This document shows, in pieces, positions 1-32,000 of a DNA stretch of 32,000 bases. The notes under the pieces were generated by a model, which worked only from the letters and a program-made list of their open reading frames with translations, was not told where the DNA came from and made no database searches. Positions within the stretch are counted from its first letter, which is position 1. Each line of letters starts with the position of its first letter. The stretch is from Polyangiaceae bacterium (GTDB lineage: Bacteria > Myxococcota_A > Polyangia > Polyangiales > Polyangiaceae), in contig DASQNT010000467.1 in the NCBI GenBank assembly GCA_035644855.1, positions 3,050-35,049 on the forward strand. Direction: 5' to 3'. Made by a program: the position numbers and the translations under genes.

Positions 1-45
1 GGTGGTCGAGACGTGACGTAGCCGAATGGGCGCAGGCGATCGCGG

Positions 46-993
46 TCAGTTCGCCCGGGCCTCAATCACCTTCTGCACGCCCTCCGCGACGCGCGAGAGG
101 AGCTCATAGCCCGTGCGCCGCTCGATGTCGTCGACGCTCGTCCGGTACTCCTCCCAGCCGCGGCCCATGATCCCCTCTTTATTGGGCATCACCACGGCGA
201 TAATGGGCGTCTCCTCGGTCACGTGCCGCGCGTCCTCGCCCCGCTCGACGACGACCACCACCTTGAAGCACGCGCTCGGCACCGCGACGCCCTTCCCGAT
301 GGTCTCGGGCTTCTTATTGAAGATGCCTCCCGTGACGATATAGAGCTGCTTCTTCTCTTTCTGCGCGAGGTCCTGCGCGTGCTCCTCGAGCCTGAGCCAC
401 GGGCCCGCGTTGAGGTCGTGGTACTGGGGCAGGATGTTCGTGAGCAGGAACGTCGCCTTGTTGTCCTCGGGCGTCCTCGTCCGCTCCTCGGACCGGACCA
501 GGTGCCCCCGATCGAACCCGGAGCCCACGTAATCCTCGTGGCGCACGCGGTAGAAGCCCGCCGGCAGCGACTCGTCGGCGATGAACTTGCCCTTGAAGCG
601 CGGCACGTCGCCGAAATGCGACGCGTTCAGGCTATAACTTACCCAGTTCGGTATATTTTTCTCTTTGTTGTACGAGAGCGCGTACTGGGGCTTCGTCATC
701 AGGTGATCGTCGGACGAGTCCCCGTCGACCGGCGCCCCCATCGCGAGGTGCTCGTTCGAGGGCGCCTCGCCCGGCGGCGCCTTGGAGGTCGGGGCTCCCT
801 TCTTCGAGGGCTTGCTCGTCGCCGGAGGGCCCGCGCTCTTGCCGGGCGCCGGGACGTCGCCCTGCGATCCCGAGCCCTCGAGCCACAGATCCGGACGGCA
901 CGTGATGGCCGCCGTGAGCAGCACCACGGCGCCGATCGCGCTCACGACCATCGCCCGAAAGCCTCCCCCCTTGCGCTGCTTCCTCCTGCTCAC
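46..993 (-). CDS. Secreted DNA/RNA non-specific endonuclease (NucA / Endonuclease_NS family)
   Basis: The ORF 46..1245 contains the FDRGHLV active-site-type motif (DRGH) and NIPNWVSY, typical of the family. The ORF must start downstream of the neighbouring gene's stop at 1049. A GTG at 993 gives VSRRKQRKGGGFRAMVVSAIGAVVLLTAAITC, a charged n-region plus a hydrophobic signal. An alternative ATG lies at 951. Confidence 0.8.
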   Translation of the reverse strand: MSRRKQRKGGGFRAMVVSAIGAVVLLTAAITCRPDLWLEGSGSQGDVPAPGKSAGPPATSKPSKKGAPTSKAPPGEAPSNEHLAMGAPVDGDSSDDHLMTKPQYALSYNKEKNIPNWVSYSLNASHFGDVPRFKGKFIADESLPAGFYRVRHEDYVGSGFDRGHLVRSEERTRTPEDNKATFLLTNILPQYHDLNAGPWLRLEEHAQDLAQKEKKQLYIVTGGIFNKKPETIGKGVAVPSACFKVVVVVERGEDARHVTEETPIIAVVMPNKEGIMGRGWEEYRTSVDDIERRTGYELLSRVAEGVQKVIEARAN

Positions 994-1048
994 GGCTCGA
1001 TTTGCTCCAGCGCCCACGTATATCACGAGCCCGGCGCCGGAAGCGCGC

Positions 1049-2497
1049 CTACTCGCGGCAGCAGCGGAAGCCGATGTTCGGCAGGAGCGTCCCCTCGGCC
1101 GCGCGCGCGTCGAGATCCATCGAGCAGGCGAGGCCGATCTTCGGCGACAAATAGGAGCCGCCGTGCAATTGGAAAATCCGGTCCGGCGCCGGAGCTGCGT
1201 TCGTCTGCGAATTCGTCCACTCGGCCACGTTGCCCGATAAATCAAACGCTCCCGGATCGCCCGCCACGCACATCGAGAGGCTCCCCGTCGCCACCGGCGC
1301 CATCGCCCCCGGGTTATCGACGCCGTTGCAAATAGCCCCCTCGTACGTCGCGCCGTACGGGTAGAGCGTCTTGTTCGGCCCGCGGCAGGCCGCCTCGAGC
1401 TCCGTCGCCGAGCACAGTCGGAACCCCGGGCCGCGCGCCGCGCACGCCGCCTCCGCCTCGCTGTAGGAGCCGCCCGTCCACGGGAGAACGCCCGATTTCG
1501 AGCACGCCACCGTCTCGAGGATGCCCGAGCTCACCCCCGTCGCGTCGGGGCGCGCCGCTTCATAGCGATCCACATACACGGCCGGGTTGCTCCCCTCGAT
1601 GAGCTGCACCTCGAACGCCGAGACATCGAGGCCGTTGTCCACGAGCCCGTCGCAGTTATCGTCGATCCCATTGCAGAGCTCCGCCGTCGGCATGGCCGGG
1701 TCCGGAGGCGCCGTGAGGTCGCACGCCGTCTTCGCCGGGTTCTGCGGGTCGCACACGATAACACCGTAGTCGGTGCACAGGCCGAGCGCGCTGTCGCTGC
1801 ACGTGTCGCCGAGATCCGCGAACCACTCGTCGATGGATCCGTCGCAATTTCCGTCGAGCCCGTCGCAGCGCGCCTCCGTCAATCGAACAAATCCCGACAC
1901 CACCTCCACCTCGGGCGGGTACACGCACGACCAGCCCATCGCCCCGTTGCATTGCACGATCGTGCCCTCGCACGGCGTCCCCGGCGTCACCGTGCACAGG
2001 TTTCCGGGGGACGTCAGGTCCGGGTCCTGGGCGTCGAGGAGCCCGTCGCAATCGTCGTCGAGGCCGTTGCACGCCTCGGGGCCGAGCACCGGGACAGGGC
2101 ACGAGTACTCGCAGCCGTTCGCGGCGGATCCGTCGAGGTCGTAGGCCGCGGCGATGCACTCTTTAATGACGCACTGGCCAAGGACGCACGCGGGCACGGC
2201 GCCCGGGAGCATGCACACGTTGCCGCAGGCGCCGCAGTTCTCGAGATCGCTCTGGGTGTCCGCGTCGCAGGCAGGGCCGCCGCCGCCGTTCCCCGAGCTC
2301 GTCGTGAACAGGCCGCCGCCATCGCCGCCCGCGCCGCCCGCGCCGCCCATTCCGCCCGAACCCGACGCCGGCCCGCTGTCGCAAAGGGCATAGCAGTACG
2401 CGTCGTCCACGCAGCCCGCCGCCCCGAAGACCGGGAGCGCCGCGAGCAGGGCCGCGCTCCAGTTCGAACGAAGCACCGACCAACGCCGCGCGCTCAC
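1049..2497 (-). CDS. Lipoprotein with myxobacterial Cys-rich repeats and a C-terminal FGE-sulfatase (SUMF1/C-type-lectin-fold) domain
   Basis: Signal/lipobox LLAALPVFGAAGC. Repeats CNGLDDDCDGLLD, CDGLDGNCDGSIDE and CNGIDDNCDGLVDN. The C-terminus (LSGNVAEWTN ... HGGSYLSP ... GFRCCRE) is typical of the FGE-sulfatase fold. The GTG start at 2497 overlaps the upstream gene's TGA stop (2494-2496) as GTGA. The Arg-rich upstream part of ORF 1049..2815 is rejected. Confidence 0.8.
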   Translation of the reverse strand: MSARRWSVLRSNWSAALLAALPVFGAAGCVDDAYCYALCDSGPASGSGGMGGAGGAGGDGGGLFTTSSGNGGGGPACDADTQSDLENCGACGNVCMLPGAVPACVLGQCVIKECIAAAYDLDGSAANGCEYSCPVPVLGPEACNGLDDDCDGLLDAQDPDLTSPGNLCTVTPGTPCEGTIVQCNGAMGWSCVYPPEVEVVSGFVRLTEARCDGLDGNCDGSIDEWFADLGDTCSDSALGLCTDYGVIVCDPQNPAKTACDLTAPPDPAMPTAELCNGIDDNCDGLVDNGLDVSAFEVQLIEGSNPAVYVDRYEAARPDATGVSSGILETVACSKSGVLPWTGGSYSEAEAACAARGPGFRLCSATELEAACRGPNKTLYPYGATYEGAICNGVDNPGAMAPVATGSLSMCVAGDPGAFDLSGNVAEWTNSQTNAAPAPDRIFQLHGGSYLSPKIGLACSMDLDARAAEGTLLPNIGFRCCRE

Positions 2498-5400
2498 GCC
2501 GCCGCCCCCTTCCGGCGAAGGCTGCGGGCCGCGACCACAGCGAGCGCGCCGAGGAGCAGACCGAGGCCGCTCGGCGACCCCTTGAACGAGCTCACCGAGC
2601 AGCCGCCGCCGCCCGTGGTCAATCCGAACACGCCTCCGGGCGCAGCACCTGCAGCGCCGCCGCCGCCCCCGGCTCCCGGTCCGCTCCCGCCTTCGCCTCC
2701 GCTCCCGCCTCCGGTCCCGCCGCCGCTGCCGGTCCCGCCGCCGCCGCCGCCCGCGCCGCCCGAGCCCGAAGGATCTTTGCAAATCCCGTCCTCGCAGACC
2801 TGCCCCGGCTGGCACATCACCTCATCGCACGAGAGCTTCACGCAGTACCCCGCCTTGCACGCGAGCCCCGGCGGGCAGGGGAACTCCCCGTTCGCGCACG
2901 GCGCCGCGCACTGCGCCTCGATGCACACGCTCTCGCCGGGGCACACGGCCATATTGTCAGCCACGCCGTCGCAGTCGGTGTCCTTCCCGTCGCAGATCTC
3001 GGGCTGCGGGCCGACAAACCCCACGCACACGGGCTTCGCGTTGATGCAGAGCGTGGTCCCGAGCGAGCACGGAGGCTGATCGTTCGGGGCCGTCAGCGTC
3101 CCGCAGGGGACGCCGTAGACGCTCGGCTCGTTCATCGAGACATCGGGCTCCTCATCGATGTTGAAATCGCAGTCGTTGTCCTTGCCGTCGCAGATCTCGG
3201 GCGAGGGCGTGCACTTCGGGCAATTGAGCGGGAGGCCGCTGTCGTCCTCGTCGATGAGGCCGTCGCAGTCGTCGTCGAGGCTATTGCACACCTCGGGGCT
3301 CGGCGCGCTGCCCGGGTCCGAGAGCACGCACTCGGTGCCCGAGCCGTCGGCCTTGCACTCGTAATAGCCGGTGCCCAGGCACACCCCGAGCTCGCCGTCC
3401 GAGCACGTCAGGCCTTTCTCAGGGAACTCCTCGTCGATGAGGGCGTCGCAGTCGTCGTCGAGGTTATTGCAGAGCTCAAACTTCTGGTTCGCCCCGATGA
3501 TCTCGGCGAGGGCGTTCGCGAGCTCGCTCTTCGAGGTCACGAAATAGGCCTGGCCCGTCCCGCCCGCGGCGGCGATCTGGTTGAGCTGCGTCTCCTCGCT
3601 CGGCAGGACGGAGAAGCCAATCACGTACGTCTGCACGCTCGTCCCGGCGATGCCCGCGAGCAGGTCGGCCGCCGCGCCCGCTGGATCGCCCTCGCAGCTC
3701 TCGGCGCCGTCGGTGAGCAGGATGGTCGCGTACGACCGGCACGCCTTCGCGCTGTCGCACGAGATGATCGGCGTCAGGTAATCTTTGGTCGCGAGGAGCG
3801 AGCCCGCGAGCGGCGTGGGCCCCGAGCCGCGGAGCTCGCAGTTTCCGTTCGGGCAGTGGTCGCCCTCGACCGTCGTCGCGTCGAACTGGGCGTCGGCGTC
3901 CTCGACCCCATCGAGCCACGTGAGGTACCGGTTGATGGGCTCATTGAACCCGACCACAAATTGCGCCCCGCGCCTCGGCGGCCCGCACGACCCCGCGTAG
4001 TTGATGCAGTCCGACGTGGGCGGGCTCTCCATGCCCTCCTGCGGCCAGCCGATCGACATGTTCGACGTGAACGCCGGCACGCCCGGGTACCCGGCGCCCG
4101 GATAGAGCTGGGTCAATACGCACGTATTATCGGGGTATACCGACGGGTAGGGGGGCGGGAGGTTGTTCGTGGGATCGTCGTACGAGCAGCAGCTCTGGGC
4201 GCACTCGAAGTTCGAGGCCGACTGGCAGCTCCGGTTCACGCCCACGTCCTGGTAATAGCGGCCGAGCGCGTAGTCGCTCTCGGGGAAGGCCGAGAGGACC
4301 TGCGTGAGGGCCTCCTTGGCGATAAAGAGGCGGGCGTTGTTGCCCGCGATGGCGTCGGGGTCGGAGCCGGTGTCGACGCCGGGGTAATCGATGGATCCGT
4401 CGCCGAACGTGGGGTTTCCGCCGAGGTCGTTCAGCATCGAGCCGGACGTGTCGACGATGAGCGAGAAGCGGGGCCGCGCGTCGGCGGCGGCGACCAGGCA
4501 AATGGCCGGATCGTACGCGCAGAGCTGCGGCAGGCCCGCCGCGCAGGCCGGGATCATGGATCCGTCGGGGCAGGTGATCGTGCCGAGATCCTCGTCGATC
4601 GATCCGTCGAAATCGTTGTCCCAGCCGTCGCAGATCTCGGCCACGTAGGCGCTGTCGATCTGGAGCTCGCCCGCGCCGCCGCCCGCCTCGCCCGAGCAGA
4701 TGGGGCAGATGCCGCCGCCGCCTCCTCGGACGTCGAAGATCGCCTCGGGGTGAATGGATCCGACGCGCGACTGGACGTTGACGATGCCGCCGCCGCCGCC
4801 GCCCGCGCAGTCGTCGCACGTGCCGCTGTTCTGGGTGCCTTTGCACTCGTTCTCCTCGTCGGAGGGGTCGAACGGGGTGCATTGATTCGCGGCGTCGGCG
4901 CAGACGGAGCCGAGCGCGCCGCCGAGGTTTTTGCACGTCTGCCCGAGGAGGGCGTTGCACTGGGTGTTCGAGGTGCAGGGGGTGCAGTTGCAGGGGCCGC
5001 AGCGGCCGGCGACGCAGGTCTGGCCGAGCTGGCACTCGGCGTTTGAGGAGCAGGTGGTGCATTTCGGCTGCGAATCGCCGCCGCGGCCGCCGTGGGCGCT
5101 CACCCTCGCGGTGGGGGCCACGCTCACCTGGTCGCCGATGATCAGAATGCTCCCGCCCGCGCCGCCGCCCGCGGAGTCGTTGCCCGAGGAGCAGCCGCGC
5201 TGGCCGTCGGCGTTGATGCGCCCGGCGACGCTGATAAGGCCGTCCTGCGCAGCCGTCGCGGCGAAGAGGACGATGCGGCCTCCGCCCCTGCCCGCGCGCA
5301 GGGCGGCGTCCCAGCCGTCGCGGCAGCCTTTATCGCCGCCGGCCGCGCCGAACTCGACCTCAAAGATGTTGTGCCGATAGCTCTGCCCGGCCACGGTGGG

Positions 5401-6054
5401 GAGGCCGTCGCCCGCGCCGTTCGCCGAGTTCGTGGTGCCGTAGCAGACGGCTTTGTTGGGATCGTTCGCGGCGACGCACGCATTGCCGGAGACGTTTCCG
5501 CAGTCTTCCTCCCACTCCTGCGGGAACTCGCAGGCGGTGGCCGAGCCGACGACGAAGCAGTCTTTGGTGCCCCGGCCGCCGTTTCCGAAATGCGCGCCGC
5601 CGCCGCCCGAGTCGAGGACGGAGCAGCCGCCGCGCCCGCCCGATAAGGGTGCGAACGGAGGGCCCTCGCCCTCGCTGCAGAGGACGCCCCGATAACCGGC
5701 TCCCTTGGCGGAGATTTTCGAGGTGGCGTCGATGGTAATGGCGTTCGCCTTGAGGACGAGGTTTCCGGTGCTGGCTTTATTGACCCCGTCGTAGGGCGCG
5801 ACGCAGACCGTGGCGCCCTTCGTGAGCGAGACGACGCCGAAGGTCTTTTCGCCCCCGTAGCGGCAGCCGTTGTTGCTCGCGGGCGCGGCGCTCACCTGGC
5901 AGGTTTTGTCGACCGCCGTGCCGCCGTCGGGGCAGAGGGCGGGGCCCGCCATGCTCCCGTCGAGGATGAGATCGGCCGCGAGGGCGCGGGAGCCGATCAG
6001 GGTGAGAGCGAGCGCGAGCGCGGCACAAAGAACAAAAGCTCGGATGCTGGGCAT
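2494..6054 (-). CDS. Large secreted vWA-domain protein with Gly-rich beta-helix-like N-terminal region, Cys-rich repeats and MYXO-CTERM-like sorting tail
   Basis: Start at the internal ATG 6054 gives the signal peptide MPSIRAFVLCAALALALTLIGSRALA. vWA MIDAS motif LIVDTSGSM plus LLTDGAE. Repeats CDGWDNDFDGSIDED, CNNLDDDCDALIDEE, CNSLDDDCDGLIDED, CDGKDNDCDFNIDEE and CDGKDTDCDGVADN. The C-terminus has a Gly-rich linker, then GGGGCSVS, a hydrophobic stretch and RSLRRK. Confidence 0.85.
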   Translation of the reverse strand: MPSIRAFVLCAALALALTLIGSRALAADLILDGSMAGPALCPDGGTAVDKTCQVSAAPASNNGCRYGGEKTFGVVSLTKGATVCVAPYDGVNKASTGNLVLKANAITIDATSKISAKGAGYRGVLCSEGEGPPFAPLSGGRGGCSVLDSGGGGAHFGNGGRGTKDCFVVGSATACEFPQEWEEDCGNVSGNACVAANDPNKAVCYGTTNSANGAGDGLPTVAGQSYRHNIFEVEFGAAGGDKGCRDGWDAALRAGRGGGRIVLFAATAAQDGLISVAGRINADGQRGCSSGNDSAGGGAGGSILIIGDQVSVAPTARVSAHGGRGGDSQPKCTTCSSNAECQLGQTCVAGRCGPCNCTPCTSNTQCNALLGQTCKNLGGALGSVCADAANQCTPFDPSDEENECKGTQNSGTCDDCAGGGGGGIVNVQSRVGSIHPEAIFDVRGGGGGICPICSGEAGGGAGELQIDSAYVAEICDGWDNDFDGSIDEDLGTITCPDGSMIPACAAGLPQLCAYDPAICLVAAADARPRFSLIVDTSGSMLNDLGGNPTFGDGSIDYPGVDTGSDPDAIAGNNARLFIAKEALTQVLSAFPESDYALGRYYQDVGVNRSCQSASNFECAQSCCSYDDPTNNLPPPYPSVYPDNTCVLTQLYPGAGYPGVPAFTSNMSIGWPQEGMESPPTSDCINYAGSCGPPRRGAQFVVGFNEPINRYLTWLDGVEDADAQFDATTVEGDHCPNGNCELRGSGPTPLAGSLLATKDYLTPIISCDSAKACRSYATILLTDGAESCEGDPAGAAADLLAGIAGTSVQTYVIGFSVLPSEETQLNQIAAAGGTGQAYFVTSKSELANALAEIIGANQKFELCNNLDDDCDALIDEEFPEKGLTCSDGELGVCLGTGYYECKADGSGTECVLSDPGSAPSPEVCNSLDDDCDGLIDEDDSGLPLNCPKCTPSPEICDGKDNDCDFNIDEEPDVSMNEPSVYGVPCGTLTAPNDQPPCSLGTTLCINAKPVCVGFVGPQPEICDGKDTDCDGVADNMAVCPGESVCIEAQCAAPCANGEFPCPPGLACKAGYCVKLSCDEVMCQPGQVCEDGICKDPSGSGGAGGGGGGTGSGGGTGGGSGGEGGSGPGAGGGGGAAGAAPGGVFGLTTGGGGCSVSSFKGSPSGLGLLLGALAVVAARSLRRKGAAA

Positions 6055-6280
6055 TGGAGCTTCATAAGGTATCTGGGAACGCGCCGCGTGTCCATTGCGG
6101 AGAGCTGTGCCTCGGCGCACGCAGCGCGCCGATAAGGGAGCTCGTCTGGGGTCGGGTTGATCAGGCTCGTCCGTTCATTCAATGGCTCGGACCGGCAGCG
6201 AGTCAGGTGCCGTCGGCCTCGGCGAGAGCTCGGCGGTGGTGTTTGTGGGGGGCGACGTGGGGAGGTGACGCCGCAGACCC

Positions 6281-7819
6281 TCACCAGTCGGTCGGCCGGT
6301 AGTCCTTCAAAAACAGCCCGAACAGGTGCTTTCCGGTCAAAAACCCGTTGAAGATCGGGTCCACGATGCGGGCCGCCCCGTCCACGATATCAAGCGGCGG
6401 ATGAAAGCCGTGCTCCTCCACCTTGCGCGCCGCGATCTCGACCGGGTCTTCGTCGGTCACCCAGCCCGTATCGACGCTGTTGATATGAATCCCGTCCTTC
6501 ACGTAATCGGCGGCGCTCGTCCGGGTGAGCATATTGAGGGCGGCCTTGGCCATGTTCGTGTGCGGGTGCTTGTCCGTCTTCCACGGGCGATAGAACTGCC
6601 CCTCCATGGCCGACACGTTGACGATGTGCTTGTCGCGCGAGGGGTGCCTCAGCATCAGCGGCTTCAGGCGCGCCGAGAGGACGAACGGCGCGATCGCGTT
6701 CACGAGCATCACCTCAAAGAGCTCGACCGTCGGGATCTCGGCGAGGAGCAGGCGCCAGCTATTGTGCCCCCGCAGATCCACCTGCTGCTGATCAGCGTCG
6801 AGGCTCCCTCCGGGAAACAAACTCCCGGCCTCCGCGTCGCCAGCCACGGCCGCGATCTGCGAGAGCAGGGCCGGCGCGACGAGGCCGACATCCGCCCGCT
6901 CGCCCGGCCCGGATAACGCCGGCGCCTCGCCCCTCGCCCGGAGCGCGTCGTAGTCGTGGAGCAGCTCCCTCTCGGCCGGGGCGAGCTCGCGCAGGGCGCG
7001 CCCCTCAAAGCCCATCAGGTGCGAATAAAAACCCGGCGGGCGGCGCACGGTCTGACAGGCGTTGTGGAGGATGAAATCCAGCCGGTCGAGGTGGCCCTCG
7101 AGGTGCTTGGCGAAGCGCTCGACGCTGGGCGTGTGGCGGAGGTCGAGGCCATAGATTTGAAGGCGCCCTTTGAAGTTCTCGTAATCGACCTCCTCGGCGT
7201 AGCGGCGGGCGGAGTCGTGCGGGAAGCGCGTGGTCACGATCACGCGGGCCCCCGCGCGGAGGAGCTTTATCGCGGCCTGATAGCCGATCTTCACCCGCGC
7301 GCCCGTGACGAGCGCGATGCGGCCGTCGAGGCGCGCCGCCTGTGTGCGCTTCTGGTAATTGAAATCGCCGCACGCGGGGCACATTTGATCGTAGAAGAAA
7401 TGGACCTCCCGGAAAGGCGCCTTGCAGACGTAGCACTTTCGGGCCTCGTGGAGCGGGGGCGGCGCGGGATCCTCGGCCGGTGCGGCGGCGGGCGCGGGGT
7501 CGGGCAGCGAGGGGCGCGCGGCGGCCGCGGGAGGGGTCGGGTAAACGGGCAGCTCGCGGAGGGCGCGGATGCTGGTCTTTCGGAGCAGGGCGTCGTCTGC
7601 GGCTCGGCGCTCGCGGGTCTCCTTGCGCCGGAAGGCTTTCGCGAGGTCGCGCTGCTCGGCGCGCTCGGGCCTCGAGACCTTTCCGGCAGCGATTAAGAGG
7701 CGGCGGCGGGTGGGCTCGTCGAGGTCGGCGAGCAGGGATCGGTCCTCGGCGATGGCCTCGAGGGCGCGCAGGCACGCGTCGAGGTCCGGCGGGGATGGGC
7801 TAGGCGGCTTGCCTTGCAT
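6281..7819 (-). CDS. SDR-family NAD(P)-dependent oxidoreductase with long N-terminal extension containing a CxxC...CxxC zinc-ribbon-like motif
   Basis: Rossmann motif IALVTGARVKIGYQAAIKLLRAGARVIVTTR. C-terminal NSVDTGWV. N-terminal CYVCKAPF...CPACGDF. High GC3 coding pattern. Confidence 0.85.
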   Translation of the reverse strand: MQGKPPSPSPPDLDACLRALEAIAEDRSLLADLDEPTRRRLLIAAGKVSRPERAEQRDLAKAFRRKETRERRAADDALLRKTSIRALRELPVYPTPPAAAARPSLPDPAPAAAPAEDPAPPPLHEARKCYVCKAPFREVHFFYDQMCPACGDFNYQKRTQAARLDGRIALVTGARVKIGYQAAIKLLRAGARVIVTTRFPHDSARRYAEEVDYENFKGRLQIYGLDLRHTPSVERFAKHLEGHLDRLDFILHNACQTVRRPPGFYSHLMGFEGRALRELAPAERELLHDYDALRARGEAPALSGPGERADVGLVAPALLSQIAAVAGDAEAGSLFPGGSLDADQQQVDLRGHNSWRLLLAEIPTVELFEVMLVNAIAPFVLSARLKPLMLRHPSRDKHIVNVSAMEGQFYRPWKTDKHPHTNMAKAALNMLTRTSAADYVKDGIHINSVDTGWVTDEDPVEIAARKVEEHGFHPPLDIVDGAARIVDPIFNGFLTGKHLFGLFLKDYRPTDW

Positions 7820-7885
7820 TGCAGCTCGGCGGGCTTCCTAGCACAGTCCGCGCGCCGCTCGGGCCCCCATGGGGGAGAGAGCGCC

Positions 7886-8326
7886 CTACGCGCCCCGCGC
7901 AGGCGAGCGCGAGGCCCCCGAGACCGCCTGATCGAACGCCTCCGCGTCGGTGAAGATTTTTATCCGATCGCCCGTCCGCGAGAAGAGCCTGACCACCTCG
8001 GCGGCCACTTGAAGGAACTTCGACGCGACGAGGATAGCGATCGAGCGCGTCTCCGGCCCGTGCTCCTGAAACCAGCGCGTCCAGGCCTCCCGGACCTCCG
8101 TCTTTGCCCCAACCGCCGCCCGAAGATCGACGTGGAGCTCGACCGGCCCGCCGCTGCGCGCGATCTCGGCGTTAATCCAGTCGAAGGGAGCATCTCCGAG
8201 ATCGCCCTCGTCGTAGCCTTTTATCGCGACCAGAAGAGCGCCGCTCCTCGGCCGCGAGAGGGTGATCGAGCACCCTCCCGCCGTGAGCTCGACCGACCCG
8301 TCCGGGAGAACCTCTCGCTTCACCAT
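7886..8326 (-). CDS. Hypothetical protein (possibly STAS/SpoIIAA-like fold)
   Basis: 146-aa ORF with balanced composition, unlike the overlapping Arg/Ser-rich shadow ORFs. No motif that I can name. Confidence 0.5.
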   Translation of the reverse strand: MVKREVLPDGSVELTAGGCSITLSRPRSGALLVAIKGYDEGDLGDAPFDWINAEIARSGGPVELHVDLRAAVGAKTEVREAWTRWFQEHGPETRSIAILVASKFLQVAAEVVRLFSRTGDRIKIFTDAEAFDQAVSGASRSPARGA

Positions 8327-8582
8327 CGCACGCTCCAGAAATAAACAAACGCCGGATCCTCTCTCTAACGAAGGATTGGGCCGATAGGCAAGCGACCGGC
8401 GAGGTGGACCGCGCGAAGCGATTCATCCGCGCGAGCGTGGTCTGCCTCCTCCAAATTCGCGCTCGTGCGATGGGTCGTATTGCTAACGACGACGTGAAGC
8501 TCCCCGCGGGGCGTTCGATCGGATTGATTCGCTCGCCGCTCCTCGCCTTCAAAAGCATCTAAGCTCTACGCCGGTCACTAAC

Positions 8583-10013
8583 TCACTCAATAGAAGTAGC
8601 CCTCTCGGGCGCCGCTCCCACCACCGGAACGGCAGCCCTCCTCTCCAGAGCCAGCGCCGCCGCACCGCAGACGAGCGGAAAGACCACCATCGAATAACGC
8701 CCTGCGCCAAAAAAGACCGCGTGCGTCACCAGCGTCGCCAAGACCACCACCCCGGCCGCGCTCCCGACGAACGGCTCGCGCTCCCCCTCCCCGCGCGGAA
8801 CCAGCAAGAGCGCCGCGAGCACCCCGTAGCTCACCCACGCGTGCACGAGCACCGTGAAGAGCGCCCCGACCGCGGCGAGCGCCGTGAGCCCCGCAGCCAC
8901 CGCGAGCCGCCTGGGCGAGGAGAAGAGCCGCCGAAGAGCCCCAAGGATCGCCAGGAGCAGCGCCGCCCGCTCGACCACCAGCGACGAGACCCCAAGCGCA
9001 TCCCTCGCGCGCTCGCCGAACGCCGCCCCGTTCGATGTGAACAGGTACCAGCCGGCAGCGCCGCCCCCGTAGTCGAACGTCGCGGCGAGCTTCTTCGGCG
9101 CGAGCGCTGCCCAGCCCAGCGGATCGGCCGCGATCGACCGGAGCGCCTCGCGCCCAAAGCACGCGTCCTTCGCCGCCTCGTCCCACACCTCGCGGCACGC
9201 CTCCGGCACCTTCACCGGCGCCCACGTGCCCGCCCCGGCCGGGTCCGCGCCGATGGCCAGGTTCCAGCCGCCGTTCACGCTCACCAGCGCGCAGCTCTTC
9301 ATCCGAACGCAGTTCCGCGCGGTCCACGGGGCGCACACAAGGAGCGCCGAGCACAGGGCCAGCGACGCGCCGATCGGGCGGGATCGAAGCGGCGCGCTCC
9401 CCCACGCGATCCAGCCGAAGATCGGCGCGAGCACGAGGGACTGCGGGCGCACGAGCGTCGCGACCCCGAGGACCGCCCCCGCCCCGATCGTCGCGATCAC
9501 CGCGGCCCGAAGCCTCTTCTCCTCAATAAACCCGAGCGCGCCCGACATCGCCCAGGCGCCGCACGCGAGGAGCGACGCCGTAACCCCCTCCGTCATCAGG
9601 GCCGGCGTGTACCCCACGAGCCCCGGATGAAGCGCCACCAAGAGCCCCGCGATCACCGCCGTTCGCCGCGTCCCCGCGAGGGCCGCGAGCCGATGCACAG
9701 CCACCGCCGCGAGCGCCCCGAGCGCTGCGTTCAGGGCCATCACCGCCCCCGGATGCGGGCCAAAGAGCGCGTAAACCGCCCCCATCATCGCCGGATACCC
9801 GACCGGATAGTGCGCCGCGAACGTCACCGCCCCGTCGGGCCAGAGCCACGTGTACCCGAGCCCCGCCGCGATCCTCTGGGCCACCCGGTGATAGAAATCC
9901 CCGTCCATCACCGGCGGAAAGCGATGCGCCGCCCAGAGCACCACGGCGAGCCTCACGAGGAGCGCGAGCCCTCCGATCGCCGCGCTGTCCCGCGAGCTCG
10001 CCCCCTTCGTCAT
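8583..10013 (-). CDS. Polytopic membrane glycosyltransferase (GT39 / ArnT-PMT-like)
   Basis: Many hydrophobic helices. N-terminal loop DGDFYHRVAQRIAAGLGY is typical of GT39/ArnT-like enzymes. The ATG at 10013 overlaps the maf stop codon (ATGA, 10010-10013). Confidence 0.75.
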   Translation of the reverse strand: MTKGASSRDSAAIGGLALLVRLAVVLWAAHRFPPVMDGDFYHRVAQRIAAGLGYTWLWPDGAVTFAAHYPVGYPAMMGAVYALFGPHPGAVMALNAALGALAAVAVHRLAALAGTRRTAVIAGLLVALHPGLVGYTPALMTEGVTASLLACGAWAMSGALGFIEEKRLRAAVIATIGAGAVLGVATLVRPQSLVLAPIFGWIAWGSAPLRSRPIGASLALCSALLVCAPWTARNCVRMKSCALVSVNGGWNLAIGADPAGAGTWAPVKVPEACREVWDEAAKDACFGREALRSIAADPLGWAALAPKKLAATFDYGGGAAGWYLFTSNGAAFGERARDALGVSSLVVERAALLLAILGALRRLFSSPRRLAVAAGLTALAAVGALFTVLVHAWVSYGVLAALLLVPRGEGEREPFVGSAAGVVVLATLVTHAVFFGAGRYSMVVFPLVCGAAALALERRAAVPVVGAAPERATSIE

Positions 10014-10648
10014 GACGGCGTCGAGGCGGCCGAGGTGAGCGGGAAGCGCGCGAGGAGCCCGGTCCTTCGGAGCGCCGCGATCACCTCGCTCACGGGCAGA
10101 CCCACCACGTTCGACCACGACCCCTCGATCCCCGCGACCGCGAACGCGCCGATGCCCTGGATCGCATAGGCCCCGGCCTTGTCGAGGCCCTCGCCCGTCG
10201 CCGCGTACCCGGCGATCTCCTCCTCATCGAGGGCCCGAAAGCGCACGCGCGTCGACACCGTCTCCTCGTGGAGCGCCGCCCCGCCGCCGCTCCCGCCCGC
10301 CGCCACCGCGAAGCGCGTCCACACCTCGTGCACCCGCCCCGAGAGGGCCCGGATCATCGAGCGCGCCTCAGCCTCGTCCCCCGGCTTCTGGAGCACAGCG
10401 CCGTCGAGGATCACCGCCGTGTCAGCCACCAGGATCCCGCCCGCCTGACGCGCCTCCGGGAGCCTCGCCGCCGCCTCGAGCTTCGCGGTCACGATGCGCC
10501 GCAAGTAATCGCCCGCCCCTTCGTCCGGCCAACCGGTCTCGTCCACGTTCACGGCGACCACGACGAGCGGCAGACCGAGCGACGTGAGCAGATCCCGCCG
10601 CCGCGGCGATCCCGACCCCAGTAAGAGTGGTGTCCCTGGTCCGATCAT
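10010..10648 (-). CDS. maf: Maf-like nucleoside triphosphate pyrophosphatase / septum formation protein
   Basis: Family hallmarks LLLGSGSPRRRDLL near the N-terminus and GAYAIQG near the C-terminus. 212 aa. Confidence 0.9.
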   Translation of the reverse strand: MIGPGTPLLLGSGSPRRRDLLTSLGLPLVVVAVNVDETGWPDEGAGDYLRRIVTAKLEAAARLPEARQAGGILVADTAVILDGAVLQKPGDEAEARSMIRALSGRVHEVWTRFAVAAGGSGGGAALHEETVSTRVRFRALDEEEIAGYAATGEGLDKAGAYAIQGIGAFAVAGIEGSWSNVVGLPVSEVIAALRRTGLLARFPLTSAASTPS

Positions 10649-10777
10649 TCCCGCTCTTTACTGACGAGGGCTCGCCCGGACAAGCCGGGCCGGGACCCCA
10701 AGCGAAAGACGAGTCTCGGGCGGCCATGCGATTGCTCTTTTCCCTCCGCGCCCGGGAGTAGTACAGGGAACGGCTCG

Positions 10778-12784
10778 ATGCGGTCCCGCTCCGCCCACCG
10801 GCGCTCGCCCAAGGTGAGGTCGCGCAAGCTCCTCGCCGCCCTCGCGACAGCCATCGCCGCGAGCGCCGAAAGCCCCGCGACCGCCGCCGAGTGCCAGACC
10901 ACCCCGCTCCTCTCCTCGTGCATCGACGCCGATAACCTCTGGCCTCGCGCGAGCGGCGGCTTCTTCTCCATGGGCAGCGCCCTCACCACGCCCGAGGACA
11001 AATCCGCCTTCGCCCTCGTCGCGAGCTACCTCTCGCGCCCTATCGGCCTGCGGGTCGCCTCGCCCGATCCGAACGGTACCGTCGTCTACGCCATCGACAA
11101 CGCCGTCGACGCGACCTTCCTCTGGGCCCTCGGCGTCACCGACCGCCTCGAGCTCACGCTCGACCTCCCCGTCACCCTCTACCAGGACGGCGCCGGCCTC
11201 GCCGACGTCCTCGGCACCGACGACGCCCTCCCGAGGAGCGTCGTCCGCGACGGCCGCTTCGGCGCGAGCTTCGCGATCCTCCCGCGCCCCCGCGCAGGTT
11301 CCGGCGACGGCCTCGCGGTCACCACGCGCCTCCAGTTCGGCGCTCCTTTCGGCGCCCGCGACGCCTTCGCGAGCGCCGGCGCCATGACCACCGCCCCGAG
11401 CGTCACCGCCGATCTCCGCCTCGGCCGCCTCCTCCTCGCCATGGATCTCGGGGGCCGCATCCGTAGCAAGCGACAGCTCGCGAGCGCCACGTACGGATCG
11501 CAGCTCTCCGCCGCCGCCGGCGCCTCGTTCGACATCCTCCGCGATCGCTGGCTCACGGCCTCCGCCGAGGCTTTCGCGCTCTACACCACCGCCGCCCAGG
11601 GGCCCTCGATCCACAGCGCCACGCCGGCCGAACCGGGCCCTCCCCTCGTCCCGGCCGAGTGGATCGCCTCCATCTCGAGCGCTCCCTTTCTCGGCGGCGA
11701 TCTTGTCCTCGCCCTCGGCGGCGGCGGCTTCATCCCCGTCACCGGAGCCGTAGCGCTCACCACCCCGCGCTTTCGGTTCAACTTTGCCCTCCGCTACGCC
11801 CCCACCGGCCGCGACGCCGACGCCGACACCGTCCTCGATCGCGACGATCAGTGCGTCCACGAGGCCGAGGACCGCGACGGCTTCCAGGACGAAGACGGCT
11901 GCCCCGAGCCCGACAACGACGGCGATCGCATCCCCGACACCCGTGACCGCTGCCGCGACGAGCCCGAGACCGTCGACGGCTTCCAGGACGACGACGGCTG
12001 CCCGGACAACGACGACGATAAAGACAAGGTCCTCGACGCCTCCGACGCGTGCCGCAACGCCGCGGAGGACATCGATCAATTCGAGGACGAGGACGGCTGC
12101 CCCGAGCCCGACAACGACAAGGACGGCATCCTCGACGCGAGCGACCGATGCCCGAACGGCGCGGAGGACAAGGACGGCTTCAAAGACGAGGACGGCTGCC
12201 CCGATCTCGACAACGACCTCGACCAGGTGAACGACGACGTCGATCGGTGCCCGATGCTCGCCGAAGATCGGGACCGCTTCCAGGACGACGACGGCTGCCC
12301 CGAGCCCGACAACGACGAGGACGGCCTCCTCGACGCCGCCGACAAGTGCCCCACCGCGGCCGAGACCATCAACGGCGAGGCCGACAGCGACGGCTGCCCC
12401 GAGGCCGGCGCGCAGTCCCTCGTCCGCTTCGAGGGCCCGCGCCCGGTCGTTGAGAAGCTCGCTCGCTTCCCCGCGGGCAGCGCCGACGTCTCGAAGGAGC
12501 TCGAAAAGCAGCTCGTCATGATGGCCCAGCTCGTCCGGGGCCGGGCGCCGCTCGAGCTCGTCATTATAGAGGCCTTCGCCGACCGCCCGGGCGACATCCG
12601 CGAGGCCGCCGTGGCGCTCGCGGACAAGCGCGCGACCGCGGTCAAGGCCATCTTTGTAGCGCAGGGTATCCCCGAGGATCGAATCACGGCGGCGACCGGC
12701 GACCTGGCCTCGAAGAGGCCGGCCGGCGCGCCCCTCATCGAGGTCACCGTCACCCGAGCCCGAACCGAGGACAAGCGACGATGA
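10778..12784 (+). CDS. OmpA-family outer-membrane protein with thrombospondin type-3 (calcium-binding) repeats
   Basis: Signal peptide KLLAALATAIAASAESPATA. About eight D-x-D-x-D-G-x-x-D-x-x-D-x-C repeats (for example DNDGDRIPDTRDRC, DNDKDGILDASDRC). The C-terminal OmpA-like domain ends in ADKRATAVKAIFVAQGIPEDRI. Confidence 0.85.
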   Translation: MRSRSAHRRSPKVRSRKLLAALATAIAASAESPATAAECQTTPLLSSCIDADNLWPRASGGFFSMGSALTTPEDKSAFALVASYLSRPIGLRVASPDPNGTVVYAIDNAVDATFLWALGVTDRLELTLDLPVTLYQDGAGLADVLGTDDALPRSVVRDGRFGASFAILPRPRAGSGDGLAVTTRLQFGAPFGARDAFASAGAMTTAPSVTADLRLGRLLLAMDLGGRIRSKRQLASATYGSQLSAAAGASFDILRDRWLTASAEAFALYTTAAQGPSIHSATPAEPGPPLVPAEWIASISSAPFLGGDLVLALGGGGFIPVTGAVALTTPRFRFNFALRYAPTGRDADADTVLDRDDQCVHEAEDRDGFQDEDGCPEPDNDGDRIPDTRDRCRDEPETVDGFQDDDGCPDNDDDKDKVLDASDACRNAAEDIDQFEDEDGCPEPDNDKDGILDASDRCPNGAEDKDGFKDEDGCPDLDNDLDQVNDDVDRCPMLAEDRDRFQDDDGCPEPDNDEDGLLDAADKCPTAAETINGEADSDGCPEAGAQSLVRFEGPRPVVEKLARFPAGSADVSKELEKQLVMMAQLVRGRAPLELVIIEAFADRPGDIREAAVALADKRATAVKAIFVAQGIPEDRITAATGDLASKRPAGAPLIEVTVTRARTEDKRR

Positions 12785-13614
12785 ACATCATCGAGGCGCG
12801 CCGCGCGCGAAACCTCCTTCTCCGCGTCGATCGAGGCGAGGAGCTCCCTTCGGCCGTGCTGAGGGCGCTCGATCAGGCCGAGGCCCGGGCCGCGTGGATC
12901 CAGGGCATAGGCTCGCTCGAGGCGGCGGAGATCGCCCTCTTCGATCAGCAATCGAGGAGCTACGGCAAGGCGCGCCGCATCGAGGGACCGACGGACATCC
13001 TCTCGCTCCAGGGCAACGTCGCGGTCCACGAGGGCGCGGGCTTTCTTCGCCTGTCGGCGACGCTCGCGCGCGAGACCGACGTGGGGCTCGTGGTCTTCGG
13101 GGGCGAGCTTGTGTGGGCGCGCGCGTACGCGGTCGAGCTCCACGTCACCGCCTTCGACGACCTCACGCTCACCCGATCGTTCGACGAGCGGACGGGCCTC
13201 GCGCTCCTCACGTCGCGGCCCTCGGAGGTGGTGACGCGGGTCTCGGATTCGGCCCGCCCGGCGCCGCCGCCCGAGCCTGTTCGCCAGGTCTCTGCGATTG
13301 AGCCCCCGCGGGCGCCCCCTTCTCCGACGGGCTATCAATCGAGCGGCGAGGCTCCGCCCCAGGCGCCAGCGCTCCCGACGCGCCCTGTGAGGCCTCAAGA
13401 CGAAGTCGAGATCTACCCGGAGGTGGGCGACCACGTGTCGCACTTCCACTTTGGGGAGTGCGTGGTCCTGAGCTCGGACGGCGATCGCATCCGGCTGCGG
13501 CAGGACCGGGACGGTCGGGTCCGGGAGGTCTCGCTCACGATGCTCAAGATCGAGCTTCCGACGATCCACCCTGAATCGGGCAAGCGACATTTCCGTCTCG
13601 CTCGGAAGAACTGA
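12781..13614 (+). CDS. PPC (DUF296)-domain protein
   Basis: The N-terminal ~140 aa resemble the PPC/DUF296 fold (GIGSLEAAEIALFD ... LQGNVAV ... LRLSATLA), followed by a Pro-rich linker and a small C-terminal domain. The ATG overlaps the upstream stop (ATGA at 12781-12784). Confidence 0.65.
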   Translation: MNIIEARRARNLLLRVDRGEELPSAVLRALDQAEARAAWIQGIGSLEAAEIALFDQQSRSYGKARRIEGPTDILSLQGNVAVHEGAGFLRLSATLARETDVGLVVFGGELVWARAYAVELHVTAFDDLTLTRSFDERTGLALLTSRPSEVVTRVSDSARPAPPPEPVRQVSAIEPPRAPPSPTGYQSSGEAPPQAPALPTRPVRPQDEVEIYPEVGDHVSHFHFGECVVLSSDGDRIRLRQDRDGRVREVSLTMLKIELPTIHPESGKRHFRLARKN

Positions 13615-13853
13615 GCTCCCCTGGGGGTCTCCTCGTGGGGCGCTCGGGGCGGTCGGGGCGACCGGCCTCGACGCTTCGACCTGAGGGCCTGCTCATCGCC
13701 TCGATAGAGGTGGCAAACCTCTCGATTAAGCCGCCATTCTCGAGCGAATAATCCGCACGAATTCACACGCGAAAAACGCCGATTGAGGCGGGCCCATGAG
13801 GCCGATCGGGGCGCTTCGAAGAGACGCGCTCGAAAAAAAGATCGAAAAGAACG

Positions 13854-13882
13854 TTGACAGGGAACTGCCCGTTGGCTAGCGT
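13854..13882 (+). promoter_or_regulatory. Sigma70-type promoter candidate (TTGACA-17 nt-TAGCGT) with upstream A-tract
   Basis: TTGACA at 13854-13859, a 17-nt spacer and TAGCGT at 13877-13882. Preceded by cgaaaaaaagatcgaaaaga, which is UP-element-like. Lies in a non-coding, lower-GC stretch. Confidence 0.45.
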
Positions 13883-14098
13883 GTCGCAGAAGAATCGATT
13901 TAGGTGAGATCCATGTCCTCGATACGAACCAAGAAGCAAACGACGCAGCAGCTACCGATGGTGGCGGCGTCGTGGTGTCTCTTGGGCGGGCGTGGGCTCG
14001 ATCATCGCTTTTATGCGTCCGTCCCCGGTAGCAGCCTTGAAATTGCCAATCCGGAGGCGGACTCGTAGGCGGCCCAGCGCAACGCTGTAAGAGCGTGG

Positions 14099-14137
14099 AG
14101 GCCGCCCGGGATACCCGAGGCGGCCTTCGTCGTTTCT
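14099..14137 (+). terminator. Rho-independent terminator candidate
   Basis: Stem AGGCCGCC (14099-14106) pairs with GGCGGCCU (14119-14126). The loop contains a CGGG-AUA-CCCG mini-hairpin, followed by UCGUCGUUUCU. Confidence 0.55.
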
Positions 14138-14502
14138 GGGTCCTGAAAAGAAGCCTAGAGGGCCTGTCTCGGGGGTGTTGAGGCGGGCTTGGATTCGTGG
14201 ACCGGCGGGCGATAGCCCCCCGGCTCGCGCGATGGGGGCATTTCTCCATTCGCCGGGCCGGCGTGTGTCTTTCTTTTTGTCTGGAGCGAGGTGCTATTTC
14301 GATGCCTGAAGACCGAGGATCCATAAAACCGTCGAAGCGGTCCATCGTGAGGATGGTCCAGGCGGCGCCGCGGAGTTTCCTCGGTGATCGCTATGGATCT
14401 ATCCATTGCATGGATACGGGCTTCGCCGCGGAGAGCCGCGGCCTCACCTCTGGGGTGTTCCTTTAATCGGCGACCGAGCTCCGGCGCATACGCGTCGTGA
14501 CG

Positions 14503-14541
14503 AGGCCGCCCGGGGCTCCCGAGGCGGCCTTCGGCGTTTTT
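14503..14541 (+). terminator. Rho-independent terminator candidate (paralog of 14099-14137)
   Basis: Same stem AGGCCGCC (14503-14510) / GGCGGCCU (14523-14530), followed by UCGGCGUUUUU. Confidence 0.6.
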
Positions 14542-14880
14542 AGCGGCGGAGATTTCGTCGGACGGCGCGCGCTTTACAGCGCGCGGGCGGACAGCTTTGT
14601 CCGCAGCGTCCATAAGCGCTTTGATTAAATCGGACCGGCGCGCGCGAATGCGGGCGAAGCGGCTATGGTCGCCCATTGCGTGTTAAACTCGGTAAGTGTT
14701 CGAAATAAATAGTAAATACCACTCAAATTAATCTTGCGAATAAAAGTCTGAGAGGTTAGTCTAATCGAGTGAGCGGTTGGGAGAGCGAGACGAAATAAAT
14801 CGAGCCTCCTCCCTCCTTTATAGAGAGCGCGCAGGCAGCCTGCTTCACCGCGGCCCTGCGAGCGAGCAATACACGTGTAT

Positions 14881-14963
14881 GTGGGCGCTGAGCATTGGCG
14901 AGCTCAAGTGGCCGTAACCCACCCGTTTATTCTGTGGAGGTTCAACTCCTCCCGCCCACACCA
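14881..14963 (+). tRNA. tRNA-Tyr(GUA), type II, C33
   Basis: Acceptor GUGGGCG/CGCCCAC. D-stem GAGC/GCUC. Anticodon stem AGUGG/CCACC (1 mismatch) with loop CCGUAAC. ~12-nt variable region. T-arm GGAGG-UUCAACU-CCUCC. A73 and CCA encoded. Confidence 0.75.
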
Positions 14964-15130
14964 ATAAGAAGCAATCGCCGGAACGAAACAAAATAAATCG
15001 AACGGTGAATCGAATAAAGAAAGAAGACGAGAGTCAAAGAGAGCGAAACAAACGGGGCGGCGAGATAGACAGACAGAGAGAGATAGAGAGGGTGATATGA
15101 GACGAAAACAGCAGCGCAGAGCGCAAGAAC

Positions 15131-15202
15131 GGGCCCGTAATGTAGTGGAAGCATACTCGCCTTTTAAGCGATGAAGCGGGGGTTCAAGCCCCTCCGGGCC
15201 CA
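15131..15202 (+). tRNA. tRNA-Lys(UUU)
   Basis: Acceptor GGGCCCG/CGGGCCC. D-stem AUGU/GCAU. Anticodon loop CUUUUAA. T-arm GGGGG-UUCAAGC-CCCUC. A73, no CCA. Confidence 0.8.
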
Positions 15203-15210
15203 CGAAATCT

Positions 15211-15282
15211 GGGAGGTTGGCGTCAAGGTGACGCAGCGGATTCTTAATCCGATAGAGGTGGGTTCAATTCCCATGCCTCCCA
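15211..15282 (+). tRNA. tRNA-Lys(CUU)
   Basis: Acceptor GGGAGGU/GCCUCCC. D-stem GCGU/ACGC. Anticodon loop UUCUUAA. T-arm GUGGG-UUCAAUU-CCCAU. A73 followed by CC. Confidence 0.8.
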
Positions 15283-15289
15283 CCGCAGC

Positions 15290-15363
15290 GCCGGGATCGT
15301 CCAATGGCAAGACGGCGGTCTCTGAATCCGCAGATGCAGGTTCGATCCCTGCTCCCGGCTCCA
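15290..15363 (+). tRNA. tRNA-Gln(CUG)
   Basis: Acceptor GCCGGGA/UCCCGGC. Anticodon arm GCGGU-CUCUGAA-UCCGC. T-arm GCAGG-UUCGAUC-CCUGC. U73 plus CCA encoded. Confidence 0.8.
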
Positions 15364-15441
15364 CGCCCGTCAGGGGCAAGCTCTCAACGGAGGGCCGCGG
15401 CTGTTTGACAACTGAATACGACTTGAATGATGAAGTGAGTG

Positions 15442-15468
15442 GGGGACACTCGTGTGTCCCCTTCTTCC
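15442..15468 (+). terminator. GC hairpin plus U-rich tail abutting the next tRNA (terminator-like or processing hairpin)
   Basis: GGGGACAC (15442-15449) pairs with GUGUCCCC (15454-15461), then UUCUUCC, which runs straight into tRNA-Asn at 15466. Confidence 0.35.
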
Positions 15469-15538
15469 AGCGTAGCCAAATGGGAAGGCAGCCGACTGTT
15501 AATCGGCCTATATGGAGGTTCGATTCCTCCCGCTGGAG
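15466..15538 (+). tRNA. tRNA-Asn(GUU)
   Basis: Acceptor UCCAGCG/CGCUGGA with U1-A72 and G73, as in bacterial tRNA-Asn. Anticodon arm GCCGA-CUGUUAA-UCGGC. T-arm GGAGG-UUCGAUU-CCUCC. Confidence 0.85.
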
Positions 15539-15549
15539 CTCATCGAACA

Positions 15550-15570
15550 GGGGGCGCGCAGCCCCCTCTT
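15550..15570 (+). terminator. GC hairpin plus U-rich tail abutting the next tRNA
   Basis: GGGGGC (15550-15555) pairs with GCCCCC (15561-15566), then UCUU. tRNA-Asn copy 2 starts at 15571. Confidence 0.35.
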
Positions 15571-15643
15571 TCTGGCGTCGCCAAATGGTATGGCAGTCGG
15601 CCGTTAACCGACCGTTAGGTGGGTTCGATTCCCCCCGCCAGAG
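15571..15643 (+). tRNA. tRNA-Asn(GUU), C33 variant
   Basis: Acceptor UCUGGCG/CGCCAGA, G73. D-stem GCCA/UGGC. Anticodon arm GUCGG-CCGUUAA-CCGAC. T-loop UUCGAUU, with one mismatch in the T-stem. Confidence 0.7.
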
Positions 15644-15648
15644 CTCAT

Positions 15649-15720
15649 GCCCTCAAAGCTCATAAGGTAGAGCACCTGTCTCGTAAGCAGGGGGTTCCGG
15701 TTCGATTCCGGATGGGGGCT
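15649..15720 (+). tRNA. tRNA-Thr(CGU)
   Basis: Acceptor GCCCUCA/UGGGGGC. D-arm GCUC-AUAAGGUA-GAGC. Anticodon arm CCUGU-CUCGUAA-GCAGG. T-arm UCCGG-UUCGAUU-CCGGA. Confidence 0.8.
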
Positions 15721-15737
15721 CCGCAGGACGTAGATAC

Positions 15738-15810
15738 GGGTCGTGTGCAGGTCTGGTGATTGCGACGGTCTGAAAAGCCGTAGAACTCGGTTCGACTCCG
15801 AGACGACCCA
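15738..15810 (+). tRNA. tRNA-Phe(GAA)
   Basis: Acceptor GGGUCGU/ACGACCC. Anticodon arm ACGGU-CUGAAAA-GCCGU. T-arm CUCGG-UUCGACU-CCGAG. A73 followed by CC. Confidence 0.85.
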
Positions 15811-15812
15811 CC

Positions 15813-15834
15813 GGGAGGGCTGGCCCTCCCTATT
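15813..15834 (+). terminator. GC hairpin plus short U/A tail abutting the next tRNA
   Basis: GGGAGGG (15813-15819) pairs with CCCUCCC (15824-15830), then UAUU. tRNA-Pro starts at 15835. Confidence 0.3.
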
Positions 15835-15907
15835 CGGGATGTAGCCTAGTGGAAAGGCGCCTCATTTGGGGTGAGGAGACTCGTCGGTTCGATTCCGGCC
15901 ATCCCGA
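15835..15907 (+). tRNA. tRNA-Pro(UGG)
   Basis: Acceptor CGGGAUG/CAUCCCG with C1-G72 and A73, typical of bacterial tRNA-Pro. D-arm GCCU-AGUGGAA-AGGC. Anticodon arm CCUCA-UUUGGGG-UGAGG. T-arm GUCGG-UUCGAUU-CCGGC. Confidence 0.85.
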
Positions 15908-15926
15908 CCGCGAGAGCGAAGGTTGT

Positions 15927-16002
15927 GTGGGTGTTACTCGTCTGGTGACGAGGGCAGACTGTGACCCTGCGGAGGCGGGTTCGATTCCCGTACACCCAAC
16001 CA
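15927..16002 (+). tRNA. tRNA-His(GUG) with encoded G-1
   Basis: G at 15927 precedes acceptor UGGGUGU/ACACCCA. D-arm CUCG-UCUGGUGA-CGAG. Anticodon loop CUGUGAC. T-arm GCGGG-UUCGAUU-CCCGU. A73 (not the usual C73) plus CCA encoded. Confidence 0.8.
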
Positions 16003-16130
16003 GGAGCTGCGAGCGGGCATGAGCCCGGGGCGCTCCGATAAACGTTTGAATCGTCCGGCATGGACCGGGCGCGTCGAGGCCAAGAGCCGAGGCGCTCCCT
16101 GCCGCGCCGGGCCGGAGAAAGGAAAGGAAC

Positions 16131-17789
16131 GTGGCCAACTACCTCAAGCACCTCGTTTCGCTCTTCACGCCCCAGGGCGAGAAGGCCCGGAGCGATCAGG
16201 CTCAGAACAACGCGGGCGGGTTCGTATTCGTCCTCGATACGTGGGCGAAGCTCGACCGCTGGCTCATCCTCGGCACCGAGGGCGGGTCGTACTACGCGAC
16301 CGAGCGCCAGATGACGCGCGATAACGCGAAGACGATCCTGGAGTGCCTCGCCGAGGACGGGATCCGGACGGTGACGCGCATCGTCGAGATCAGCGACGCC
16401 GGCCGCGCTCCGAAGAACGAGCCGGCCATCTTCGCCCTCGCGATGGCGGCCGGCGCGGACGACCCGGCCACGCGCAAGGCGGCCCTCGAGGCCCTGCCGA
16501 AGGTCTGCCGCACCGGGACGCACCTCTTCCACTTCGCTCGCGACGTGGAGGGCTTCCGGCGCTGGGGACGCGGCCTCCGGACGGCCGTCGCTGCCTGGTA
16601 CAACGACAAGCCGGCCGACCGGCTCGCCTACCAGGCCGTGAAGTTCCAGCAGCGCGACGGCTTCAGCCACCGCGACCTGCTCCGCCTCGCGCACCCGAAG
16701 GCGCCCACCGCGCAGCACAACGCGATCTACCGCTGGATCGTGGGTGGGCAGGAGGCGTTCGCGAAGGCGCCCCCAAAGGGCGATGTCCTCAAGTACGAGG
16801 ACCTGCCGGCGCTCATCCAGGCGTTCGAGCGGCTGCGCGCCGCGAAGGACGCGAAGGAGGTCGCCGCGCTCGTCCGCGAGCACAGGCTCACGCACGAGAT
16901 GCTCCCGACCGAGTGGAAGAACCATTCGGTCGTATGGGAGGCGCTGCTCCAGGACATGCCGATGACGGCGATGATCCGGAACCTCGCGAAGATGACCAAC
17001 GTCGGCCTCTTGACCCCGATGAGCGACGCGGCCCGCAAGGTCGCCGCCGAGCTTATGGATGAGGGCCGCCTGCGGAAGGCTCGCGTGCACCCGATCGCGC
17101 TCCTGTCGGCGATGAAGGTCTACGAGCAGGGTCGCGGTGTGAAGGGGAGCCTCACGTGGACGCCTGTCCGCGAGATCGTCGACGCGCTCGACAGCGCGTT
17201 CTACCTCGCCTTCAGGGCAATCGAGCCAACGGGCAAGAAGCACCTGCTCGCGCTCGATGTCTCGGGGTCGATGACGTGCGGTGAGATCGCCGGGGTGCCG
17301 GGGCTCACGCCGCGCGTCGCGAGCTCGGCGATGGCGATGGTGACGGCGCGGACGGAGGCGAGCTTCGCGACCATCGCGTTCACGGCGGCGAGCGGCGGGT
17401 ATGGCGGGATGCACGGCGGCGGGACGCCTGGCGTTGCGTCGCTCGACATCTCGCCCCGGCAGCGGCTGGATGATGTCCTGAAGCTGGTGGATAACCTCCC
17501 CTTCGGCGGGACGGACTGCGCGCTGCCGATGGTTTGGGCGACCCGGAACAAGGTCGAGGTGGACACGTTCGTGGTCTACACGGACAACGAGACGTGGGCC
17601 GGCTCGGTGCATCCGTTCCAGGCGCTCCGCGAGTACCGGCAGAAGATGGGCCGGCCGGCGAAGCTCATCGTCGTTGGAATGACGGCGACGGACTTCACCA
17701 TCGCCGACCCGACCGACGCCGGGATGATGGACGTTGTCGGATTCGATACGGCCGCGCCGCAGATCATGGCCGACTTCGCCCGCGCGTAA
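16131..17789 (+). CDS. rsr: Ro60 orthologue (TROVE domain + C-terminal vWA/MIDAS domain)
   Basis: GTG start preceded by GGAGAAAGGAAAGGAAC. The N-terminal sequence (FVFVLDTWAKLDRWLILGTEGGSYYATERQ ... GRAPKNEPAIFALA) is characteristic of TROVE/Ro60. The C-terminal vWA has the MIDAS motif LLALDVSGSM and VVYTDNETW. 552 aa, the usual Ro60 size. Confidence 0.9.
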   Translation: MANYLKHLVSLFTPQGEKARSDQAQNNAGGFVFVLDTWAKLDRWLILGTEGGSYYATERQMTRDNAKTILECLAEDGIRTVTRIVEISDAGRAPKNEPAIFALAMAAGADDPATRKAALEALPKVCRTGTHLFHFARDVEGFRRWGRGLRTAVAAWYNDKPADRLAYQAVKFQQRDGFSHRDLLRLAHPKAPTAQHNAIYRWIVGGQEAFAKAPPKGDVLKYEDLPALIQAFERLRAAKDAKEVAALVREHRLTHEMLPTEWKNHSVVWEALLQDMPMTAMIRNLAKMTNVGLLTPMSDAARKVAAELMDEGRLRKARVHPIALLSAMKVYEQGRGVKGSLTWTPVREIVDALDSAFYLAFRAIEPTGKKHLLALDVSGSMTCGEIAGVPGLTPRVASSAMAMVTARTEASFATIAFTAASGGYGGMHGGGTPGVASLDISPRQRLDDVLKLVDNLPFGGTDCALPMVWATRNKVEVDTFVVYTDNETWAGSVHPFQALREYRQKMGRPAKLIVVGMTATDFTIADPTDAGMMDVVGFDTAAPQIMADFARA

Positions 17790-17831
17790 GAAGGACCAGC
17801 GCGCAGTACAAACAGCGAGCCGGGCGCGCGG

Positions 17832-17864
17832 CGGTCACCCTCCCCAAGAGAAGGAGGGCGGCCG
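17832..17864 (+). terminator. Long GC hairpin downstream of rsr (possible terminator or processing element, no clear U-tract)
   Basis: CGGUCACCCUCC (17832-17843) pairs with GGAGGGCGGCCG (17853-17864) with one mismatch and a 9-nt loop. Confidence 0.3.
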
Positions 17865-17885
17865 CCGCGCCCCGGGGAGCGTTTC

Positions 17886-17979
17886 GCCGGATGCGCCTGA
17901 TTGGAGGCATCTGTCCTCAGATTTTGCCTGGAAGGGCCGCCCGTGGACAGTTATCGAGGTTCAATTCCAACATCCGGCT
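17886..17979 (+). ncRNA. Degenerate tRNA-shaped / Y-RNA-like element (X0)
   Basis: 8-bp terminal stem GCCGGAUG/CAUCCGGC. D-arm GCCU-GAUUGG-AGGC. Where the anticodon arm should be there is a long stem CUGUCC (17911-17916) / GGACAG (17945-17950). It encloses UUUGCC-UGGAAG-GGCCG, a weakened copy of the UUGCCCG/CGGGCCGR helix of elements A-D. Then UUAUC and a T-loop-like GGUUCAAUUCC with a poor stem. Followed by a U-rich tail. Confidence 0.35.
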
Positions 17980-17990
17980 CTCGTTTTATA

Positions 17991-18115
17991 GTGACCGTAG
18001 CTTAACTGGTAGAGCGCTAAAAACACCGTCGCCGCCCCTTGCCCGGATCGGGCCGATGGATGACGGTTATCGACTGTTAATCGAGAAGATGCGGGTTCGA
18101 GTCCCGCCGGTCACG
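17991..18115 (+). ncRNA. tRNA-shaped RNA with Ro60-binding-type hairpin (Y-RNA-like element A)
   Basis: tRNA acceptor GUGACCG/CGGUCAC, D-arm GCUU-AACUGGUA-GAGC and T-arm GCGGG-UUCGAGU-CCCGC, G73. After the D-arm comes a ~45-nt arm with outer stem ACCGUC (18025-30) / GACGGU (18062-67). Its apical helix is UUGCCCG (18039-45) - GAU - CGGGC-C-GA (18049-56), that is G-C pairs, a bulged C, then G.U and A-U. A small hairpin follows, AUCGA-CUGUUAA-UCGAG (18069-85). Confidence 0.65.
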
Positions 18116-18120
18116 CTGTC

Positions 18121-18243
18121 AGGGCTGTAGTTTAATGGTAGAACGACATGCCGTCTTCAAACATTTGCCCGAGCCGGGCCGGATGGAGATGGTTACCGGA
18201 TTTGAAACCCTGGAAGGTGCGGGTTCGACCCCCGCCGGTCCTG
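18121..18243 (+). ncRNA. tRNA-shaped RNA with Ro60-binding-type hairpin (Y-RNA-like element B)
   Basis: Acceptor AGGGCUG/CGGUCCU. D-arm GUUU-AAUGGUA-GAAC. T-arm GCGGG-UUCGACC-CCCGC. G73 followed by ACUUUUUUG. Inserted arm: outer stem GCCGUC (18150-55) / GAUGGU (18188-93). Apical helix UUGCCCG (18165-71) - AGC - CGGGC-C-GG (18175-82). Confidence 0.65.
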
Positions 18244-18251
18244 ACTTTTTT

Positions 18252-18323
18252 GCCCTCGTATGCATCTGGTGAGGCAGCTTGACTGTCGATCAAGTGAGGG
18301 GAGTTCGATCCTCCTCGGGGGCG
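18252..18323 (+). tRNA. tRNA-Asp(GUC)
   Basis: Acceptor GCCCUCG/CGGGGGC. Anticodon arm CUUGA-CUGUCGA-UCAAG. T-arm GGGAG-UUCGAUC-CUCCU. G73. Confidence 0.85.
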
Positions 18324-18330
18324 CCTTATG

Positions 18331-18458
18331 GTGGCTGTAGCTCAATTGGTAGAGCGCTAAAAACGCCGTCGCCGCCCCTTGCCCGGAGACGGGCCGATGG
18401 ATGACGGTTATCGATTTGGATCGAGAGGTTGCGGGTTCGAGCCCCGTCAGTCACCCCA
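18331..18458 (+). ncRNA. tRNA-shaped RNA with Ro60-binding-type hairpin (Y-RNA-like element C, paralog of A, CCA encoded)
   Basis: Acceptor GUGGCUG/CAGUCAC. D-arm GCUC-AAUUGGUA-GAGC. T-arm GCGGG-UUCGAGC-CCCGU. C73 then CCA (18456-58). Inserted arm: GCCGUC (18365-70) / GACGGU (18403-08). Apical helix UUGCCCG (18379-85) - GAGA - CGGGC-C-GA (18390-97). The side hairpin has only a 4-6-nt loop (UCGA-UUUGGA-UCGA). Confidence 0.65.
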
Positions 18459-18459
18459 T

Positions 18460-18480
18460 GACGTATAGCTTAACGAAGTA
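18460..18480 (+). pseudogene. tRNA 5'-fragment (acceptor/D-arm remnant)
   Basis: GACGUAUAGCUUAACGAAGUA resembles the 5' part of elements A/C (..CCGUAGCUUAACUGG..). No downstream arms are present. Confidence 0.3.
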
Positions 18481-18481
18481 T

Positions 18482-18554
18482 GTCCCCGTGTCCGAACGGA
18501 GAAGGAGCTGGTTTCCTAAACCAGTGTGTGCAGGTTCGACTCCTGCCGGGGACG
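18482..18554 (+). tRNA. tRNA-Arg(CCU)
   Basis: Acceptor GUCCCCG/CGGGGAC. D-stem UCCG/AGGA. Anticodon arm CUGGU-UUCCUAA-ACCAG. T-arm GCAGG-UUCGACU-CCUGC. G73. Confidence 0.8.
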
Positions 18555-18558
18555 CCCC

Positions 18559-18679
18559 AGGGCTGTAGTTTAACGGCAGAACATCATACCGTTCTACGAT
18601 CCTTGCCCGACTCGGGCCGGAGCAGAACGGTTATCGGAACCTCACTCCGAAGGTGCGGGTTCGACTCCCGCCGGTCCTG
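18559..18679 (+). ncRNA. tRNA-shaped RNA with Ro60-binding-type hairpin (Y-RNA-like element D, paralog of B)
   Basis: Acceptor AGGGCUG/CGGUCCU. D-arm GUUU-AACGGCA-GAAC. T-arm GCGGG-UUCGACU-CCCGC. G73. Inserted arm: ACCGUUC (18588-94) / GAACGGU (18625-31). Apical helix UUGCCCG (18603-09) - ACU - CGGGC-C-GG (18613-20). Side hairpin UCGGA-ACCUCAC-UCCGA. Confidence 0.65.
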
Positions 18680-18687
18680 GACTTTAT

Positions 18688-18758
18688 GCGCCCGTATGCA
18701 ACTGGTACGCAGCTTGATTGTCGATCAAGTGATGGGAGTTCAATTCTCCTCGGGTGCG
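18688..18758 (+). tRNA. tRNA-Asp(GUC), second copy
   Basis: Acceptor GCGCCCG/CGGGUGC. Anticodon arm CUUGA-UUGUCGA-UCAAG. T-arm GGGAG-UUCAAUU-CUCCU. G73. Confidence 0.8.
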
Positions 18759-18782
18759 CCGGAGCCGAGAGGCTCCACACAT

Positions 18783-18853
18783 AGGATGTAGAGTCATGGT
18801 GACCGCGGAGCCTCCAAAACTCCTGCGAGAGGGTTCGATTCCTTCACATCCTG
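18783..18853 (+). tRNA. tRNA-Trp(CCA)
   Basis: Acceptor AGGAUGU/ACAUCCU with A1-U72 and G73, as in bacterial tRNA-Trp. Anticodon loop CUCCAAA. T-arm GAGGG-UUCGAUU-CCUUC. Short 3-bp D-stem GUC/GAC. Preceded by hairpin GGAGCC-GAGA-GGCUCC (18761-76). Confidence 0.75.
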
Positions 18854-18873
18854 CCGGGTCCGACGAGGACCAT

Positions 18874-18944
18874 GGGGATGTAGTTCAAAGGAAGAACCGC
18901 TGCTTCGCGAGCAGCAGATGCGGGTTCGAGTCCCGCCCTCTCCA
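18874..18944 (+). tRNA. tRNA-Ala(CGC)
   Basis: Acceptor GGGGAUG/CCUCUCC with the G3:U70 alanine identity pair and a U6/C67 mismatch. Anticodon arm GCUGC-UUCGCGA-GCAGC. T-arm GCGGG-UUCGAGU-CCCGC. A73. Confidence 0.8.
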
Positions 18945-18970
18945 CCGCAGCCGTATTGATTGAGTGTTCA

Positions 18971-19041
18971 GGGGATGTAGTTCAAAGGAAGAATCGCCGC
19001 TCGGCATGCGGCAGATGCGGGTTCGAGTCCCGCCTTCTCCA
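18971..19041 (+). tRNA. tRNA-Ala(GGC), C33 variant
   Basis: Acceptor GGGGAUG/CUUCUCC with G3:U70 and a U6/U67 mismatch. Anticodon arm GCCGC-UCGGCAU-GCGGC. T-arm GCGGG-UUCGAGU-CCCGC. A73. Confidence 0.7.
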
Positions 19042-19063
19042 CCGCAGGATTAGTAGGGTTTTC

Positions 19064-19134
19064 GGGGACGTAGCTCAAAGGAAGAGCCGCCGCCTTGCAA
19101 GCGGCAGATGCGGGTTCGAGTCCCGCCTTCTCCA
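19064..19134 (+). tRNA. tRNA-Ala(UGC)
   Basis: Acceptor GGGGACG/CUUCUCC with G3:U70 and a C6/U67 mismatch. Anticodon arm GCCGC-CUUGCAA-GCGGC. T-arm GCGGG-UUCGAGU-CCCGC. A73. Confidence 0.8.
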
Positions 19135-19139
19135 CCGAC

Positions 19140-19212
19140 GCCACCCAGGCCCAGGAGGCGGGGCACCTGTTTGGTACACAGGAGACGGCGGGTTCGATTC
19201 CCGCGGGTGGCT
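19140..19212 (+). tRNA. tRNA-Thr(GGU)
   Basis: Acceptor GCCACCC/GGGUGGC. D-stem GCCC/GGGC. Anticodon arm CCUGU-UUGGUAC-ACAGG. T-arm GCGGG-UUCGAUU-CCCGC. Confidence 0.85.
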
Positions 19213-19226
19213 CTACGTAAACGTTC

Positions 19227-19300
19227 GCGGGCATCGTCCAACGGTAGGACCTGAGTCTTCCAAACTCATTGTGCGGGTTCGACTCCCGCTGTCCGCTCCA
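19227..19300 (+). tRNA. tRNA-Gly(UCC)
   Basis: Acceptor GCGGGCA/UGUCCGC. Anticodon arm UGAGU-CUUCCAA-ACUCA. T-arm GCGGG-UUCGACU-CCCGC. U73 plus CCA encoded. Confidence 0.9.
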
Positions 19301-19319
19301 GGCAGCAGCAGTAATTTTT

Positions 19320-19390
19320 GCGGTGGTAGTTCAACGGTAGAATTCGAGGATGCCAGCCTTGAGATCCGGGTTCGATTCCCGGTCACCGCA
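19320..19390 (+). tRNA. tRNA-Gly(GCC)
   Basis: Acceptor GCGGUGG/UCACCGC. Anticodon arm CGAGG-AUGCCAG-CCUUG. T-arm CCGGG-UUCGAUU-CCCGG. A73 followed by CC. Confidence 0.8.
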
Positions 19391-19401
19391 CCGTTCTTAT
19401 T

Positions 19402-19473
19402 GAGCCGGTTCTCTGGCGAGGTGCTCGCTCTGCAAAAGCGGGCGTGAGGGTTCAATTCCCTCCCGGCTCTCCA
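19402..19473 (+). tRNA. tRNA-Cys(GCA)
   Basis: Acceptor GAGCCGG/CCGGCUC. Anticodon arm UCGCU-CUGCAAA-AGCGG. T-arm GAGGG-UUCAAUU-CCCUC. U73 (Cys identity) plus CCA encoded. Compact D-arm. Confidence 0.75.
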
Positions 19474-19474
19474 C

Positions 19475-19547
19475 GCCTCGGTAGCATAACGGAGAGTGCA
19501 GGCGGCTTCTACCCGCCAATGTGGGGGTTCGACTCCCTCCCGGGGCG
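19475..19547 (+). tRNA. tRNA-Arg(UCU)
   Basis: Acceptor GCCUCGG/CCGGGGC. D-arm GCAU-AACGGAGA-GUGC. Anticodon arm GGCGG-CUUCUAC-CCGCC. T-arm GGGGG-UUCGACU-CCCUC. Starts 1 nt after the CCA of tRNA-Cys. Confidence 0.8.
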
Positions 19548-19575
19548 CCTTGATAAATGACTTAAACAAATAGAA

Positions 19576-19615
19576 TCTCACCTCGGAAACGCGGGTTCGA
19601 ATCCCGCTGAGGACG
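19576..19615 (+). pseudogene. Orphan 3' half of a tRNA-Glu-like gene
   Basis: UCUCACCUCGGAAAC-GCGGG-UUCGAAU-CCCGC-UGAGGAC-G parallels the 3' half of tRNA-Glu at 19629-19704. It is preceded by AT-rich sequence, and no matching GUCCUCA 5' strand lies nearby. Confidence 0.5.
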
Positions 19616-19628
19616 CCGACGCACATCT

Positions 19629-19704
19629 GTCCCCATCCTTGCTAGCTGGTTCAGGCAGCCGGGCCCTCATCCCGGAAACGCGGGTTCGAATCCCGCTGGG
19701 GACG
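19629..19704 (+). tRNA. tRNA-Glu(CUC), C33 variant
   Basis: Acceptor GUCCCCA/UGGGGAC with G73 (Glu-like). D-stem CUUG/CAGG. Anticodon arm CCGGG-CCCUCAU-CCCGG. T-arm GCGGG-UUCGAAU-CCCGC. Three nt instead of one lie between the D and anticodon stems. Confidence 0.7.
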
Positions 19705-19708
19705 CTAA

Positions 19709-19783
19709 GGTACGCGACGGGTTTCAACACGCACAGCTCGAGCCATCCGAAAGGATGTGTGCGCGCCTTATCCGCCGCGTACC
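19709..19783 (+). ncRNA. Unclassified tRNA-sized structured element
   Basis: 8-bp terminal stem GGUACGCG (19709-16) / CGCGUACC (19776-83). An internal coaxial hairpin CGCACA..CAUCC-GAAA-GGAUG-UGUGCG carries an 8-nt bulge GCUCGAGC. There is no canonical T-loop or anticodon arm. Confidence 0.3.
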
Positions 19784-19791
19784 GCAAATCT

Positions 19792-19866
19792 CTCCCTGTC
19801 TCGGCGGTATCCGAGCACCGGTCTACGAAATCGGTTGTCTCCGTTCAACTCGGAGCAGGGAGGCCA
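19792..19866 (+). tRNA. tRNA-Arg(ACG), atypical D-arm
   Basis: Acceptor CUCCCUG/CAGGGAG. Possible 5-bp D-stem CUCGG/CCGAG. 6-bp anticodon stem ACCGGU/AUCGGU with loop CUACGAA. T-arm CUCCG-UUCAACU-CGGAG. G73 plus CCA encoded. Confidence 0.65.
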
Positions 19867-19869
19867 AGC

Positions 19870-19940
19870 GCCTTTGTTCTGGCGGCACCAGAGGCAAGCC
19901 TCCGAAGCTTGCTATCCGGGTTCAACTCCCGGCAAAGGCT
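19870..19940 (+). tRNA. tRNA-Arg(CCG), extended anticodon stem
   Basis: Acceptor GCCUUUG/CAAAGGC. D-arm CUGG-CGGCA-CCAG. 7-bp anticodon stem GGCAAGC/GCUUGCU with loop CUCCGAA. T-arm CCGGG-UUCAACU-CCCGG. Confidence 0.65.
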
Positions 19941-19946
19941 TGTAAA

Positions 19947-20018
19947 CGCGATGGCTCAGGGTGAGAGGCGGCCCTCATAAGGCTGTCCGTGAGGGTTCGA
20001 TTCCCTCCGTCGCGACCA
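19947..20018 (+). tRNA. tRNA-Met(CAU) (elongator or Ile2-type; not initiator-like)
   Basis: Acceptor CGCGAUG/CGUCGCG. Very compact D-arm (CUC-AGGGUGA-GAG). Anticodon arm CGGCC-CUCAUAA-GGCUG, which lacks the three consecutive G-C pairs of initiators. T-arm GAGGG-UUCGAUU-CCCUC. A73 plus CCA encoded. Confidence 0.6.
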
Positions 20019-20019
20019 T

Positions 20020-20097
20020 CGAGGTGTGGCTCAATCTGGTTAGAGCACCGCGTTCGGGACGCGGGGACTGCCGGTTCGAATCCGGCCACCTCGACCA
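20020..20097 (+). tRNA. tRNA-Pro(CGG)
   Basis: Acceptor CGAGGUG/CACCUCG with C1-G72 and A73. D-arm GCUC-AAUCUGGUUA-GAGC. Anticodon arm CCGCG-UUCGGGA-CGCGG. T-arm GCCGG-UUCGAAU-CCGGC. CCA encoded. Starts 1 nt after the previous CCA. Confidence 0.9.
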
Positions 20098-20117
20098 TCT
20101 CTCCAAAAAACATTTTC

Positions 20118-20194
20118 GCGGGGCGAGCCAGCTGGAGACGGCGCCTGGCCTACACCCAGGTCTCGCATGGGTTCGATTCCCTGGCCCCGTACCA
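20118..20194 (+). tRNA. tRNA-Val(UAC), C33 variant
   Basis: Acceptor GCGGGGC/GCCCCGU (G1.U72). D-arm GCCA-GCUGGAGA-CGGC. Anticodon arm CCUGG-CCUACAC-CCAGG. T-loop UUCGAUU with a weak T-stem. A73 plus CCA encoded. Confidence 0.65.
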
Positions 20195-20227
20195 TCCGGA
20201 GCGGATGTACTCGTCGCCCCGGCGGGA

Positions 20228-20299
20228 GGACCACAAGATCTGGTCGATCTGCGGCGTCTTATAAGCGCCTGCGGCGGGGTCCGATTCCCCGGTGGTCCA
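20228..20299 (+). tRNA. tRNA-Ile(UAU)-like, non-canonical T-loop
   Basis: Acceptor GGACCAC/GUGGUCC. D-arm GAUC-UGGUC-GAUC. Anticodon arm GGCGU-CUUAUAA-GCGCC. T-arm CGGGG-UCCGAUU-CCCCG, with C where U55 is expected. A73 followed by CC. Confidence 0.55.
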
Positions 20300-20346
20300 C
20301 CGGAGATAGAGAGAGGTATTGAGGAGCAATTCGGCTGAAGAATTCA

Positions 20347-20422
20347 GGGGTAGGACGGTACGGTTTACCTGGGCTCTCTGATACGGAGCCCGGCCCGTGT
20401 TCGACTCACGGCTACCCCACCA
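20347..20422 (+). tRNA. tRNA-Ile(GAU)
   Basis: Acceptor GGGGUAG/CUACCCC. Anticodon arm GCUCU-CUGAUAC-GGAGC. T-arm CCGUG-UUCGACU-CACGG. A73 plus CCA encoded. Confidence 0.8.
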
Positions 20423-20423
20423 C

Positions 20424-20498
20424 GCGGAGCTCGCTCTCTGGGAGAGCACCGGCTCGACAAGCCGGGCCAGGTGGGTTCGATTCCCGCGCTCCGTACCA
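20424..20498 (+). tRNA. tRNA-Val(GAC), C33 variant
   Basis: Acceptor GCGGAGC/GCUCCGU (G1.U72). D-arm GCUC-UCUGGGA-GAGC. Anticodon arm CCGGC-UCGACAA-GCCGG. T-arm GUGGG-UUCGAUU-CCCGC. A73 plus CCA encoded. 1-nt spacer on each side. Confidence 0.7.
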
Positions 20499-20499
20499 T

Positions 20500-20583
20500 G
20501 TCCAGGTGGCGGAATGGCATACGCGACGGTCTCAGAAACCGGCCCTTCGGGGTATGAGGGTTCGAGTCCCTCTCTGGACACCA
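20500..20583 (+). tRNA. tRNA-Leu(CAG), type II
   Basis: Acceptor GUCCAGG/UCUGGAC. D-arm GCGG-AAUGGCAUA-CGCG. Anticodon loop CUCAGAA. Variable arm CCC-UUCG-GGG. T-arm GAGGG-UUCGAGU-CCCUC. A73 plus CCA encoded. Confidence 0.85.
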
Positions 20584-20608
20584 TTGCTTAACTTCATGAT
20601 TGATACAT

Positions 20609-20691
20609 GCCACCGTGGCGGAATGGCATACGCGACAGGCTGAGAACCTGTGCTCCCACGGAGTATGAGGGTTCGACTCCCTCCGGTGGTA
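20609..20691 (+). tRNA. tRNA-Leu(GAG), type II
   Basis: Acceptor GCCACCG/CGGUGGU (G1.U72). Same D-arm as the Leu(CAG) gene. Anticodon arm ACAGG-CUGAGAA-CCUGU. Variable arm CUCC-CA-CGGAG-like. T-arm GAGGG-UUCGACU-CCCUC. A73 followed by CC. Confidence 0.8.
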
Positions 20692-20717
20692 CCTCGTAGT
20701 ATCCACAAAAAGACCAG

Positions 20718-20750
20718 AGCCCCGGCGCCGCCGGGAGCTATCATTTCTTA
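20718..20750 (+). terminator. Terminator-like hairpin after the second tRNA block
   Basis: AGC-CCCGGC (20718-26) pairs with GCCGGG-(A)-GCU (20730-39), followed by AUCAUUUCUUA. Confidence 0.4.
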
Positions 20751-20811
20751 CGCAGCTTGATCCGCGCCGGGAGGCGACAATGAAGAAGAAGAGGCGAAGG
20801 TGAGGTGAACC

Positions 20812-21333
20812 ATGTCCGCGCGAACGCTCCTTTTGACCCCCTGGATGATGCCGCACAAGATCATCTCGTGGCAGGACGCCGTCACGATGATGTTCCTCAA
20901 CAAGGTGGAAGTGCTCGAGGCCTACGACGAGGAGATCGTCTCGCCGTCGCTGGCGATCCGCATGCCCGCCGTGGTCCGGCTCAAGAGGTCCGCGAGCAAC
21001 ACGAAGCGCGGCGTTAAGTTCAGCCGCATCAACGTCTTTACCCGCGACGGGTTCCGCTGCCAGTACTGCGGCGACAAGAAGCGGATGGGCGAGCTCAACT
21101 ACGACCACGTGATCCCCCGTATGCAGGGAGGAAAGACGGTCTGGGAGAACATCGTGACGGCGTGCTACCCCTGCAACAACAAGAAGAGGGGCCGCACGCC
21201 CGAGCAGGCTGGGATGACGCTCCTCTCGCGACCAATCAAGCCGAAGTCGCTGCCGCTCACGCCGGCGCTCCTCGACCTCCGGACGATCCCGCCCGCGTGG
21301 TCAGGATACTGCGCGTCGATCGGCGCCGCGTAA
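20812..21333 (+). CDS. HNH endonuclease
   Basis: RBS GAAGGUGAGGUG about 5 nt upstream of the ATG. HNH/zinc motif DGFRCQYCG...NYDHVIPRMQGGKTVWENIVTACYPCNNKK. 173 aa. Confidence 0.9.
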   Translation: MSARTLLLTPWMMPHKIISWQDAVTMMFLNKVEVLEAYDEEIVSPSLAIRMPAVVRLKRSASNTKRGVKFSRINVFTRDGFRCQYCGDKKRMGELNYDHVIPRMQGGKTVWENIVTACYPCNNKKRGRTPEQAGMTLLSRPIKPKSLPLTPALLDLRTIPPAWSGYCASIGAA

Positions 21334-21373
21334 GAACCAACCTACGTCATTGATCAAAAAATGAGCGCCTCGG

Positions 21374-21403
21374 GCGCGCTCGCTCGGTGCTGAGCGAGCG
21401 CGC
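21374..21403 (+). other. Perfect 12-bp inverted repeat downstream of the HNH gene
   Basis: GCGCGCUCGCUC (21374-85), a 6-nt loop, then GAGCGAGCGCGC (21392-403). An A-tract precedes it, and no U-tract follows. Confidence 0.5.
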
Positions 21404-21417
21404 TCGGGCCCTCGCCT

Positions 21418-21492
21418 CGGGGTGTAGCTTAGCCAGGCAAAAGCGCGTGACTGGGGGTCACGAGATCGCTGGTTCAATTCCAGTCACCCCGA
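21418..21492 (+). tRNA. tRNA-Pro(GGG)
   Basis: Acceptor CGGGGUG/CACCCCG with C1-G72 and A73. Anticodon arm CGUGA-CUGGGGG-UCACG. T-arm GCUGG-UUCAAUU-CCAGU. Confidence 0.8.
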
Positions 21493-21511
21493 CCGGGTTT
21501 TAGCAGTTCAA

Positions 21512-21599
21512 GGAAGCGAAGCCGGCGAGGCGCCGGGCCCGCCTGGAAAGCGGTGCGCACCCATTCTCCGGGTGTGGGATTCGAGTTCTCTCGCTTCCG
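21512..21599 (+). tRNA. tRNA-Ser(GGA), type II
   Basis: Acceptor GGAAGCG/CGCUUCC with G73 (Ser-like). D-stem GCC/GGC. Anticodon stem CCGC/GCGG with loop CUGGAAA. Variable arm CACCC-AUUCUCC-GGGUG. Weak T-arm UGGGA-UUCGAGU-UCUCU. Confidence 0.7.
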
Positions 21600-21611
21600 C
21601 CGAGCACAGAA

Positions 21612-21694
21612 GGAGAGCAAACCGGCCCGGGGCCGGCGCCGTCTTGAAAACGGATGGACGGGCGACCGTTGGGGTTCGACACCTCTGTTCTCCG
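21612..21694 (+). tRNA. tRNA-Ser(UGA), type II
   Basis: Acceptor GGAGAGC/GUUCUCC, G73. Anticodon stem CCGU/ACGG with loop CUUGAAA. Variable arm ACGG-GCGA-CCGU. T-loop UUCGACA. Confidence 0.75.
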
Positions 21695-21708
21695 CAGCTC
21701 ACGATTCT

Positions 21709-21793
21709 GGAAGGTGAATCGGCCAGGGGCCGAGCCTGTTTCGAAAGCAGTGCGATGTCAGACGGCATTGGGGATCGAGACCTCCGCCTTCCG
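21709..21793 (+). tRNA. tRNA-Ser(CGA), type II, atypical T-loop
   Basis: Acceptor GGAAGGU/GCCUUCC, G73. Anticodon stem CUGU/GCAG with loop UUCGAAA. Long variable arm. T-loop AUCGAGA, with A at position 54. Confidence 0.65.
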
Positions 21794-21825
21794 CCGGTCA
21801 ACGAGAAGTACCAAAACAAACGTAC

Positions 21826-21899
21826 GCGGTGATGGTAGAGCGGTAGAATCTGAGAGTCCCATCCTCAGGATCCGGGTTCGATCCCCGGTCGCCGCACCA
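21826..21899 (+). tRNA. tRNA-Gly(CCC)
   Basis: Acceptor GCGGUGA/UCGCCGC. D-arm GUAG-AGCGGUA-GAAU. Anticodon loop GUCCCAU with stem UGAGA/CCUCA (1 mismatch). T-arm CCGGG-UUCGAUC-CCCGG. A73 plus CCA encoded. Confidence 0.75.
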
Positions 21900-21911
21900 G
21901 TTCACGAGAAC

Positions 21912-21985
21912 GTCCTCATATCAGCTAGCGGTCAGGCGGTCGGCCTTTCAATCCGACGACGCGGGTTCGATTCCCGCTGAGGACA
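21912..21985 (+). tRNA. tRNA-Glu(UUC)
   Basis: Acceptor GUCCUCA/UGAGGAC. Anticodon loop CUUUCAA with stem UCGGC/UCCGA (terminal mismatch). T-arm GCGGG-UUCGAUU-CCCGC. A73 followed by CC. Confidence 0.75.
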
Positions 21986-22009
21986 CCGGAGCGCGCAGGA
22001 ATGCGTCAC

Positions 22010-22044
22010 GCGCGGCTCGCCCCTCCCTACCGGGCGACCCGCGC
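22010..22044 (+). other. Imperfect GC-rich inverted repeat between tRNA genes
   Basis: GCGCGG-C-UCGCC (22010-21) pairs with GGCGA-C-CCGCGC (22033-44), 11 bp with one C/C mismatch and an 11-nt loop. Confidence 0.4.
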
Positions 22045-22068
22045 GCCGCGTCTGGGGCGCTCTCCTAT

Positions 22069-22157
22069 GGAAGCTGAATCGGCAGAGGTGCCGAGCCCGG
22101 CCGCTAACCGGTGCGTGCCCTCACGGGCATGGTGTTCGACTCATCCGGCTTCCGCCA
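22069..22157 (+). tRNA. tRNA-Ser(GCU), type II, C33 variant
   Basis: Acceptor GGAAGCU/GGCUUCC, G73 plus CCA encoded. Anticodon stem CCGG/CCGG with loop CCGCUAA. Variable arm UGCCC-UCAC-GGGCA. T-loop UUCGACU. Confidence 0.7.
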
Positions 22158-22163
22158 ACAACC

Positions 22164-22235
22164 GCCGCCGTAGCTCAATCGGCAGAGCTCCTGTCTTGTA
22201 AACAGGCGACACCGGTTCGAGCCCGGTCGGCGGCT
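22164..22235 (+). tRNA. tRNA-Thr(UGU)
   Basis: Acceptor GCCGCCG/CGGCGGC. D-arm GCUC-AAUCGGCA-GAGC. Anticodon arm CCUGU-CUUGUAA-ACAGG. T-arm ACCGG-UUCGAGC-CCGGU. Confidence 0.9.
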
Positions 22236-22268
22236 CCCCGCCCCCCTCCCTTCATCCAGATTGACCGC

Positions 22269-22342
22269 TCGGGGATCGTCTAATGGCAGGACAGGAGCCT
22301 TTGAAGCTCCCAGTCGTGGTTCGAGCCCACGTCCCCGAACCA
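22269..22342 (+). tRNA. tRNA-Gln(UUG)
   Basis: Acceptor UCGGGGA/UCCCCGA (U1-A72). D-arm GUCU-AAUGGCA-GGAC. Anticodon arm GGAGC-CUUUGAA-GCUCC. T-arm CGUGG-UUCGAGC-CCACG. A73 plus CCA encoded. Confidence 0.85.
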
Positions 22343-22486
22343 ATTCAGTCCATGCACGATGGCCGCGCACAGGAACGCTATCGGCAGGTGAGCCGAGCCG
22401 CGCTCGGGAGAGCTTTCAAGCTCCGCGGCCTTTCCGTATCATGCCGCTCCCGATCACGCCCCAGGGCATCACCACGAGGTGTTTTC

Positions 22487-24427
22487 ATGCGCTCGCTTAT
22501 CTCAACCCTGCTCCTTGGCTCGCTCGCGCTCGGCGGCTGCACCGACGATGAATTCAAGGTGACGGAGAGCTCGACCGGCGCCTCGTCCAGCGGCTCGTCC
22601 GGGACCTCGAGCAGCGGCTCGTCGAGCAGCTCGGGCGGCGGTGAGGACGGAGGTCCTCCGCCGATCACGCCTCCCCCGGCCACGTTCGTCCCCACCGCCG
22701 TCGGGACCAAGGGCGCGGCGGCCACGGTCGATCAGCGCGGCACCTGGGCCGCGATTGAGACGCTCAAGGCCGGCGGAAACGCGGTCGACGCCGCCGTCGC
22801 CGCGGCGAGCACGCTGGGCGTCACCGATCCCTTCTCGTGCGGCATCGGCGGCGGCGGCTTTATGCTCGTCTACATCGCCGCCACGGGGCAGGTCGTCGCC
22901 ATTGATCACCGCGAGACGGTCCCGCTCGGGATGGATCACACGGCCTTTTACGAGAAGGGCGCGGCCCTCACGTTCGCCGACCTCCTGACGAGCGGCCTCT
23001 CGGTCGGCGTCCCGGGCACCGTCCGGGGCTGGGACGAGGCGCTCCGCCGCTACGGATCGCTCGGCTGGAAGGACGTGCTCAAATACGCGGCCTACGTCGC
23101 CGAGCAGGGCTTCGAGGTCGACAAGACGTTCTTCGATCAGACCACGAGGAACCTCAATCGCTTCCGCGAAATCGAGAGCACGGCGAAGCTCTTCCTGACG
23201 GGCGAGGGCGAGCCCCTCCCCGTCGGCACGCTCCTCAAGAACCCCGACCTCGCCGCCGTCTACAACCAGATCGGCGACGAGGGCGCGAAGGCGTTCTACG
23301 AGGGGGCTATCGCGCAGGCCATCGTGAACACGGTGAAGACGCCCCCCGTCGTCGCGGGCTCCCCGCTCAATGTGAGGCCGGGGTTCATGGAGCTCTCGGA
23401 TCTCGCGCTCTACGAGGCACGGATAAGGACTCCCGTCAAGAGCGACTACCGCGGGTATACGGTCTACGGCGTCCCGCTCCCCACGAGCGGCGGCCTCACA
23501 ATAGCGCTCGCGCTCAATCTCCTCTCCGGGTTCGATCCGGGCACGACGGACAAGGCCGGCTGGCTTCACCGCTACATCGAGGCCTCGCGCCTCGCGTACG
23601 CCGATCGAAATACCTATATGGGCGATCCCGCCTTCGTCTCCGTCCCCGACAAGGGGCTCATCTCCATGGCGTACGCCGACGCTCGCCGCCCGCTCATCGA
23701 CCTCGCGAAGGCCTCGAACAAGGCCGCGAACCCGGGCGATCCCTTCATGTTTCAGGACGACCAGAGCGGCAAGCTCTGGTCGCCGAGCCCGTCGTCGTTT
23801 GTGGACGTGCACATGAAAGACGAGCTCGACACGGAGACGACCCACATCACCGTCTCCGACGAGCAGGGCAATGTCGTCTCGTACACGTGCACCATTGAAT
23901 ACGAGGGCGGAAACGGGATGGTCGTCCCCGGCCACGGCTTCCTCCTCAATAACGAGCTCACCGATTTCAATGTCCCGGCGAACCCCGCCACCGTTCACCC
24001 GAACGTCCTCGAGCCCGGAAAGCGGCCGAGGAGCAGCATGTCGCCCACGATCGTGTTCAAGGACGGCAAGCCCGCATTGGCCCTCGGAACGCCCGGCGGC
24101 GCGACGATCATCACGACCGTCCTCCAGATCCTCGTGAACCACATCGATCTCGGGATGCCCATCGACGAGGCCATCGCCGCCGCGCGCGTCTCGCAGCGGA
24201 ACTCGCCCGACGCGACGAGCGGCGCCGAGCCGGCCTTCATCATGGGCCCCGACGCCGCGGCCCTGCAGGCCCTCGGGCACCTCTTCTCGGACATGGGGAT
24301 CATCGATGGAGCCATCGGGGCGGCCACAGCGATCAAGTTCAACGACGACGGGACGCTCACGGCCGCGGCCGAGCCGGTCCGGCGGGGCGGCGGAAGCGCG
24401 ATGGTGGTCGTCAGTAGCGAGAAATAG
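22487..24427 (+). CDS. ggt: Gamma-glutamyltransferase (lipoprotein precursor)
   Basis: The internal ATG at 22487 (GAGG 8 nt upstream) gives the lipoprotein signal MRSLISTLLLGSLALGGC. The GGT family signature includes the autoprocessing site ETTHITVSDEQGNVVSYTCTIE and GGATIITTVLQ. The upstream part of ORF 22283.. overlaps tRNA-Gln and is rejected. Confidence 0.9.
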   Translation: MRSLISTLLLGSLALGGCTDDEFKVTESSTGASSSGSSGTSSSGSSSSSGGGEDGGPPPITPPPATFVPTAVGTKGAAATVDQRGTWAAIETLKAGGNAVDAAVAAASTLGVTDPFSCGIGGGGFMLVYIAATGQVVAIDHRETVPLGMDHTAFYEKGAALTFADLLTSGLSVGVPGTVRGWDEALRRYGSLGWKDVLKYAAYVAEQGFEVDKTFFDQTTRNLNRFREIESTAKLFLTGEGEPLPVGTLLKNPDLAAVYNQIGDEGAKAFYEGAIAQAIVNTVKTPPVVAGSPLNVRPGFMELSDLALYEARIRTPVKSDYRGYTVYGVPLPTSGGLTIALALNLLSGFDPGTTDKAGWLHRYIEASRLAYADRNTYMGDPAFVSVPDKGLISMAYADARRPLIDLAKASNKAANPGDPFMFQDDQSGKLWSPSPSSFVDVHMKDELDTETTHITVSDEQGNVVSYTCTIEYEGGNGMVVPGHGFLLNNELTDFNVPANPATVHPNVLEPGKRPRSSMSPTIVFKDGKPALALGTPGGATIITTVLQILVNHIDLGMPIDEAIAAARVSQRNSPDATSGAEPAFIMGPDAAALQALGHLFSDMGIIDGAIGAATAIKFNDDGTLTAAAEPVRRGGGSAMVVVSSEK

Positions 24428-24435
24428 GCCTTAAT

Positions 24436-25392
24436 ATGAGCAACGAGTTTCGCGAGCTCCCGTCGCACTCGGCCGAATACTTCGGCGACACGCGCGACTA
24501 TTGGTGGAACCCCGACTTCATCGAGCTCATGGCAAAGAGGTGGGAGCTCCATCAGGCTCGCGAAGTGCTCGATGTCGGCTGCGGCGTCGGCCACTGGGGC
24601 CGCCTCCTCGCGCGCGTCCTGCCCTCGGGCGCGCGCGTGACGGGGGTCGATCGGGATCCGCTCTGGGTCGAGCGGGCGACCGAGCGCGCCGCAGCCGAGG
24701 GCCTGCCCTTCCGCTATGAGGTCGCGGCCGTCGAGCGGCTGCCGTTCGAGGACAATACGTTCGATCTCGTGACGTGCCAGACGGTCTTGATTCACGTCCC
24801 GGATCGGAGGGCGGCGCTCGCCGAGATGATCCGCGTCGCGAAGCCCGGCGGGCTTATCGCCGTGGCCGAGCCGAACAACGCGGCGAGCACGCTCGTGCTC
24901 GATGAGGCGGCGGCTGGCGCGCCGATCGACGAAATCACCGGCCTTGTCCGGTTTCAGCTCGTGTGCGAGCGGGGCAAGGCGGCGCTCGGTGAAGGGAATA
25001 ACTCGGCCGGCGAGCTCATGCCCGGCCTCTTCGCCGCGAGCGGCCTCGCCGATATCCGCGTCTACTTGAACGACAGGGCGAGCCCCATGATCCCGCCCTA
25101 CGGCGCGCCCAATCAGCGGGCCATCGCCGACGAGATGATCGATTTCGCGAGCCGCGATTTCTGGTGCTGGAGCCGCGAGGATACACAGCGCTATTTCTTG
25201 GCGGGGGGCGGCCAGGACGTCGAGTTTGATCCGCTCTGGGAGCTCGCGATGGCCGCGGCGCGGCGCTCCGCCGAGGCGATCGGCCGCGGGACGTACTCGC
25301 TCGCGGGCGGCGCCATTTGCTACCTCGTCTCAGGCAGAAAGCCTCCCGCCGAGGGCGCTTCCACGCCGAGAGCTTTGTCCCAGCCGACGTGA
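24436..25392 (+). CDS. Class I SAM-dependent methyltransferase
   Basis: Motif I VLDVGCGVGHWG, an acidic post-I residue (VTGVDRD) and motif II/III FDLVTCQTVLIHVPD...KPGGLIAV. Confidence 0.85.
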   Translation: MSNEFRELPSHSAEYFGDTRDYWWNPDFIELMAKRWELHQAREVLDVGCGVGHWGRLLARVLPSGARVTGVDRDPLWVERATERAAAEGLPFRYEVAAVERLPFEDNTFDLVTCQTVLIHVPDRRAALAEMIRVAKPGGLIAVAEPNNAASTLVLDEAAAGAPIDEITGLVRFQLVCERGKAALGEGNNSAGELMPGLFAASGLADIRVYLNDRASPMIPPYGAPNQRAIADEMIDFASRDFWCWSREDTQRYFLAGGGQDVEFDPLWELAMAAARRSAEAIGRGTYSLAGGAICYLVSGRKPPAEGASTPRALSQPT

Positions 25393-25534
25393 AGACAGCC
25401 CTCGAGGCGCGCGCCCCGGGGAAGACCAGCGAGCCCTGCGCGGCGAGCTCAGCCCATAGCGACAATAAATCGCATATGAGGCCATGTCGTCGAGGTATCG
25501 CTCAGAGCCTGGCTTTGATAGGTAAAGCACATCT

Positions 25535-26710
25535 ATGTCGAACACCGACCGGCTCAGGAAGGTCATTGCCGCATGCGATCCGAGCCAGCCTGTGCCGCGC
25601 GATCTCTACGTCGAGCGGCCTTCTCCGCTCGCCCGAAGGCTCCGCGACGAGATCGCCCACGCTCCGTCGGCGCGCGTGCTCCTCGTGGGCCCGCCGGGCG
25701 TCGGTAAATCGACCGAGCTCATCCGTTTTCAGCAGGAAGCCAGCGACGCCTATATCGTGGTCCGGCCGCCGCTCGATACGCACCTCGACCTGACCATCGT
25801 GAGCTGGCACGACCTGCTCATCTTCACGGTCCTCTGGGCGGGCGATCAGCTCGGGCTCTCGCAGACGAAGGAGCTCCACGAACTGACCGACATGCTCCGA
25901 GCCCCCGAGCCGCGGACGGCGGGCTTTATCGAGGGCGGCATGCCGCTGCCCACGCCCGCGCAGCGCTTCCGGAACGATCACGCGAAGGTGCAGAAGATGA
26001 TCTCCATCGGCCCCGCGCAGTGCTGGGACGTCGCCGCGGCGGCGCTCGCGCGGATCGAGCAGGCCGCGGGCAAGCCTTTGATCATGCTCCTCGACGGCCT
26101 TGAGAAGATGGGGCCGGACGGCGCGAAGCAGCTCTATTACCACGACGGCCGCTACCTCCGGCAGTTCCCCTGCCGCGTGGTCGTGACGGCGCCGCTCGCA
26201 ATGAGCTTCGAGCCCTACTTCGGCGATATCGAGGAGAGCTTCTTCATGGTCGAGCGCCTCCGCGCGTCGGCGACGACCGAGGGGCAGCCCGGCTTTGAGT
26301 ACTTCCGGGAGATCGCGCGGCGCCGAGGGGCCGACGAGGTGATGAGCGCCGACGTGCTGAGGGAGGCGATCTCGTGGGGAGGCGGGCTCCCGAGGCAGTT
26401 CTTGCAGCTCCTCGCGACGGCCACGACGCAGGCGCTCATTGACCGTCACACCGAGGTGGACGCGGAGGCGCTCACGCGGGCGAGGCTCCGCGTGACGGAG
26501 CGGTGGCAATACCAGCTCGAGCCGAAGGACATGATGTCGCTCGGGCTCCCCGACACGAAGCGGGAGCGAGGCGACCGGGCGAGGCTCCTCCGCCTGGGCG
26601 CGCTGGTGGAGTACGATATGCCGGATGGGACGCTCAAATTAGACCCCAATCCGCTCGTGGCGGCGCTCCTCGAGCGCCGGATCCACGACGAGCTCCGGGG
26701 CAGAGGATAA
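25535..26710 (+). CDS. P-loop NTPase (AAA/STAND-like), function unknown
   Basis: Walker A LLVGPPGVGKST. Candidate Walker B LIMLLDGLEK. 391 aa with balanced composition. The antisense ORF 25502..26509 is Arg-rich shadow. Confidence 0.7.
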   Translation: MSNTDRLRKVIAACDPSQPVPRDLYVERPSPLARRLRDEIAHAPSARVLLVGPPGVGKSTELIRFQQEASDAYIVVRPPLDTHLDLTIVSWHDLLIFTVLWAGDQLGLSQTKELHELTDMLRAPEPRTAGFIEGGMPLPTPAQRFRNDHAKVQKMISIGPAQCWDVAAAALARIEQAAGKPLIMLLDGLEKMGPDGAKQLYYHDGRYLRQFPCRVVVTAPLAMSFEPYFGDIEESFFMVERLRASATTEGQPGFEYFREIARRRGADEVMSADVLREAISWGGGLPRQFLQLLATATTQALIDRHTEVDAEALTRARLRVTERWQYQLEPKDMMSLGLPDTKRERGDRARLLRLGALVEYDMPDGTLKLDPNPLVAALLERRIHDELRGRG

Positions 26711-26773
26711 TCAGGGTTCATTTCGTGGGAAGGGGGCTCACGGGATCGGAGCCCCACGGCGGGATTGGCGGGT

Positions 26774-27802
26774 TCAGGCGTGGTTCGGGCGATGGCTGCC
26801 GGGCAGGGGCGTGATCCGGAAGCGCTTCTCTTCGCGATCGCGCGGGGGCTTGGAGGTGCGCGTCTCGTCGTCGCCCTTCTTCGCGTCCTGCCTCGCCTTG
26901 ATCCGGGCGAAATGCTCGGGCGTATACATCGCCTTTTCGGTCGGCTCGATATGGGCGCCGTACCGCTCGGCGTAGACCTGCGTGAACTCCGCGCCGAGGA
27001 GCAGGATCTGCGTCGAATAATAGACCCAGAGCAGGAGCACGGCGACCGAGCCCGCGGCCCCGTAGCCCGACGTGACCGAGCTCGAGCCGATATAGAAGCC
27101 GAGCAGGAACTTGCCCAGCGTGAAGAGCACGCTCGTCACGAAGGCGCCCACCCACACGTCGCGCCACGCGAGCTTCACGTCGGGGAGGAACTTGTACATC
27201 ATCGCGAACAGCACGGTCTGGATGCTGAGCGACAGGACGAGGTTCAGGATCTGCGCGAGGTAATAGAAGCCCGGCACGCGCTCGCCCATAAAGGTGCTGA
27301 ACGCGGTGAGGCCGGCGCTCATGGCGAGCGAGACGAGGAGCAGGAAGCCGATCCCGAGGAGCATCCCGAACGAGAGCACGCGGTCCCGGAGCATCCCCTT
27401 CACGCCGGCGCCCGGCTTGGGCTGCACTTCCCACACCGTGTTCAGCGCGCTCTGGAGCTCGACGAACGCCGTGGTCGCGCCGAGCAGGAACGTGAAGACA
27501 CCGGCGACGGTCGCGATGATGCCGTGCGAGGGCTTGCTCACGCTCTGGAGGAGCGACTCGACGAGCTTCGCCCCCTCCGGGCCGATGAGCCCCTGGAGCT
27601 GGGTGAAGATCTCGCCGCGCGCCGCCTCCTGGCCGAACACGAGGCCGGCGACAGCGATCGCGACCACCAGCATGGGCGCGAGAGAGAACAGGGTATAATA
27701 GGCGAGCGCCGCCCCGAGCCGGGGGACGTTATCGTCTATCCAGTCGTTGAACGTGTCCCTTGTGAGCTCCCACGCCGTCAGCAGTTTCTGCTTTATCACC
27801 AT
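26774..27802 (-). CDS. YihY/BrkB-family inner-membrane protein
   Basis: Internal ATG at 27802 with GGAGGAAG 6 nt upstream. The N-terminus (FNDWIDDNVPRLGAALAYYTLFSLAPMLVV) is typical of the YihY/virulence factor BrkB family. Six hydrophobic segments. Charged C-terminal tail. Confidence 0.85.
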   Translation of the reverse strand: MVIKQKLLTAWELTRDTFNDWIDDNVPRLGAALAYYTLFSLAPMLVVAIAVAGLVFGQEAARGEIFTQLQGLIGPEGAKLVESLLQSVSKPSHGIIATVAGVFTFLLGATTAFVELQSALNTVWEVQPKPGAGVKGMLRDRVLSFGMLLGIGFLLLVSLAMSAGLTAFSTFMGERVPGFYYLAQILNLVLSLSIQTVLFAMMYKFLPDVKLAWRDVWVGAFVTSVLFTLGKFLLGFYIGSSSVTSGYGAAGSVAVLLLWVYYSTQILLLGAEFTQVYAERYGAHIEPTEKAMYTPEHFARIKARQDAKKGDDETRTSKPPRDREEKRFRITPLPGSHRPNHA

Positions 27803-28158
27803 CGACCGCTTCCTCCATTCAAGATCATCACGCTGGGGCCGGCATTTTCGCCACGTCGCATTCCTGCCACGCGGCCCGAAAGCTCGCCGAAACTGCCTCC
27901 CGCGTTGAAAGATCAAAGCCTGCTCGCTCGGCGGCCGGCGATACCGGCCCCGGGCTCGTGAATCTCCTTGTGCGAAACAGATCTATGCAGGTTTTTTGCC
28001 AAGGGCATCGGGCCGCGCCACGCACGTCAAAGGGCAAGCCCCGGGGTTTGGGGAGCCGCCGAGCTCGCCGGTCCGATCCGGGCCGAGCACGCGACGCTGC
28101 GACCGGGAAGAGCACAGGAATGGGGAGCGTATTCGATCGGCCGTGCTACCCTCCGGGT

Positions 28159-28725
28159 ATGCGGCTCAGCTCGCTGCTGGTCATCGCCCTCCTCGCCACA
28201 ACCGGGTGCCGAACGACGCCTCAGGGCGGCGCGGCCTACCCTGGTGCGCCGGTCGAGAGCGCGGCCGAGAGCTCTGGCCCGACCGACGCGGCGCCGAGCG
28301 AGCCCGCGCCCGCGCCCGCTGAAGACGAGGCCAACCCCGAAGACGAGGGCAACTCCGAAGACGAGGCCAAGGCCGGTGAGGCGCCGAGCGGTGCACCGGC
28401 GCCGACGAGCGCGGAGGCGGCGAGCTCGGACGAGAGGCGAAGGCTCCTCGCAGGAATCCCGCTCTCGGCAATGGGCCTCGCGAGCGCCGGTATGGGCGGC
28501 TTTCTGGTCGGCTGGTCGCTGGGCACGTGCGATCCCGGTGAGACGAGCTGCCCGTCGCGCGTCGCGCTGCCCATCGTGGGCATGCTCTGCATCGCGGCCG
28601 GCGCCCTCCCCATGGCGTTCGGCGTCTCCCTCTGGGCACCGGCGGTGGTAAAGACCGGGCAGGCCTCCCCCTGGCCCCAGGTGATCGCCAGCCCGACGGC
28701 GGCTTCCGTGAAGTGGCGTTTTTAA
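28159..28725 (+). CDS. Putative lipoprotein / membrane protein with acidic low-complexity linker
   Basis: ATG at 28159 gives MRLSSLLVIALLATTGC (lipobox-like). This is followed by an Ala/Pro/Glu-rich linker and two C-terminal hydrophobic segments. The upstream part of ORF 27958.. is Arg-rich and rejected. Confidence 0.5.
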   Translation: MRLSSLLVIALLATTGCRTTPQGGAAYPGAPVESAAESSGPTDAAPSEPAPAPAEDEANPEDEGNSEDEAKAGEAPSGAPAPTSAEAASSDERRRLLAGIPLSAMGLASAGMGGFLVGWSLGTCDPGETSCPSRVALPIVGMLCIAAGALPMAFGVSLWAPAVVKTGQASPWPQVIASPTAASVKWRF

Positions 28726-28827
28726 CAGAGCGTGAAATCGGCGCTCTGCGCGGGCGTGTCGATCACGTAGAGCGTCGAGCCGGCCCGGCCGCCGTGCTAG
28801 GTTCGCCGGCGCCGGAGGCGACGATCC

Positions 28828-29532
28828 ATGGCCAGAGAATCCGACCGAACCTGGGAGATTTACGACGCCGACATCCCCTTCGCGGGCGCGGTCTACGGCC
28901 CGCAGCGAGCGCGCATGGCGGTCATCGGGCTCGGCGGCGGGGCGCTCCTCGTCGTGAGCCCCGGGGTCCCCGTGAGCGACGCCAAATGGGAGCAGCTCGC
29001 CCGCTGGGGAACGCCGCGCTTCCTCCTCGCGCCGAACCGCTACCACAGCGCCGGGATCCGCGCGTGGAAAGAGCGCTTTCCCGCCGCCACCGTCGTCGCG
29101 CACCCGCGCGCCCACGAGCGCCTACGCAAAAAGGTTCCCGGGGTCGCGATCGAAGACCTCGCGCCCCTCGAGGCCGCGCTCCCCCAGAGCGTGAGGATCT
29201 TCAGCCCCCCCATGGCCAAGCAGGGCGAGACGTGGGTATCCGTGAAGACCAGGGACGGCGCGGCCTGGTTCGTGACCGACGGCATCGTCAACCAGGAGCG
29301 GCTCCCGCGGGGGCCGCTGGGCCTCTTCCTCCGGCTGGCCGGCTTCCGGACCAGGTTGATGGTCAACCCCTTCTTCAAGCGCCTCTTCCTCACCGACAAA
29401 GCGGCGTTCAAGGCGTGGGCGAGCGCCGAGCTCGAGAGCGATACGCCCGCTCTCTTTGTCCCCTCGCACGGCGCGCCGCTCCGCGGGTCGGACCTCCGCG
29501 CGCGCCTTCAAGCCGCGATCGACGAAGCGTGA
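28828..29532 (+). CDS. Hypothetical protein (possibly DUF4336 / metallo-beta-lactamase-fold-like)
   Basis: 234-aa ORF with globular composition. Pattern LLVVSPG ... FLLAPNRYHSAG ... VTDG ... FVPSHG resembles degenerate MBL-fold strand and motif spacing. The functional call is weak. Confidence 0.6.
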   Translation: MARESDRTWEIYDADIPFAGAVYGPQRARMAVIGLGGGALLVVSPGVPVSDAKWEQLARWGTPRFLLAPNRYHSAGIRAWKERFPAATVVAHPRAHERLRKKVPGVAIEDLAPLEAALPQSVRIFSPPMAKQGETWVSVKTRDGAAWFVTDGIVNQERLPRGPLGLFLRLAGFRTRLMVNPFFKRLFLTDKAAFKAWASAELESDTPALFVPSHGAPLRGSDLRARLQAAIDEA

Positions 29533-29594
29533 GCACGGCGTTCGAACGCGGCTCGATGCATGAAAAAGTCCGCCCGCCGTGGCGCCGGAATCGC

Positions 29595-30232
29595 CCGCCG
29601 CGGCAACAGCGAGCGATGTTCGCTTCCATCGAGCGAGGTAAGCAATCCGCGAGCGGATGTTCGTTTACCTCGATGGATGGAAGCAAACATCAGGCGAGGT
29701 AGGCAATCCGCGAGCGGATGTTCATTTACCTCGAGCGGATATTCACTTCCATCGAGCGGGGTAAGCAATCCGCGAGCGGAGGTGAGCACACCTCGAGCGG
29801 ATGGAAGCAAACATCGAGCGGCTGTTCGGAACATCGATCGACTGTTTGGAGACAGCGAGCAGCGGTAAGCAATCGCGAGCGGATGAAGCAATCCGCGAGC
29901 GGATGGAAGCGAACCCCGAGCGACGGGACACGAACCTCGAGCGACGGGAGCGAACATCGAGCGGATGGAAGCAAACCTCGAGGGGATGAAGCGAACCACG
30001 AGCGGCTGTAAGCTGGCATTGAGCGGACGCTCGTTTACCTCGCCGGATGTTCGCTTCCCTCGAGCGAGGGTACGTGATCCGCGAGCGACGAAAGCGAACA
30101 TCGAGCGACGGTGAGCGATCCGCGAGCGATTGTTCGCATCCAACGAGGAATTGTAAGTGATCCGCGAGCGATTGTTCGCGACCCTCACGCGATTGTTCAC
30201 GATCCGCGAGCGAGGCTTCGCGATCCGCGGGG
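29595..30232. repeat. Degenerate ~21-bp tandem repeat array (about 30 units) with conserved (C/A)TCGAGCG / TCCGCGAGCG core
   Basis: Units can be read off consecutively. Examples: gatgttcgcttccatcgagcg, aggtaagcaatccgcgagcg, gatgttcgtttacctcgatgg, atggaagcaaacatcaggcg, aggtaggcaatccgcgagcg ... attgttcacgatccgcgagcg. The sub-motif ATCCGC-GA-GCGGAT is an inverted repeat. All six frames are open but give only repetitive, incoherent peptides. Confidence 0.8.
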
Positions 30233-30326
30233 TATGTACGTGAATTTACGCCCCAATTCATCCCGCGGGTGAGATGGACGAGCGAGCTGGAGGCTCGGCG
30301 GGCGGCGAGGGTGCTCGCCCGACTGG

Positions 30327-30947
30327 ATGCGTGCGCTCCCGCCAGGATACCCTCCTGCCATGAGCTCCTCAGCCTCCAGGAAGCAGCCCTACGCCACGCT
30401 CGACGACCTGCTGGCGATCCCGGAGGACAAGCGCCGCCATGAGTTGATCGACGGCGAGATCGTAGAAAAGGGGGCGGCCAGCGCCGAGCACGGTAGCGCC
30501 CAGGGGCGGCTGTTCCGCTCACTGGGCCCCTTTGATCGGCGTCCCGGGGGTCGCTGGCCTGGCGGTTGGTGGTTCGCGACCGAGGTGGACATCTACTTCG
30601 ACCCGCAGAACACGCTCCGTCCCGACATCGTCGGATGGCGTCGAGAGCGAGTCCCAGAGGCCCCACGCGGCTGCCCCGTCGAGATCATTCCTGACTGGAT
30701 CTGTGAGGTGCTCTCGACGAATAAGCGCAACGATATCATCCGGAAGAAGCGCGTCTACTATCGTCACCGGGTTTCCCACGACTGGCTCCTCGATCCTGCC
30801 GAGGAGACCCTGCTCGTTTATCGCTGGGCCTCTGAAGGTTATCTCGAGGTGCTCGCCGCGCAGCGTGGCGAGCGCGTGCGTGCCGAGCCGTTCGAGGCTA
30901 TCGAGCTAGCAGTAGGGGTCTTCTTCGGGGAAGATGATGAGGAATAG
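30327..30947 (+). CDS. Uma2-family (DUF820) endonuclease
   Basis: Family pattern YATLDDLLAIPEDKRRHELIDGEIV ... RPDIVGW ... PDWICEVLS ... K...Y...V..YWLLDP. An alternative start lies at ATG 30360 (MSSSASRKQPY...). Confidence 0.85.
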   Translation: MRALPPGYPPAMSSSASRKQPYATLDDLLAIPEDKRRHELIDGEIVEKGAASAEHGSAQGRLFRSLGPFDRRPGGRWPGGWWFATEVDIYFDPQNTLRPDIVGWRRERVPEAPRGCPVEIIPDWICEVLSTNKRNDIIRKKRVYYRHRVSHDWLLDPAEETLLVYRWASEGYLEVLAAQRGERVRAEPFEAIELAVGVFFGEDDEE

Positions 30948-31466
30948 AGAAGTCCGGCACGACTGTGTGTCGTCTCCGCGCCCCAACATCACGGACGCGG
31001 CGTTCGATGCTGTTTCCCGTACGCTGGTGCCAGAGCCCAGGCCACCGCTCGAATTTCAGGCAACGTGACCGCAATCAGCCGCGGAGCCCTGCTCCGAGCG
31101 TGTGGCTCGTCGACGGCCTGCTGGACGCCATCCGGTGAGCACCTCGGCGGCCGTCTTTGCTCCGAAGACGTTATTGAACCTGCATGAGCCCGTGATTCTT
31201 CGAGCCCCGCTCGGCGTTTCGAGCTCCTATCCCCCCTTACCGACCTTACCCGCCTCGTTTCTGTGAAACGCCTGCAACGACGCCAATTTAGAGAGCTAAG
31301 CTGAGGGATGCGCCGCACATGGGCCCCTGGTTGCTCTGGCGTGCACCGCGTGCGCGGGTAGCTCCGCTATCATCGCGTCCTCGGTCCGCCGCGGGTCGTC
31401 CCCTGCGGCGAGCGCTCCGGCCTCTTCCTCCATCCCGAGCTCCGCGCCGACCCTCAAGCCTTGCGC

Positions 31467-32000
31467 TCAAGAGGGATCACAGAGCATCAGCGGGATATCG
31501 CCCTCCGGTCCGGAGAGGGTCGCCTGGTATTTGCAGGAGCCGAAGCCGCAGTCCGAGTCGCTGCAGCAGAAGGCCGTGCACCGGCCGAAAAAGCAGGTCG
31601 TCCCGTGCTCGCAAGCCGGGGAATTGTCGCAATCCTCGCCGCGAGGCACAGGGCTCGAGGCGCTGCGGCAATAGAACGCGCCGTCGCCCGGGTCACAAAC
31701 CCGTCCCTCCGGGCACGAGTCGAGGAGCGGGTTACACGCCCCGAGATCCTTGTAGCAGCTCGTCACGAGGCAGGCGACGTACGTCACAAAGGCCTGGTCG
31801 CACGCGTCCGCGACCTTGGGGCTGCCATTGTTGCAGACGAGCTCCCCCGAGGTGAGCACGCAGTCGATCGCGGCCGCCCACTCGGCCTTGCAGACCCCTT
31901 TGTCGTATTCGAAGTCGCACTTCTCAAGGCAGGTCGAGTCATCGTCGTCCGGGCACACGGGCGCGCGCAGCTCGCAGAACTGCTGGCAAGGCGTGCCCAT
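31467..32000 (-). CDS. Cysteine-rich secreted protein, C-terminal part (5' end may lie beyond the window)
   Basis: Open to the window edge. About 30 Cys in 177 aa with plausible composition. The overlapping + strand ORF is Arg/Pro-rich shadow. Confidence 0.55.
   Translation of the reverse strand: MGTPCQQFCELRAPVCPDDDDSTCLEKCDFEYDKGVCKAEWAAAIDCVLTSGELVCNNGSPKVADACDQAFVTYVACLVTSCYKDLGACNPLLDSCPEGRVCDPGDGAFYCRSASSPVPRGEDCDNSPACEHGTTCFFGRCTAFCCSDSDCGFGSCKYQATLSGPEGDIPLMLCDPS

What the first reader, a model, noticed from the sequence alone, without database searches (positions are those of the whole stretch)
14881..22342. Same-strand array of 42 tRNA genes decoding all 20 amino acids in ~7.5 kb
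Seen: 42 cloverleaf-compatible genes, all on the + strand. They fall into three blocks: 10 genes before rsr, 23 between rsr and the HNH gene, and 9 after it. Spacers are as short as 1 nt (Cys/Arg, Met/Pro, Ile/Val, Val/Leu).

Whole isoacceptor families sit together:
- Ala: CGC, GGC, UGC
- Gly: UCC, GCC, CCC
- Pro: UGG, CGG, GGG
- Thr: CGU, GGU, UGU
- Ser: GGA, UGA, CGA, GCU
- Arg: CCU, UCU, ACG, CCG

Every amino acid is represented. I found no initiator-type tRNA and no rRNA.

Established: large tRNA arrays are known from some mycobacteria, Firmicutes, cyanobacterial plasmids and large phages, and are usually thought to be mobile or accessory.

Inference: this is an accessory or alternative decoding set, not scattered housekeeping genes.
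Basis: partly seen in the sequence, partly recalled or inferred. Interest (0 to 1): 0.8.

Follow-up and report, generated by a model that had tools for sequence, protein, structure and literature searches.

The report
tRNA array built around Ro60
This is a real, conserved block of 42 extra tRNA genes in a soil myxobacterium, built around the RNA quality-control protein Ro60; it also contains four or five tRNA-shaped Y RNAs, which ties together two RNA systems that have been studied separately.

Summary
At 14881-22342, 42 same-strand tRNA-like genes (10 + 23 + 9) cover all 20 amino acids and surround rsr (Ro60) and an HNH gene. ARAGORN at default settings, 31 reach Rfam's tRNA threshold, and 11 are cloverleaf-only. 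There is no initiator, no rRNA, and no decoder for UUA/UUG/CUA.

Just downstream of rsr lie four 121-125-nt RNAs and a shorter fifth. They have tRNA acceptor, D and T arms. Where the anticodon arm should be, they have a closed helix carrying the Ro60-binding motif (GGGCCGR-N9-GUUAYC; human Y1 has GGUCCGA-N9-GUUAUC). They are YrlA-type Y RNAs in un-permuted tRNA topology. A model built from artificially permuted copies finds canonical phage YrlAs at 65-90 bits.

I found 111 such units in 63 sources: the window and 62 of 83 Rsr loci. The module rsr + same-strand tRNAs + HNH is conserved across Polyangia and recurs in other phyla. The RNA genes are 95% identical to a relative's, against 73% for spacers, and the odd features (non-U8, C33) are conserved. 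Orthologous arrays range from 6 to about 48 genes, so the set is accessory.

Verdict: a known kind (L-type tRNA array) in a new variant.

The parts
14881..14963 (+). tRNA-Tyr(GUA), non-canonical (C8, C33)
   Evidence: ARAGORN at 90% threshold; Rfam tRNA 35.5 bits; 90% identical to L002 ortholog
15131..15203 (+). tRNA-Lys(UUU)
   Evidence: 60.7 bits
15211..15284 (+). tRNA-Lys(CUU)
   Evidence: 47.3 bits
15290..15363 (+). tRNA-Gln(CUG)
   Evidence: 57.8 bits
15466..15539 (+). tRNA-Asn(GUU)
   Evidence: 61.6 bits
15571..15644 (+). tRNA-Asn(GUU), second copy with C33; absent from L002 (recent duplicate)
   Evidence: (46.2 bits)
15649..15722 (+). tRNA-Thr(CGU), A8
   Evidence: (60 bits)
15738..15812 (+). 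tRNA-Phe(GAA), G8 (conserved in Polyangiaceae orthologs)
   Evidence: (47.9 bits)
15835..15909 (+). tRNA-Pro(UGG)
   Evidence: 60.1 bits
15928..16002 (+). tRNA-His(GUG), encoded G-1 and CCA
   Evidence: (44.7 bits)
16131..17789 (+). rsr, bacterial Ro60 ortholog (552 aa)
   Evidence: Pfam TROVE 6.7e-48 and vWA_Ro60 3.1e-64; 93% identical to Polyangiaceae MAG, about 70% to Sorangium/Chondromyces
17886..17978 (+). U0: short, degenerate Y RNA-like element (8-bp terminal stem, D-like hairpin, closed helix with GGGCCGCCCGUGGACAGUUAUC, T-loop-like GGUUCAAUUCC)
   Evidence: read from sequence; motif repeat family D14; conserved in L002 at 91%; fold not significant on its own
17991..18115 (+). U1: Y RNA in tRNA topology (acceptor GUGACCG/CGGUCAC, D arm, closed Ro60-motif helix, V hairpin, T arm)
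   Evidence: model R1 107.6 bits; motif CGGGCCGAUGGAUGACGGUUAUCGA at 18049-18073; ARAGORN's 'Asn 18044-18116' is its 3' part
18121..18243 (+). U2: Y RNA in tRNA topology
   Evidence: Rfam tRNA 39.6 bits with about 50-nt insertion; R1 128.2 bits (seed member)
18252..18325 (+). tRNA-Asp(GUC)
   Evidence: Rfam 44.3 bits
18331..18455 (+). U3: Y RNA in tRNA topology, followed by C-CCA
   Evidence: Rfam tRNA 42.6 bits with insertion; R1 80.9 bits, not a seed
18481..18557 (+). tRNA-Arg(CCU)
   Evidence: 60.4 bits
18559..18679 (+). U4: Y RNA in tRNA topology
   Evidence: Rfam tRNA 41 bits with insertion; MFE fold is the five-helix structure, z = -2.1; R1 136.4 bits (seed)
18688..18760 (+). tRNA-Asp(GUC), second copy
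   Evidence: 54.3 bits
18783..18855 (+). tRNA-Trp(CCA), non-canonical (A8, 3-bp D stem)
   Evidence: only tRNA-Sec model 27.1 bits; 97% identical to L002
18874..18946 (+). tRNA-Ala(CGC), G3:U70
   Evidence: (59.8 bits)
18971..19043 (+). tRNA-Ala(GGC), C33
   Evidence: (55.1 bits)
19064..19136 (+). tRNA-Ala(UGC)
   Evidence: 63.6 bits
19140..19213 (+). tRNA-Thr(GGU)
   Evidence: 52.5 bits
19227..19300 (+). tRNA-Gly(UCC)
   Evidence: 62.1 bits
19320..19392 (+). tRNA-Gly(GCC)
   Evidence: 58.1 bits
19402..19473 (+). tRNA-Cys(GCA), weak
   Evidence: only tRNA-Sec model 33 bits
19475..19549 (+). tRNA-Arg(UCU)
   Evidence: 57.5 bits
19576..19617 (+). orphan 3' half of a second tRNA-Glu(CUC) copy (pseudogene fragment)
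   Evidence: repeat families D1/D6; intact copy in L002 5976-6050
19629..19704 (+). tRNA-Glu(CUC), C33 (conserved in orthologs); ARAGORN frame 19635-19705 is wrong
   Evidence: read from sequence; Rfam partial 30.9 bits
19792..19866 (+). tRNA-Arg(ACG), cloverleaf only
   Evidence: no Rfam match at E <= 5; 98.7% identical to L002
19870..19940 (+). tRNA-Arg(CCG), cloverleaf only
   Evidence: no Rfam match; 94% identical to L002
19947..20018 (+). tRNA-Met(CAU), elongator-type (not initiator)
   Evidence: 34.3 bits; C1-G72 paired, anticodon stem lacks GGG/CCC
20020..20097 (+). tRNA-Pro(CGG)
   Evidence: 67.1 bits
20118..20194 (+). tRNA-Val(UAC), weak, C33
   Evidence: ARAGORN at 90% threshold; tRNA-Sec model 22.6 bits only; 100% identical to L002
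20228..20301 (+). tRNA-Ile(UAU), cloverleaf only
   Evidence: no Rfam match; 98.6% identical to L002
20347..20422 (+). tRNA-Ile(GAU), cloverleaf only, unusual D arm
   Evidence: no Rfam match
20424..20498 (+). tRNA-Val(GAC), C33
   Evidence: (42.4 bits)
20500..20583 (+). tRNA-Leu(CAG)
   Evidence: 49.5 bits
20609..20693 (+). tRNA-Leu(GAG)
   Evidence: 55.7 bits
20812..21333 (+). HNH endonuclease (173 aa), the array-associated type
   Evidence: Pfam HNH_5/HNH; 37% identical to the HNH inside a 28-tRNA array on a M. intracellulare plasmid and 41% to the HNH of Myxococcus phage Mx1; present in 36/47 tRNA-rich Rsr loci against 2/35 others
21418..21494 (+). tRNA-Pro(GGG)
   Evidence: 61.9 bits
21512..21601 (+). 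tRNA-Ser(GGA), cloverleaf only
   Evidence: ARAGORN at 90% threshold; no Rfam match
21612..21695 (+). tRNA-Ser(UGA), weak
   Evidence: tRNA-Sec model 42.5 bits, below its threshold of 47
21709..21795 (+). tRNA-Ser(CGA), cloverleaf only
   Evidence: no Rfam match
21826..21899 (+). tRNA-Gly(CCC)
   Evidence: 37.5 bits
21912..21987 (+). tRNA-Glu(UUC)
   Evidence: 39.3 bits
22069..22157 (+). tRNA-Ser(GCU), weak, C33
   Evidence: tRNA-Sec model 36.1 bits
22164..22237 (+). tRNA-Thr(UGU)
   Evidence: 68.2 bits
22269..22342 (+). tRNA-Gln(UUG)
   Evidence: 57.7 bits

Best explanation
The locus is an operon-like, L-type tRNA array: 42 supernumerary, partly non-canonical tRNA genes whose organising core is rsr (Ro60), the Y RNAs that go with it, and an HNH endonuclease gene.

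Shown here:
- The array is real.
- The rsr + same-strand tRNAs + HNH module is conserved across Polyangia and recurs in other phyla.
- The RNA genes are under purifying selection.
- Four RNAs of about 123 nt (plus one shorter) just downstream of rsr are homologs of YrlA-type Y RNAs. They carry the Ro60-binding sequence on a closed helix at the anticodon-arm position. Their 5' and 3' ends form a normal 7-bp acceptor stem.

Inferred:
- The whole block is transcribed as one or a few polycistronic precursors.
- The Y RNAs are released by RNase P and 3' trimming or CCA addition, like their tRNA neighbours.
- They then bind Rsr.
- The module is switched on under translational or RNA-damage stress (ribosome-targeting antibiotics, tRNA-cleaving toxins, starvation).
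- The extra tRNAs top up, replace or shield the housekeeping pool, while the Rsr-Y RNP handles damaged or misfolded tRNA and rRNA.
- The HNH enzyme, as proposed for other arrays, mobilises or maintains the block.
For: The array and its genes.

Conservation of the module:
- rsr flanked by same-strand tRNAs and followed by HNH appears in L002-L019 (Polyangiaceae) and in Kofleriaceae, Haliangiales, Chloroflexota, Verrucomicrobiia and other loci. Almost no tRNA lies on the opposite strand.
- HNH is present in 36/47 tRNA-rich loci and in 2/35 tRNA-poor loci, and its identity tracks Rsr identity.
- Flanking genes differ between genera.

Selection on the RNA genes:
- RNA genes are 94.9% identical to L002, against 73.2% for spacers. 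This includes the genes that Rfam rejects.
- Non-U8 and C33 positions are conserved between genera.

Accessory status:
- Orthologous arrays hold from 6 to about 48 genes.
- M. rosea has 88 tRNAs in total (PMC8436480).
- The window has no initiator and no Leu UAA/CAA/UAG.

Y RNA identity:
- The invariant motif GGGCCGR-N9-GUUAYC matches Y RNA1 GGUCCGA-N9-GUUAUC (PMC3928194), the Rfam nematode sbRNA consensus, and the 5' strand of canonical phage YrlAs.
- Model R2 was built only from artificially permuted bacterial units. It finds canonical actinophage YrlAs at 90.3, 71.2 and 65.1 bits.

tRNA topology of the Y RNAs:
- 111 units are found in 63 sources.
- Acceptor stems are 98.6% paired, with 55 distinct sequences and 4-6 pair types per position.
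- The apical loop is mostly 3-4 nt.
- 29 loci have a single isolated unit.
- All Sorangium, Chondromyces and Polyangium units are hit by R1 but not by R2.
- An encoded N-CCA follows 15/111 units, against a background rate of 1.6%.

Functional analogy:
- The Anabaena L-array is induced by translation inhibitors, aids survival, and is co-regulated with its HNH gene and with rtcB (PMC8421152).
- In Salmonella, rsr and the Y RNAs sit in the rtcBA RNA-repair operon (PMC7790460, PMC4201824).
- In C. crocatus, RNA ligase/kinase and 2'-5' ligase/PAP genes abut the array.
Against: - There is no expression, processing, charging or Rsr-binding data for any of these RNAs.
- The promoter scan found nothing.
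- The organism's housekeeping tRNAs were not seen, because the contig is only 39.8 kb.
- Eleven of the 42 genes fail the tRNA covariance model and 7 lack U33, so part of the set may not decode.
- Where units are tandem (U1-U2, also L002, L019, L033 and others), the canonical YrlA topology can be read across the junction at similar scores (91.6 bits). Topology in the window's tandem pair is therefore ambiguous without end mapping.
- R1 was seeded from the window and L002, so its scores on those copies are circular. E-values from the home-made models are rough.
- The window itself has no RNA-repair genes next to the array.
Confidence: 0.7

Rival explanations
1. The block is cargo of a phage or other mobile element (now fixed or decaying in the chromosome). 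Its tRNAs serve as an anti-defence device that replaces host tRNAs cut by anticodon nucleases during infection, so it is not a host stress system.
For: - Myxococcus phage Mx1 carries a TROVE gene, tRNAs, peptidyl-tRNA hydrolase and an HNH 41% identical to the window's, all within 7 kb.
- 354 phage records encode Ro60 homologs.
- A related HNH sits inside a 28-tRNA array on a mycobacterial plasmid.
- tRNA arrays have been proposed as anti-defence systems (PMC12803027).
- Flanking genes differ between genera.
- GC content drops to 0.58-0.63 across the array, from about 0.68 outside it.
- Conserved anticodon-loop oddities such as C33 would fit nuclease evasion.
Against: - There are no phage, integrase or conjugation genes in the 32-kb window or in the flanks of L002-L005. 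The neighbours are ordinary chromosomal genes.
- The module is present in every Polyangiaceae genome sampled, and Rsr and HNH identities fall together with taxonomic distance. This looks like long vertical residence.
- The lower GC content is what tRNA genes give in a 68% GC genome.
Confidence: 0.15
2. The array is a largely non-functional relic: duplicated tRNA genes that are drifting into pseudogenes.
For: - 11/42 genes fail Rfam's tRNA model.
- 7 lack U33 and about a third lack U8.
- There is an orphan tRNA-Glu half at 19576-19617.
- Gene content differs even from a 93%-Rsr relative.
- Three of the 26 Anabaena array genes are pseudogenes (PMC8421152).
Against: - RNA genes are 94.9% identical to L002, against 73.2% for spacers. 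The model-rejected genes are among the best conserved (Val-UAC 100%, Arg-ACG 98.7%, Ile-UAU 98.6%).
- The same non-canonical nucleotides recur in orthologs from other genera.
- Stems remain paired.
Confidence: 0.05
3. The array is simply this organism's housekeeping tRNA set, concentrated in one place.
For: All 20 amino acids and 58 of 61 sense codons are covered. The rest of the genome is not available.
Against: - There is no initiator tRNA and no decoder for UUA/UUG/CUA.
- Orthologous arrays in complete Sorangium genomes have only 6-13 genes.
- M. rosea has about 40 or more further tRNAs elsewhere (PMC8436480).
- Many genes are non-canonical.
Confidence: 0.03
4. The 121-125-nt elements are ordinary tRNA genes interrupted by short introns or insertion elements, not Y RNAs.
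For: Rfam's tRNA model aligns them with a large insertion.
Against: - The 'intron' positions and the resulting anticodons are inconsistent between copies.
- The insert is the most conserved part. It carries the Ro60 motif and a covarying helix.
- The units always lie next to rsr on its strand.
- Permuted copies retrieve canonical YrlAs.
- Known bacterial tRNA introns are group I introns in the anticodon loop (established knowledge).
Confidence: 0.02

Closest known systems
L-type tRNA gene arrays, e.g. the trn operon of Anabaena sp. PCC 7120 (PMC8421152)
   Same: - A long, non-periodic, same-strand array with short spacers, up to 43 genes in the published cases.
- It adds supernumerary isoacceptors.
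- An HNH endonuclease gene is linked to it.
- The neighbourhood is enriched in RNA-processing and repair genes (rtcB there; rsr here, and RNA ligases in C. crocatus).
- Some members are pseudogenes.
   Different: - The array is chromosomal and conserved through a whole family (Polyangiaceae), not sprinkled across species.
- rsr is embedded inside the array.
- It contains Y RNAs.
- Many tRNAs carry conserved non-canonical U8/U33 positions.
- Regulation and induction are untested here.
tRNA array units of Mycobacterium plasmids, chromosomes and phages (PMC5966550, PMC12803027)
   Same: - It meets the definition of at least 20 tRNAs at 2 or more per kb.
- An HNH endonuclease sits in the middle of the array. 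The window's HNH is 37% identical to the one in M. intracellulare plasmid NZ_CP084587, which is flanked by 10 + 18 tRNAs.
- tRNA-Ile(UAU) is present in both.
   Different: - The mycobacterial array examined has no rsr and no Y RNA units.
- Those arrays sit on plasmids or prophages with XRE regulators. The window has ordinary chromosomal flanks.
YrlA Y RNAs and the rsr-yrlBA-rtcBA operon of Salmonella; phage YrlAs (PMC4201824, bioRxiv 10.1101/312249)
   Same: - They are encoded within about 1 kb of rsr on the same strand.
- The Ro60-binding sequence is followed by YUAY, then a V hairpin, a T arm, an acceptor-like stem and a D arm with the conserved tRNA elbow nucleotides.
- Several copies occur per locus.
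- Homology is demonstrated by the permuted model.
   Different: - The topology is opposite. YrlA has a closed acceptor hairpin and its ends in the Ro60 helix (a circularly permuted tRNA). These units have free ends at a 7-bp acceptor stem and a Ro60 helix closed by a 3-4-nt loop.
- They lie downstream of rsr, interleaved with real tRNAs.
- They do not reach the Rfam YrlA threshold (25 bits or less in the right register).
Archaeal tRNA gene clusters with a TROVE-domain gene (PMC6333295)
   Same: A Ro60-family (TROVE) gene is found inside tRNA clusters, in 20 of 29 clusters.
   Different: Those are archaeal, mostly haloarchaeal. No Y RNAs are described there, and there is no evidence that they are related to this module.
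Ro60-encoding phages with tRNA sets (Mycobacterium cluster C phages; Myxococcus phage Mx1)
   Same: Ro60 gene plus tRNAs; in Mx1 also Pth and a related HNH, all within a few kb.
   Different: Few tRNAs lie next to the Ro gene (2-4). Their Y RNAs have the canonical topology. They sit in a phage context.

Membership tests
tRNA array unit (Tran et al., PMC4758250) | At least 20 tRNA genes in one region | tested here: met
   42 by ARAGORN (36 at default settings); 31 at Rfam's gathering score
tRNA array unit (Tran et al., PMC4758250) | Density of at least 2 tRNA genes per kb | tested here: met
   42 genes in 7.46 kb = 5.6 per kb, with rsr and HNH included; 4.2 per kb counting only Rfam-passing genes
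L-array (PMC8421152) | All genes in one orientation and close enough to be co-transcribed; not periodic | tested here: met
   All genes are on the + strand, with spacers of 1 to about 170 nt. Repeats are local duplications only. Transcription itself was not tested.
L-array (PMC8421152) | Supernumerary to a housekeeping set | tested here: inconclusive
   The source genome is not available. Supported indirectly by orthologous arrays of 6 to about 48 genes, by the M. rosea total of 88, and by the absence of an initiator (PMC8436480).
L-array (PMC8421152) | Patchy phylogenetic distribution indicating horizontal transfer | tested here: inconclusive
   The module is present in all sampled Polyangiaceae, which looks vertical. 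It is also found next to related Rsr genes in Chloroflexota, Verrucomicrobiia, Gemmatimonadota, Actinomycetota and cyanobacteria. No phylogeny was made.
L-array (PMC8421152) | Linked HNH homing-endonuclease gene | tested here: met
   HNH at 20812-21333; homologs sit inside other arrays; co-occurrence 36/47 against 2/35
L-array (PMC8421152) | Silent normally, induced by translational stress | not testable with these tools
   Needs expression data
YrlA-type Y RNA (PMC4201824; Rfam RF02553) | Encoded within 4 kb of rsr on the same strand | tested here: met
   U0-U4 lie 97-890 nt downstream of the rsr stop, on the + strand
YrlA-type Y RNA (PMC4201824; Rfam RF02553) | Ro60-recognition sequence (GNCGAAN0-1G; compare GGUCCGA) followed by YUAY | tested here: met
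   GGGCCG(A/G)...N9...G-UUAY-C is invariant in 111 units. It has the same spacing as Y RNA1 and the same sequence as the 5' strand of phage YrlA. It is not a literal GNCGAA.
YrlA-type Y RNA (PMC4201824; Rfam RF02553) | tRNA-like D and T arms with elbow nucleotides | tested here: met
   Consensus GTAGCTCA..GG.AGAGC and G..GGTTCGA.TCC; D and T helices at least 99% paired
YrlA-type Y RNA (PMC4201824; Rfam RF02553) | Closed acceptor-like hairpin; 5' and 3' ends pair to form the Ro60-binding stem | tested here: not met
   The arrangement is opposite: a covarying open acceptor stem and a closed Ro helix. Isolated units are not found by the canonical-topology model R2. N-CCA is enriched after the acceptor stem.
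YrlA-type Y RNA (PMC4201824; Rfam RF02553) | Reaches the Rfam gathering score (69 bits) | tested here: not met
   The best YrlA matches in the window are 19.8-28.7 bits, and these include ordinary tRNA dimers. There are none at the gathering score in 9 related loci.
YrlA-type Y RNA (PMC4201824; Rfam RF02553) | Bound by Rsr in vivo | not testable with these tools
   Needs Rsr immunoprecipitation
Canonical elongator tRNA | Matches the tRNA covariance model | tested here: inconclusive
   31 of 42 score at least 29 bits; 11 do not
Canonical elongator tRNA | Invariant U8 and U33 | tested here: not met
   For a subset only: 7 genes have C33 and about 14 lack U8 in ARAGORN's folds. One of those calls (Glu-CUC) is a framing error.
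Canonical elongator tRNA | Aminoacylated and used by ribosomes | not testable with these tools
   Needs charged-tRNA sequencing

The most novel reading that the evidence does not exclude
The tRNA-topology units are the un-permuted ancestral form of bacterial YrlA Y RNAs. On this reading, a tRNA inside an Rsr-associated array acquired a Ro60-binding extension of its anticodon arm. It is matured by RNase P and the CCA-adding enzyme like any tRNA. The canonical, circularly permuted YrlA then arose by permutation through tandem duplication.

The window shows that intermediate directly. Across the U1-U2 junction (18049-18171) a complete canonical-topology YrlA can be read at 91.6 bits. More broadly, Ro60 would be a dedicated partner of accessory tRNA operons across several phyla.
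Probability: 0.45. Interest if true: 0.8.

Novelty: new variant of a known kind. Interest (0 to 1): 0.72.

Why it matters
Long tRNA arrays and bacterial Ro60/Y RNA particles are both poorly understood and have been studied apart. Here they form one conserved genetic unit: Ro60, its Y RNAs, about 40 selected but non-canonical tRNAs and an HNH enzyme. Related versions occur in several phyla.

That gives concrete experiments in culturable Sorangium and Chondromyces. Do the extra tRNAs and the Ro60 particle act together when tRNAs are damaged or translation is blocked?

It also supplies Y RNAs with ordinary tRNA ends. These would explain how Y RNAs can be made from a tRNA operon. They also give a visible route (tandem duplication) from a tRNA to the circularly permuted YrlA, refining the published 'dimeric tRNA' origin idea (bioRxiv 10.1101/312249).

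In practice, these units are likely to be mis-annotated as tRNAs with introns, as pseudo-tRNAs or as nothing, and current Rfam models miss them.

Tried and rejected
- **Whole-genome check for a second tRNA set.** I used orthologous arrays and published counts instead.
- **Rfam YrlA matches in the window** (18994-19110, 18049-18174 and others, at most 28.7 bits). Rejected as evidence, because ordinary tRNA dimers score the same. Chen et al. warn of this artefact (PMC4201824).
- **Intron-containing tRNAs** (ARAGORN -i). Rejected; see the rival explanations.
- **Sigma-70 promoter scan.** It found no sites and is uninformative for a myxobacterium. The terminator-like hits inside the array are mostly tRNA arms on the wrong strand.
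- **MFE z-scores of single units.** Weak (-0.7 to -2.1), so single-sequence folding does not establish the structure. Covariation does.
- **MAFFT alignment of all ten first units.** It mis-registered the 5' strand of the long helix. I seeded the model from five in-register copies and let Infernal realign the rest.
- **Model R1 on the actinophage loci.** It gave only a 33.9-bit hit spanning two tandem canonical YrlAs. That hit exposed the permutation.
- **Supplementary tables** of the YrlA and tRNA-array surveys are not held. The Annual Review on bacterial Ro60 is not held. I therefore could not check whether Sorangium or Chondromyces entries exist there.
- **Literature searches** pairing tRNA arrays with myxobacteria, or YrlA with permutation, found no description of this arrangement.
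- **ORFs overlapping the array** (e.g. 20150-20584 on the - strand, called in the contig annotation) were treated as spurious because they lie on tRNA genes.

Full report
**1. The observation**

ARAGORN at default settings finds 37 tRNA genes between 15131 and 22342, all on the + strand. At a 90% threshold it adds Tyr-GUA (14881-14963), Val-UAC (20118-20194) and four tRNA-Ser genes.

Two of the calls are pieces of longer RNAs: 'Asn' 18044-18116 and 'Ser' 18169-18245.

Pfam confirms rsr (TROVE + Ro60 vWA) at 16131-17789 and an HNH endonuclease at 20812-21333. Rfam finds no rRNA. The only Met-CAU gene is not initiator-like.

Covariance models do not reject most of the calls. Of the 42, 31 reach Rfam's tRNA gathering score. 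Eleven do not:
- Trp, Cys, Val-UAC, Ser-UGA and Ser-GCU give only sub-threshold tRNA-Sec matches.
- Arg-ACG, Arg-CCG, Ile-UAU, Ile-GAU, Ser-GGA and Ser-CGA give nothing at E <= 5.

ARAGORN mis-frames Glu-CUC. The gene is 19629-19704.

**2. Where the window comes from**

The Rsr protein is found on one ENA metagenome contig of 39.8 kb. Its closest relatives are Polyangiaceae: 93% identity to a MAG, and about 70% to Sorangium, Chondromyces, Polyangium and Minicystis. The flanks are ordinary chromosomal genes, including Maf, OmpA-domain, PCC, gamma-glutamyltranspeptidase, a methyltransferase and MopE-repeat proteins. No phage or integrase genes were seen.

**3. The module is conserved**

In the MAG (L002/L003), Sorangium (L004), Chondromyces crocatus (L005) and 80 further Rsr loci from one genome per species (L006-L085), rsr is very often flanked by tRNA genes on its own strand. 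There are essentially none on the other strand.

Gene order is partly syntenic within Polyangiaceae: ...Lys-Asn-..-His | rsr | .. Asp .. Ala .. Gly .. Pro .. Leu-Leu | HNH | ..Ser...

Array size varies by genus:

| Genus or locus | tRNA genes in the array |
|---|---|
| Sorangium | 6-13 |
| Polyangium | 26-28 |
| Chondromyces, Minicystis and this window | 35-48 |

A homolog of the window's HNH lies downstream of rsr in 36 of 47 loci with at least 5 tRNAs, and in 2 of 35 loci with fewer. Its identity falls in step with that of Rsr: 95, 70, 66 and 50%.

The same HNH family sits in the middle of a 28-tRNA array on a Mycobacterium intracellulare plasmid. It also sits between tRNA-Leu genes in Myxococcus phage Mx1, which carries a TROVE gene and a peptidyl-tRNA hydrolase nearby.

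The locus therefore meets the published definition of a tRNA array unit (at least 20 genes, at least 2 per kb; PMC4758250). It has the hallmarks of the L-arrays of PMC8421152.

**4. Are the tRNAs functional, and are they housekeeping?**

Compared with L002, the RNA genes are 94.9% identical and the spacers 73.2% identical with many gaps. The genes that Rfam rejects are among the best conserved.

In ARAGORN's folds 7 genes have C33 and about a third lack U8. Several of these deviations recur in orthologs from other genera:
- Trp A8
- Phe G8
- Tyr C8
- Met G8
- Ile-GAU G8
- Glu-CUC C33
- Val-GAC C33

They are therefore selected features and not random decay.

Content also turns over. Asn2, Ala-CGC and Ala-GGC are duplicates absent from L002. 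L002 has an extra Glu-CUC, of which the window keeps only a 3' half at 19576-19617, and a Leu-CAA.

The set decodes 58 of 61 sense codons. It lacks an initiator and decoders for UUA, UUG and CUA.

The orthologous module in complete Sorangium genomes holds only 6-13 tRNAs. Minicystis rosea has 88 tRNAs in total (PMC8436480), with at least 42 of them in this one locus. The set is therefore accessory. This is an inference, because the source genome itself cannot be examined.

**5.

Rfam's tRNA model aligns three stretches of 121-125 nt with a roughly 50-nt insertion. Reading the sequence shows four units:
- U1 17991-18115
- U2 18121-18243
- U3 18331-18455
- U4 18559-18679

Each unit has a 7-bp acceptor stem, a normal D arm, a long hairpin, a short hairpin and a normal T arm. 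A shorter, degenerate fifth copy, U0 (17886-17978), lies directly after rsr.

The 3' strand of the long hairpin carries an invariant sequence:
- CGGGCCGAUGGAUGACGGUUAUCGA in U1 and U3
- CGGGCCGGAGCAGAACGGUUAUCGG in U4

This is the Ro60-binding signature of Y RNAs, with the same spacing. Human Y RNA1 begins GGCUGGUCCGAAGGUAGUGAGUUAUC (primer in PMC3928194). The Rfam consensus of nematode stem-bulge (Y-like) RNAs reads UCGGUCCGGaGucgaUGGGUUAUC. The canonical YrlAs of Gordonia phage Cashline begin GCGGGCCGGAGUUGAUCGGUUACC.

The motif corresponds to the GNCGAAN0-1G and YUAY elements described for YrlA (PMC4201824).

**6. A family, and its topology**

I built a covariance model (R1) from five units. 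It finds full-length matches of 50-98 bits next to rsr, always on its strand. Among the 150 best matches, 111 are long units. They come from 63 sources: the window and 62 of the 83 loci searched. These include Armatimonadota, Chloroflexota, Gemmatimonadota, Longimicrobium and Desulfonema loci that have few or no tRNAs. Ordinary tRNAs score 48 bits or less.

On the resulting alignment 96.6% of cells pair, against 38-51% when partners are slid, and 28 of 29 pairs change on both sides. This alignment is fitted to the model, so it leans towards the structure.

Among the 111 long units:
- The acceptor stem is 98.6% paired, with 55 different sequences.
- The loop that closes the Ro-motif helix is mostly 3-4 nt.
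- 29 loci have a single isolated unit.
- An encoded N-CCA follows the acceptor stem in 15 of 111 units, against a background rate of 1.6%.

These points place the RNA ends at the acceptor stem, as in a tRNA.

Canonical YrlA is the reverse. It has a closed acceptor hairpin and its ends in the Ro60 helix. The phage copies show this clearly (CAUCGGAC-GCGA-GUCUGGUG and CACCC-UUCG-GGGUG), and it is the published description ('circularly permuted tRNAs', bioRxiv 10.1101/312249).

**7. Direct test of the permutation**

I cut 30 bacterial units in the apical loop, closed their acceptor stems with GAAA and built a second model (R2). R2 contains no phage sequence. It still finds the canonical YrlAs of Gordonia phage Cashline (90.3 and 65.1 bits) and Mycobacterium phage Sprinklers (71.2 bits) at full length. 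Rfam's own YrlA model gave 42 and 36 bits on the same sites.

Over the 83 loci the two models sort as follows:

| Pattern | Loci |
|---|---|
| R2 strong, R1 weak | L065, L071, L074, L075, L077, L079, L080, L081, L084 |
| R1 hit, no R2 hit | all Sorangium, Chondromyces and Polyangium loci, and many others |
| Both models hit | only where units are tandem |

Both topologies therefore exist among closely related Rsr loci.

In the window, R2 reads a complete canonical YrlA across the U1-U2 junction (18049-18171, 91.6 bits). Topology for that tandem pair is formally ambiguous. It also illustrates how tandem duplication can convert one topology into the other.

**8. Mechanism**

Shown: the array, its conservation and selection, the homology of the units to YrlA, and their tRNA-like ends.

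Inferred:
- The block is co-transcribed.
- The Y RNAs are released by RNase P and 3' processing together with the tRNAs. Published work shows that M. smegmatis YrlA is an RNase P and CCA-adding substrate.
- They bind Rsr.
- The module works in stress. This is by analogy with the Anabaena array, which is induced by ribosome-targeting antibiotics, improves survival and is co-regulated with its HNH gene and with rtcB (PMC8421152). It is also by analogy with the Salmonella rsr-Y RNA-rtcBA operon.

In C. crocatus, RNA ligase/kinase and 2'-5' ligase/poly(A) polymerase-type genes directly follow the array.

Whether the non-canonical tRNAs decode, act as nuclease-resistant substitutes or act as decoys cannot be decided here.

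**9. Rivals**

- A phage-derived anti-defence cargo is the main rival. Mx1 and the actinophages carry related parts. However, the chromosomal context, the family-wide presence and the parallel divergence of Rsr and HNH argue for long residence.
- A decaying relic is contradicted.
- A housekeeping set is contradicted by the missing initiator and by the orthologous arrays of 6-13 genes.
- Intron-containing tRNAs are contradicted by the conserved Ro motif and by the permutation test.

**10. Novelty**

Long tRNA arrays with HNH genes are known. TROVE genes in archaeal tRNA clusters have been noted (PMC6333295), and so has the fact that Y RNAs lie next to tRNAs in some bacteria.

In the searchable library I found no description of any of the following:
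- arrays in Myxococcota
- rsr as a conserved internal component of bacterial arrays
- Y RNAs with un-permuted tRNA topology

Several key sources (supplements, the 2020 review) were not available, so prior mention cannot be excluded. I rate the finding a new variant of a known kind.

Noticed in passing
window 14098-14135 and 14502-14539 (within 13615-14880): Two 89%-identical copies of a 38-nt GC-rich hairpin followed by a T run (terminator-like, + strand). They lie in a 1.27-kb stretch upstream of the array where no gene is called. They may end small transcripts.
   Followed up: partly
window 14783-14803 and 14981-15001: An AT-rich direct repeat (GAGCGAGACGAAATAAATCGA / GAACGAAACAAAATAAATCGA) brackets tRNA-Tyr at the head of the array. 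It recalls the promoter direct repeats that regulate the Anabaena trn operon, but the sequence is unrelated and it was not tested.
   Followed up: no
window 19576-19617: An orphan 3' half of a second tRNA-Glu(CUC). The full copy exists in the close relative L002 (5976-6050).
   Followed up: yes
window 18874-19136; 15571-15644: Ala-CGC, Ala-GGC and Ala-UGC are 86-90% identical tandem duplicates that differ in the anticodon. The CGC and GGC copies and the second Asn gene are absent from L002. This points to recent duplication with anticodon change.
   Followed up: partly
L005 (Chondromyces crocatus CP012159) 17001-21695: Directly after the array's HNH gene come an RNA ligase + AAA_33 kinase protein and a large MJ1316 / 2'-5' RNA ligase / poly(A) polymerase-type protein. 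This is an RNA-repair gene pair linked to the orthologous array.
   Followed up: no
L005 about 12230-12300: The Ro60 motif (GGGCCGAUGGUGAAUGGUUACCG) also occurs in a free-standing hairpin closed by GGAGCUUU/AAAGCUCC, with no tRNA-like domain. It may be a YrlB-like minimal Y RNA.
   Followed up: no
L088 (Myxococcus phage Mx1 OR576727) 870-7880: The phage carries a TROVE gene, tRNA-Gly, peptidyl-tRNA hydrolase, tRNA-Leu, an HNH 41% identical to the window's, and another tRNA-Leu, all on one strand. Neither R1 nor R2 found a Y RNA there.
   Followed up: partly
L087 (Gordonia phage Cashline) 3807-3934: A canonical phage YrlA matches the Rfam nematode stem-bulge RNA family RF01656 at 31.8 bits (threshold 38). 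This shows how far the Ro60-binding module is conserved.
   Followed up: partly
window 22283-24427: The longest ORF for the gamma-glutamyltranspeptidase starts inside tRNA-Gln(UUG). The contig's own gene call starts about 200 nt later (window about 22487), so the mechanical ORF is over-extended.
   Followed up: no
window 15363-15466, 15540-15570, 15813-15834: Short GC-rich hairpins (e.g. GGGGGACACTCGTGTGTCCCC, GGGGGCGCGCAGCCCCC, GGGAGGGCTGGCCCTCCC) sit in several tRNA spacers of the first block. They may be processing or pause signals.
   Followed up: no

What the first reader, a model, noticed from the sequence alone, without database searches (positions are those of the whole stretch)
16131..17789. 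Ro60 (rsr) gene embedded inside a tRNA array rather than in an rtc or Y-RNA-only locus
Seen: a full-length TROVE + vWA protein with its own Shine-Dalgarno sequence. It lies 128 nt after tRNA-His and about 95 nt before the first tRNA-like element, on the same strand as all the tRNAs.

Established: Ro60 binds Y RNAs and misfolded small RNAs, and with PNPase forms an RNA-degradation machine in Deinococcus. Bacterial rsr genes usually sit next to their Y RNAs.

Inference: co-transcription with 42 partly non-canonical tRNAs suggests one of two roles. Ro60 may provide dedicated quality control of array tRNAs, or the array and Ro may act together as a stress or phage-related translation rescue module.
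Basis: partly seen in the sequence, partly recalled or inferred. Interest (0 to 1): 0.7.

Follow-up and report, generated by a model that had tools for sequence, protein, structure and literature searches.

The report
Ro60 gene built into tRNA array
A bacterial Ro60 (Rsr) RNA-surveillance gene sits inside a 7-kb array of about 40 tRNA genes in a myxobacterial chromosome, followed by tRNA genes that carry a Ro60-binding hairpin, and this layout is conserved across myxobacteria and links two poorly understood systems.

Summary
ORF 16131-17789 (+) is a full-length Ro60/Rsr protein, 128 nt after tRNA-His and 96 nt before the first tRNA-like element. It lies inside a one-strand array of 36 tRNAs, 3 class-II-like tRNAs, 5 chimeras and an HNH nuclease gene.

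The layout is not an oddity of this contig. rsr has co-oriented tRNAs within 2 kb on both sides in 19/20 Polyangiaceae and 23/27 other Myxococcota loci, with conserved tRNA order.

The elements after rsr are a well-supported RNA family. They are tRNA scaffolds with an open 7-bp acceptor stem, D arm and T arm. A hairpin between the D and anticodon arms carries the Ro-binding helix (UUGCCCG-loop-CGGGC[C]GA). They occur beside rsr in 69/80 genomes. Relative to published YrlA they are circularly permuted, and they miss Rfam's YrlA threshold.

My best explanation is that this Rsr clade's Y RNAs are themselves tRNA-type genes, made and processed within a tRNA polycistron. Rsr, the HNH nuclease and a spare tRNA set are inherited, and probably expressed, as one cassette.

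Co-transcription is plausible but unproven, because a strong hairpin follows rsr. Quality control of array tRNAs, or translation rescue, remains inference.

Precedents are partial: TROVE genes in archaeal tRNA clusters, and Y RNAs "adjacent to tRNAs in some bacteria".

The parts
14677..15130 (+). AT-rich non-coding lead-in to the array (49% GC against 63-70% around it). It contains a weak tRNA-like element at 14881-14960 and repeated AAATAAATCGA-like motifs. It is the candidate promoter region for the array.
   Evidence: GC; sequence; Rfam tRNA 35.5 bits at 14881-14960. No sigma-70 consensus was found, so the promoter assignment is inference.
15131..16002 (+). Upstream tRNA block of nine tRNAs: Lys(UUU), Lys(CUU), Gln(CUG), Asn(GUU) x2, Thr(CGU), Phe(GAA), Pro(UGG), His(GUG).
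   Evidence: ARAGORN and Rfam. The order Lys-Lys-Gln-Asn-Thr-Phe-Pro-His-rsr is conserved in Polyangiaceae.
16003..16130 (+). rsr leader, structured, with the SD GGAAAGGAAC. It holds only a degenerate remnant (16097-16117, ...CGGGCCGGAG) of the Ro-site/SD hairpin found in relatives.
   Evidence: Fold -65.6 kcal/mol, z=-2.3; leader alignment; motif tally.
16131..17789 (+). rsr, encoding the Ro60/Rsr protein (552 aa; TROVE ring plus vWA/MIDAS domain).
   Evidence: GC3 is 0.93, like the host genes.
17820..17875 (+). Very stable GC-rich hairpin after the rsr stop, followed only by UUU. It is a candidate mRNA 3' protective stem or leaky attenuator.
   Evidence: -59.1 kcal/mol, z=-4.57, 0/200 shuffles as stable. 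An equivalent hairpin follows rsr in all Polyangiaceae loci examined.
17886..17979 (+). Short, degenerate tRNA/Y chimera 'E' (94 nt). It has an acceptor stem, a D-like arm and a Ro-site hairpin at 17924-17939, then GGACAGUUAUC. The T arm is weak and there is no anticodon-like hairpin.
   Evidence: R1 scores only 21.9 bits; fold; Ro-site.
17991..18115 (+). tRNA-scaffolded Y RNA 'D' (125 nt), with the Ro-site hairpin at 18039-18055.
   Evidence: R1 112.1 bits; Rfam tRNA model; ARAGORN miscalls 18044-18116 as tRNA-Asn; covariation.
18121..18243 (+). tRNA-scaffolded Y RNA 'A' (123 nt), with the Ro-site hairpin at 18165-18181.
   Evidence: R1 92.7 bits; Rfam tRNA hit with a 65-nt insert.
18252..18325 (+). 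tRNA-Asp(GUC), the conserved neighbour of the chimeras.
   Evidence: tRNA-Asp(GUC) directly follows chimeras in Sorangium, in Chondromyces (x3) and in L002.
18331..18455 (+). tRNA-scaffolded Y RNA 'B' (125 nt), with the Ro-site hairpin at 18379-18396 capped by a GAGA loop.
   Evidence: R1 103.3 bits. MFE and centroid folds are identical and show all arms.
18481..18557 (+). tRNA-Arg(CCU).
   Evidence: 60.4 bits.
18559..18679 (+). tRNA-scaffolded Y RNA 'C' (121 nt), with the Ro-site hairpin at 18603-18619.
   Evidence: R1 100.3 bits; fold z=-2.09. It is a duplicate of the A + tRNA-Asp unit (families D12, D15, D18).
18688..20693 (+). Central tRNA block of 21 tRNAs (Asp, Trp, Ala x3, Thr, Gly x2, Cys, Arg x3, Glu, Met, Pro, Ile(UAU), Ile(GAU), Val, Leu x2), plus a truncated tRNA-Glu copy at 19562-19617.
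20812..21333 (+). HNH endonuclease (173 aa), a conserved protein partner of the module, placed directly after tRNA-Leu genes.
   Evidence: Pfam HNH_5/HNH and phrog_16726, E=2e-30. Homologs of 46-71% identity lie on the + strand downstream of rsr in 39 loci. 41% homologs lie next to tRNA-Leu in phage Mx1 and virus Rctr197k.
21418..22342 (+). Distal tRNA block: Pro(GGG), Gly(CCC), Glu(UUC), Thr(UGU), Gln(UUG), and two class-II-like tRNAs at 21611-21694 and 22069-22153.

Best explanation
This is a conserved chromosomal cassette of Polyangiaceae (Myxococcota). A bona fide Rsr/Ro60 gene is an integral member of a compact, one-strand tRNA array.

Shown by computation:
1. The cognate Y RNAs of this Rsr clade are the four strong chimeras and one degenerate chimera immediately downstream.
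2. Each is a tRNA-type gene with an open 7-bp acceptor stem, a D arm and a T arm.
3. Between the D arm and a vestigial anticodon arm, each carries a long hairpin ending in the Ro60-binding helix (UUGCCCG / CGGGC-bulged C-GA), capped by a 3-4-nt loop.

Inferred:
1. Because they have tRNA ends, the chimeras are made as part of the tRNA polycistron and matured by RNase P, 3' processing and the CCA-adding enzyme. M. smegmatis YrlA, which also has a 7-bp acceptor stem, is cleaved by RNase P and CCA-tailed.
2. That biogenesis, together with descent from array tRNAs, is the primary reason rsr lives in the array.
3. rsr mRNA and HNH mRNA are probably released from the same long transcript by excision of the flanking tRNAs. 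The stable hairpin after rsr would protect the mRNA 3' end or partly attenuate read-through.
4. Rsr binds the protruding Ro-site hairpin. The tRNA-like body then acts as the effector-tethering module, as in the known YrlA and Yrn1 Rsr-PNPase RNPs.
5. The result is an RNA-surveillance RNP that is co-inherited, and probably co-expressed, with an accessory tRNA set and an HNH nuclease.
6. Any functional coupling to those tRNAs, such as clearing damaged or misfolded tRNAs while spare copies are supplied, is the least certain step.
For: Protein identity.

Chimera anatomy and covariation:
- 28 sequences from Myxococcota, Armatimonadota, Chloroflexota and Longimicrobium were aligned.
- 96.6% of cells are paired, against 38-50% when partners are slid.
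- 15/30 pairs show compensatory changes, and the covariation score is 0.424 against about 0.10.
- UUGCC, GGGC[C]G and GGUUAYC are near-invariant.

Linkage of chimeras to rsr:
- The covariance model finds 133 matches of at least 100 nt (about 47-114 bits). All listed matches are on the rsr strand, in 69/80 genome loci plus the window. Ordinary tRNAs score 52 bits or less.
- The family consensus GCCGAAGG fits the published Rsr-binding motif GNCGAAN0-1G (PMC4201824).

Embedding and inheritance:
- rsr is embedded in 19/20 Polyangiaceae and 23/27 other Myxococcota loci.
- tRNA order is conserved.
- The HNH partner is conserved in 39 loci.

One transcription unit is plausible: the median gap is 18 nt, there is no canonical + strand terminator between 14534 and 22172, and a 49% GC region lies upstream.

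RNase P and CCA precedent: PMC4201824.

The module looks native: GC3 is 0.93 for rsr and 0.92 for HNH, against 0.83-0.91 for neighbouring genes, and the flanks are cellular genes.
Against: - There are no expression, processing or binding data; everything rests on sequence.
- The hairpin after rsr could be a real terminator, which would uncouple rsr from the chimeras.
- No promoter was identified.
- In all characterised Y RNAs the Ro-site helix is formed by the RNA termini. Whether Rsr accepts a loop-capped helix is untested.
- The window's own copies deviate by one base from GNCGAA (GCCGAUGG, GCCGGAUGG, GCCGGAGC).
- Element E is degenerate (21.9 bits).
- Whether the array tRNAs are redundant with housekeeping copies could not be checked.
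Confidence: 0.6

Rival explanations
1. The cassette is a stress or phage-conflict kit. The array supplies replacement tRNAs when host tRNAs are cleaved or depleted, for example by anticodon nucleases or translational stress. Rsr with its Y RNAs and an exonuclease clears the damaged or nicked tRNAs. The cassette is of mobile or phage origin. This overlaps with the best explanation and differs in making the tRNA-damage response the selected function.
For: - Both proteins have phage-family relatives (phrog_850 and phrog_16726).
- 354 phage records encode Ro-like proteins and 256 IMG/VR contigs encode relatives.
- Among the best 80 viral loci, 10 have at least 5 tRNAs and 5 have rsr embedded between tRNAs. 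One of them (L142) also carries the HNH homolog.
- Myxophage Mx1 mixes at least 15 tRNAs with a TROVE protein, a peptidyl-tRNA hydrolase, a phosphoesterase and the HNH homolog.
- Rsr identity across phyla (57-63%) equals that within Myxococcota, and the flanks are not syntenic beyond the nearest relative. Both suggest past transfer.
- In Salmonella the rsr operon is induced by damaged tRNAs (PMC7790460 abstract).
Against: - No integrase, transposase or phage structural gene lies in the window.
- Codon composition matches the host.
- Rsr has no PADLOC defence-family match, and the HNH has only weak generic hits.
- Armatimonadota and Chloroflexota keep rsr and the chimeras without arrays, so spare tRNAs are not required for Rsr function.
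- There are no RtcB/RtcA repair genes here.
Confidence: 0.3
2. Dedicated quality control. Rsr's main substrates are the array's own, partly non-canonical tRNAs. It threads misfolded or mis-processed array transcripts into an exonuclease.
For: - Several array tRNAs score low against the Rfam tRNA model (31-45 bits: Glu, Met, Gly-CCC, Val, Asp, His).
- Truncated tRNA copies exist (19562-19617).
- Ro60 is known to bind misfolded small RNAs through its cavity (established knowledge, summarised in PMC12135203).
- Embedding is conserved.
Against: - Most array tRNAs are ordinary (47-68 bits).
- Many rsr loci have chimeras but few or no tRNAs nearby.
- No feature of the tRNAs marks them as Rsr ligands, whereas the chimeras carry an explicit Ro-site.
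Confidence: 0.2
3. Neutral co-location. rsr merely sits in a tRNA-rich region, is expressed independently, and has no functional link to the tRNAs. The insert-bearing tRNA-like elements would be decaying or intron-containing tRNA genes.
For: - A strong hairpin after rsr may terminate transcription.
- Rfam and ARAGORN label the chimeras simply as tRNAs.
- Array content varies from 6 to 38 tRNAs among relatives.
Against: - The order tRNA-His / rsr / chimera / tRNA-Asp and the downstream HNH are conserved across genera.
- Chimeras accompany rsr in 69/80 loci across several phyla, all listed matches on its strand.
- The insert is not in the anticodon loop. It carries the conserved Ro-binding helix, and its supporting stems show compensatory changes.
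Confidence: 0.05

Closest known systems
YrlA Y RNAs with Rsr (S. Typhimurium rsr-yrlBA-rtcBA; M. smegmatis YrlA/YrlB; Rfam RF02553)
   Same: - The RNA partner combines a Ro60-binding stem with a tRNA-like module that has conserved D and T arms.
- It is encoded within a few hundred nt of rsr on the same strand.
- The motif is GNCGAA-type.
- M. smegmatis YrlA has a 7-bp acceptor stem, is cut by RNase P and receives CCA (PMC4201824).
   Different: - The topology is circularly permuted relative to YrlA. Here the acceptor stem is open, with natural tRNA ends, the D arm precedes the T arm, and the Ro helix is capped by a loop.
- The Ro helix keeps both strands, as in metazoan and Deinococcus Y RNAs.
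- An extra anticodon-like hairpin is present.
- Rfam YrlA scores are 16-29 bits against a gathering score of 69.
- There are no rtcBA/RtcR genes.
- Four to five copies are interleaved with tRNAs.
D. radiodurans Rsr / Yrn1 / PNPase (RYPER)
   Same: - The protein aligns over its full length with Rsr 2NVO (E=5.5e-132).
- The Ro-binding helix keeps both strands and the bulged C.
- The presumed mode of action is a Y RNA tethering Rsr to an effector.
   Different: - In Yrn1 the termini form the Ro helix.
- PNPase involvement here is untested.
- The tRNA-array context is absent in Deinococcus.
tRNA array units (Tran et al. 2016; Mycobacterium, plasmid and phage arrays of Morgado & Vicente 2018)
   Same: - The array meets the definition of at least 20 tRNAs at 2 or more per kb.
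- tRNA order is syntenic within a family.
- An HNH endonuclease lies inside the array, the commonest CDS in mycobacterial arrays.
- It contains duplications and truncated copies.
   Different: - It occurs in Myxococcota, a phylum not listed in the 2016 survey.
- It carries rsr and Ro-site tRNA chimeras, which the bacterial array papers I could search do not mention.
Archaeal tRNA gene clusters with a TROVE-domain gene (Morgado & Vicente 2019, PMC6333295)
   Same: A TROVE gene lies inside a tRNA cluster (20/29 clusters), and HNH and mobile-element genes are nearby.
   Different: - It is a different domain of life, reported in a single sentence with no RNA partner or mechanism.
- I could not fetch those loci to test for chimeras.
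Myxococcus phage Mx1 tRNA region (OR576727.2, 48-64 kb)
   Same: Co-oriented tRNAs are interspersed with a TROVE protein and a 41%-identical HNH homolog that lies next to tRNA-Leu.
   Different: - The TROVE protein is only 21% identical.
- No R1-type chimera was detected.
- The layout is much looser, with many other CDS.

Membership tests
Ro60/Rsr protein family | TROVE (HEAT-repeat ring) domain | tested here: met
   PF05731, E=6.7e-48, residues 25-328.
Ro60/Rsr protein family | C-terminal Ro60-type vWA domain with a MIDAS motif | tested here: met
   PF25045, E=3.1e-64, residues 370-550. DVSGS at 376-380, T461 and D485 are invariant among homologs.
Ro60/Rsr protein family | Full-length similarity to structurally characterised Rsr/Ro60 | tested here: met
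   2NVO E=5.5e-132 (residues 1-551), 9NEN E=3.7e-125, 1YVP E=4.1e-120.
Ro60/Rsr protein family | NCBIfam Rsr equivalog (NF041674) curated cut-off | tested here: not met
   593 bits, E=3.3e-178, against a cut-off of 900. This is the same family but a clade distant from the one the model was trained on.
Ro60/Rsr protein family | Binds a Y RNA through the conserved bulged helix | not testable with these tools
   There is only indirect support: RNAs bearing the Ro-site are encoded beside rsr in 69/80 loci.
YrlA (Rfam RF02553) | Reaches the Rfam gathering score | tested here: not met
   The best score is 28.7 bits against a gathering score of 69. All hits span two adjacent tRNA-like elements in the permuted register. 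None was found in 8 related loci.
YrlA (Rfam RF02553) | RNA termini form the Ro-binding stem, the T arm lies 5' of the D arm, and the acceptor stem is closed by a loop | tested here: not met
   Here the acceptor stem is open, the D arm lies 5' of the T arm, and the Ro helix is loop-capped.
YrlA (Rfam RF02553) | GNCGAAN0-1G Rsr-binding motif | tested here: inconclusive
   The family consensus GCCGAAGG fits. The window copies read GCCGAUGG, GCCGGAUGG and GCCGGAGC, each one base off.
YrlA (Rfam RF02553) | tRNA-like module with conserved D and T arms | tested here: met
   Rfam tRNA model, 39.6-42.6 bits, with a 63-65-nt insert. The D and T helices are 99-100% paired with compensatory changes.
tRNA array unit (Tran et al. 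2016 definition) | At least 20 tRNA genes | tested here: met
   36 ARAGORN tRNAs, not counting the chimeras. Definition from PMC4758250.
tRNA array unit (Tran et al. 2016 definition) | Density of at least 2 tRNA genes per kb | tested here: met
   36 tRNAs in 7.2 kb (15131-22342), about 5 per kb even with 2.2 kb of CDS included.
tRNA array unit (Tran et al. 2016 definition) | Array tRNAs redundant with housekeeping copies (usual, but not part of the definition) | not testable with these tools
   Only a 40-kb contig is available. Indirectly, Sorangium keeps just 10-13 of these tRNAs at the homologous locus, so the others must be encoded elsewhere in Sorangium.
RtcR-regulated RNA-repair operon (rsr-yrlBA-rtcBA) | rtcB/rtcA ligase and cyclase genes and RtcR adjacent to rsr | tested here: not met
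   None was found among the 20 ORFs scanned in the window.
Prophage or integrative element | Integrase, transposase or phage structural genes, and atypical composition | tested here: not met
   The flanks encode cellular genes. PHROG hits are limited to Rsr, the HNH and one ORF of unknown function. GC3 matches the host.

The most novel reading that the evidence does not exclude
The open-acceptor, loop-capped tRNA/Y chimeras may be the ancestral form of bacterial Y RNAs. YrlA would then have arisen from a tandem pair of such chimeras read in the permuted register. The window's D-A tandem already scores as YrlA in that register. This would be a concrete version of the published 'dimeric tRNA' model. 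On this reading the chimeras are CCA-tailed, perhaps even aminoacylated. Together with Rsr, the tRNA-Leu-linked HNH nuclease and a spare tRNA set, they would form an exchangeable tRNA-damage-response or anti-defence cassette shared between myxobacteria and their phages. Rsr would set its own level by binding a Ro-site mimic laid over its Shine-Dalgarno sequence.
Probability: 0.2. Interest if true: 0.85.

Novelty: new variant of a known kind. Interest (0 to 1): 0.7.

Why it matters
Ro60 and Y RNAs, and large accessory tRNA arrays, are each widespread and functionally unclear. This locus joins them in one conserved, compact cassette found in culturable organisms (Sorangium, Chondromyces, Polyangium). 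That makes several questions directly testable.

- **What the tRNA-like module of bacterial Y RNAs is for.** Here it has true tRNA ends, so RNase P, the CCA-adding enzyme and possibly synthetases and EF-Tu can be assayed.
- **How YrlA became circularly permuted.**
- **Why delta-proteobacteria appeared to lack Y RNAs.** Chen et al. 2014 discarded candidates overlapping tandem tRNA genes.
- **Whether tRNA arrays come with their own RNA-surveillance machinery.**

There is also a practical point for annotation. These chimeras are currently called tRNAs or partial tRNAs by ARAGORN and Rfam.

Tried and rejected
1. **Canonical YrlA.** Rfam RF02553 gives only 16-29 bits (gathering score 69), always bridging the T arm of one element and the D arm of the next. 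Chen et al. warned about exactly this dimeric-tRNA artefact. The permuted reading was rejected because three of the chimera junctions are interrupted by whole tRNAs, and every Ro helix is closed by its own 3-4-nt loop.
2. **Known phage or plasmid origin.** The best phage Ro-like protein is 51% identical and the best plasmid hit 45%. The window itself has no phage or integrative genes.
3. **Defence-system membership.** PADLOC gives nothing for Rsr and only generic HNH hits (PtuB, restriction enzymes) for the nuclease.
4. **Sigma-70 promoter scan.** It found 0 sites, which is uninformative for a myxobacterium.
5. **Flank synteny as evidence of vertical inheritance.** Only L002 shares the upstream PMT2-Maf-OmpA-PCC genes.
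6. **Chimeras in phage Mx1, Nappy and Phosso.** None, or only weak matches. Gordonia phage Cashline has one 64-bit match.
7. **Literature.** No paper links Ro60 with bacterial tRNA arrays. The supplements of Chen 2014 and the two Wolin-lab reviews (PMC10870794, PMC6047535) are not held, so prior mention there cannot be excluded.
Full report
**Observation.** The ORF 16131-17789 (+, GTG start, 552 aa) carries the TROVE domain (E=6.7e-48) and the Ro60-type vWA domain (E=3.1e-64). It aligns end to end with D. radiodurans Rsr (2NVO, E=5.5e-132) and vertebrate Ro60 (1YVP, 9NEN). Its N-terminus MANY... matches invariant residues of homologs. It scores 593 bits on the NCBIfam Rsr equivalog, below that model's cut-off of 900. 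It is therefore a true Ro60-family protein from a clade distant from the model's training set.

ARAGORN finds 37 tRNAs, all on the + strand, between 15131 and 22342. tRNA-His ends at 16002, 128 nt before the start codon. The first tRNA-like element begins at 17886, 96 nt after the stop. One ARAGORN call (18044-18116) is a fragment of a longer element. Rfam adds three more tRNA-like genes. The median spacing between elements is 18 nt.

**Source and setting.** The window is part of an ENA metagenome contig (ERZ27286121, 39.9 kb). The flanking genes are ordinary cellular genes: NS endonuclease, MopE/FGE-sulfatase proteins, an SDR, PMT_2, Maf, OmpA and PCC on one side, and gamma-glutamyltranspeptidase, a methyltransferase and BrkB on the other. 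The closest Rsr relatives are Polyangiaceae MAGs (93%), then Sorangium, Chondromyces, Minicystis and Polyangium (about 70%). GC3 of rsr (0.93) and of the internal HNH gene (0.92) matches the neighbours. No integrase, transposase, phage structural or rtc gene is present. This is a myxobacterial chromosome, not a phage. The best phage Ro-like protein is 51% identical.

**What follows rsr.** Rfam's tRNA model matches three stretches of 121-125 nt by skipping a 63-65-nt insert. Folding and inspection show five elements: 17886-17979, 17991-18115, 18121-18243, 18331-18455 and 18559-18679. Their common plan is as follows.
- A 7-bp acceptor stem and a D arm.
- A long hairpin, followed by GGUUAYC.
- A short hairpin that in relatives often has a 7-nt anticodon-type loop.
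- A T arm and the acceptor 3' strand.

The tip of the long hairpin reads 5'-UUGCCCG-(3-4 nt)-CGGGC-C-GA. This is the Ro60-binding helix of metazoan and Deinococcus Y RNAs (GGUCCGA/UUGACC with a bulged C), with a G-C pair in place of U-A. Here a loop closes it, whereas in known Y RNAs the RNA termini do. That comparison rests on established knowledge and on PMC4201824.

**The family is real and tied to rsr.** I fetched 80 rsr loci from reference genomes. The same elements turned up in Sorangium, Chondromyces, Polyangium, Haliangiales/Kofleriaceae, Armatimonadota, Chloroflexota and Longimicrobium.
- On a 28-sequence alignment with an explicit structure, 96.6% of cells pair, against 38-50% when partners are slid.
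- 15 of 30 pairs have compensatory changes, and the covariation score is 0.424 against about 0.10.
- The Ro helix, its bulged C and GGUUAYC are nearly invariant, as expected for a sequence-specific protein site.
- A covariance model finds 133 matches of at least 100 nt. All listed matches are on the rsr strand, in 69 of 80 loci. Ordinary tRNAs score 52 bits or less.
- In the window the four long elements score 93-112 bits. The first, short one scores only 21.9 and is degenerate.

**Relation to YrlA.** Rfam YrlA reaches only 16-29 bits (gathering score 69). Every hit bridges the T arm of one element and the D arm of the next. The elements are therefore circular permutations of YrlA: open acceptor stem, D arm before T arm, capped Ro helix. 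Chen et al. 2014 found few YrlAs in delta-proteobacteria and discarded candidates overlapping tandem tRNA genes. That would explain why this form was missed.

**The embedding is conserved.** Co-oriented tRNAs lie within 2 kb on both sides of rsr in the following numbers of loci.

| Group | Loci with rsr embedded |
|---|---|
| Polyangiaceae | 19/20 |
| Other Myxococcota | 23/27 |
| Chloroflexota | 2/8 |
| Armatimonadota | 0/18 |
| Other phyla | 1/7 |

tRNA order is conserved within families.
- Polyangiaceae: Lys-Lys-Gln-Asn-Thr-(Glu)-Phe-Pro-His-rsr-chimeras...Ala...Gly...Pro...Leu.
- Haliangiales/Kofleriaceae: Tyr-Gln-Phe-Lys-Gly-Thr-[chimera]-rsr-Asn-Glu-[chimera]-Arg-Trp-Met...Leu-Ser.

tRNA-Asp(GUC) directly follows chimeras in the window, L002, Sorangium and Chondromyces. 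The flanking protein genes are shared only with the nearest relative, L002. In contrast, the 173-aa HNH endonuclease (20812-21333) has 46-71% identical homologs inside the array downstream of rsr in 39 loci. The conserved unit is therefore tRNAs, rsr, chimeras interleaved with tRNAs, HNH, and more tRNAs.

**Transcription.** The evidence has two sides.
- For a single unit: one strand, tight spacing, a 49% GC lead-in (14677-15130), and no canonical + strand terminator from 14534 to 22172.
- Against: the 96-nt spacer after rsr folds into a -59 kcal/mol hairpin (z=-4.6) followed only by UUU. Equivalent hairpins follow rsr in every Polyangiaceae locus examined. In some Sorangium loci a second hairpin is followed by UUUU.

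The hairpin could protect the 3' end of a processed rsr mRNA, or act as a leaky terminator. No sigma-70 consensus promoter was detected. Co-transcription is plausible but not shown.

**Wider pattern.** Ro-like genes are common in phages (354 records; 256 IMG/VR contigs). Among the best 80 viral loci, 24 carry the strict chimera signature, 10 have at least 5 tRNAs, and 5 have rsr between tRNAs. One of these (L142) also has the HNH homolog.

The nearest phage homologs of the HNH (41%) are in Myxococcus phage Mx1 and virus Rctr197k. In both, as in the window and in Sorangium, the gene directly follows tRNA-Leu genes. Mx1's 16-kb tRNA region also encodes a TROVE protein, a VWA protein, a phosphoesterase and a peptidyl-tRNA hydrolase. 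That TROVE protein is only 21% identical to this Rsr, and no chimera accompanies it.

TROVE genes among accessory tRNAs therefore recur in divergent TROVE lineages. This matches the single published remark that 20 of 29 archaeal tRNA clusters contain a TROVE gene (PMC6333295). HNH endonucleases are the commonest CDS in mycobacterial tRNA arrays (PMC5966550).

**Interpretation.** The constant partner of this Rsr clade is the tRNA-scaffolded Y RNA. The large array is lineage-specific but recurrent. I therefore rank first the explanation that rsr lives in the array because its Y RNAs are tRNA-type genes. They would be born from array tRNAs and matured by the tRNA machinery.
- The precedent is M. 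smegmatis YrlA, which has a 7-bp acceptor stem, is cut by RNase P and is CCA-tailed.
- On this view Rsr, the HNH and a spare tRNA set are inherited, and probably expressed, together.
- Rsr binding to the capped helix, effector tethering by the tRNA body, and any action on the array tRNAs are all inferences.

The stress or phage-conflict kit has circumstantial support from the phage parallels and from the Salmonella link between rsr and damaged tRNAs. The dedicated quality-control idea has the least specific support.

**Novelty.** Three things are already known.
- Y RNAs mimic tRNAs.
- TROVE genes occur in archaeal tRNA clusters.

Four things were not found in any paper I could search.
- A conserved bacterial tRNA array with rsr as an integral member.
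- The unpermuted, open-acceptor Y RNA form.
- The conserved HNH partner.
- tRNA arrays in Myxococcota, which are absent from the 2016 survey.

I rate this a new variant of a known kind.

Noticed in passing
Loci L003-L020, L024-L078 and viral L085-L096, immediately upstream of rsr; the window has a remnant at 16097-16117: A capped Ro-site-like hairpin (YUG-stem-loop-stem-C-CGR) ends just upstream of the rsr start in 51/159 loci. In 49/51 an SD-like motif follows at once (e.g. UUGCCCCGAUGGGGCCGAAAGGAG...AUG). The stems covary (GCCCGG, GCCCC, GCUCGUG, GUCCAC). In Sorangium the leader also has a GGACGG...CCGUCC helix and GGUUAUC, so it mimics the whole Y module. This is a candidate translational autorepression operator, with Rsr binding over its own RBS. 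The window and L002 keep only a degenerate version.
   Followed up: partly
Window 20500-21333; L165 4905-5879; L166 4396-5543: The HNH endonuclease gene directly follows tRNA-Leu genes in the window, in Sorangium loci, in Myxococcus phage Mx1 (where tRNA-Leu lies on both sides) and in virus Rctr197k (after four tRNA-Leu genes). This suggests a homing site or functional link at tRNA-Leu.
   Followed up: partly
Window 17986-18760: The chimera region was built by interleaved duplications. D and B are 90% identical over 62 nt at a spacing of 340 nt. The unit [chimera A + tRNA-Asp] recurs as [chimera C + tRNA-Asp] at a spacing of 435-438 nt (families D12, D15, D17, D18).
   Followed up: partly
Window 20228-20301: ARAGORN calls a tRNA-Ile with anticodon UAU, next to a normal tRNA-Ile(GAU). 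Bacteria usually read AUA with a lysidine-modified CAU tRNA, so this is unusual. L070 (Chloroflexia) also has Ile(UAU) beside rsr.
   Followed up: no
Window 19562-19617: A truncated copy (3' half, 75% identical) of the neighbouring tRNA-Glu(CUC) at 19635-19705. It is evidence of ongoing duplication and decay inside the array.
   Followed up: no
Window 13615-15130: About 1.5 kb with no called gene lies between the PCC-domain gene and the first tRNA. It includes terminator-like hairpins on the + strand at 14441-14456 and 14512-14534, and then a 49% GC stretch with repeated AAATAAATCGA-like motifs and a weak 80-nt tRNA-like element (14881-14960).
   Followed up: no
Window 15928-16002: By eye, tRNA-His appears to encode G-1 but has A, not the usual bacterial C, at the discriminator position, and it encodes CCA. 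Only about a quarter of the array tRNAs, and none of the chimeras, encode CCA.
   Followed up: no
L059 (labelled Glaciihabitans MAG) and L042 (labelled Janthinobacterium lividum MAG): These contigs carry the Kofleriaceae-type tRNA order around rsr and the Armatimonadota-type leader, respectively. Either the contigs were mis-binned or the cassette was recently transferred.
   Followed up: no
L085 (IMG/VR UViG_3300032883_000151) and L142 (UViG_2791355197_000001): These predicted viral contigs carry rsr (68% and 50% identity) with 20 and 29 tRNAs. L085 has two chimeras (81 and 60 bits) and L142 has the HNH homolog (40%). They may be myxobacterial chromosome fragments scored as viral because of the tRNA array, or real phages or prophages carrying the cassette.
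   Followed up: no

What the first reader, a model, noticed from the sequence alone, without database searches (positions are those of the whole stretch)
17886..18679. tRNA-shaped RNAs carrying a Ro60-binding-type helix right after rsr: topologically inverted Y RNAs?
Seen: four elements (A 17991-18115, B 18121-18243, C 18331-18458, D 18559-18679) plus a degenerate fifth (17886-17979) have normal tRNA acceptor, D and T arms. After the D-arm each carries a 40-50-nt arm. This arm has an outer 6-7-bp stem (ACCGUC/GACGGU type) and an apical helix 5'-UUGCCCG-loop-CGGGC-C-GA(or GG)-3'. That apical helix consists of four or five G-C pairs, a bulged C, then G.U and A-U (or two G.U).

Established: the conserved Ro60 site of metazoan Y RNAs is 5'-GGUC-C-GA paired to UU-GACC-3', with the same bulged C followed by G.U and A-U. 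The only difference here is a compensated U-A to G-C change.

Inference: these are Ro60 ligands. They differ from described bacterial YrlA RNAs, whose tRNA-like domain has a closed acceptor stem while the RNA ends sit in the Ro-binding stem. Here the Ro helix is capped by a 3-4-nt loop and the tRNA acceptor end is free. Element C even encodes CCA. The small hairpin 3' of the arm looks like either a leftover anticodon arm or a type-II-like variable arm. Its loop is CUGUUAA in A, identical to the Asn anticodon loop, but degenerate in C and D.
Basis: partly seen in the sequence, partly recalled or inferred. Interest (0 to 1): 0.92.

Follow-up and report, generated by a model that had tools for sequence, protein, structure and literature searches.

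The report
Y RNAs wired like real tRNAs
Right after a bacterial Ro60 (rsr) gene sit four to five small RNA genes that are relatives of the known tRNA-mimicking Y RNA "YrlA" but are wired the other way round, with a free tRNA-type end and the Ro60-binding helix closed into a hairpin. The same unreported wiring recurs next to Ro60 genes in many phage-like contigs, cyanobacteria and myxobacteria.

Summary
Elements A-D, plus a degenerate E0, lie 97-890 nt downstream of a TROVE+vWA Ro60 gene, in register with genuine tRNAs of a 37-tRNA array. Each has a 7-bp acceptor stem, YrlA-type D and T arms, the GGUUAYC junction and small V hairpin of YrlA, and a 47-52-nt two-tier arm in the anticodon position. 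The tip of that arm is UUGCCCG-loop-CGGGC-C-GR. Circularly permuting the canonical YrlA of Gordonia phage Boopy in silico aligns it end to end with element C (86% identity). A covariance model found more than 90 such elements. In 59 Ro60-linked ones, all 7 acceptor pairs covary (100% paired) and all 6 pairs of the apical helix show changes on both sides (94% paired). The tip is always closed by a 3-8-nt loop, often GNRA. The Levitt pair covaries in 85 of 93. They lie on the rsr strand in viral contigs, cyanobacteria and Kofleriaceae. Cultured actinophages and CcrColossus have the canonical wiring. I found no description of this topology in the papers I could read. It is a new variant of a known kind.

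The parts
16131..17789 (+). rsr / Ro60 orthologue (552 aa; TROVE ring + vWA domain), the presumed protein partner
   Evidence: Pfam PF25045 3.1e-64 and PF05731 6.7e-48. 60.6% identical to the Ro60 of a Kofleriaceae MAG and 68% to a viral contig.
17820..17875 (+). very stable G+C-rich hairpin between the rsr stop codon and E0; no U tract and no Ro motif (possibly a processing or stability element)
   Evidence: Fold of 17790-17890: -59.1 kcal/mol, z = -4.6, 0 of 200 shuffles as stable. No + strand terminator was predicted anywhere in 15000-22100.
17886..17979 (+). E0: shortened tRNA-topology element. It has an 8-bp acceptor, a D arm, an outer stem CUGUCC/GGACAG and the tip UUGCCU-GGAA-GGGCCGC. 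It has no V hairpin and only a 2-bp T stem. Its motif variant GGGCCGCCCG is shared with the first element after rsr in related loci.
   Evidence: Fold. GGCCG..GTTATC signature. Same variant motif in L001 3532-3660, L130, L147 and L148. It scores below the reporting threshold with both models.
17991..18115 (+). Element A: tRNA-topology YrlA-like RNA. Acceptor GUGACCG/CGGUCAC, discriminator G, V loop CUGUUAA.
   Evidence: R1 133 bits and R2 117 bits. Fold.
18039..18056 (+). Tip hairpin of A with the Ro60-type site: UUGCCCG-GAU-CGGGC-C-GA (five G-C pairs, bulged C, G.U, A-U)
   Evidence: Pattern match. Covariation of the homologous helix.
18121..18243 (+). Element B: acceptor AGGGCUG/CGGUCCU, 9-bp outer stem, tip at 18165-18182 UUGCCCG-AGC-CGGGC-C-GG
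   Evidence: Rfam tRNA 39.6 bits with a 65-nt insert. R2 79.5 bits..
18252..18325 (+). ordinary tRNA-Asp(GUC) between B and C. Its presence rules out a canonical YrlA spanning B and C.
   Evidence: ARAGORN; Rfam tRNA 44.3 bits.
18331..18458 (+). Element C: acceptor GUGGCUG/CAGUCAC, discriminator C, encoded CCA at 18456-18458, tip at 18379-18397 UUGCCCG-GAGA-CGGGC-C-GA (GNRA loop)
   Evidence: R1 125.7 bits and R2 105.6 bits. 86% identity to permuted Boopy YrlA. CCA.
18481..18557 (+). ordinary tRNA-Arg(CCU) between C and D
   Evidence: ARAGORN; Rfam tRNA 60.4 bits.
18559..18679 (+). Element D: acceptor AGGGCUG/CGGUCCU, 8-bp outer stem ACCGUUCU/AGAACGGU, tip at 18603-18620 UUGCCCG-ACU-CGGGC-C-GG, V hairpin 5 bp + 7 nt
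   Evidence: Rfam tRNA 41.0 bits. R2 82.9 bits. The MFE equals the centroid cloverleaf-like fold, z = -2.1.
18688..18760 (+). ordinary tRNA-Asp(GUC) after D. B+Asp and D+Asp look like one duplicated block.
   Evidence: ARAGORN; Rfam tRNA 54.3 bits.

Best explanation
A-D (and probably E0) are genes for Y RNAs of the YrlA family in which the chain is connected as in a real tRNA.

They are transcribed on the + strand with rsr and the surrounding tRNA array. They are cut out like tRNAs: RNase P at the 5' end of a 7-bp acceptor stem, and 3' trimming plus CCA (encoded in C, added elsewhere). The result is RNAs of about 121-128 nt that fold into a tRNA L-shape.

Where the anticodon arm should be, they carry a long two-tier hairpin. 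Its distal helix (UUGCCCG / CGGGC-C-GR, with a bulged C followed by G.U and A-U or G.U) is the Ro60/Rsr docking site. The small hairpin after GGUUAYC is the V arm of YrlA.

The RNP therefore has the same geometry as a canonical YrlA-Rsr complex: the Ro60 ring at the 'anticodon' end, and the conserved D/T elbow free for an effector such as PNPase or a tRNA-binding or repair enzyme. It differs in having no RNA termini at the Ro60 side and a tRNA-like CCA end at the far side.

Shown here by computation: the gene anatomy, the structure with covariation, homology to canonical YrlA by circular permutation, and linkage to rsr.

Inferred: co-transcription, RNase P and CCA processing, Rsr binding and effector tethering. 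The precedent for processing is that M. smegmatis YrlA, with a 7-bp acceptor-like stem, is cut by RNase P and receives CCA in vivo (PMC4201824).
For: Structure. Rfam's tRNA model spans B, C and D with a 63-65-nt insert, and single-sequence folds agree.

Acceptor stem. In 81 distinct homologues, 79 have a perfect 7/7 acceptor stem, with very diverse sequences.

Covariation in 59 Ro60-linked elements:
- 95.3% of cells are paired, against 69.7% in shuffles (0 of 500 shuffles reach the observed value) and 37-49% when the partner is slid.
- Acceptor: 7 of 7 pairs covary, 100% paired.
- Outer stem: 6 of 6 pairs covary.
- Tip helix: 6 of 6 pairs have changes on both sides, 94.4% paired (G-C 42 / A-U 9; C-G 46 / U-A 9; C-G 29 / U-A 17). 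The two pairs beyond the bulge are U-A/U.G in 49 of 59 and U.G/G-C/C-G in 55 of 59.

Tip loop. It is 3-8 nt in 89 of 89 parsed elements. 53 are tetraloops, of which 34 are GNRA and 6 are UUCG or CUUG.

tRNA tertiary signature in 93 elements: U8 in 90, A14 in 92, GG in the D loop in 92, and a Levitt pair of G15:C48 (62) or A15:U48 (23).

Homology to YrlA. Permuted Boopy YrlA against element C gives 98 of 114 positions identical. In the unpermuted order only one half aligns. BLAST finds 84.7% identity over 57 nt. The Rfam YrlA model matches across the A/B junction, that is, in the canonical order.

Linkage to rsr. Every long hit lies on the rsr strand within 3-6 kb in viral Ro60 loci. It is adjacent to rsr in 6 of 6 evaluable bacterial loci (cyanobacteria and Kofleriaceae). 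A rule-based scan independent of the model finds the tRNA topology in 43 of 121 Ro60 loci, against 16 with canonical modules only.

Same site in neighbours. Linear hairpin Y RNAs with GGGCCGAAG...UUGCCC sit in the same clusters.

Array context. Spacers to neighbouring tRNAs are 1-22 nt, like tRNA-tRNA spacers. CCA follows the discriminator in 10 of 81 elements, against about 1.3 expected.
Against: - There are no expression, end-mapping or binding data.
- A-D do not match the published consensus GNCGAAN0-1G exactly (GCCGAUG in A and C; GCCGGAU and GCCGGAG in B and D).
- The Rfam YrlA model scores only 25 bits (gathering score 69). Bona fide canonical phage YrlAs also fail it, at 30-52 bits.
- Single-sequence fold z-scores are modest (-0.6 to -2.1).
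- The fold of the A+B dimer prefers cross-unit pairing, at an ensemble frequency of 0.002, so thermodynamics alone cannot fix the register.
- My covariation alignments were fitted to the model. The acceptor count and the Levitt count are taken at fixed offsets from the element boundaries, but those boundaries were themselves set by the model.
- A conserved unpaired CUAAAAAC stretch between the D stem and the long arm has no place in a standard tRNA fold.
Confidence: 0.8

Rival explanations
1. They are ordinary (canonical) YrlA RNAs read in the wrong register. On this view the real RNA would start at CGGGCCGA in one unit, run through the V arm, T arm and acceptor 3' strand, cross the spacer into the next unit's acceptor 5' strand and D arm, and end at UUGCCCG. 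The ends would then lie in the Ro stem and the acceptor-like stem would be closed.
For: The Rfam YrlA model aligns in exactly this way across the A/B junction (18049-18174, 25.4 bits, E = 0.006). A's 3' acceptor strand can form 5 pairs with B's 5' strand. Tandem canonical YrlAs do exist, in CcrColossus, Cashline and A3Wally.
Against: - B-C and C-D are separated by complete tRNA-Asp and tRNA-Arg genes, and D has no downstream partner.
- The two strands of the Ro helix are joined by only 3-4 nt, so the RNA would have to be cut inside that loop.
- Each unit's own acceptor strands pair 7/7, while cross-unit pairing gives at most 5/7. Unit-specific acceptor sequences likewise pair within units in Iningainema and Nostoc.
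- In Leptolyngbyaceae, two alternating unit types (GGGCGGG and GGAGUAG) make the cross-unit stem impossible.
- 79 of 81 elements have 7/7 acceptors, most of them not in tandem.
- GNRA and UUCG tetraloops are strongly enriched at the tip.
Confidence: 0.04
2. They are tRNA genes disabled by, or carrying, an inserted sequence (pseudogenes, or intron-like inserts that are removed). The resemblance of the insert to a Ro60 site would then be incidental.
For: With the long arm removed, A would read as a plausible tRNA-Asn(GUU). Many homologues have 7-nt anticodon-like loops in the small hairpin (CUUAUAA, CUCAUAA, AUGCAAA). Rfam's tRNA model reaches its gathering score on B, C and D.
Against: - The insert is the most constrained part outside the elbow. 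Its two helices covary and its CGR and UU(G/A) motifs are conserved across phage-like contigs, cyanobacteria and myxobacteria.
- The elements sit next to rsr on its strand.
- B and C lack a usable anticodon loop, and D lacks U33.
- The 'insert' plus its flanks is homologous to canonical YrlA, which is known to be bound by Rsr in Salmonella and M. smegmatis (PMC4201824).
- No bacterial machinery is known that excises a 50-nt hairpin at the position between nucleotides 26 and 27.
Confidence: 0.04
3. They are tRNA mimics whose main job does not depend on Ro60. Candidates are decoys or sensors for tRNA-targeting nucleases, or cofactors of RNA-repair systems, like the predicted Band-7-associated tRNA. 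Alternatively they are chargeable RNAs that act through the CCA end, with Ro60 binding secondary or absent.
For: The acceptor stem, discriminator and sometimes CCA are kept. The elbow is tRNA-perfect. Wang et al. 2018 (bioRxiv 10.1101/312249) report that an authentic-looking 'b7a-tRNA' is sometimes encoded next to Rsr. An NCLDV-like subgroup of the same architecture has no Ro60 gene in the stored flanks.
Against: The element-specific conserved feature is the Ro-type helix, not an anticodon. Linkage to rsr is very tight in bacteria and phage-like contigs. The window has no RtcB or Band-7 gene among the proteins scanned. This rival is partly compatible with the main explanation, since an effector could act through the tRNA body.
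Confidence: 0.1

Closest known systems
YrlA (bacterial tRNA-like Y RNA; Rfam RF02553; Chen et al. 2014, PMC4201824; structure in Wang et al. 2018, bioRxiv 10.1101/312249)
   Same: - Encoded beside rsr on the same strand.
- Same D-arm and T-arm sequences, U8/A14/G18G19, and a covarying Levitt pair.
- YUAY (GGUUAYC) at the start of a V hairpin.
- GNCGA-type Ro motif opposite UUG.
- Ro-binding stem emerging from the anticodon-stem position.
- Direct sequence homology (86% to Gordonia phage YrlA after permutation).
   Different: The chain connectivity is circularly permuted. Here the order is 5'-acceptor, D, Ro hairpin, V, T, acceptor-3', with open acceptor ends and a capped Ro helix. Described YrlAs are 5'-Ro strand, V, T, closed acceptor-like stem, D, Ro strand-3'. 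The acceptor stem is always 7 bp with a discriminator (and sometimes CCA), rather than of variable length. The elements sit as units inside a tRNA array.
RNase P-cleaved, CCA-tailed M. smegmatis YrlA (Chen et al. 2014)
   Same: A YrlA with a 7-bp acceptor stem whose acceptor end is opened by RNase P and receives CCA. This shows that tRNA-processing enzymes accept this scaffold and that Rsr still binds it.
   Different: In M. smegmatis the result is a two-piece RNA, with the Ro stem ends also open, made from a canonical precursor. Here a single chain is predicted, with the Ro helix covalently closed.
Metazoan and Deinococcus Y RNAs (Rfam RF00019; Ro60-Y RNA structure of Stein et al. 2005 as cited in PMC4201824)
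   Same: A bulged helix of the GGUC-C-GA / UU-GACC type. Here it is CGGGC-C-GA / UU-GCCCG. Some homologues (L019, L023) carry UUGACC.
   Different: Those RNAs have no tRNA domain in metazoa, and the helix is formed by the RNA termini. No Rfam Y_RNA match was found, even at E <= 10.
Circularly permuted tRNA genes of Cyanidioschyzon and some archaea, and permuted tmRNA
   Same: These are precedents that tRNA-shaped RNAs exist in two circular permutations related by tandem duplication.
   Different: Those are processed back to normal tRNAs or to two-piece tmRNAs. Here both permutations appear to be end products of one Y RNA family.
[quoted passage not shown] 2018)
   Same: A tRNA-shaped ncRNA of normal topology that is occasionally encoded next to Rsr or RNA-repair genes.
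   Different: It is described as closely resembling an authentic tRNA, and the text I could read mentions no Ro-binding arm. The original paper was not available, so overlap with the present class cannot be excluded.

Membership tests
YrlA (RF02553) | Encoded within about 4 kb of the Ro60 orthologue, on the same strand | tested here: met
   E0-D start 97-770 nt after the rsr stop codon, on the + strand. The same holds in all homologous loci that contain rsr.
YrlA (RF02553) | tRNA-like module: near-invariant D and T arms, tRNA tertiary nucleotides, covarying Levitt pair, YUAY at the start of the V region | tested here: met
   GUAGCUCAAUUGGUAGAGC and GCGGGUUCGAGNCCCG(C/U) in the window elements. 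A15:U48 in A-D. In the family, G15:C48 occurs 62 times and A15:U48 23 times out of 93. GGUUAUC or GGUUACC is present in all five elements.
YrlA (RF02553) | Ro60-binding motif GNCGAAN0-1G near the helix that binds Rsr | tested here: inconclusive
   A and C have GCCGAUG; B and D have GCCGGAU and GCCGGAG (5 of 6 positions of GNCGAA). Homologues L013, L248, L255 and L258 have exact GCCGAAG. The bulged helix itself is conserved and covaries.
YrlA (RF02553) | Topology: RNA termini in the Ro-binding stem; T arm 5' of D arm; acceptor-like stem closed by a loop | tested here: not met
   The order is D, Ro hairpin (3-4-nt loop), V, T. The acceptor is formed by the unit's two ends. Intervening tRNAs exclude the canonical register.
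YrlA (RF02553) | Reaches the Rfam gathering score (69 bits) | tested here: not met
   The best match is 25.4 bits and lies across the A/B junction. As calibration, canonical phage YrlAs also fall short: Boopy 52.1, CcrColossus 42.3 and Colt 33.2 bits.
YrlA (RF02553) | Bound by Rsr in vivo | not testable with these tools
   Requires co-immunoprecipitation or EMSA.
tRNA (RF00005) | Cloverleaf with 7-bp acceptor, D and T arms; reaches the Rfam gathering score (29 bits) | tested here: met
   B 39.6, C 42.6 and D 41.0 bits, all full length. For A, only a partial sub-match at 32.7 bits.
tRNA (RF00005) | 5-bp anticodon stem with a 7-nt loop (U33, purine 37) directly after N26; decodable anticodon | tested here: not met
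   The position is occupied by 8-9 unpaired nt plus a 47-52-nt arm. The small downstream hairpin has a 7-nt loop only in A and D, and D lacks U33. ARAGORN does not call the elements.
Metazoan-type Y RNA (RF00019) | Terminal stem with GGUCCGA/UUGACC; match to the Rfam model | tested here: not met
   No RF00019 match at E <= 10 in 17780-18780. Only the local helix motif is shared.
b7a-tRNA (Burroughs & Aravind 2016) | Authentic-looking tRNA next to Band-7 and RtcB genes | not tested
No Band-7 or RtcB domain was found among the 10 window proteins scanned.

The most novel reading that the evidence does not exclude
The tRNA-wired form may be the ancestral Y RNA of bacteria: a tRNA whose anticodon arm grew a Ro60-binding hairpin. 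The textbook 'permuted' YrlA would then arise from tandem copies by permutation-by-duplication. The A/B junction of this window, which the Rfam YrlA model already matches, would be a living intermediate. This would replace or refine the current 'dimeric tRNA' origin model.

A corollary is that these RNPs carry a genuine CCA end. That end could be charged or recognised by tRNA enzymes, giving Ro60 a tRNA 'handle'.

The same design has spread to giant viruses of eukaryotes, where tRNA-shaped RNAs have a eukaryotic-initiator-type T loop and a GUCCGAA hairpin. There it might mimic host Y RNAs.
Probability: 0.3. Interest if true: 0.88.

Novelty: new variant of a known kind. Interest (0 to 1): 0.78.

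Why it matters
Y RNAs are the obligate partners of Ro60, a conserved RNA-surveillance protein and human autoantigen. Why the commonest bacterial Y RNA mimics a tRNA is an open question.

A second, tRNA-wired connectivity of the same RNA, apparently common next to rsr in cyanobacteria, myxobacteria and many uncultured phage-like contigs, has several consequences:

- Free ends at the Ro60 site are not needed.
- The permuted order of YrlA is not essential to its function.
- The tRNA body can carry a real acceptor end.

This gives direct experiments. Does Rsr bind a capped helix? Are these RNAs cut by RNase P, CCA-tailed or charged? Are they stable without Rsr, unlike canonical Y RNAs?

It also supplies a concrete evolutionary path between tRNA and Y RNA. 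On the practical side, these genes are currently missed or mis-annotated. Rfam's YrlA model does not find them, and in Gordonia phage Boopy the canonical relative is annotated as tRNA-Leu (overlapping the preceding tRNA-Gln).

Tried and rejected
- **Rfam search of the region at E <= 10.** Only tRNA matches and sub-threshold YrlA matches appeared, with no Y_RNA match. I did not take the failure at the gathering score as evidence against YrlA kinship, because known canonical phage YrlAs also fail it.
- **Folding the A+B dimer to choose the register.** The MFE used cross-unit pairs at an ensemble frequency of 0.002. I rejected this as uninformative.
- **Phage origin of the window.** DNA search against GenBank phages found only about 64% nucleotide identity over rsr. 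The flanking genes are cellular, so I dropped the phage assumption for the window itself.
- **Search for a cultured phage with the tRNA topology.** Colt, Boopy, Cashline, A3Wally and CcrColossus all turned out canonical. Stanimal, Belfort, BONAISHI and Phabba gave no long hit.
- **Literature.** I found no paper describing this topology in four full-text searches. Burroughs & Aravind 2016, Sim & Wolin 2018 and the 2020 Annual Review were not held. The supplements of Chen 2014 were not held either. Prior mention therefore cannot be fully excluded.
- **Intron or pseudogene reading.** Considered and rejected; see the rival explanations.
- **MAFFT alignment of the five elements.** It mis-registered the tip helix, so I did not use it for pair counts. 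I used a hand-specified structure on an 8-sequence alignment to seed the model instead.
Full report
**1. What is in the window**

ORF 16131-17789 (+) is a Ro60/Rsr orthologue, with vWA_Ro60 at 3e-64 and TROVE at 7e-48. It lies inside a + strand array of 37 tRNA genes. No + strand terminator-like site is predicted between 15000 and 22100.

The genes flanking the array are cellular: gamma-glutamyltranspeptidase, OmpA, a short-chain dehydrogenase, PMT_2, methyltransferases and a MopE-motif protein. The contig is a 39.8-kb metagenome assembly. Its Ro60 is 60.6% identical to that of a Kofleriaceae MAG, where rsr also sits among tRNA genes with one element of the same kind downstream. The window is therefore most likely a bacterial, possibly myxobacterial, chromosome fragment rather than a phage.

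**2.

After a very stable G+C-rich hairpin (17820-17875, z = -4.6) come E0 (17886-17979), A (17991-18115), B (18121-18243), tRNA-Asp, C (18331-18455, plus CCA at 18456-18458), tRNA-Arg, D (18559-18679) and tRNA-Asp.

The tip motif TTGCCCG-N3-5-CGGGCCGR occurs four times against 0.01 expected. GGCCG-N5-16-GTTAYC occurs five times against 0.39 expected, exactly at the five elements.

Single-sequence folds give a 7-bp acceptor stem, a D arm, a two-tier long arm, a small hairpin and a T arm. Rfam's tRNA model spans B, C and D end to end with a 63-65-nt insert at the anticodon. ARAGORN does not call them. Spacers to the neighbouring genes are 1-22 nt, like those between tRNAs in the array. E0 has the acceptor, D arm and long arm but only a vestigial T arm and no small hairpin.

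**3. They are YrlA relatives with the opposite connectivity**

Chen et al. 2014 (PMC4201824) define YrlA by four things:
- a GNCGAAN0-1G motif near the 5' end, in the Ro-binding stem;
- a V stem-loop that begins with a conserved YUAY;
- near-invariant T and D arms separated by a closed acceptor-like stem;
- tRNA tertiary pairs, including a covarying Levitt pair.

Wang et al. 2018 (bioRxiv 10.1101/312249) describe YrlA as resembling a circularly permuted tRNA with a closed acceptor stem.

The window elements contain every module: GCCGAUG, GCCGGAU or GCCGGAG; GGUUAUC or GGUUACC followed by a small hairpin; GCGGGUUCGAGNCCCG(C/U); and GUAGCUCAAUUGGUAGAGC. They occur in the order acceptor-5', D, [outer stem, tip helix, loop, tip helix, outer stem], V, T, acceptor-3'.

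The Rfam YrlA model matches only across the A/B junction (3' half of A plus 5' half of B; 25.4 bits against a gathering score of 69). That is the canonical order. The low score is not informative, because bona fide canonical phage YrlAs also score only 30-52 bits.

The direct test was this. Gordonia phage Boopy has a canonical YrlA: Ro 5' strand, V, T, CCAGG-UUCG-CCUGG, D, Ro 3' strand. I cut it in the acceptor loop and joined its ends in silico. The permuted sequence aligns with element C over its whole length, with 98 of 114 positions identical (86%). A, B and D give 75-80%. In the native order only one half aligns.

**4. The same wiring is widespread and covaries**

I built a covariance model from the four window elements plus four elements found next to Ro60 genes in IMG/VR contigs, then rebuilt it from 42 hits. 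The rebuilt model separates long tRNA-shaped elements (64.7 bits or more) from ordinary tRNAs (62.5 bits or less).

Hits came from three sources:
- Ro60-anchored viral loci;
- a DNA-pattern scan that constrained only the D arm and GGTTAYC;
- bacterial genomes, namely the cyanobacteria Leptolyngbyaceae, Iningainema, Nostoc, Cyanothece and Pseudanabaena, and the myxobacterial Kofleriaceae.

Measured at fixed offsets from the model-defined element ends, 79 of 81 distinct viral-set elements have a perfect 7/7 acceptor stem, with very diverse sequences.

In 59 elements from loci that also encode Ro60:
- 95.3% of pair cells are standard pairs, against 69.7% in column shuffles (0 of 500 reach the observed value) and 37-49% when the 3' partner is slid.
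- All 7 acceptor pairs covary (100% paired), and all 6 outer-stem pairs covary.
- The tip helix is 94.4% paired, with compensatory changes at every pair (G-C 42 / A-U 9; C-G 46 / U-A 9; C-G 29 / U-A 17).
- The two pairs beyond the bulge are U-A/U.G in 49 of 59 and U.G/G-C/C-G in 55 of 59.

The tip is closed by 3-8 nt in 89 of 89 parsed elements. 53 are tetraloops, of which 34 are GNRA and 6 are UUCG or CUUG. That pattern argues for a true hairpin.

The tRNA core is intact in 93 elements: U8 in 90, A14 in 92, GG in the D loop in 92, and G15:C48 (62) or A15:U48 (23).

Caveat: the alignments behind searches are fitted to the model. The counts are read at fixed offsets rather than from alignment columns, but they use the element boundaries the model set. 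The loop count comes from single-sequence folds.

**5. Linkage to Ro60**

In the viral loci, which are oriented on rsr, every long hit lies on the rsr strand within the 3-6 kb flanks. In the bacterial set, the elements abut rsr on the same strand in all six loci long enough to judge.

A rule-based scan that does not use the model looks for a T arm preceded by a CG motif and YUAY, and then asks which strand closes the acceptor. It finds the tRNA topology in 43 of 121 Ro60-bearing loci and canonical modules only in 16. These loci were not de-duplicated.

In several clusters the tRNA-shaped element sits beside linear hairpin Y RNAs with the same site, GGGCCGAAG...UUGCCC.

The cultured phages I checked are all canonical: mycobacteriophage Colt, Gordonia phages Boopy and Cashline, Microbacterium phage A3Wally and Caulobacter phage CcrColossus. 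In CcrColossus and Cashline this is confirmed by unit-specific pairing of the Ro stems.

**6. Why the register is the tRNA one**

- Complete tRNA genes separate B from C and C from D, and D has no partner downstream.
- The Ro strands are only 3-4 nt apart.
- Each unit's own acceptor strands pair 7/7, while cross-unit pairs give at most 5/7.
- In Leptolyngbyaceae, two unit types with unrelated acceptor sequences alternate, which makes a cross-unit stem impossible.

Folding the A+B dimer did not help. It chose cross-unit pairs at an ensemble frequency of 0.002.

**7. Likely mechanism**

Inferred steps are marked as such.

- The elements are co-transcribed with rsr and the tRNA array (inferred from strand, spacing and the absence of terminators).
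- They are released by RNase P and 3' processing, and they carry CCA. CCA is encoded in C and in 10 of 81 homologues, against about 1.3 expected. Elsewhere it would be added. This step is inferred. The precedent is M. smegmatis YrlA, which has a 7-bp acceptor-like stem, is cut by RNase P and is CCA-tailed in vivo while bound to Rsr (PMC4201824).
- Rsr docks on the tip helix (inferred from motif identity and linkage).
- The L-shaped body, whose elbow is the most conserved part, presents a tRNA-like surface to an effector (inferred). For YrlA and Yrn1 the literature proposes PNPase or a tRNA-binding or RNA-repair factor.

The geometry equals that of canonical YrlA-Rsr. The differences are a covalently closed Ro site and a free acceptor end. 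This predicts that stability depends less on Rsr, and that charging is possible.

**8. Novelty**

I found no description of this connectivity in four full-text searches. The published view is that YrlA has a closed acceptor stem and arose from a dimeric tRNA transcript. Three key sources could not be read: Burroughs & Aravind 2016 on a tRNA-like 'b7a-tRNA' sometimes found next to Rsr, Sim & Wolin 2018, and the 2020 review. The supplements of Chen 2014 were also unavailable. I therefore rate the finding as a new variant of a known kind, with some residual risk of prior mention.

**9. Verdict**

Interest is high for the Ro60/Y RNA and tRNA-mimicry fields. Wet-lab end mapping and Rsr binding assays are still needed.

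Noticed in passing
L037, L053, L055, L060, L066, L074, L081, L082, L084, L087, L098, L100, L120, L131 (e.g. L055 4299-4428 and 4798-4927): Giant-virus-like contigs carry 127-132-nt tRNA-shaped RNAs of the same five-arm design inside tRNA arrays. Their proteins include a PolB with an intein, a ubiquitin hydrolase, WD40, RNR and phospholipase B. The RNAs have a eukaryotic-initiator-type T loop (AUCGAAA), an anticodon-like small hairpin (CUUAUAA or CUCAUAA), and a tip GACUU-GCAA-AAGUC followed by CCGAA, which is close to the metazoan GGUCCGA. No Ro60 gene lies in the stored flanks. They might mimic host Y RNAs.
   Followed up: partly
L248 3999-4531 (minus strand): A Leptolyngbyaceae genome has four tandem elements upstream of rsr, of two alternating types. 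In type II the Ro hairpin follows the D arm directly. The strand GAACGAAGG pairs with a downstream strand CCUUUGUUC around the V hairpin. This would be a third connectivity of the same modules.
   Followed up: no
window 17820-17875: An extremely stable G+C-rich hairpin lies between the rsr stop codon and E0 (-59 kcal/mol for 17790-17890, z = -4.6). It has no U tract and no Ro motif. Its function is unknown; it may be a processing or stability element.
   Followed up: partly
L225 3478-3566 (Gordonia phage Boopy, MK894436.1 88742-88830): The 5' part (Ro-binding strand to the acceptor-like hairpin) of this phage's canonical YrlA (about L225 3497-3626) is annotated in GenBank as tRNA-Leu (3478-3566). 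That feature also overlaps the genuine tRNA-Gln (3422-3493) by 16 nt. In sister genomes (Forza, Sixama) the matching stretch carries no annotation.
   Followed up: yes
window 17991-18760: A resembles C, and B resembles D (B and D have identical acceptor stems). B and D are each followed by a tRNA-Asp(GUC). The cluster therefore looks like the product of a recent segmental duplication.
   Followed up: no
window 17886-17979; L001 3532-3660; L130 6159-6739; L147 4793-5126; L148 4765-4882: The first element after rsr carries a conserved variant site, GGGCCGC(C/U)..GAG, with C in place of the A of CGA. E0 may therefore represent a distinct paralogue lineage rather than plain decay, although its T arm is degenerate in this window.
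   Followed up: partly
window A and C (18016-18024, 18356-18364); L225 3594-3602; many homologues: An unpaired run CUAAAA(A)C between the D stem and the long arm is conserved in both topologies. A normal tRNA fold has no place for it, since only N26 sits at that position.
   Followed up: no
L349 1-656 (Microbacterium phage A3Wally): A band-7-like membrane protein gene lies about 3 kb upstream of the Ro-like gene and its canonical YrlAs. This echoes the Band-7/Rsr association reported by others.
   Followed up: no
window 15131-22342: A 37-gene tRNA array lies in what appears to be a bacterial chromosome, with rsr and the Y RNA genes embedded in it. The Kofleriaceae MAG L263 shows the same arrangement.
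   Followed up: partly
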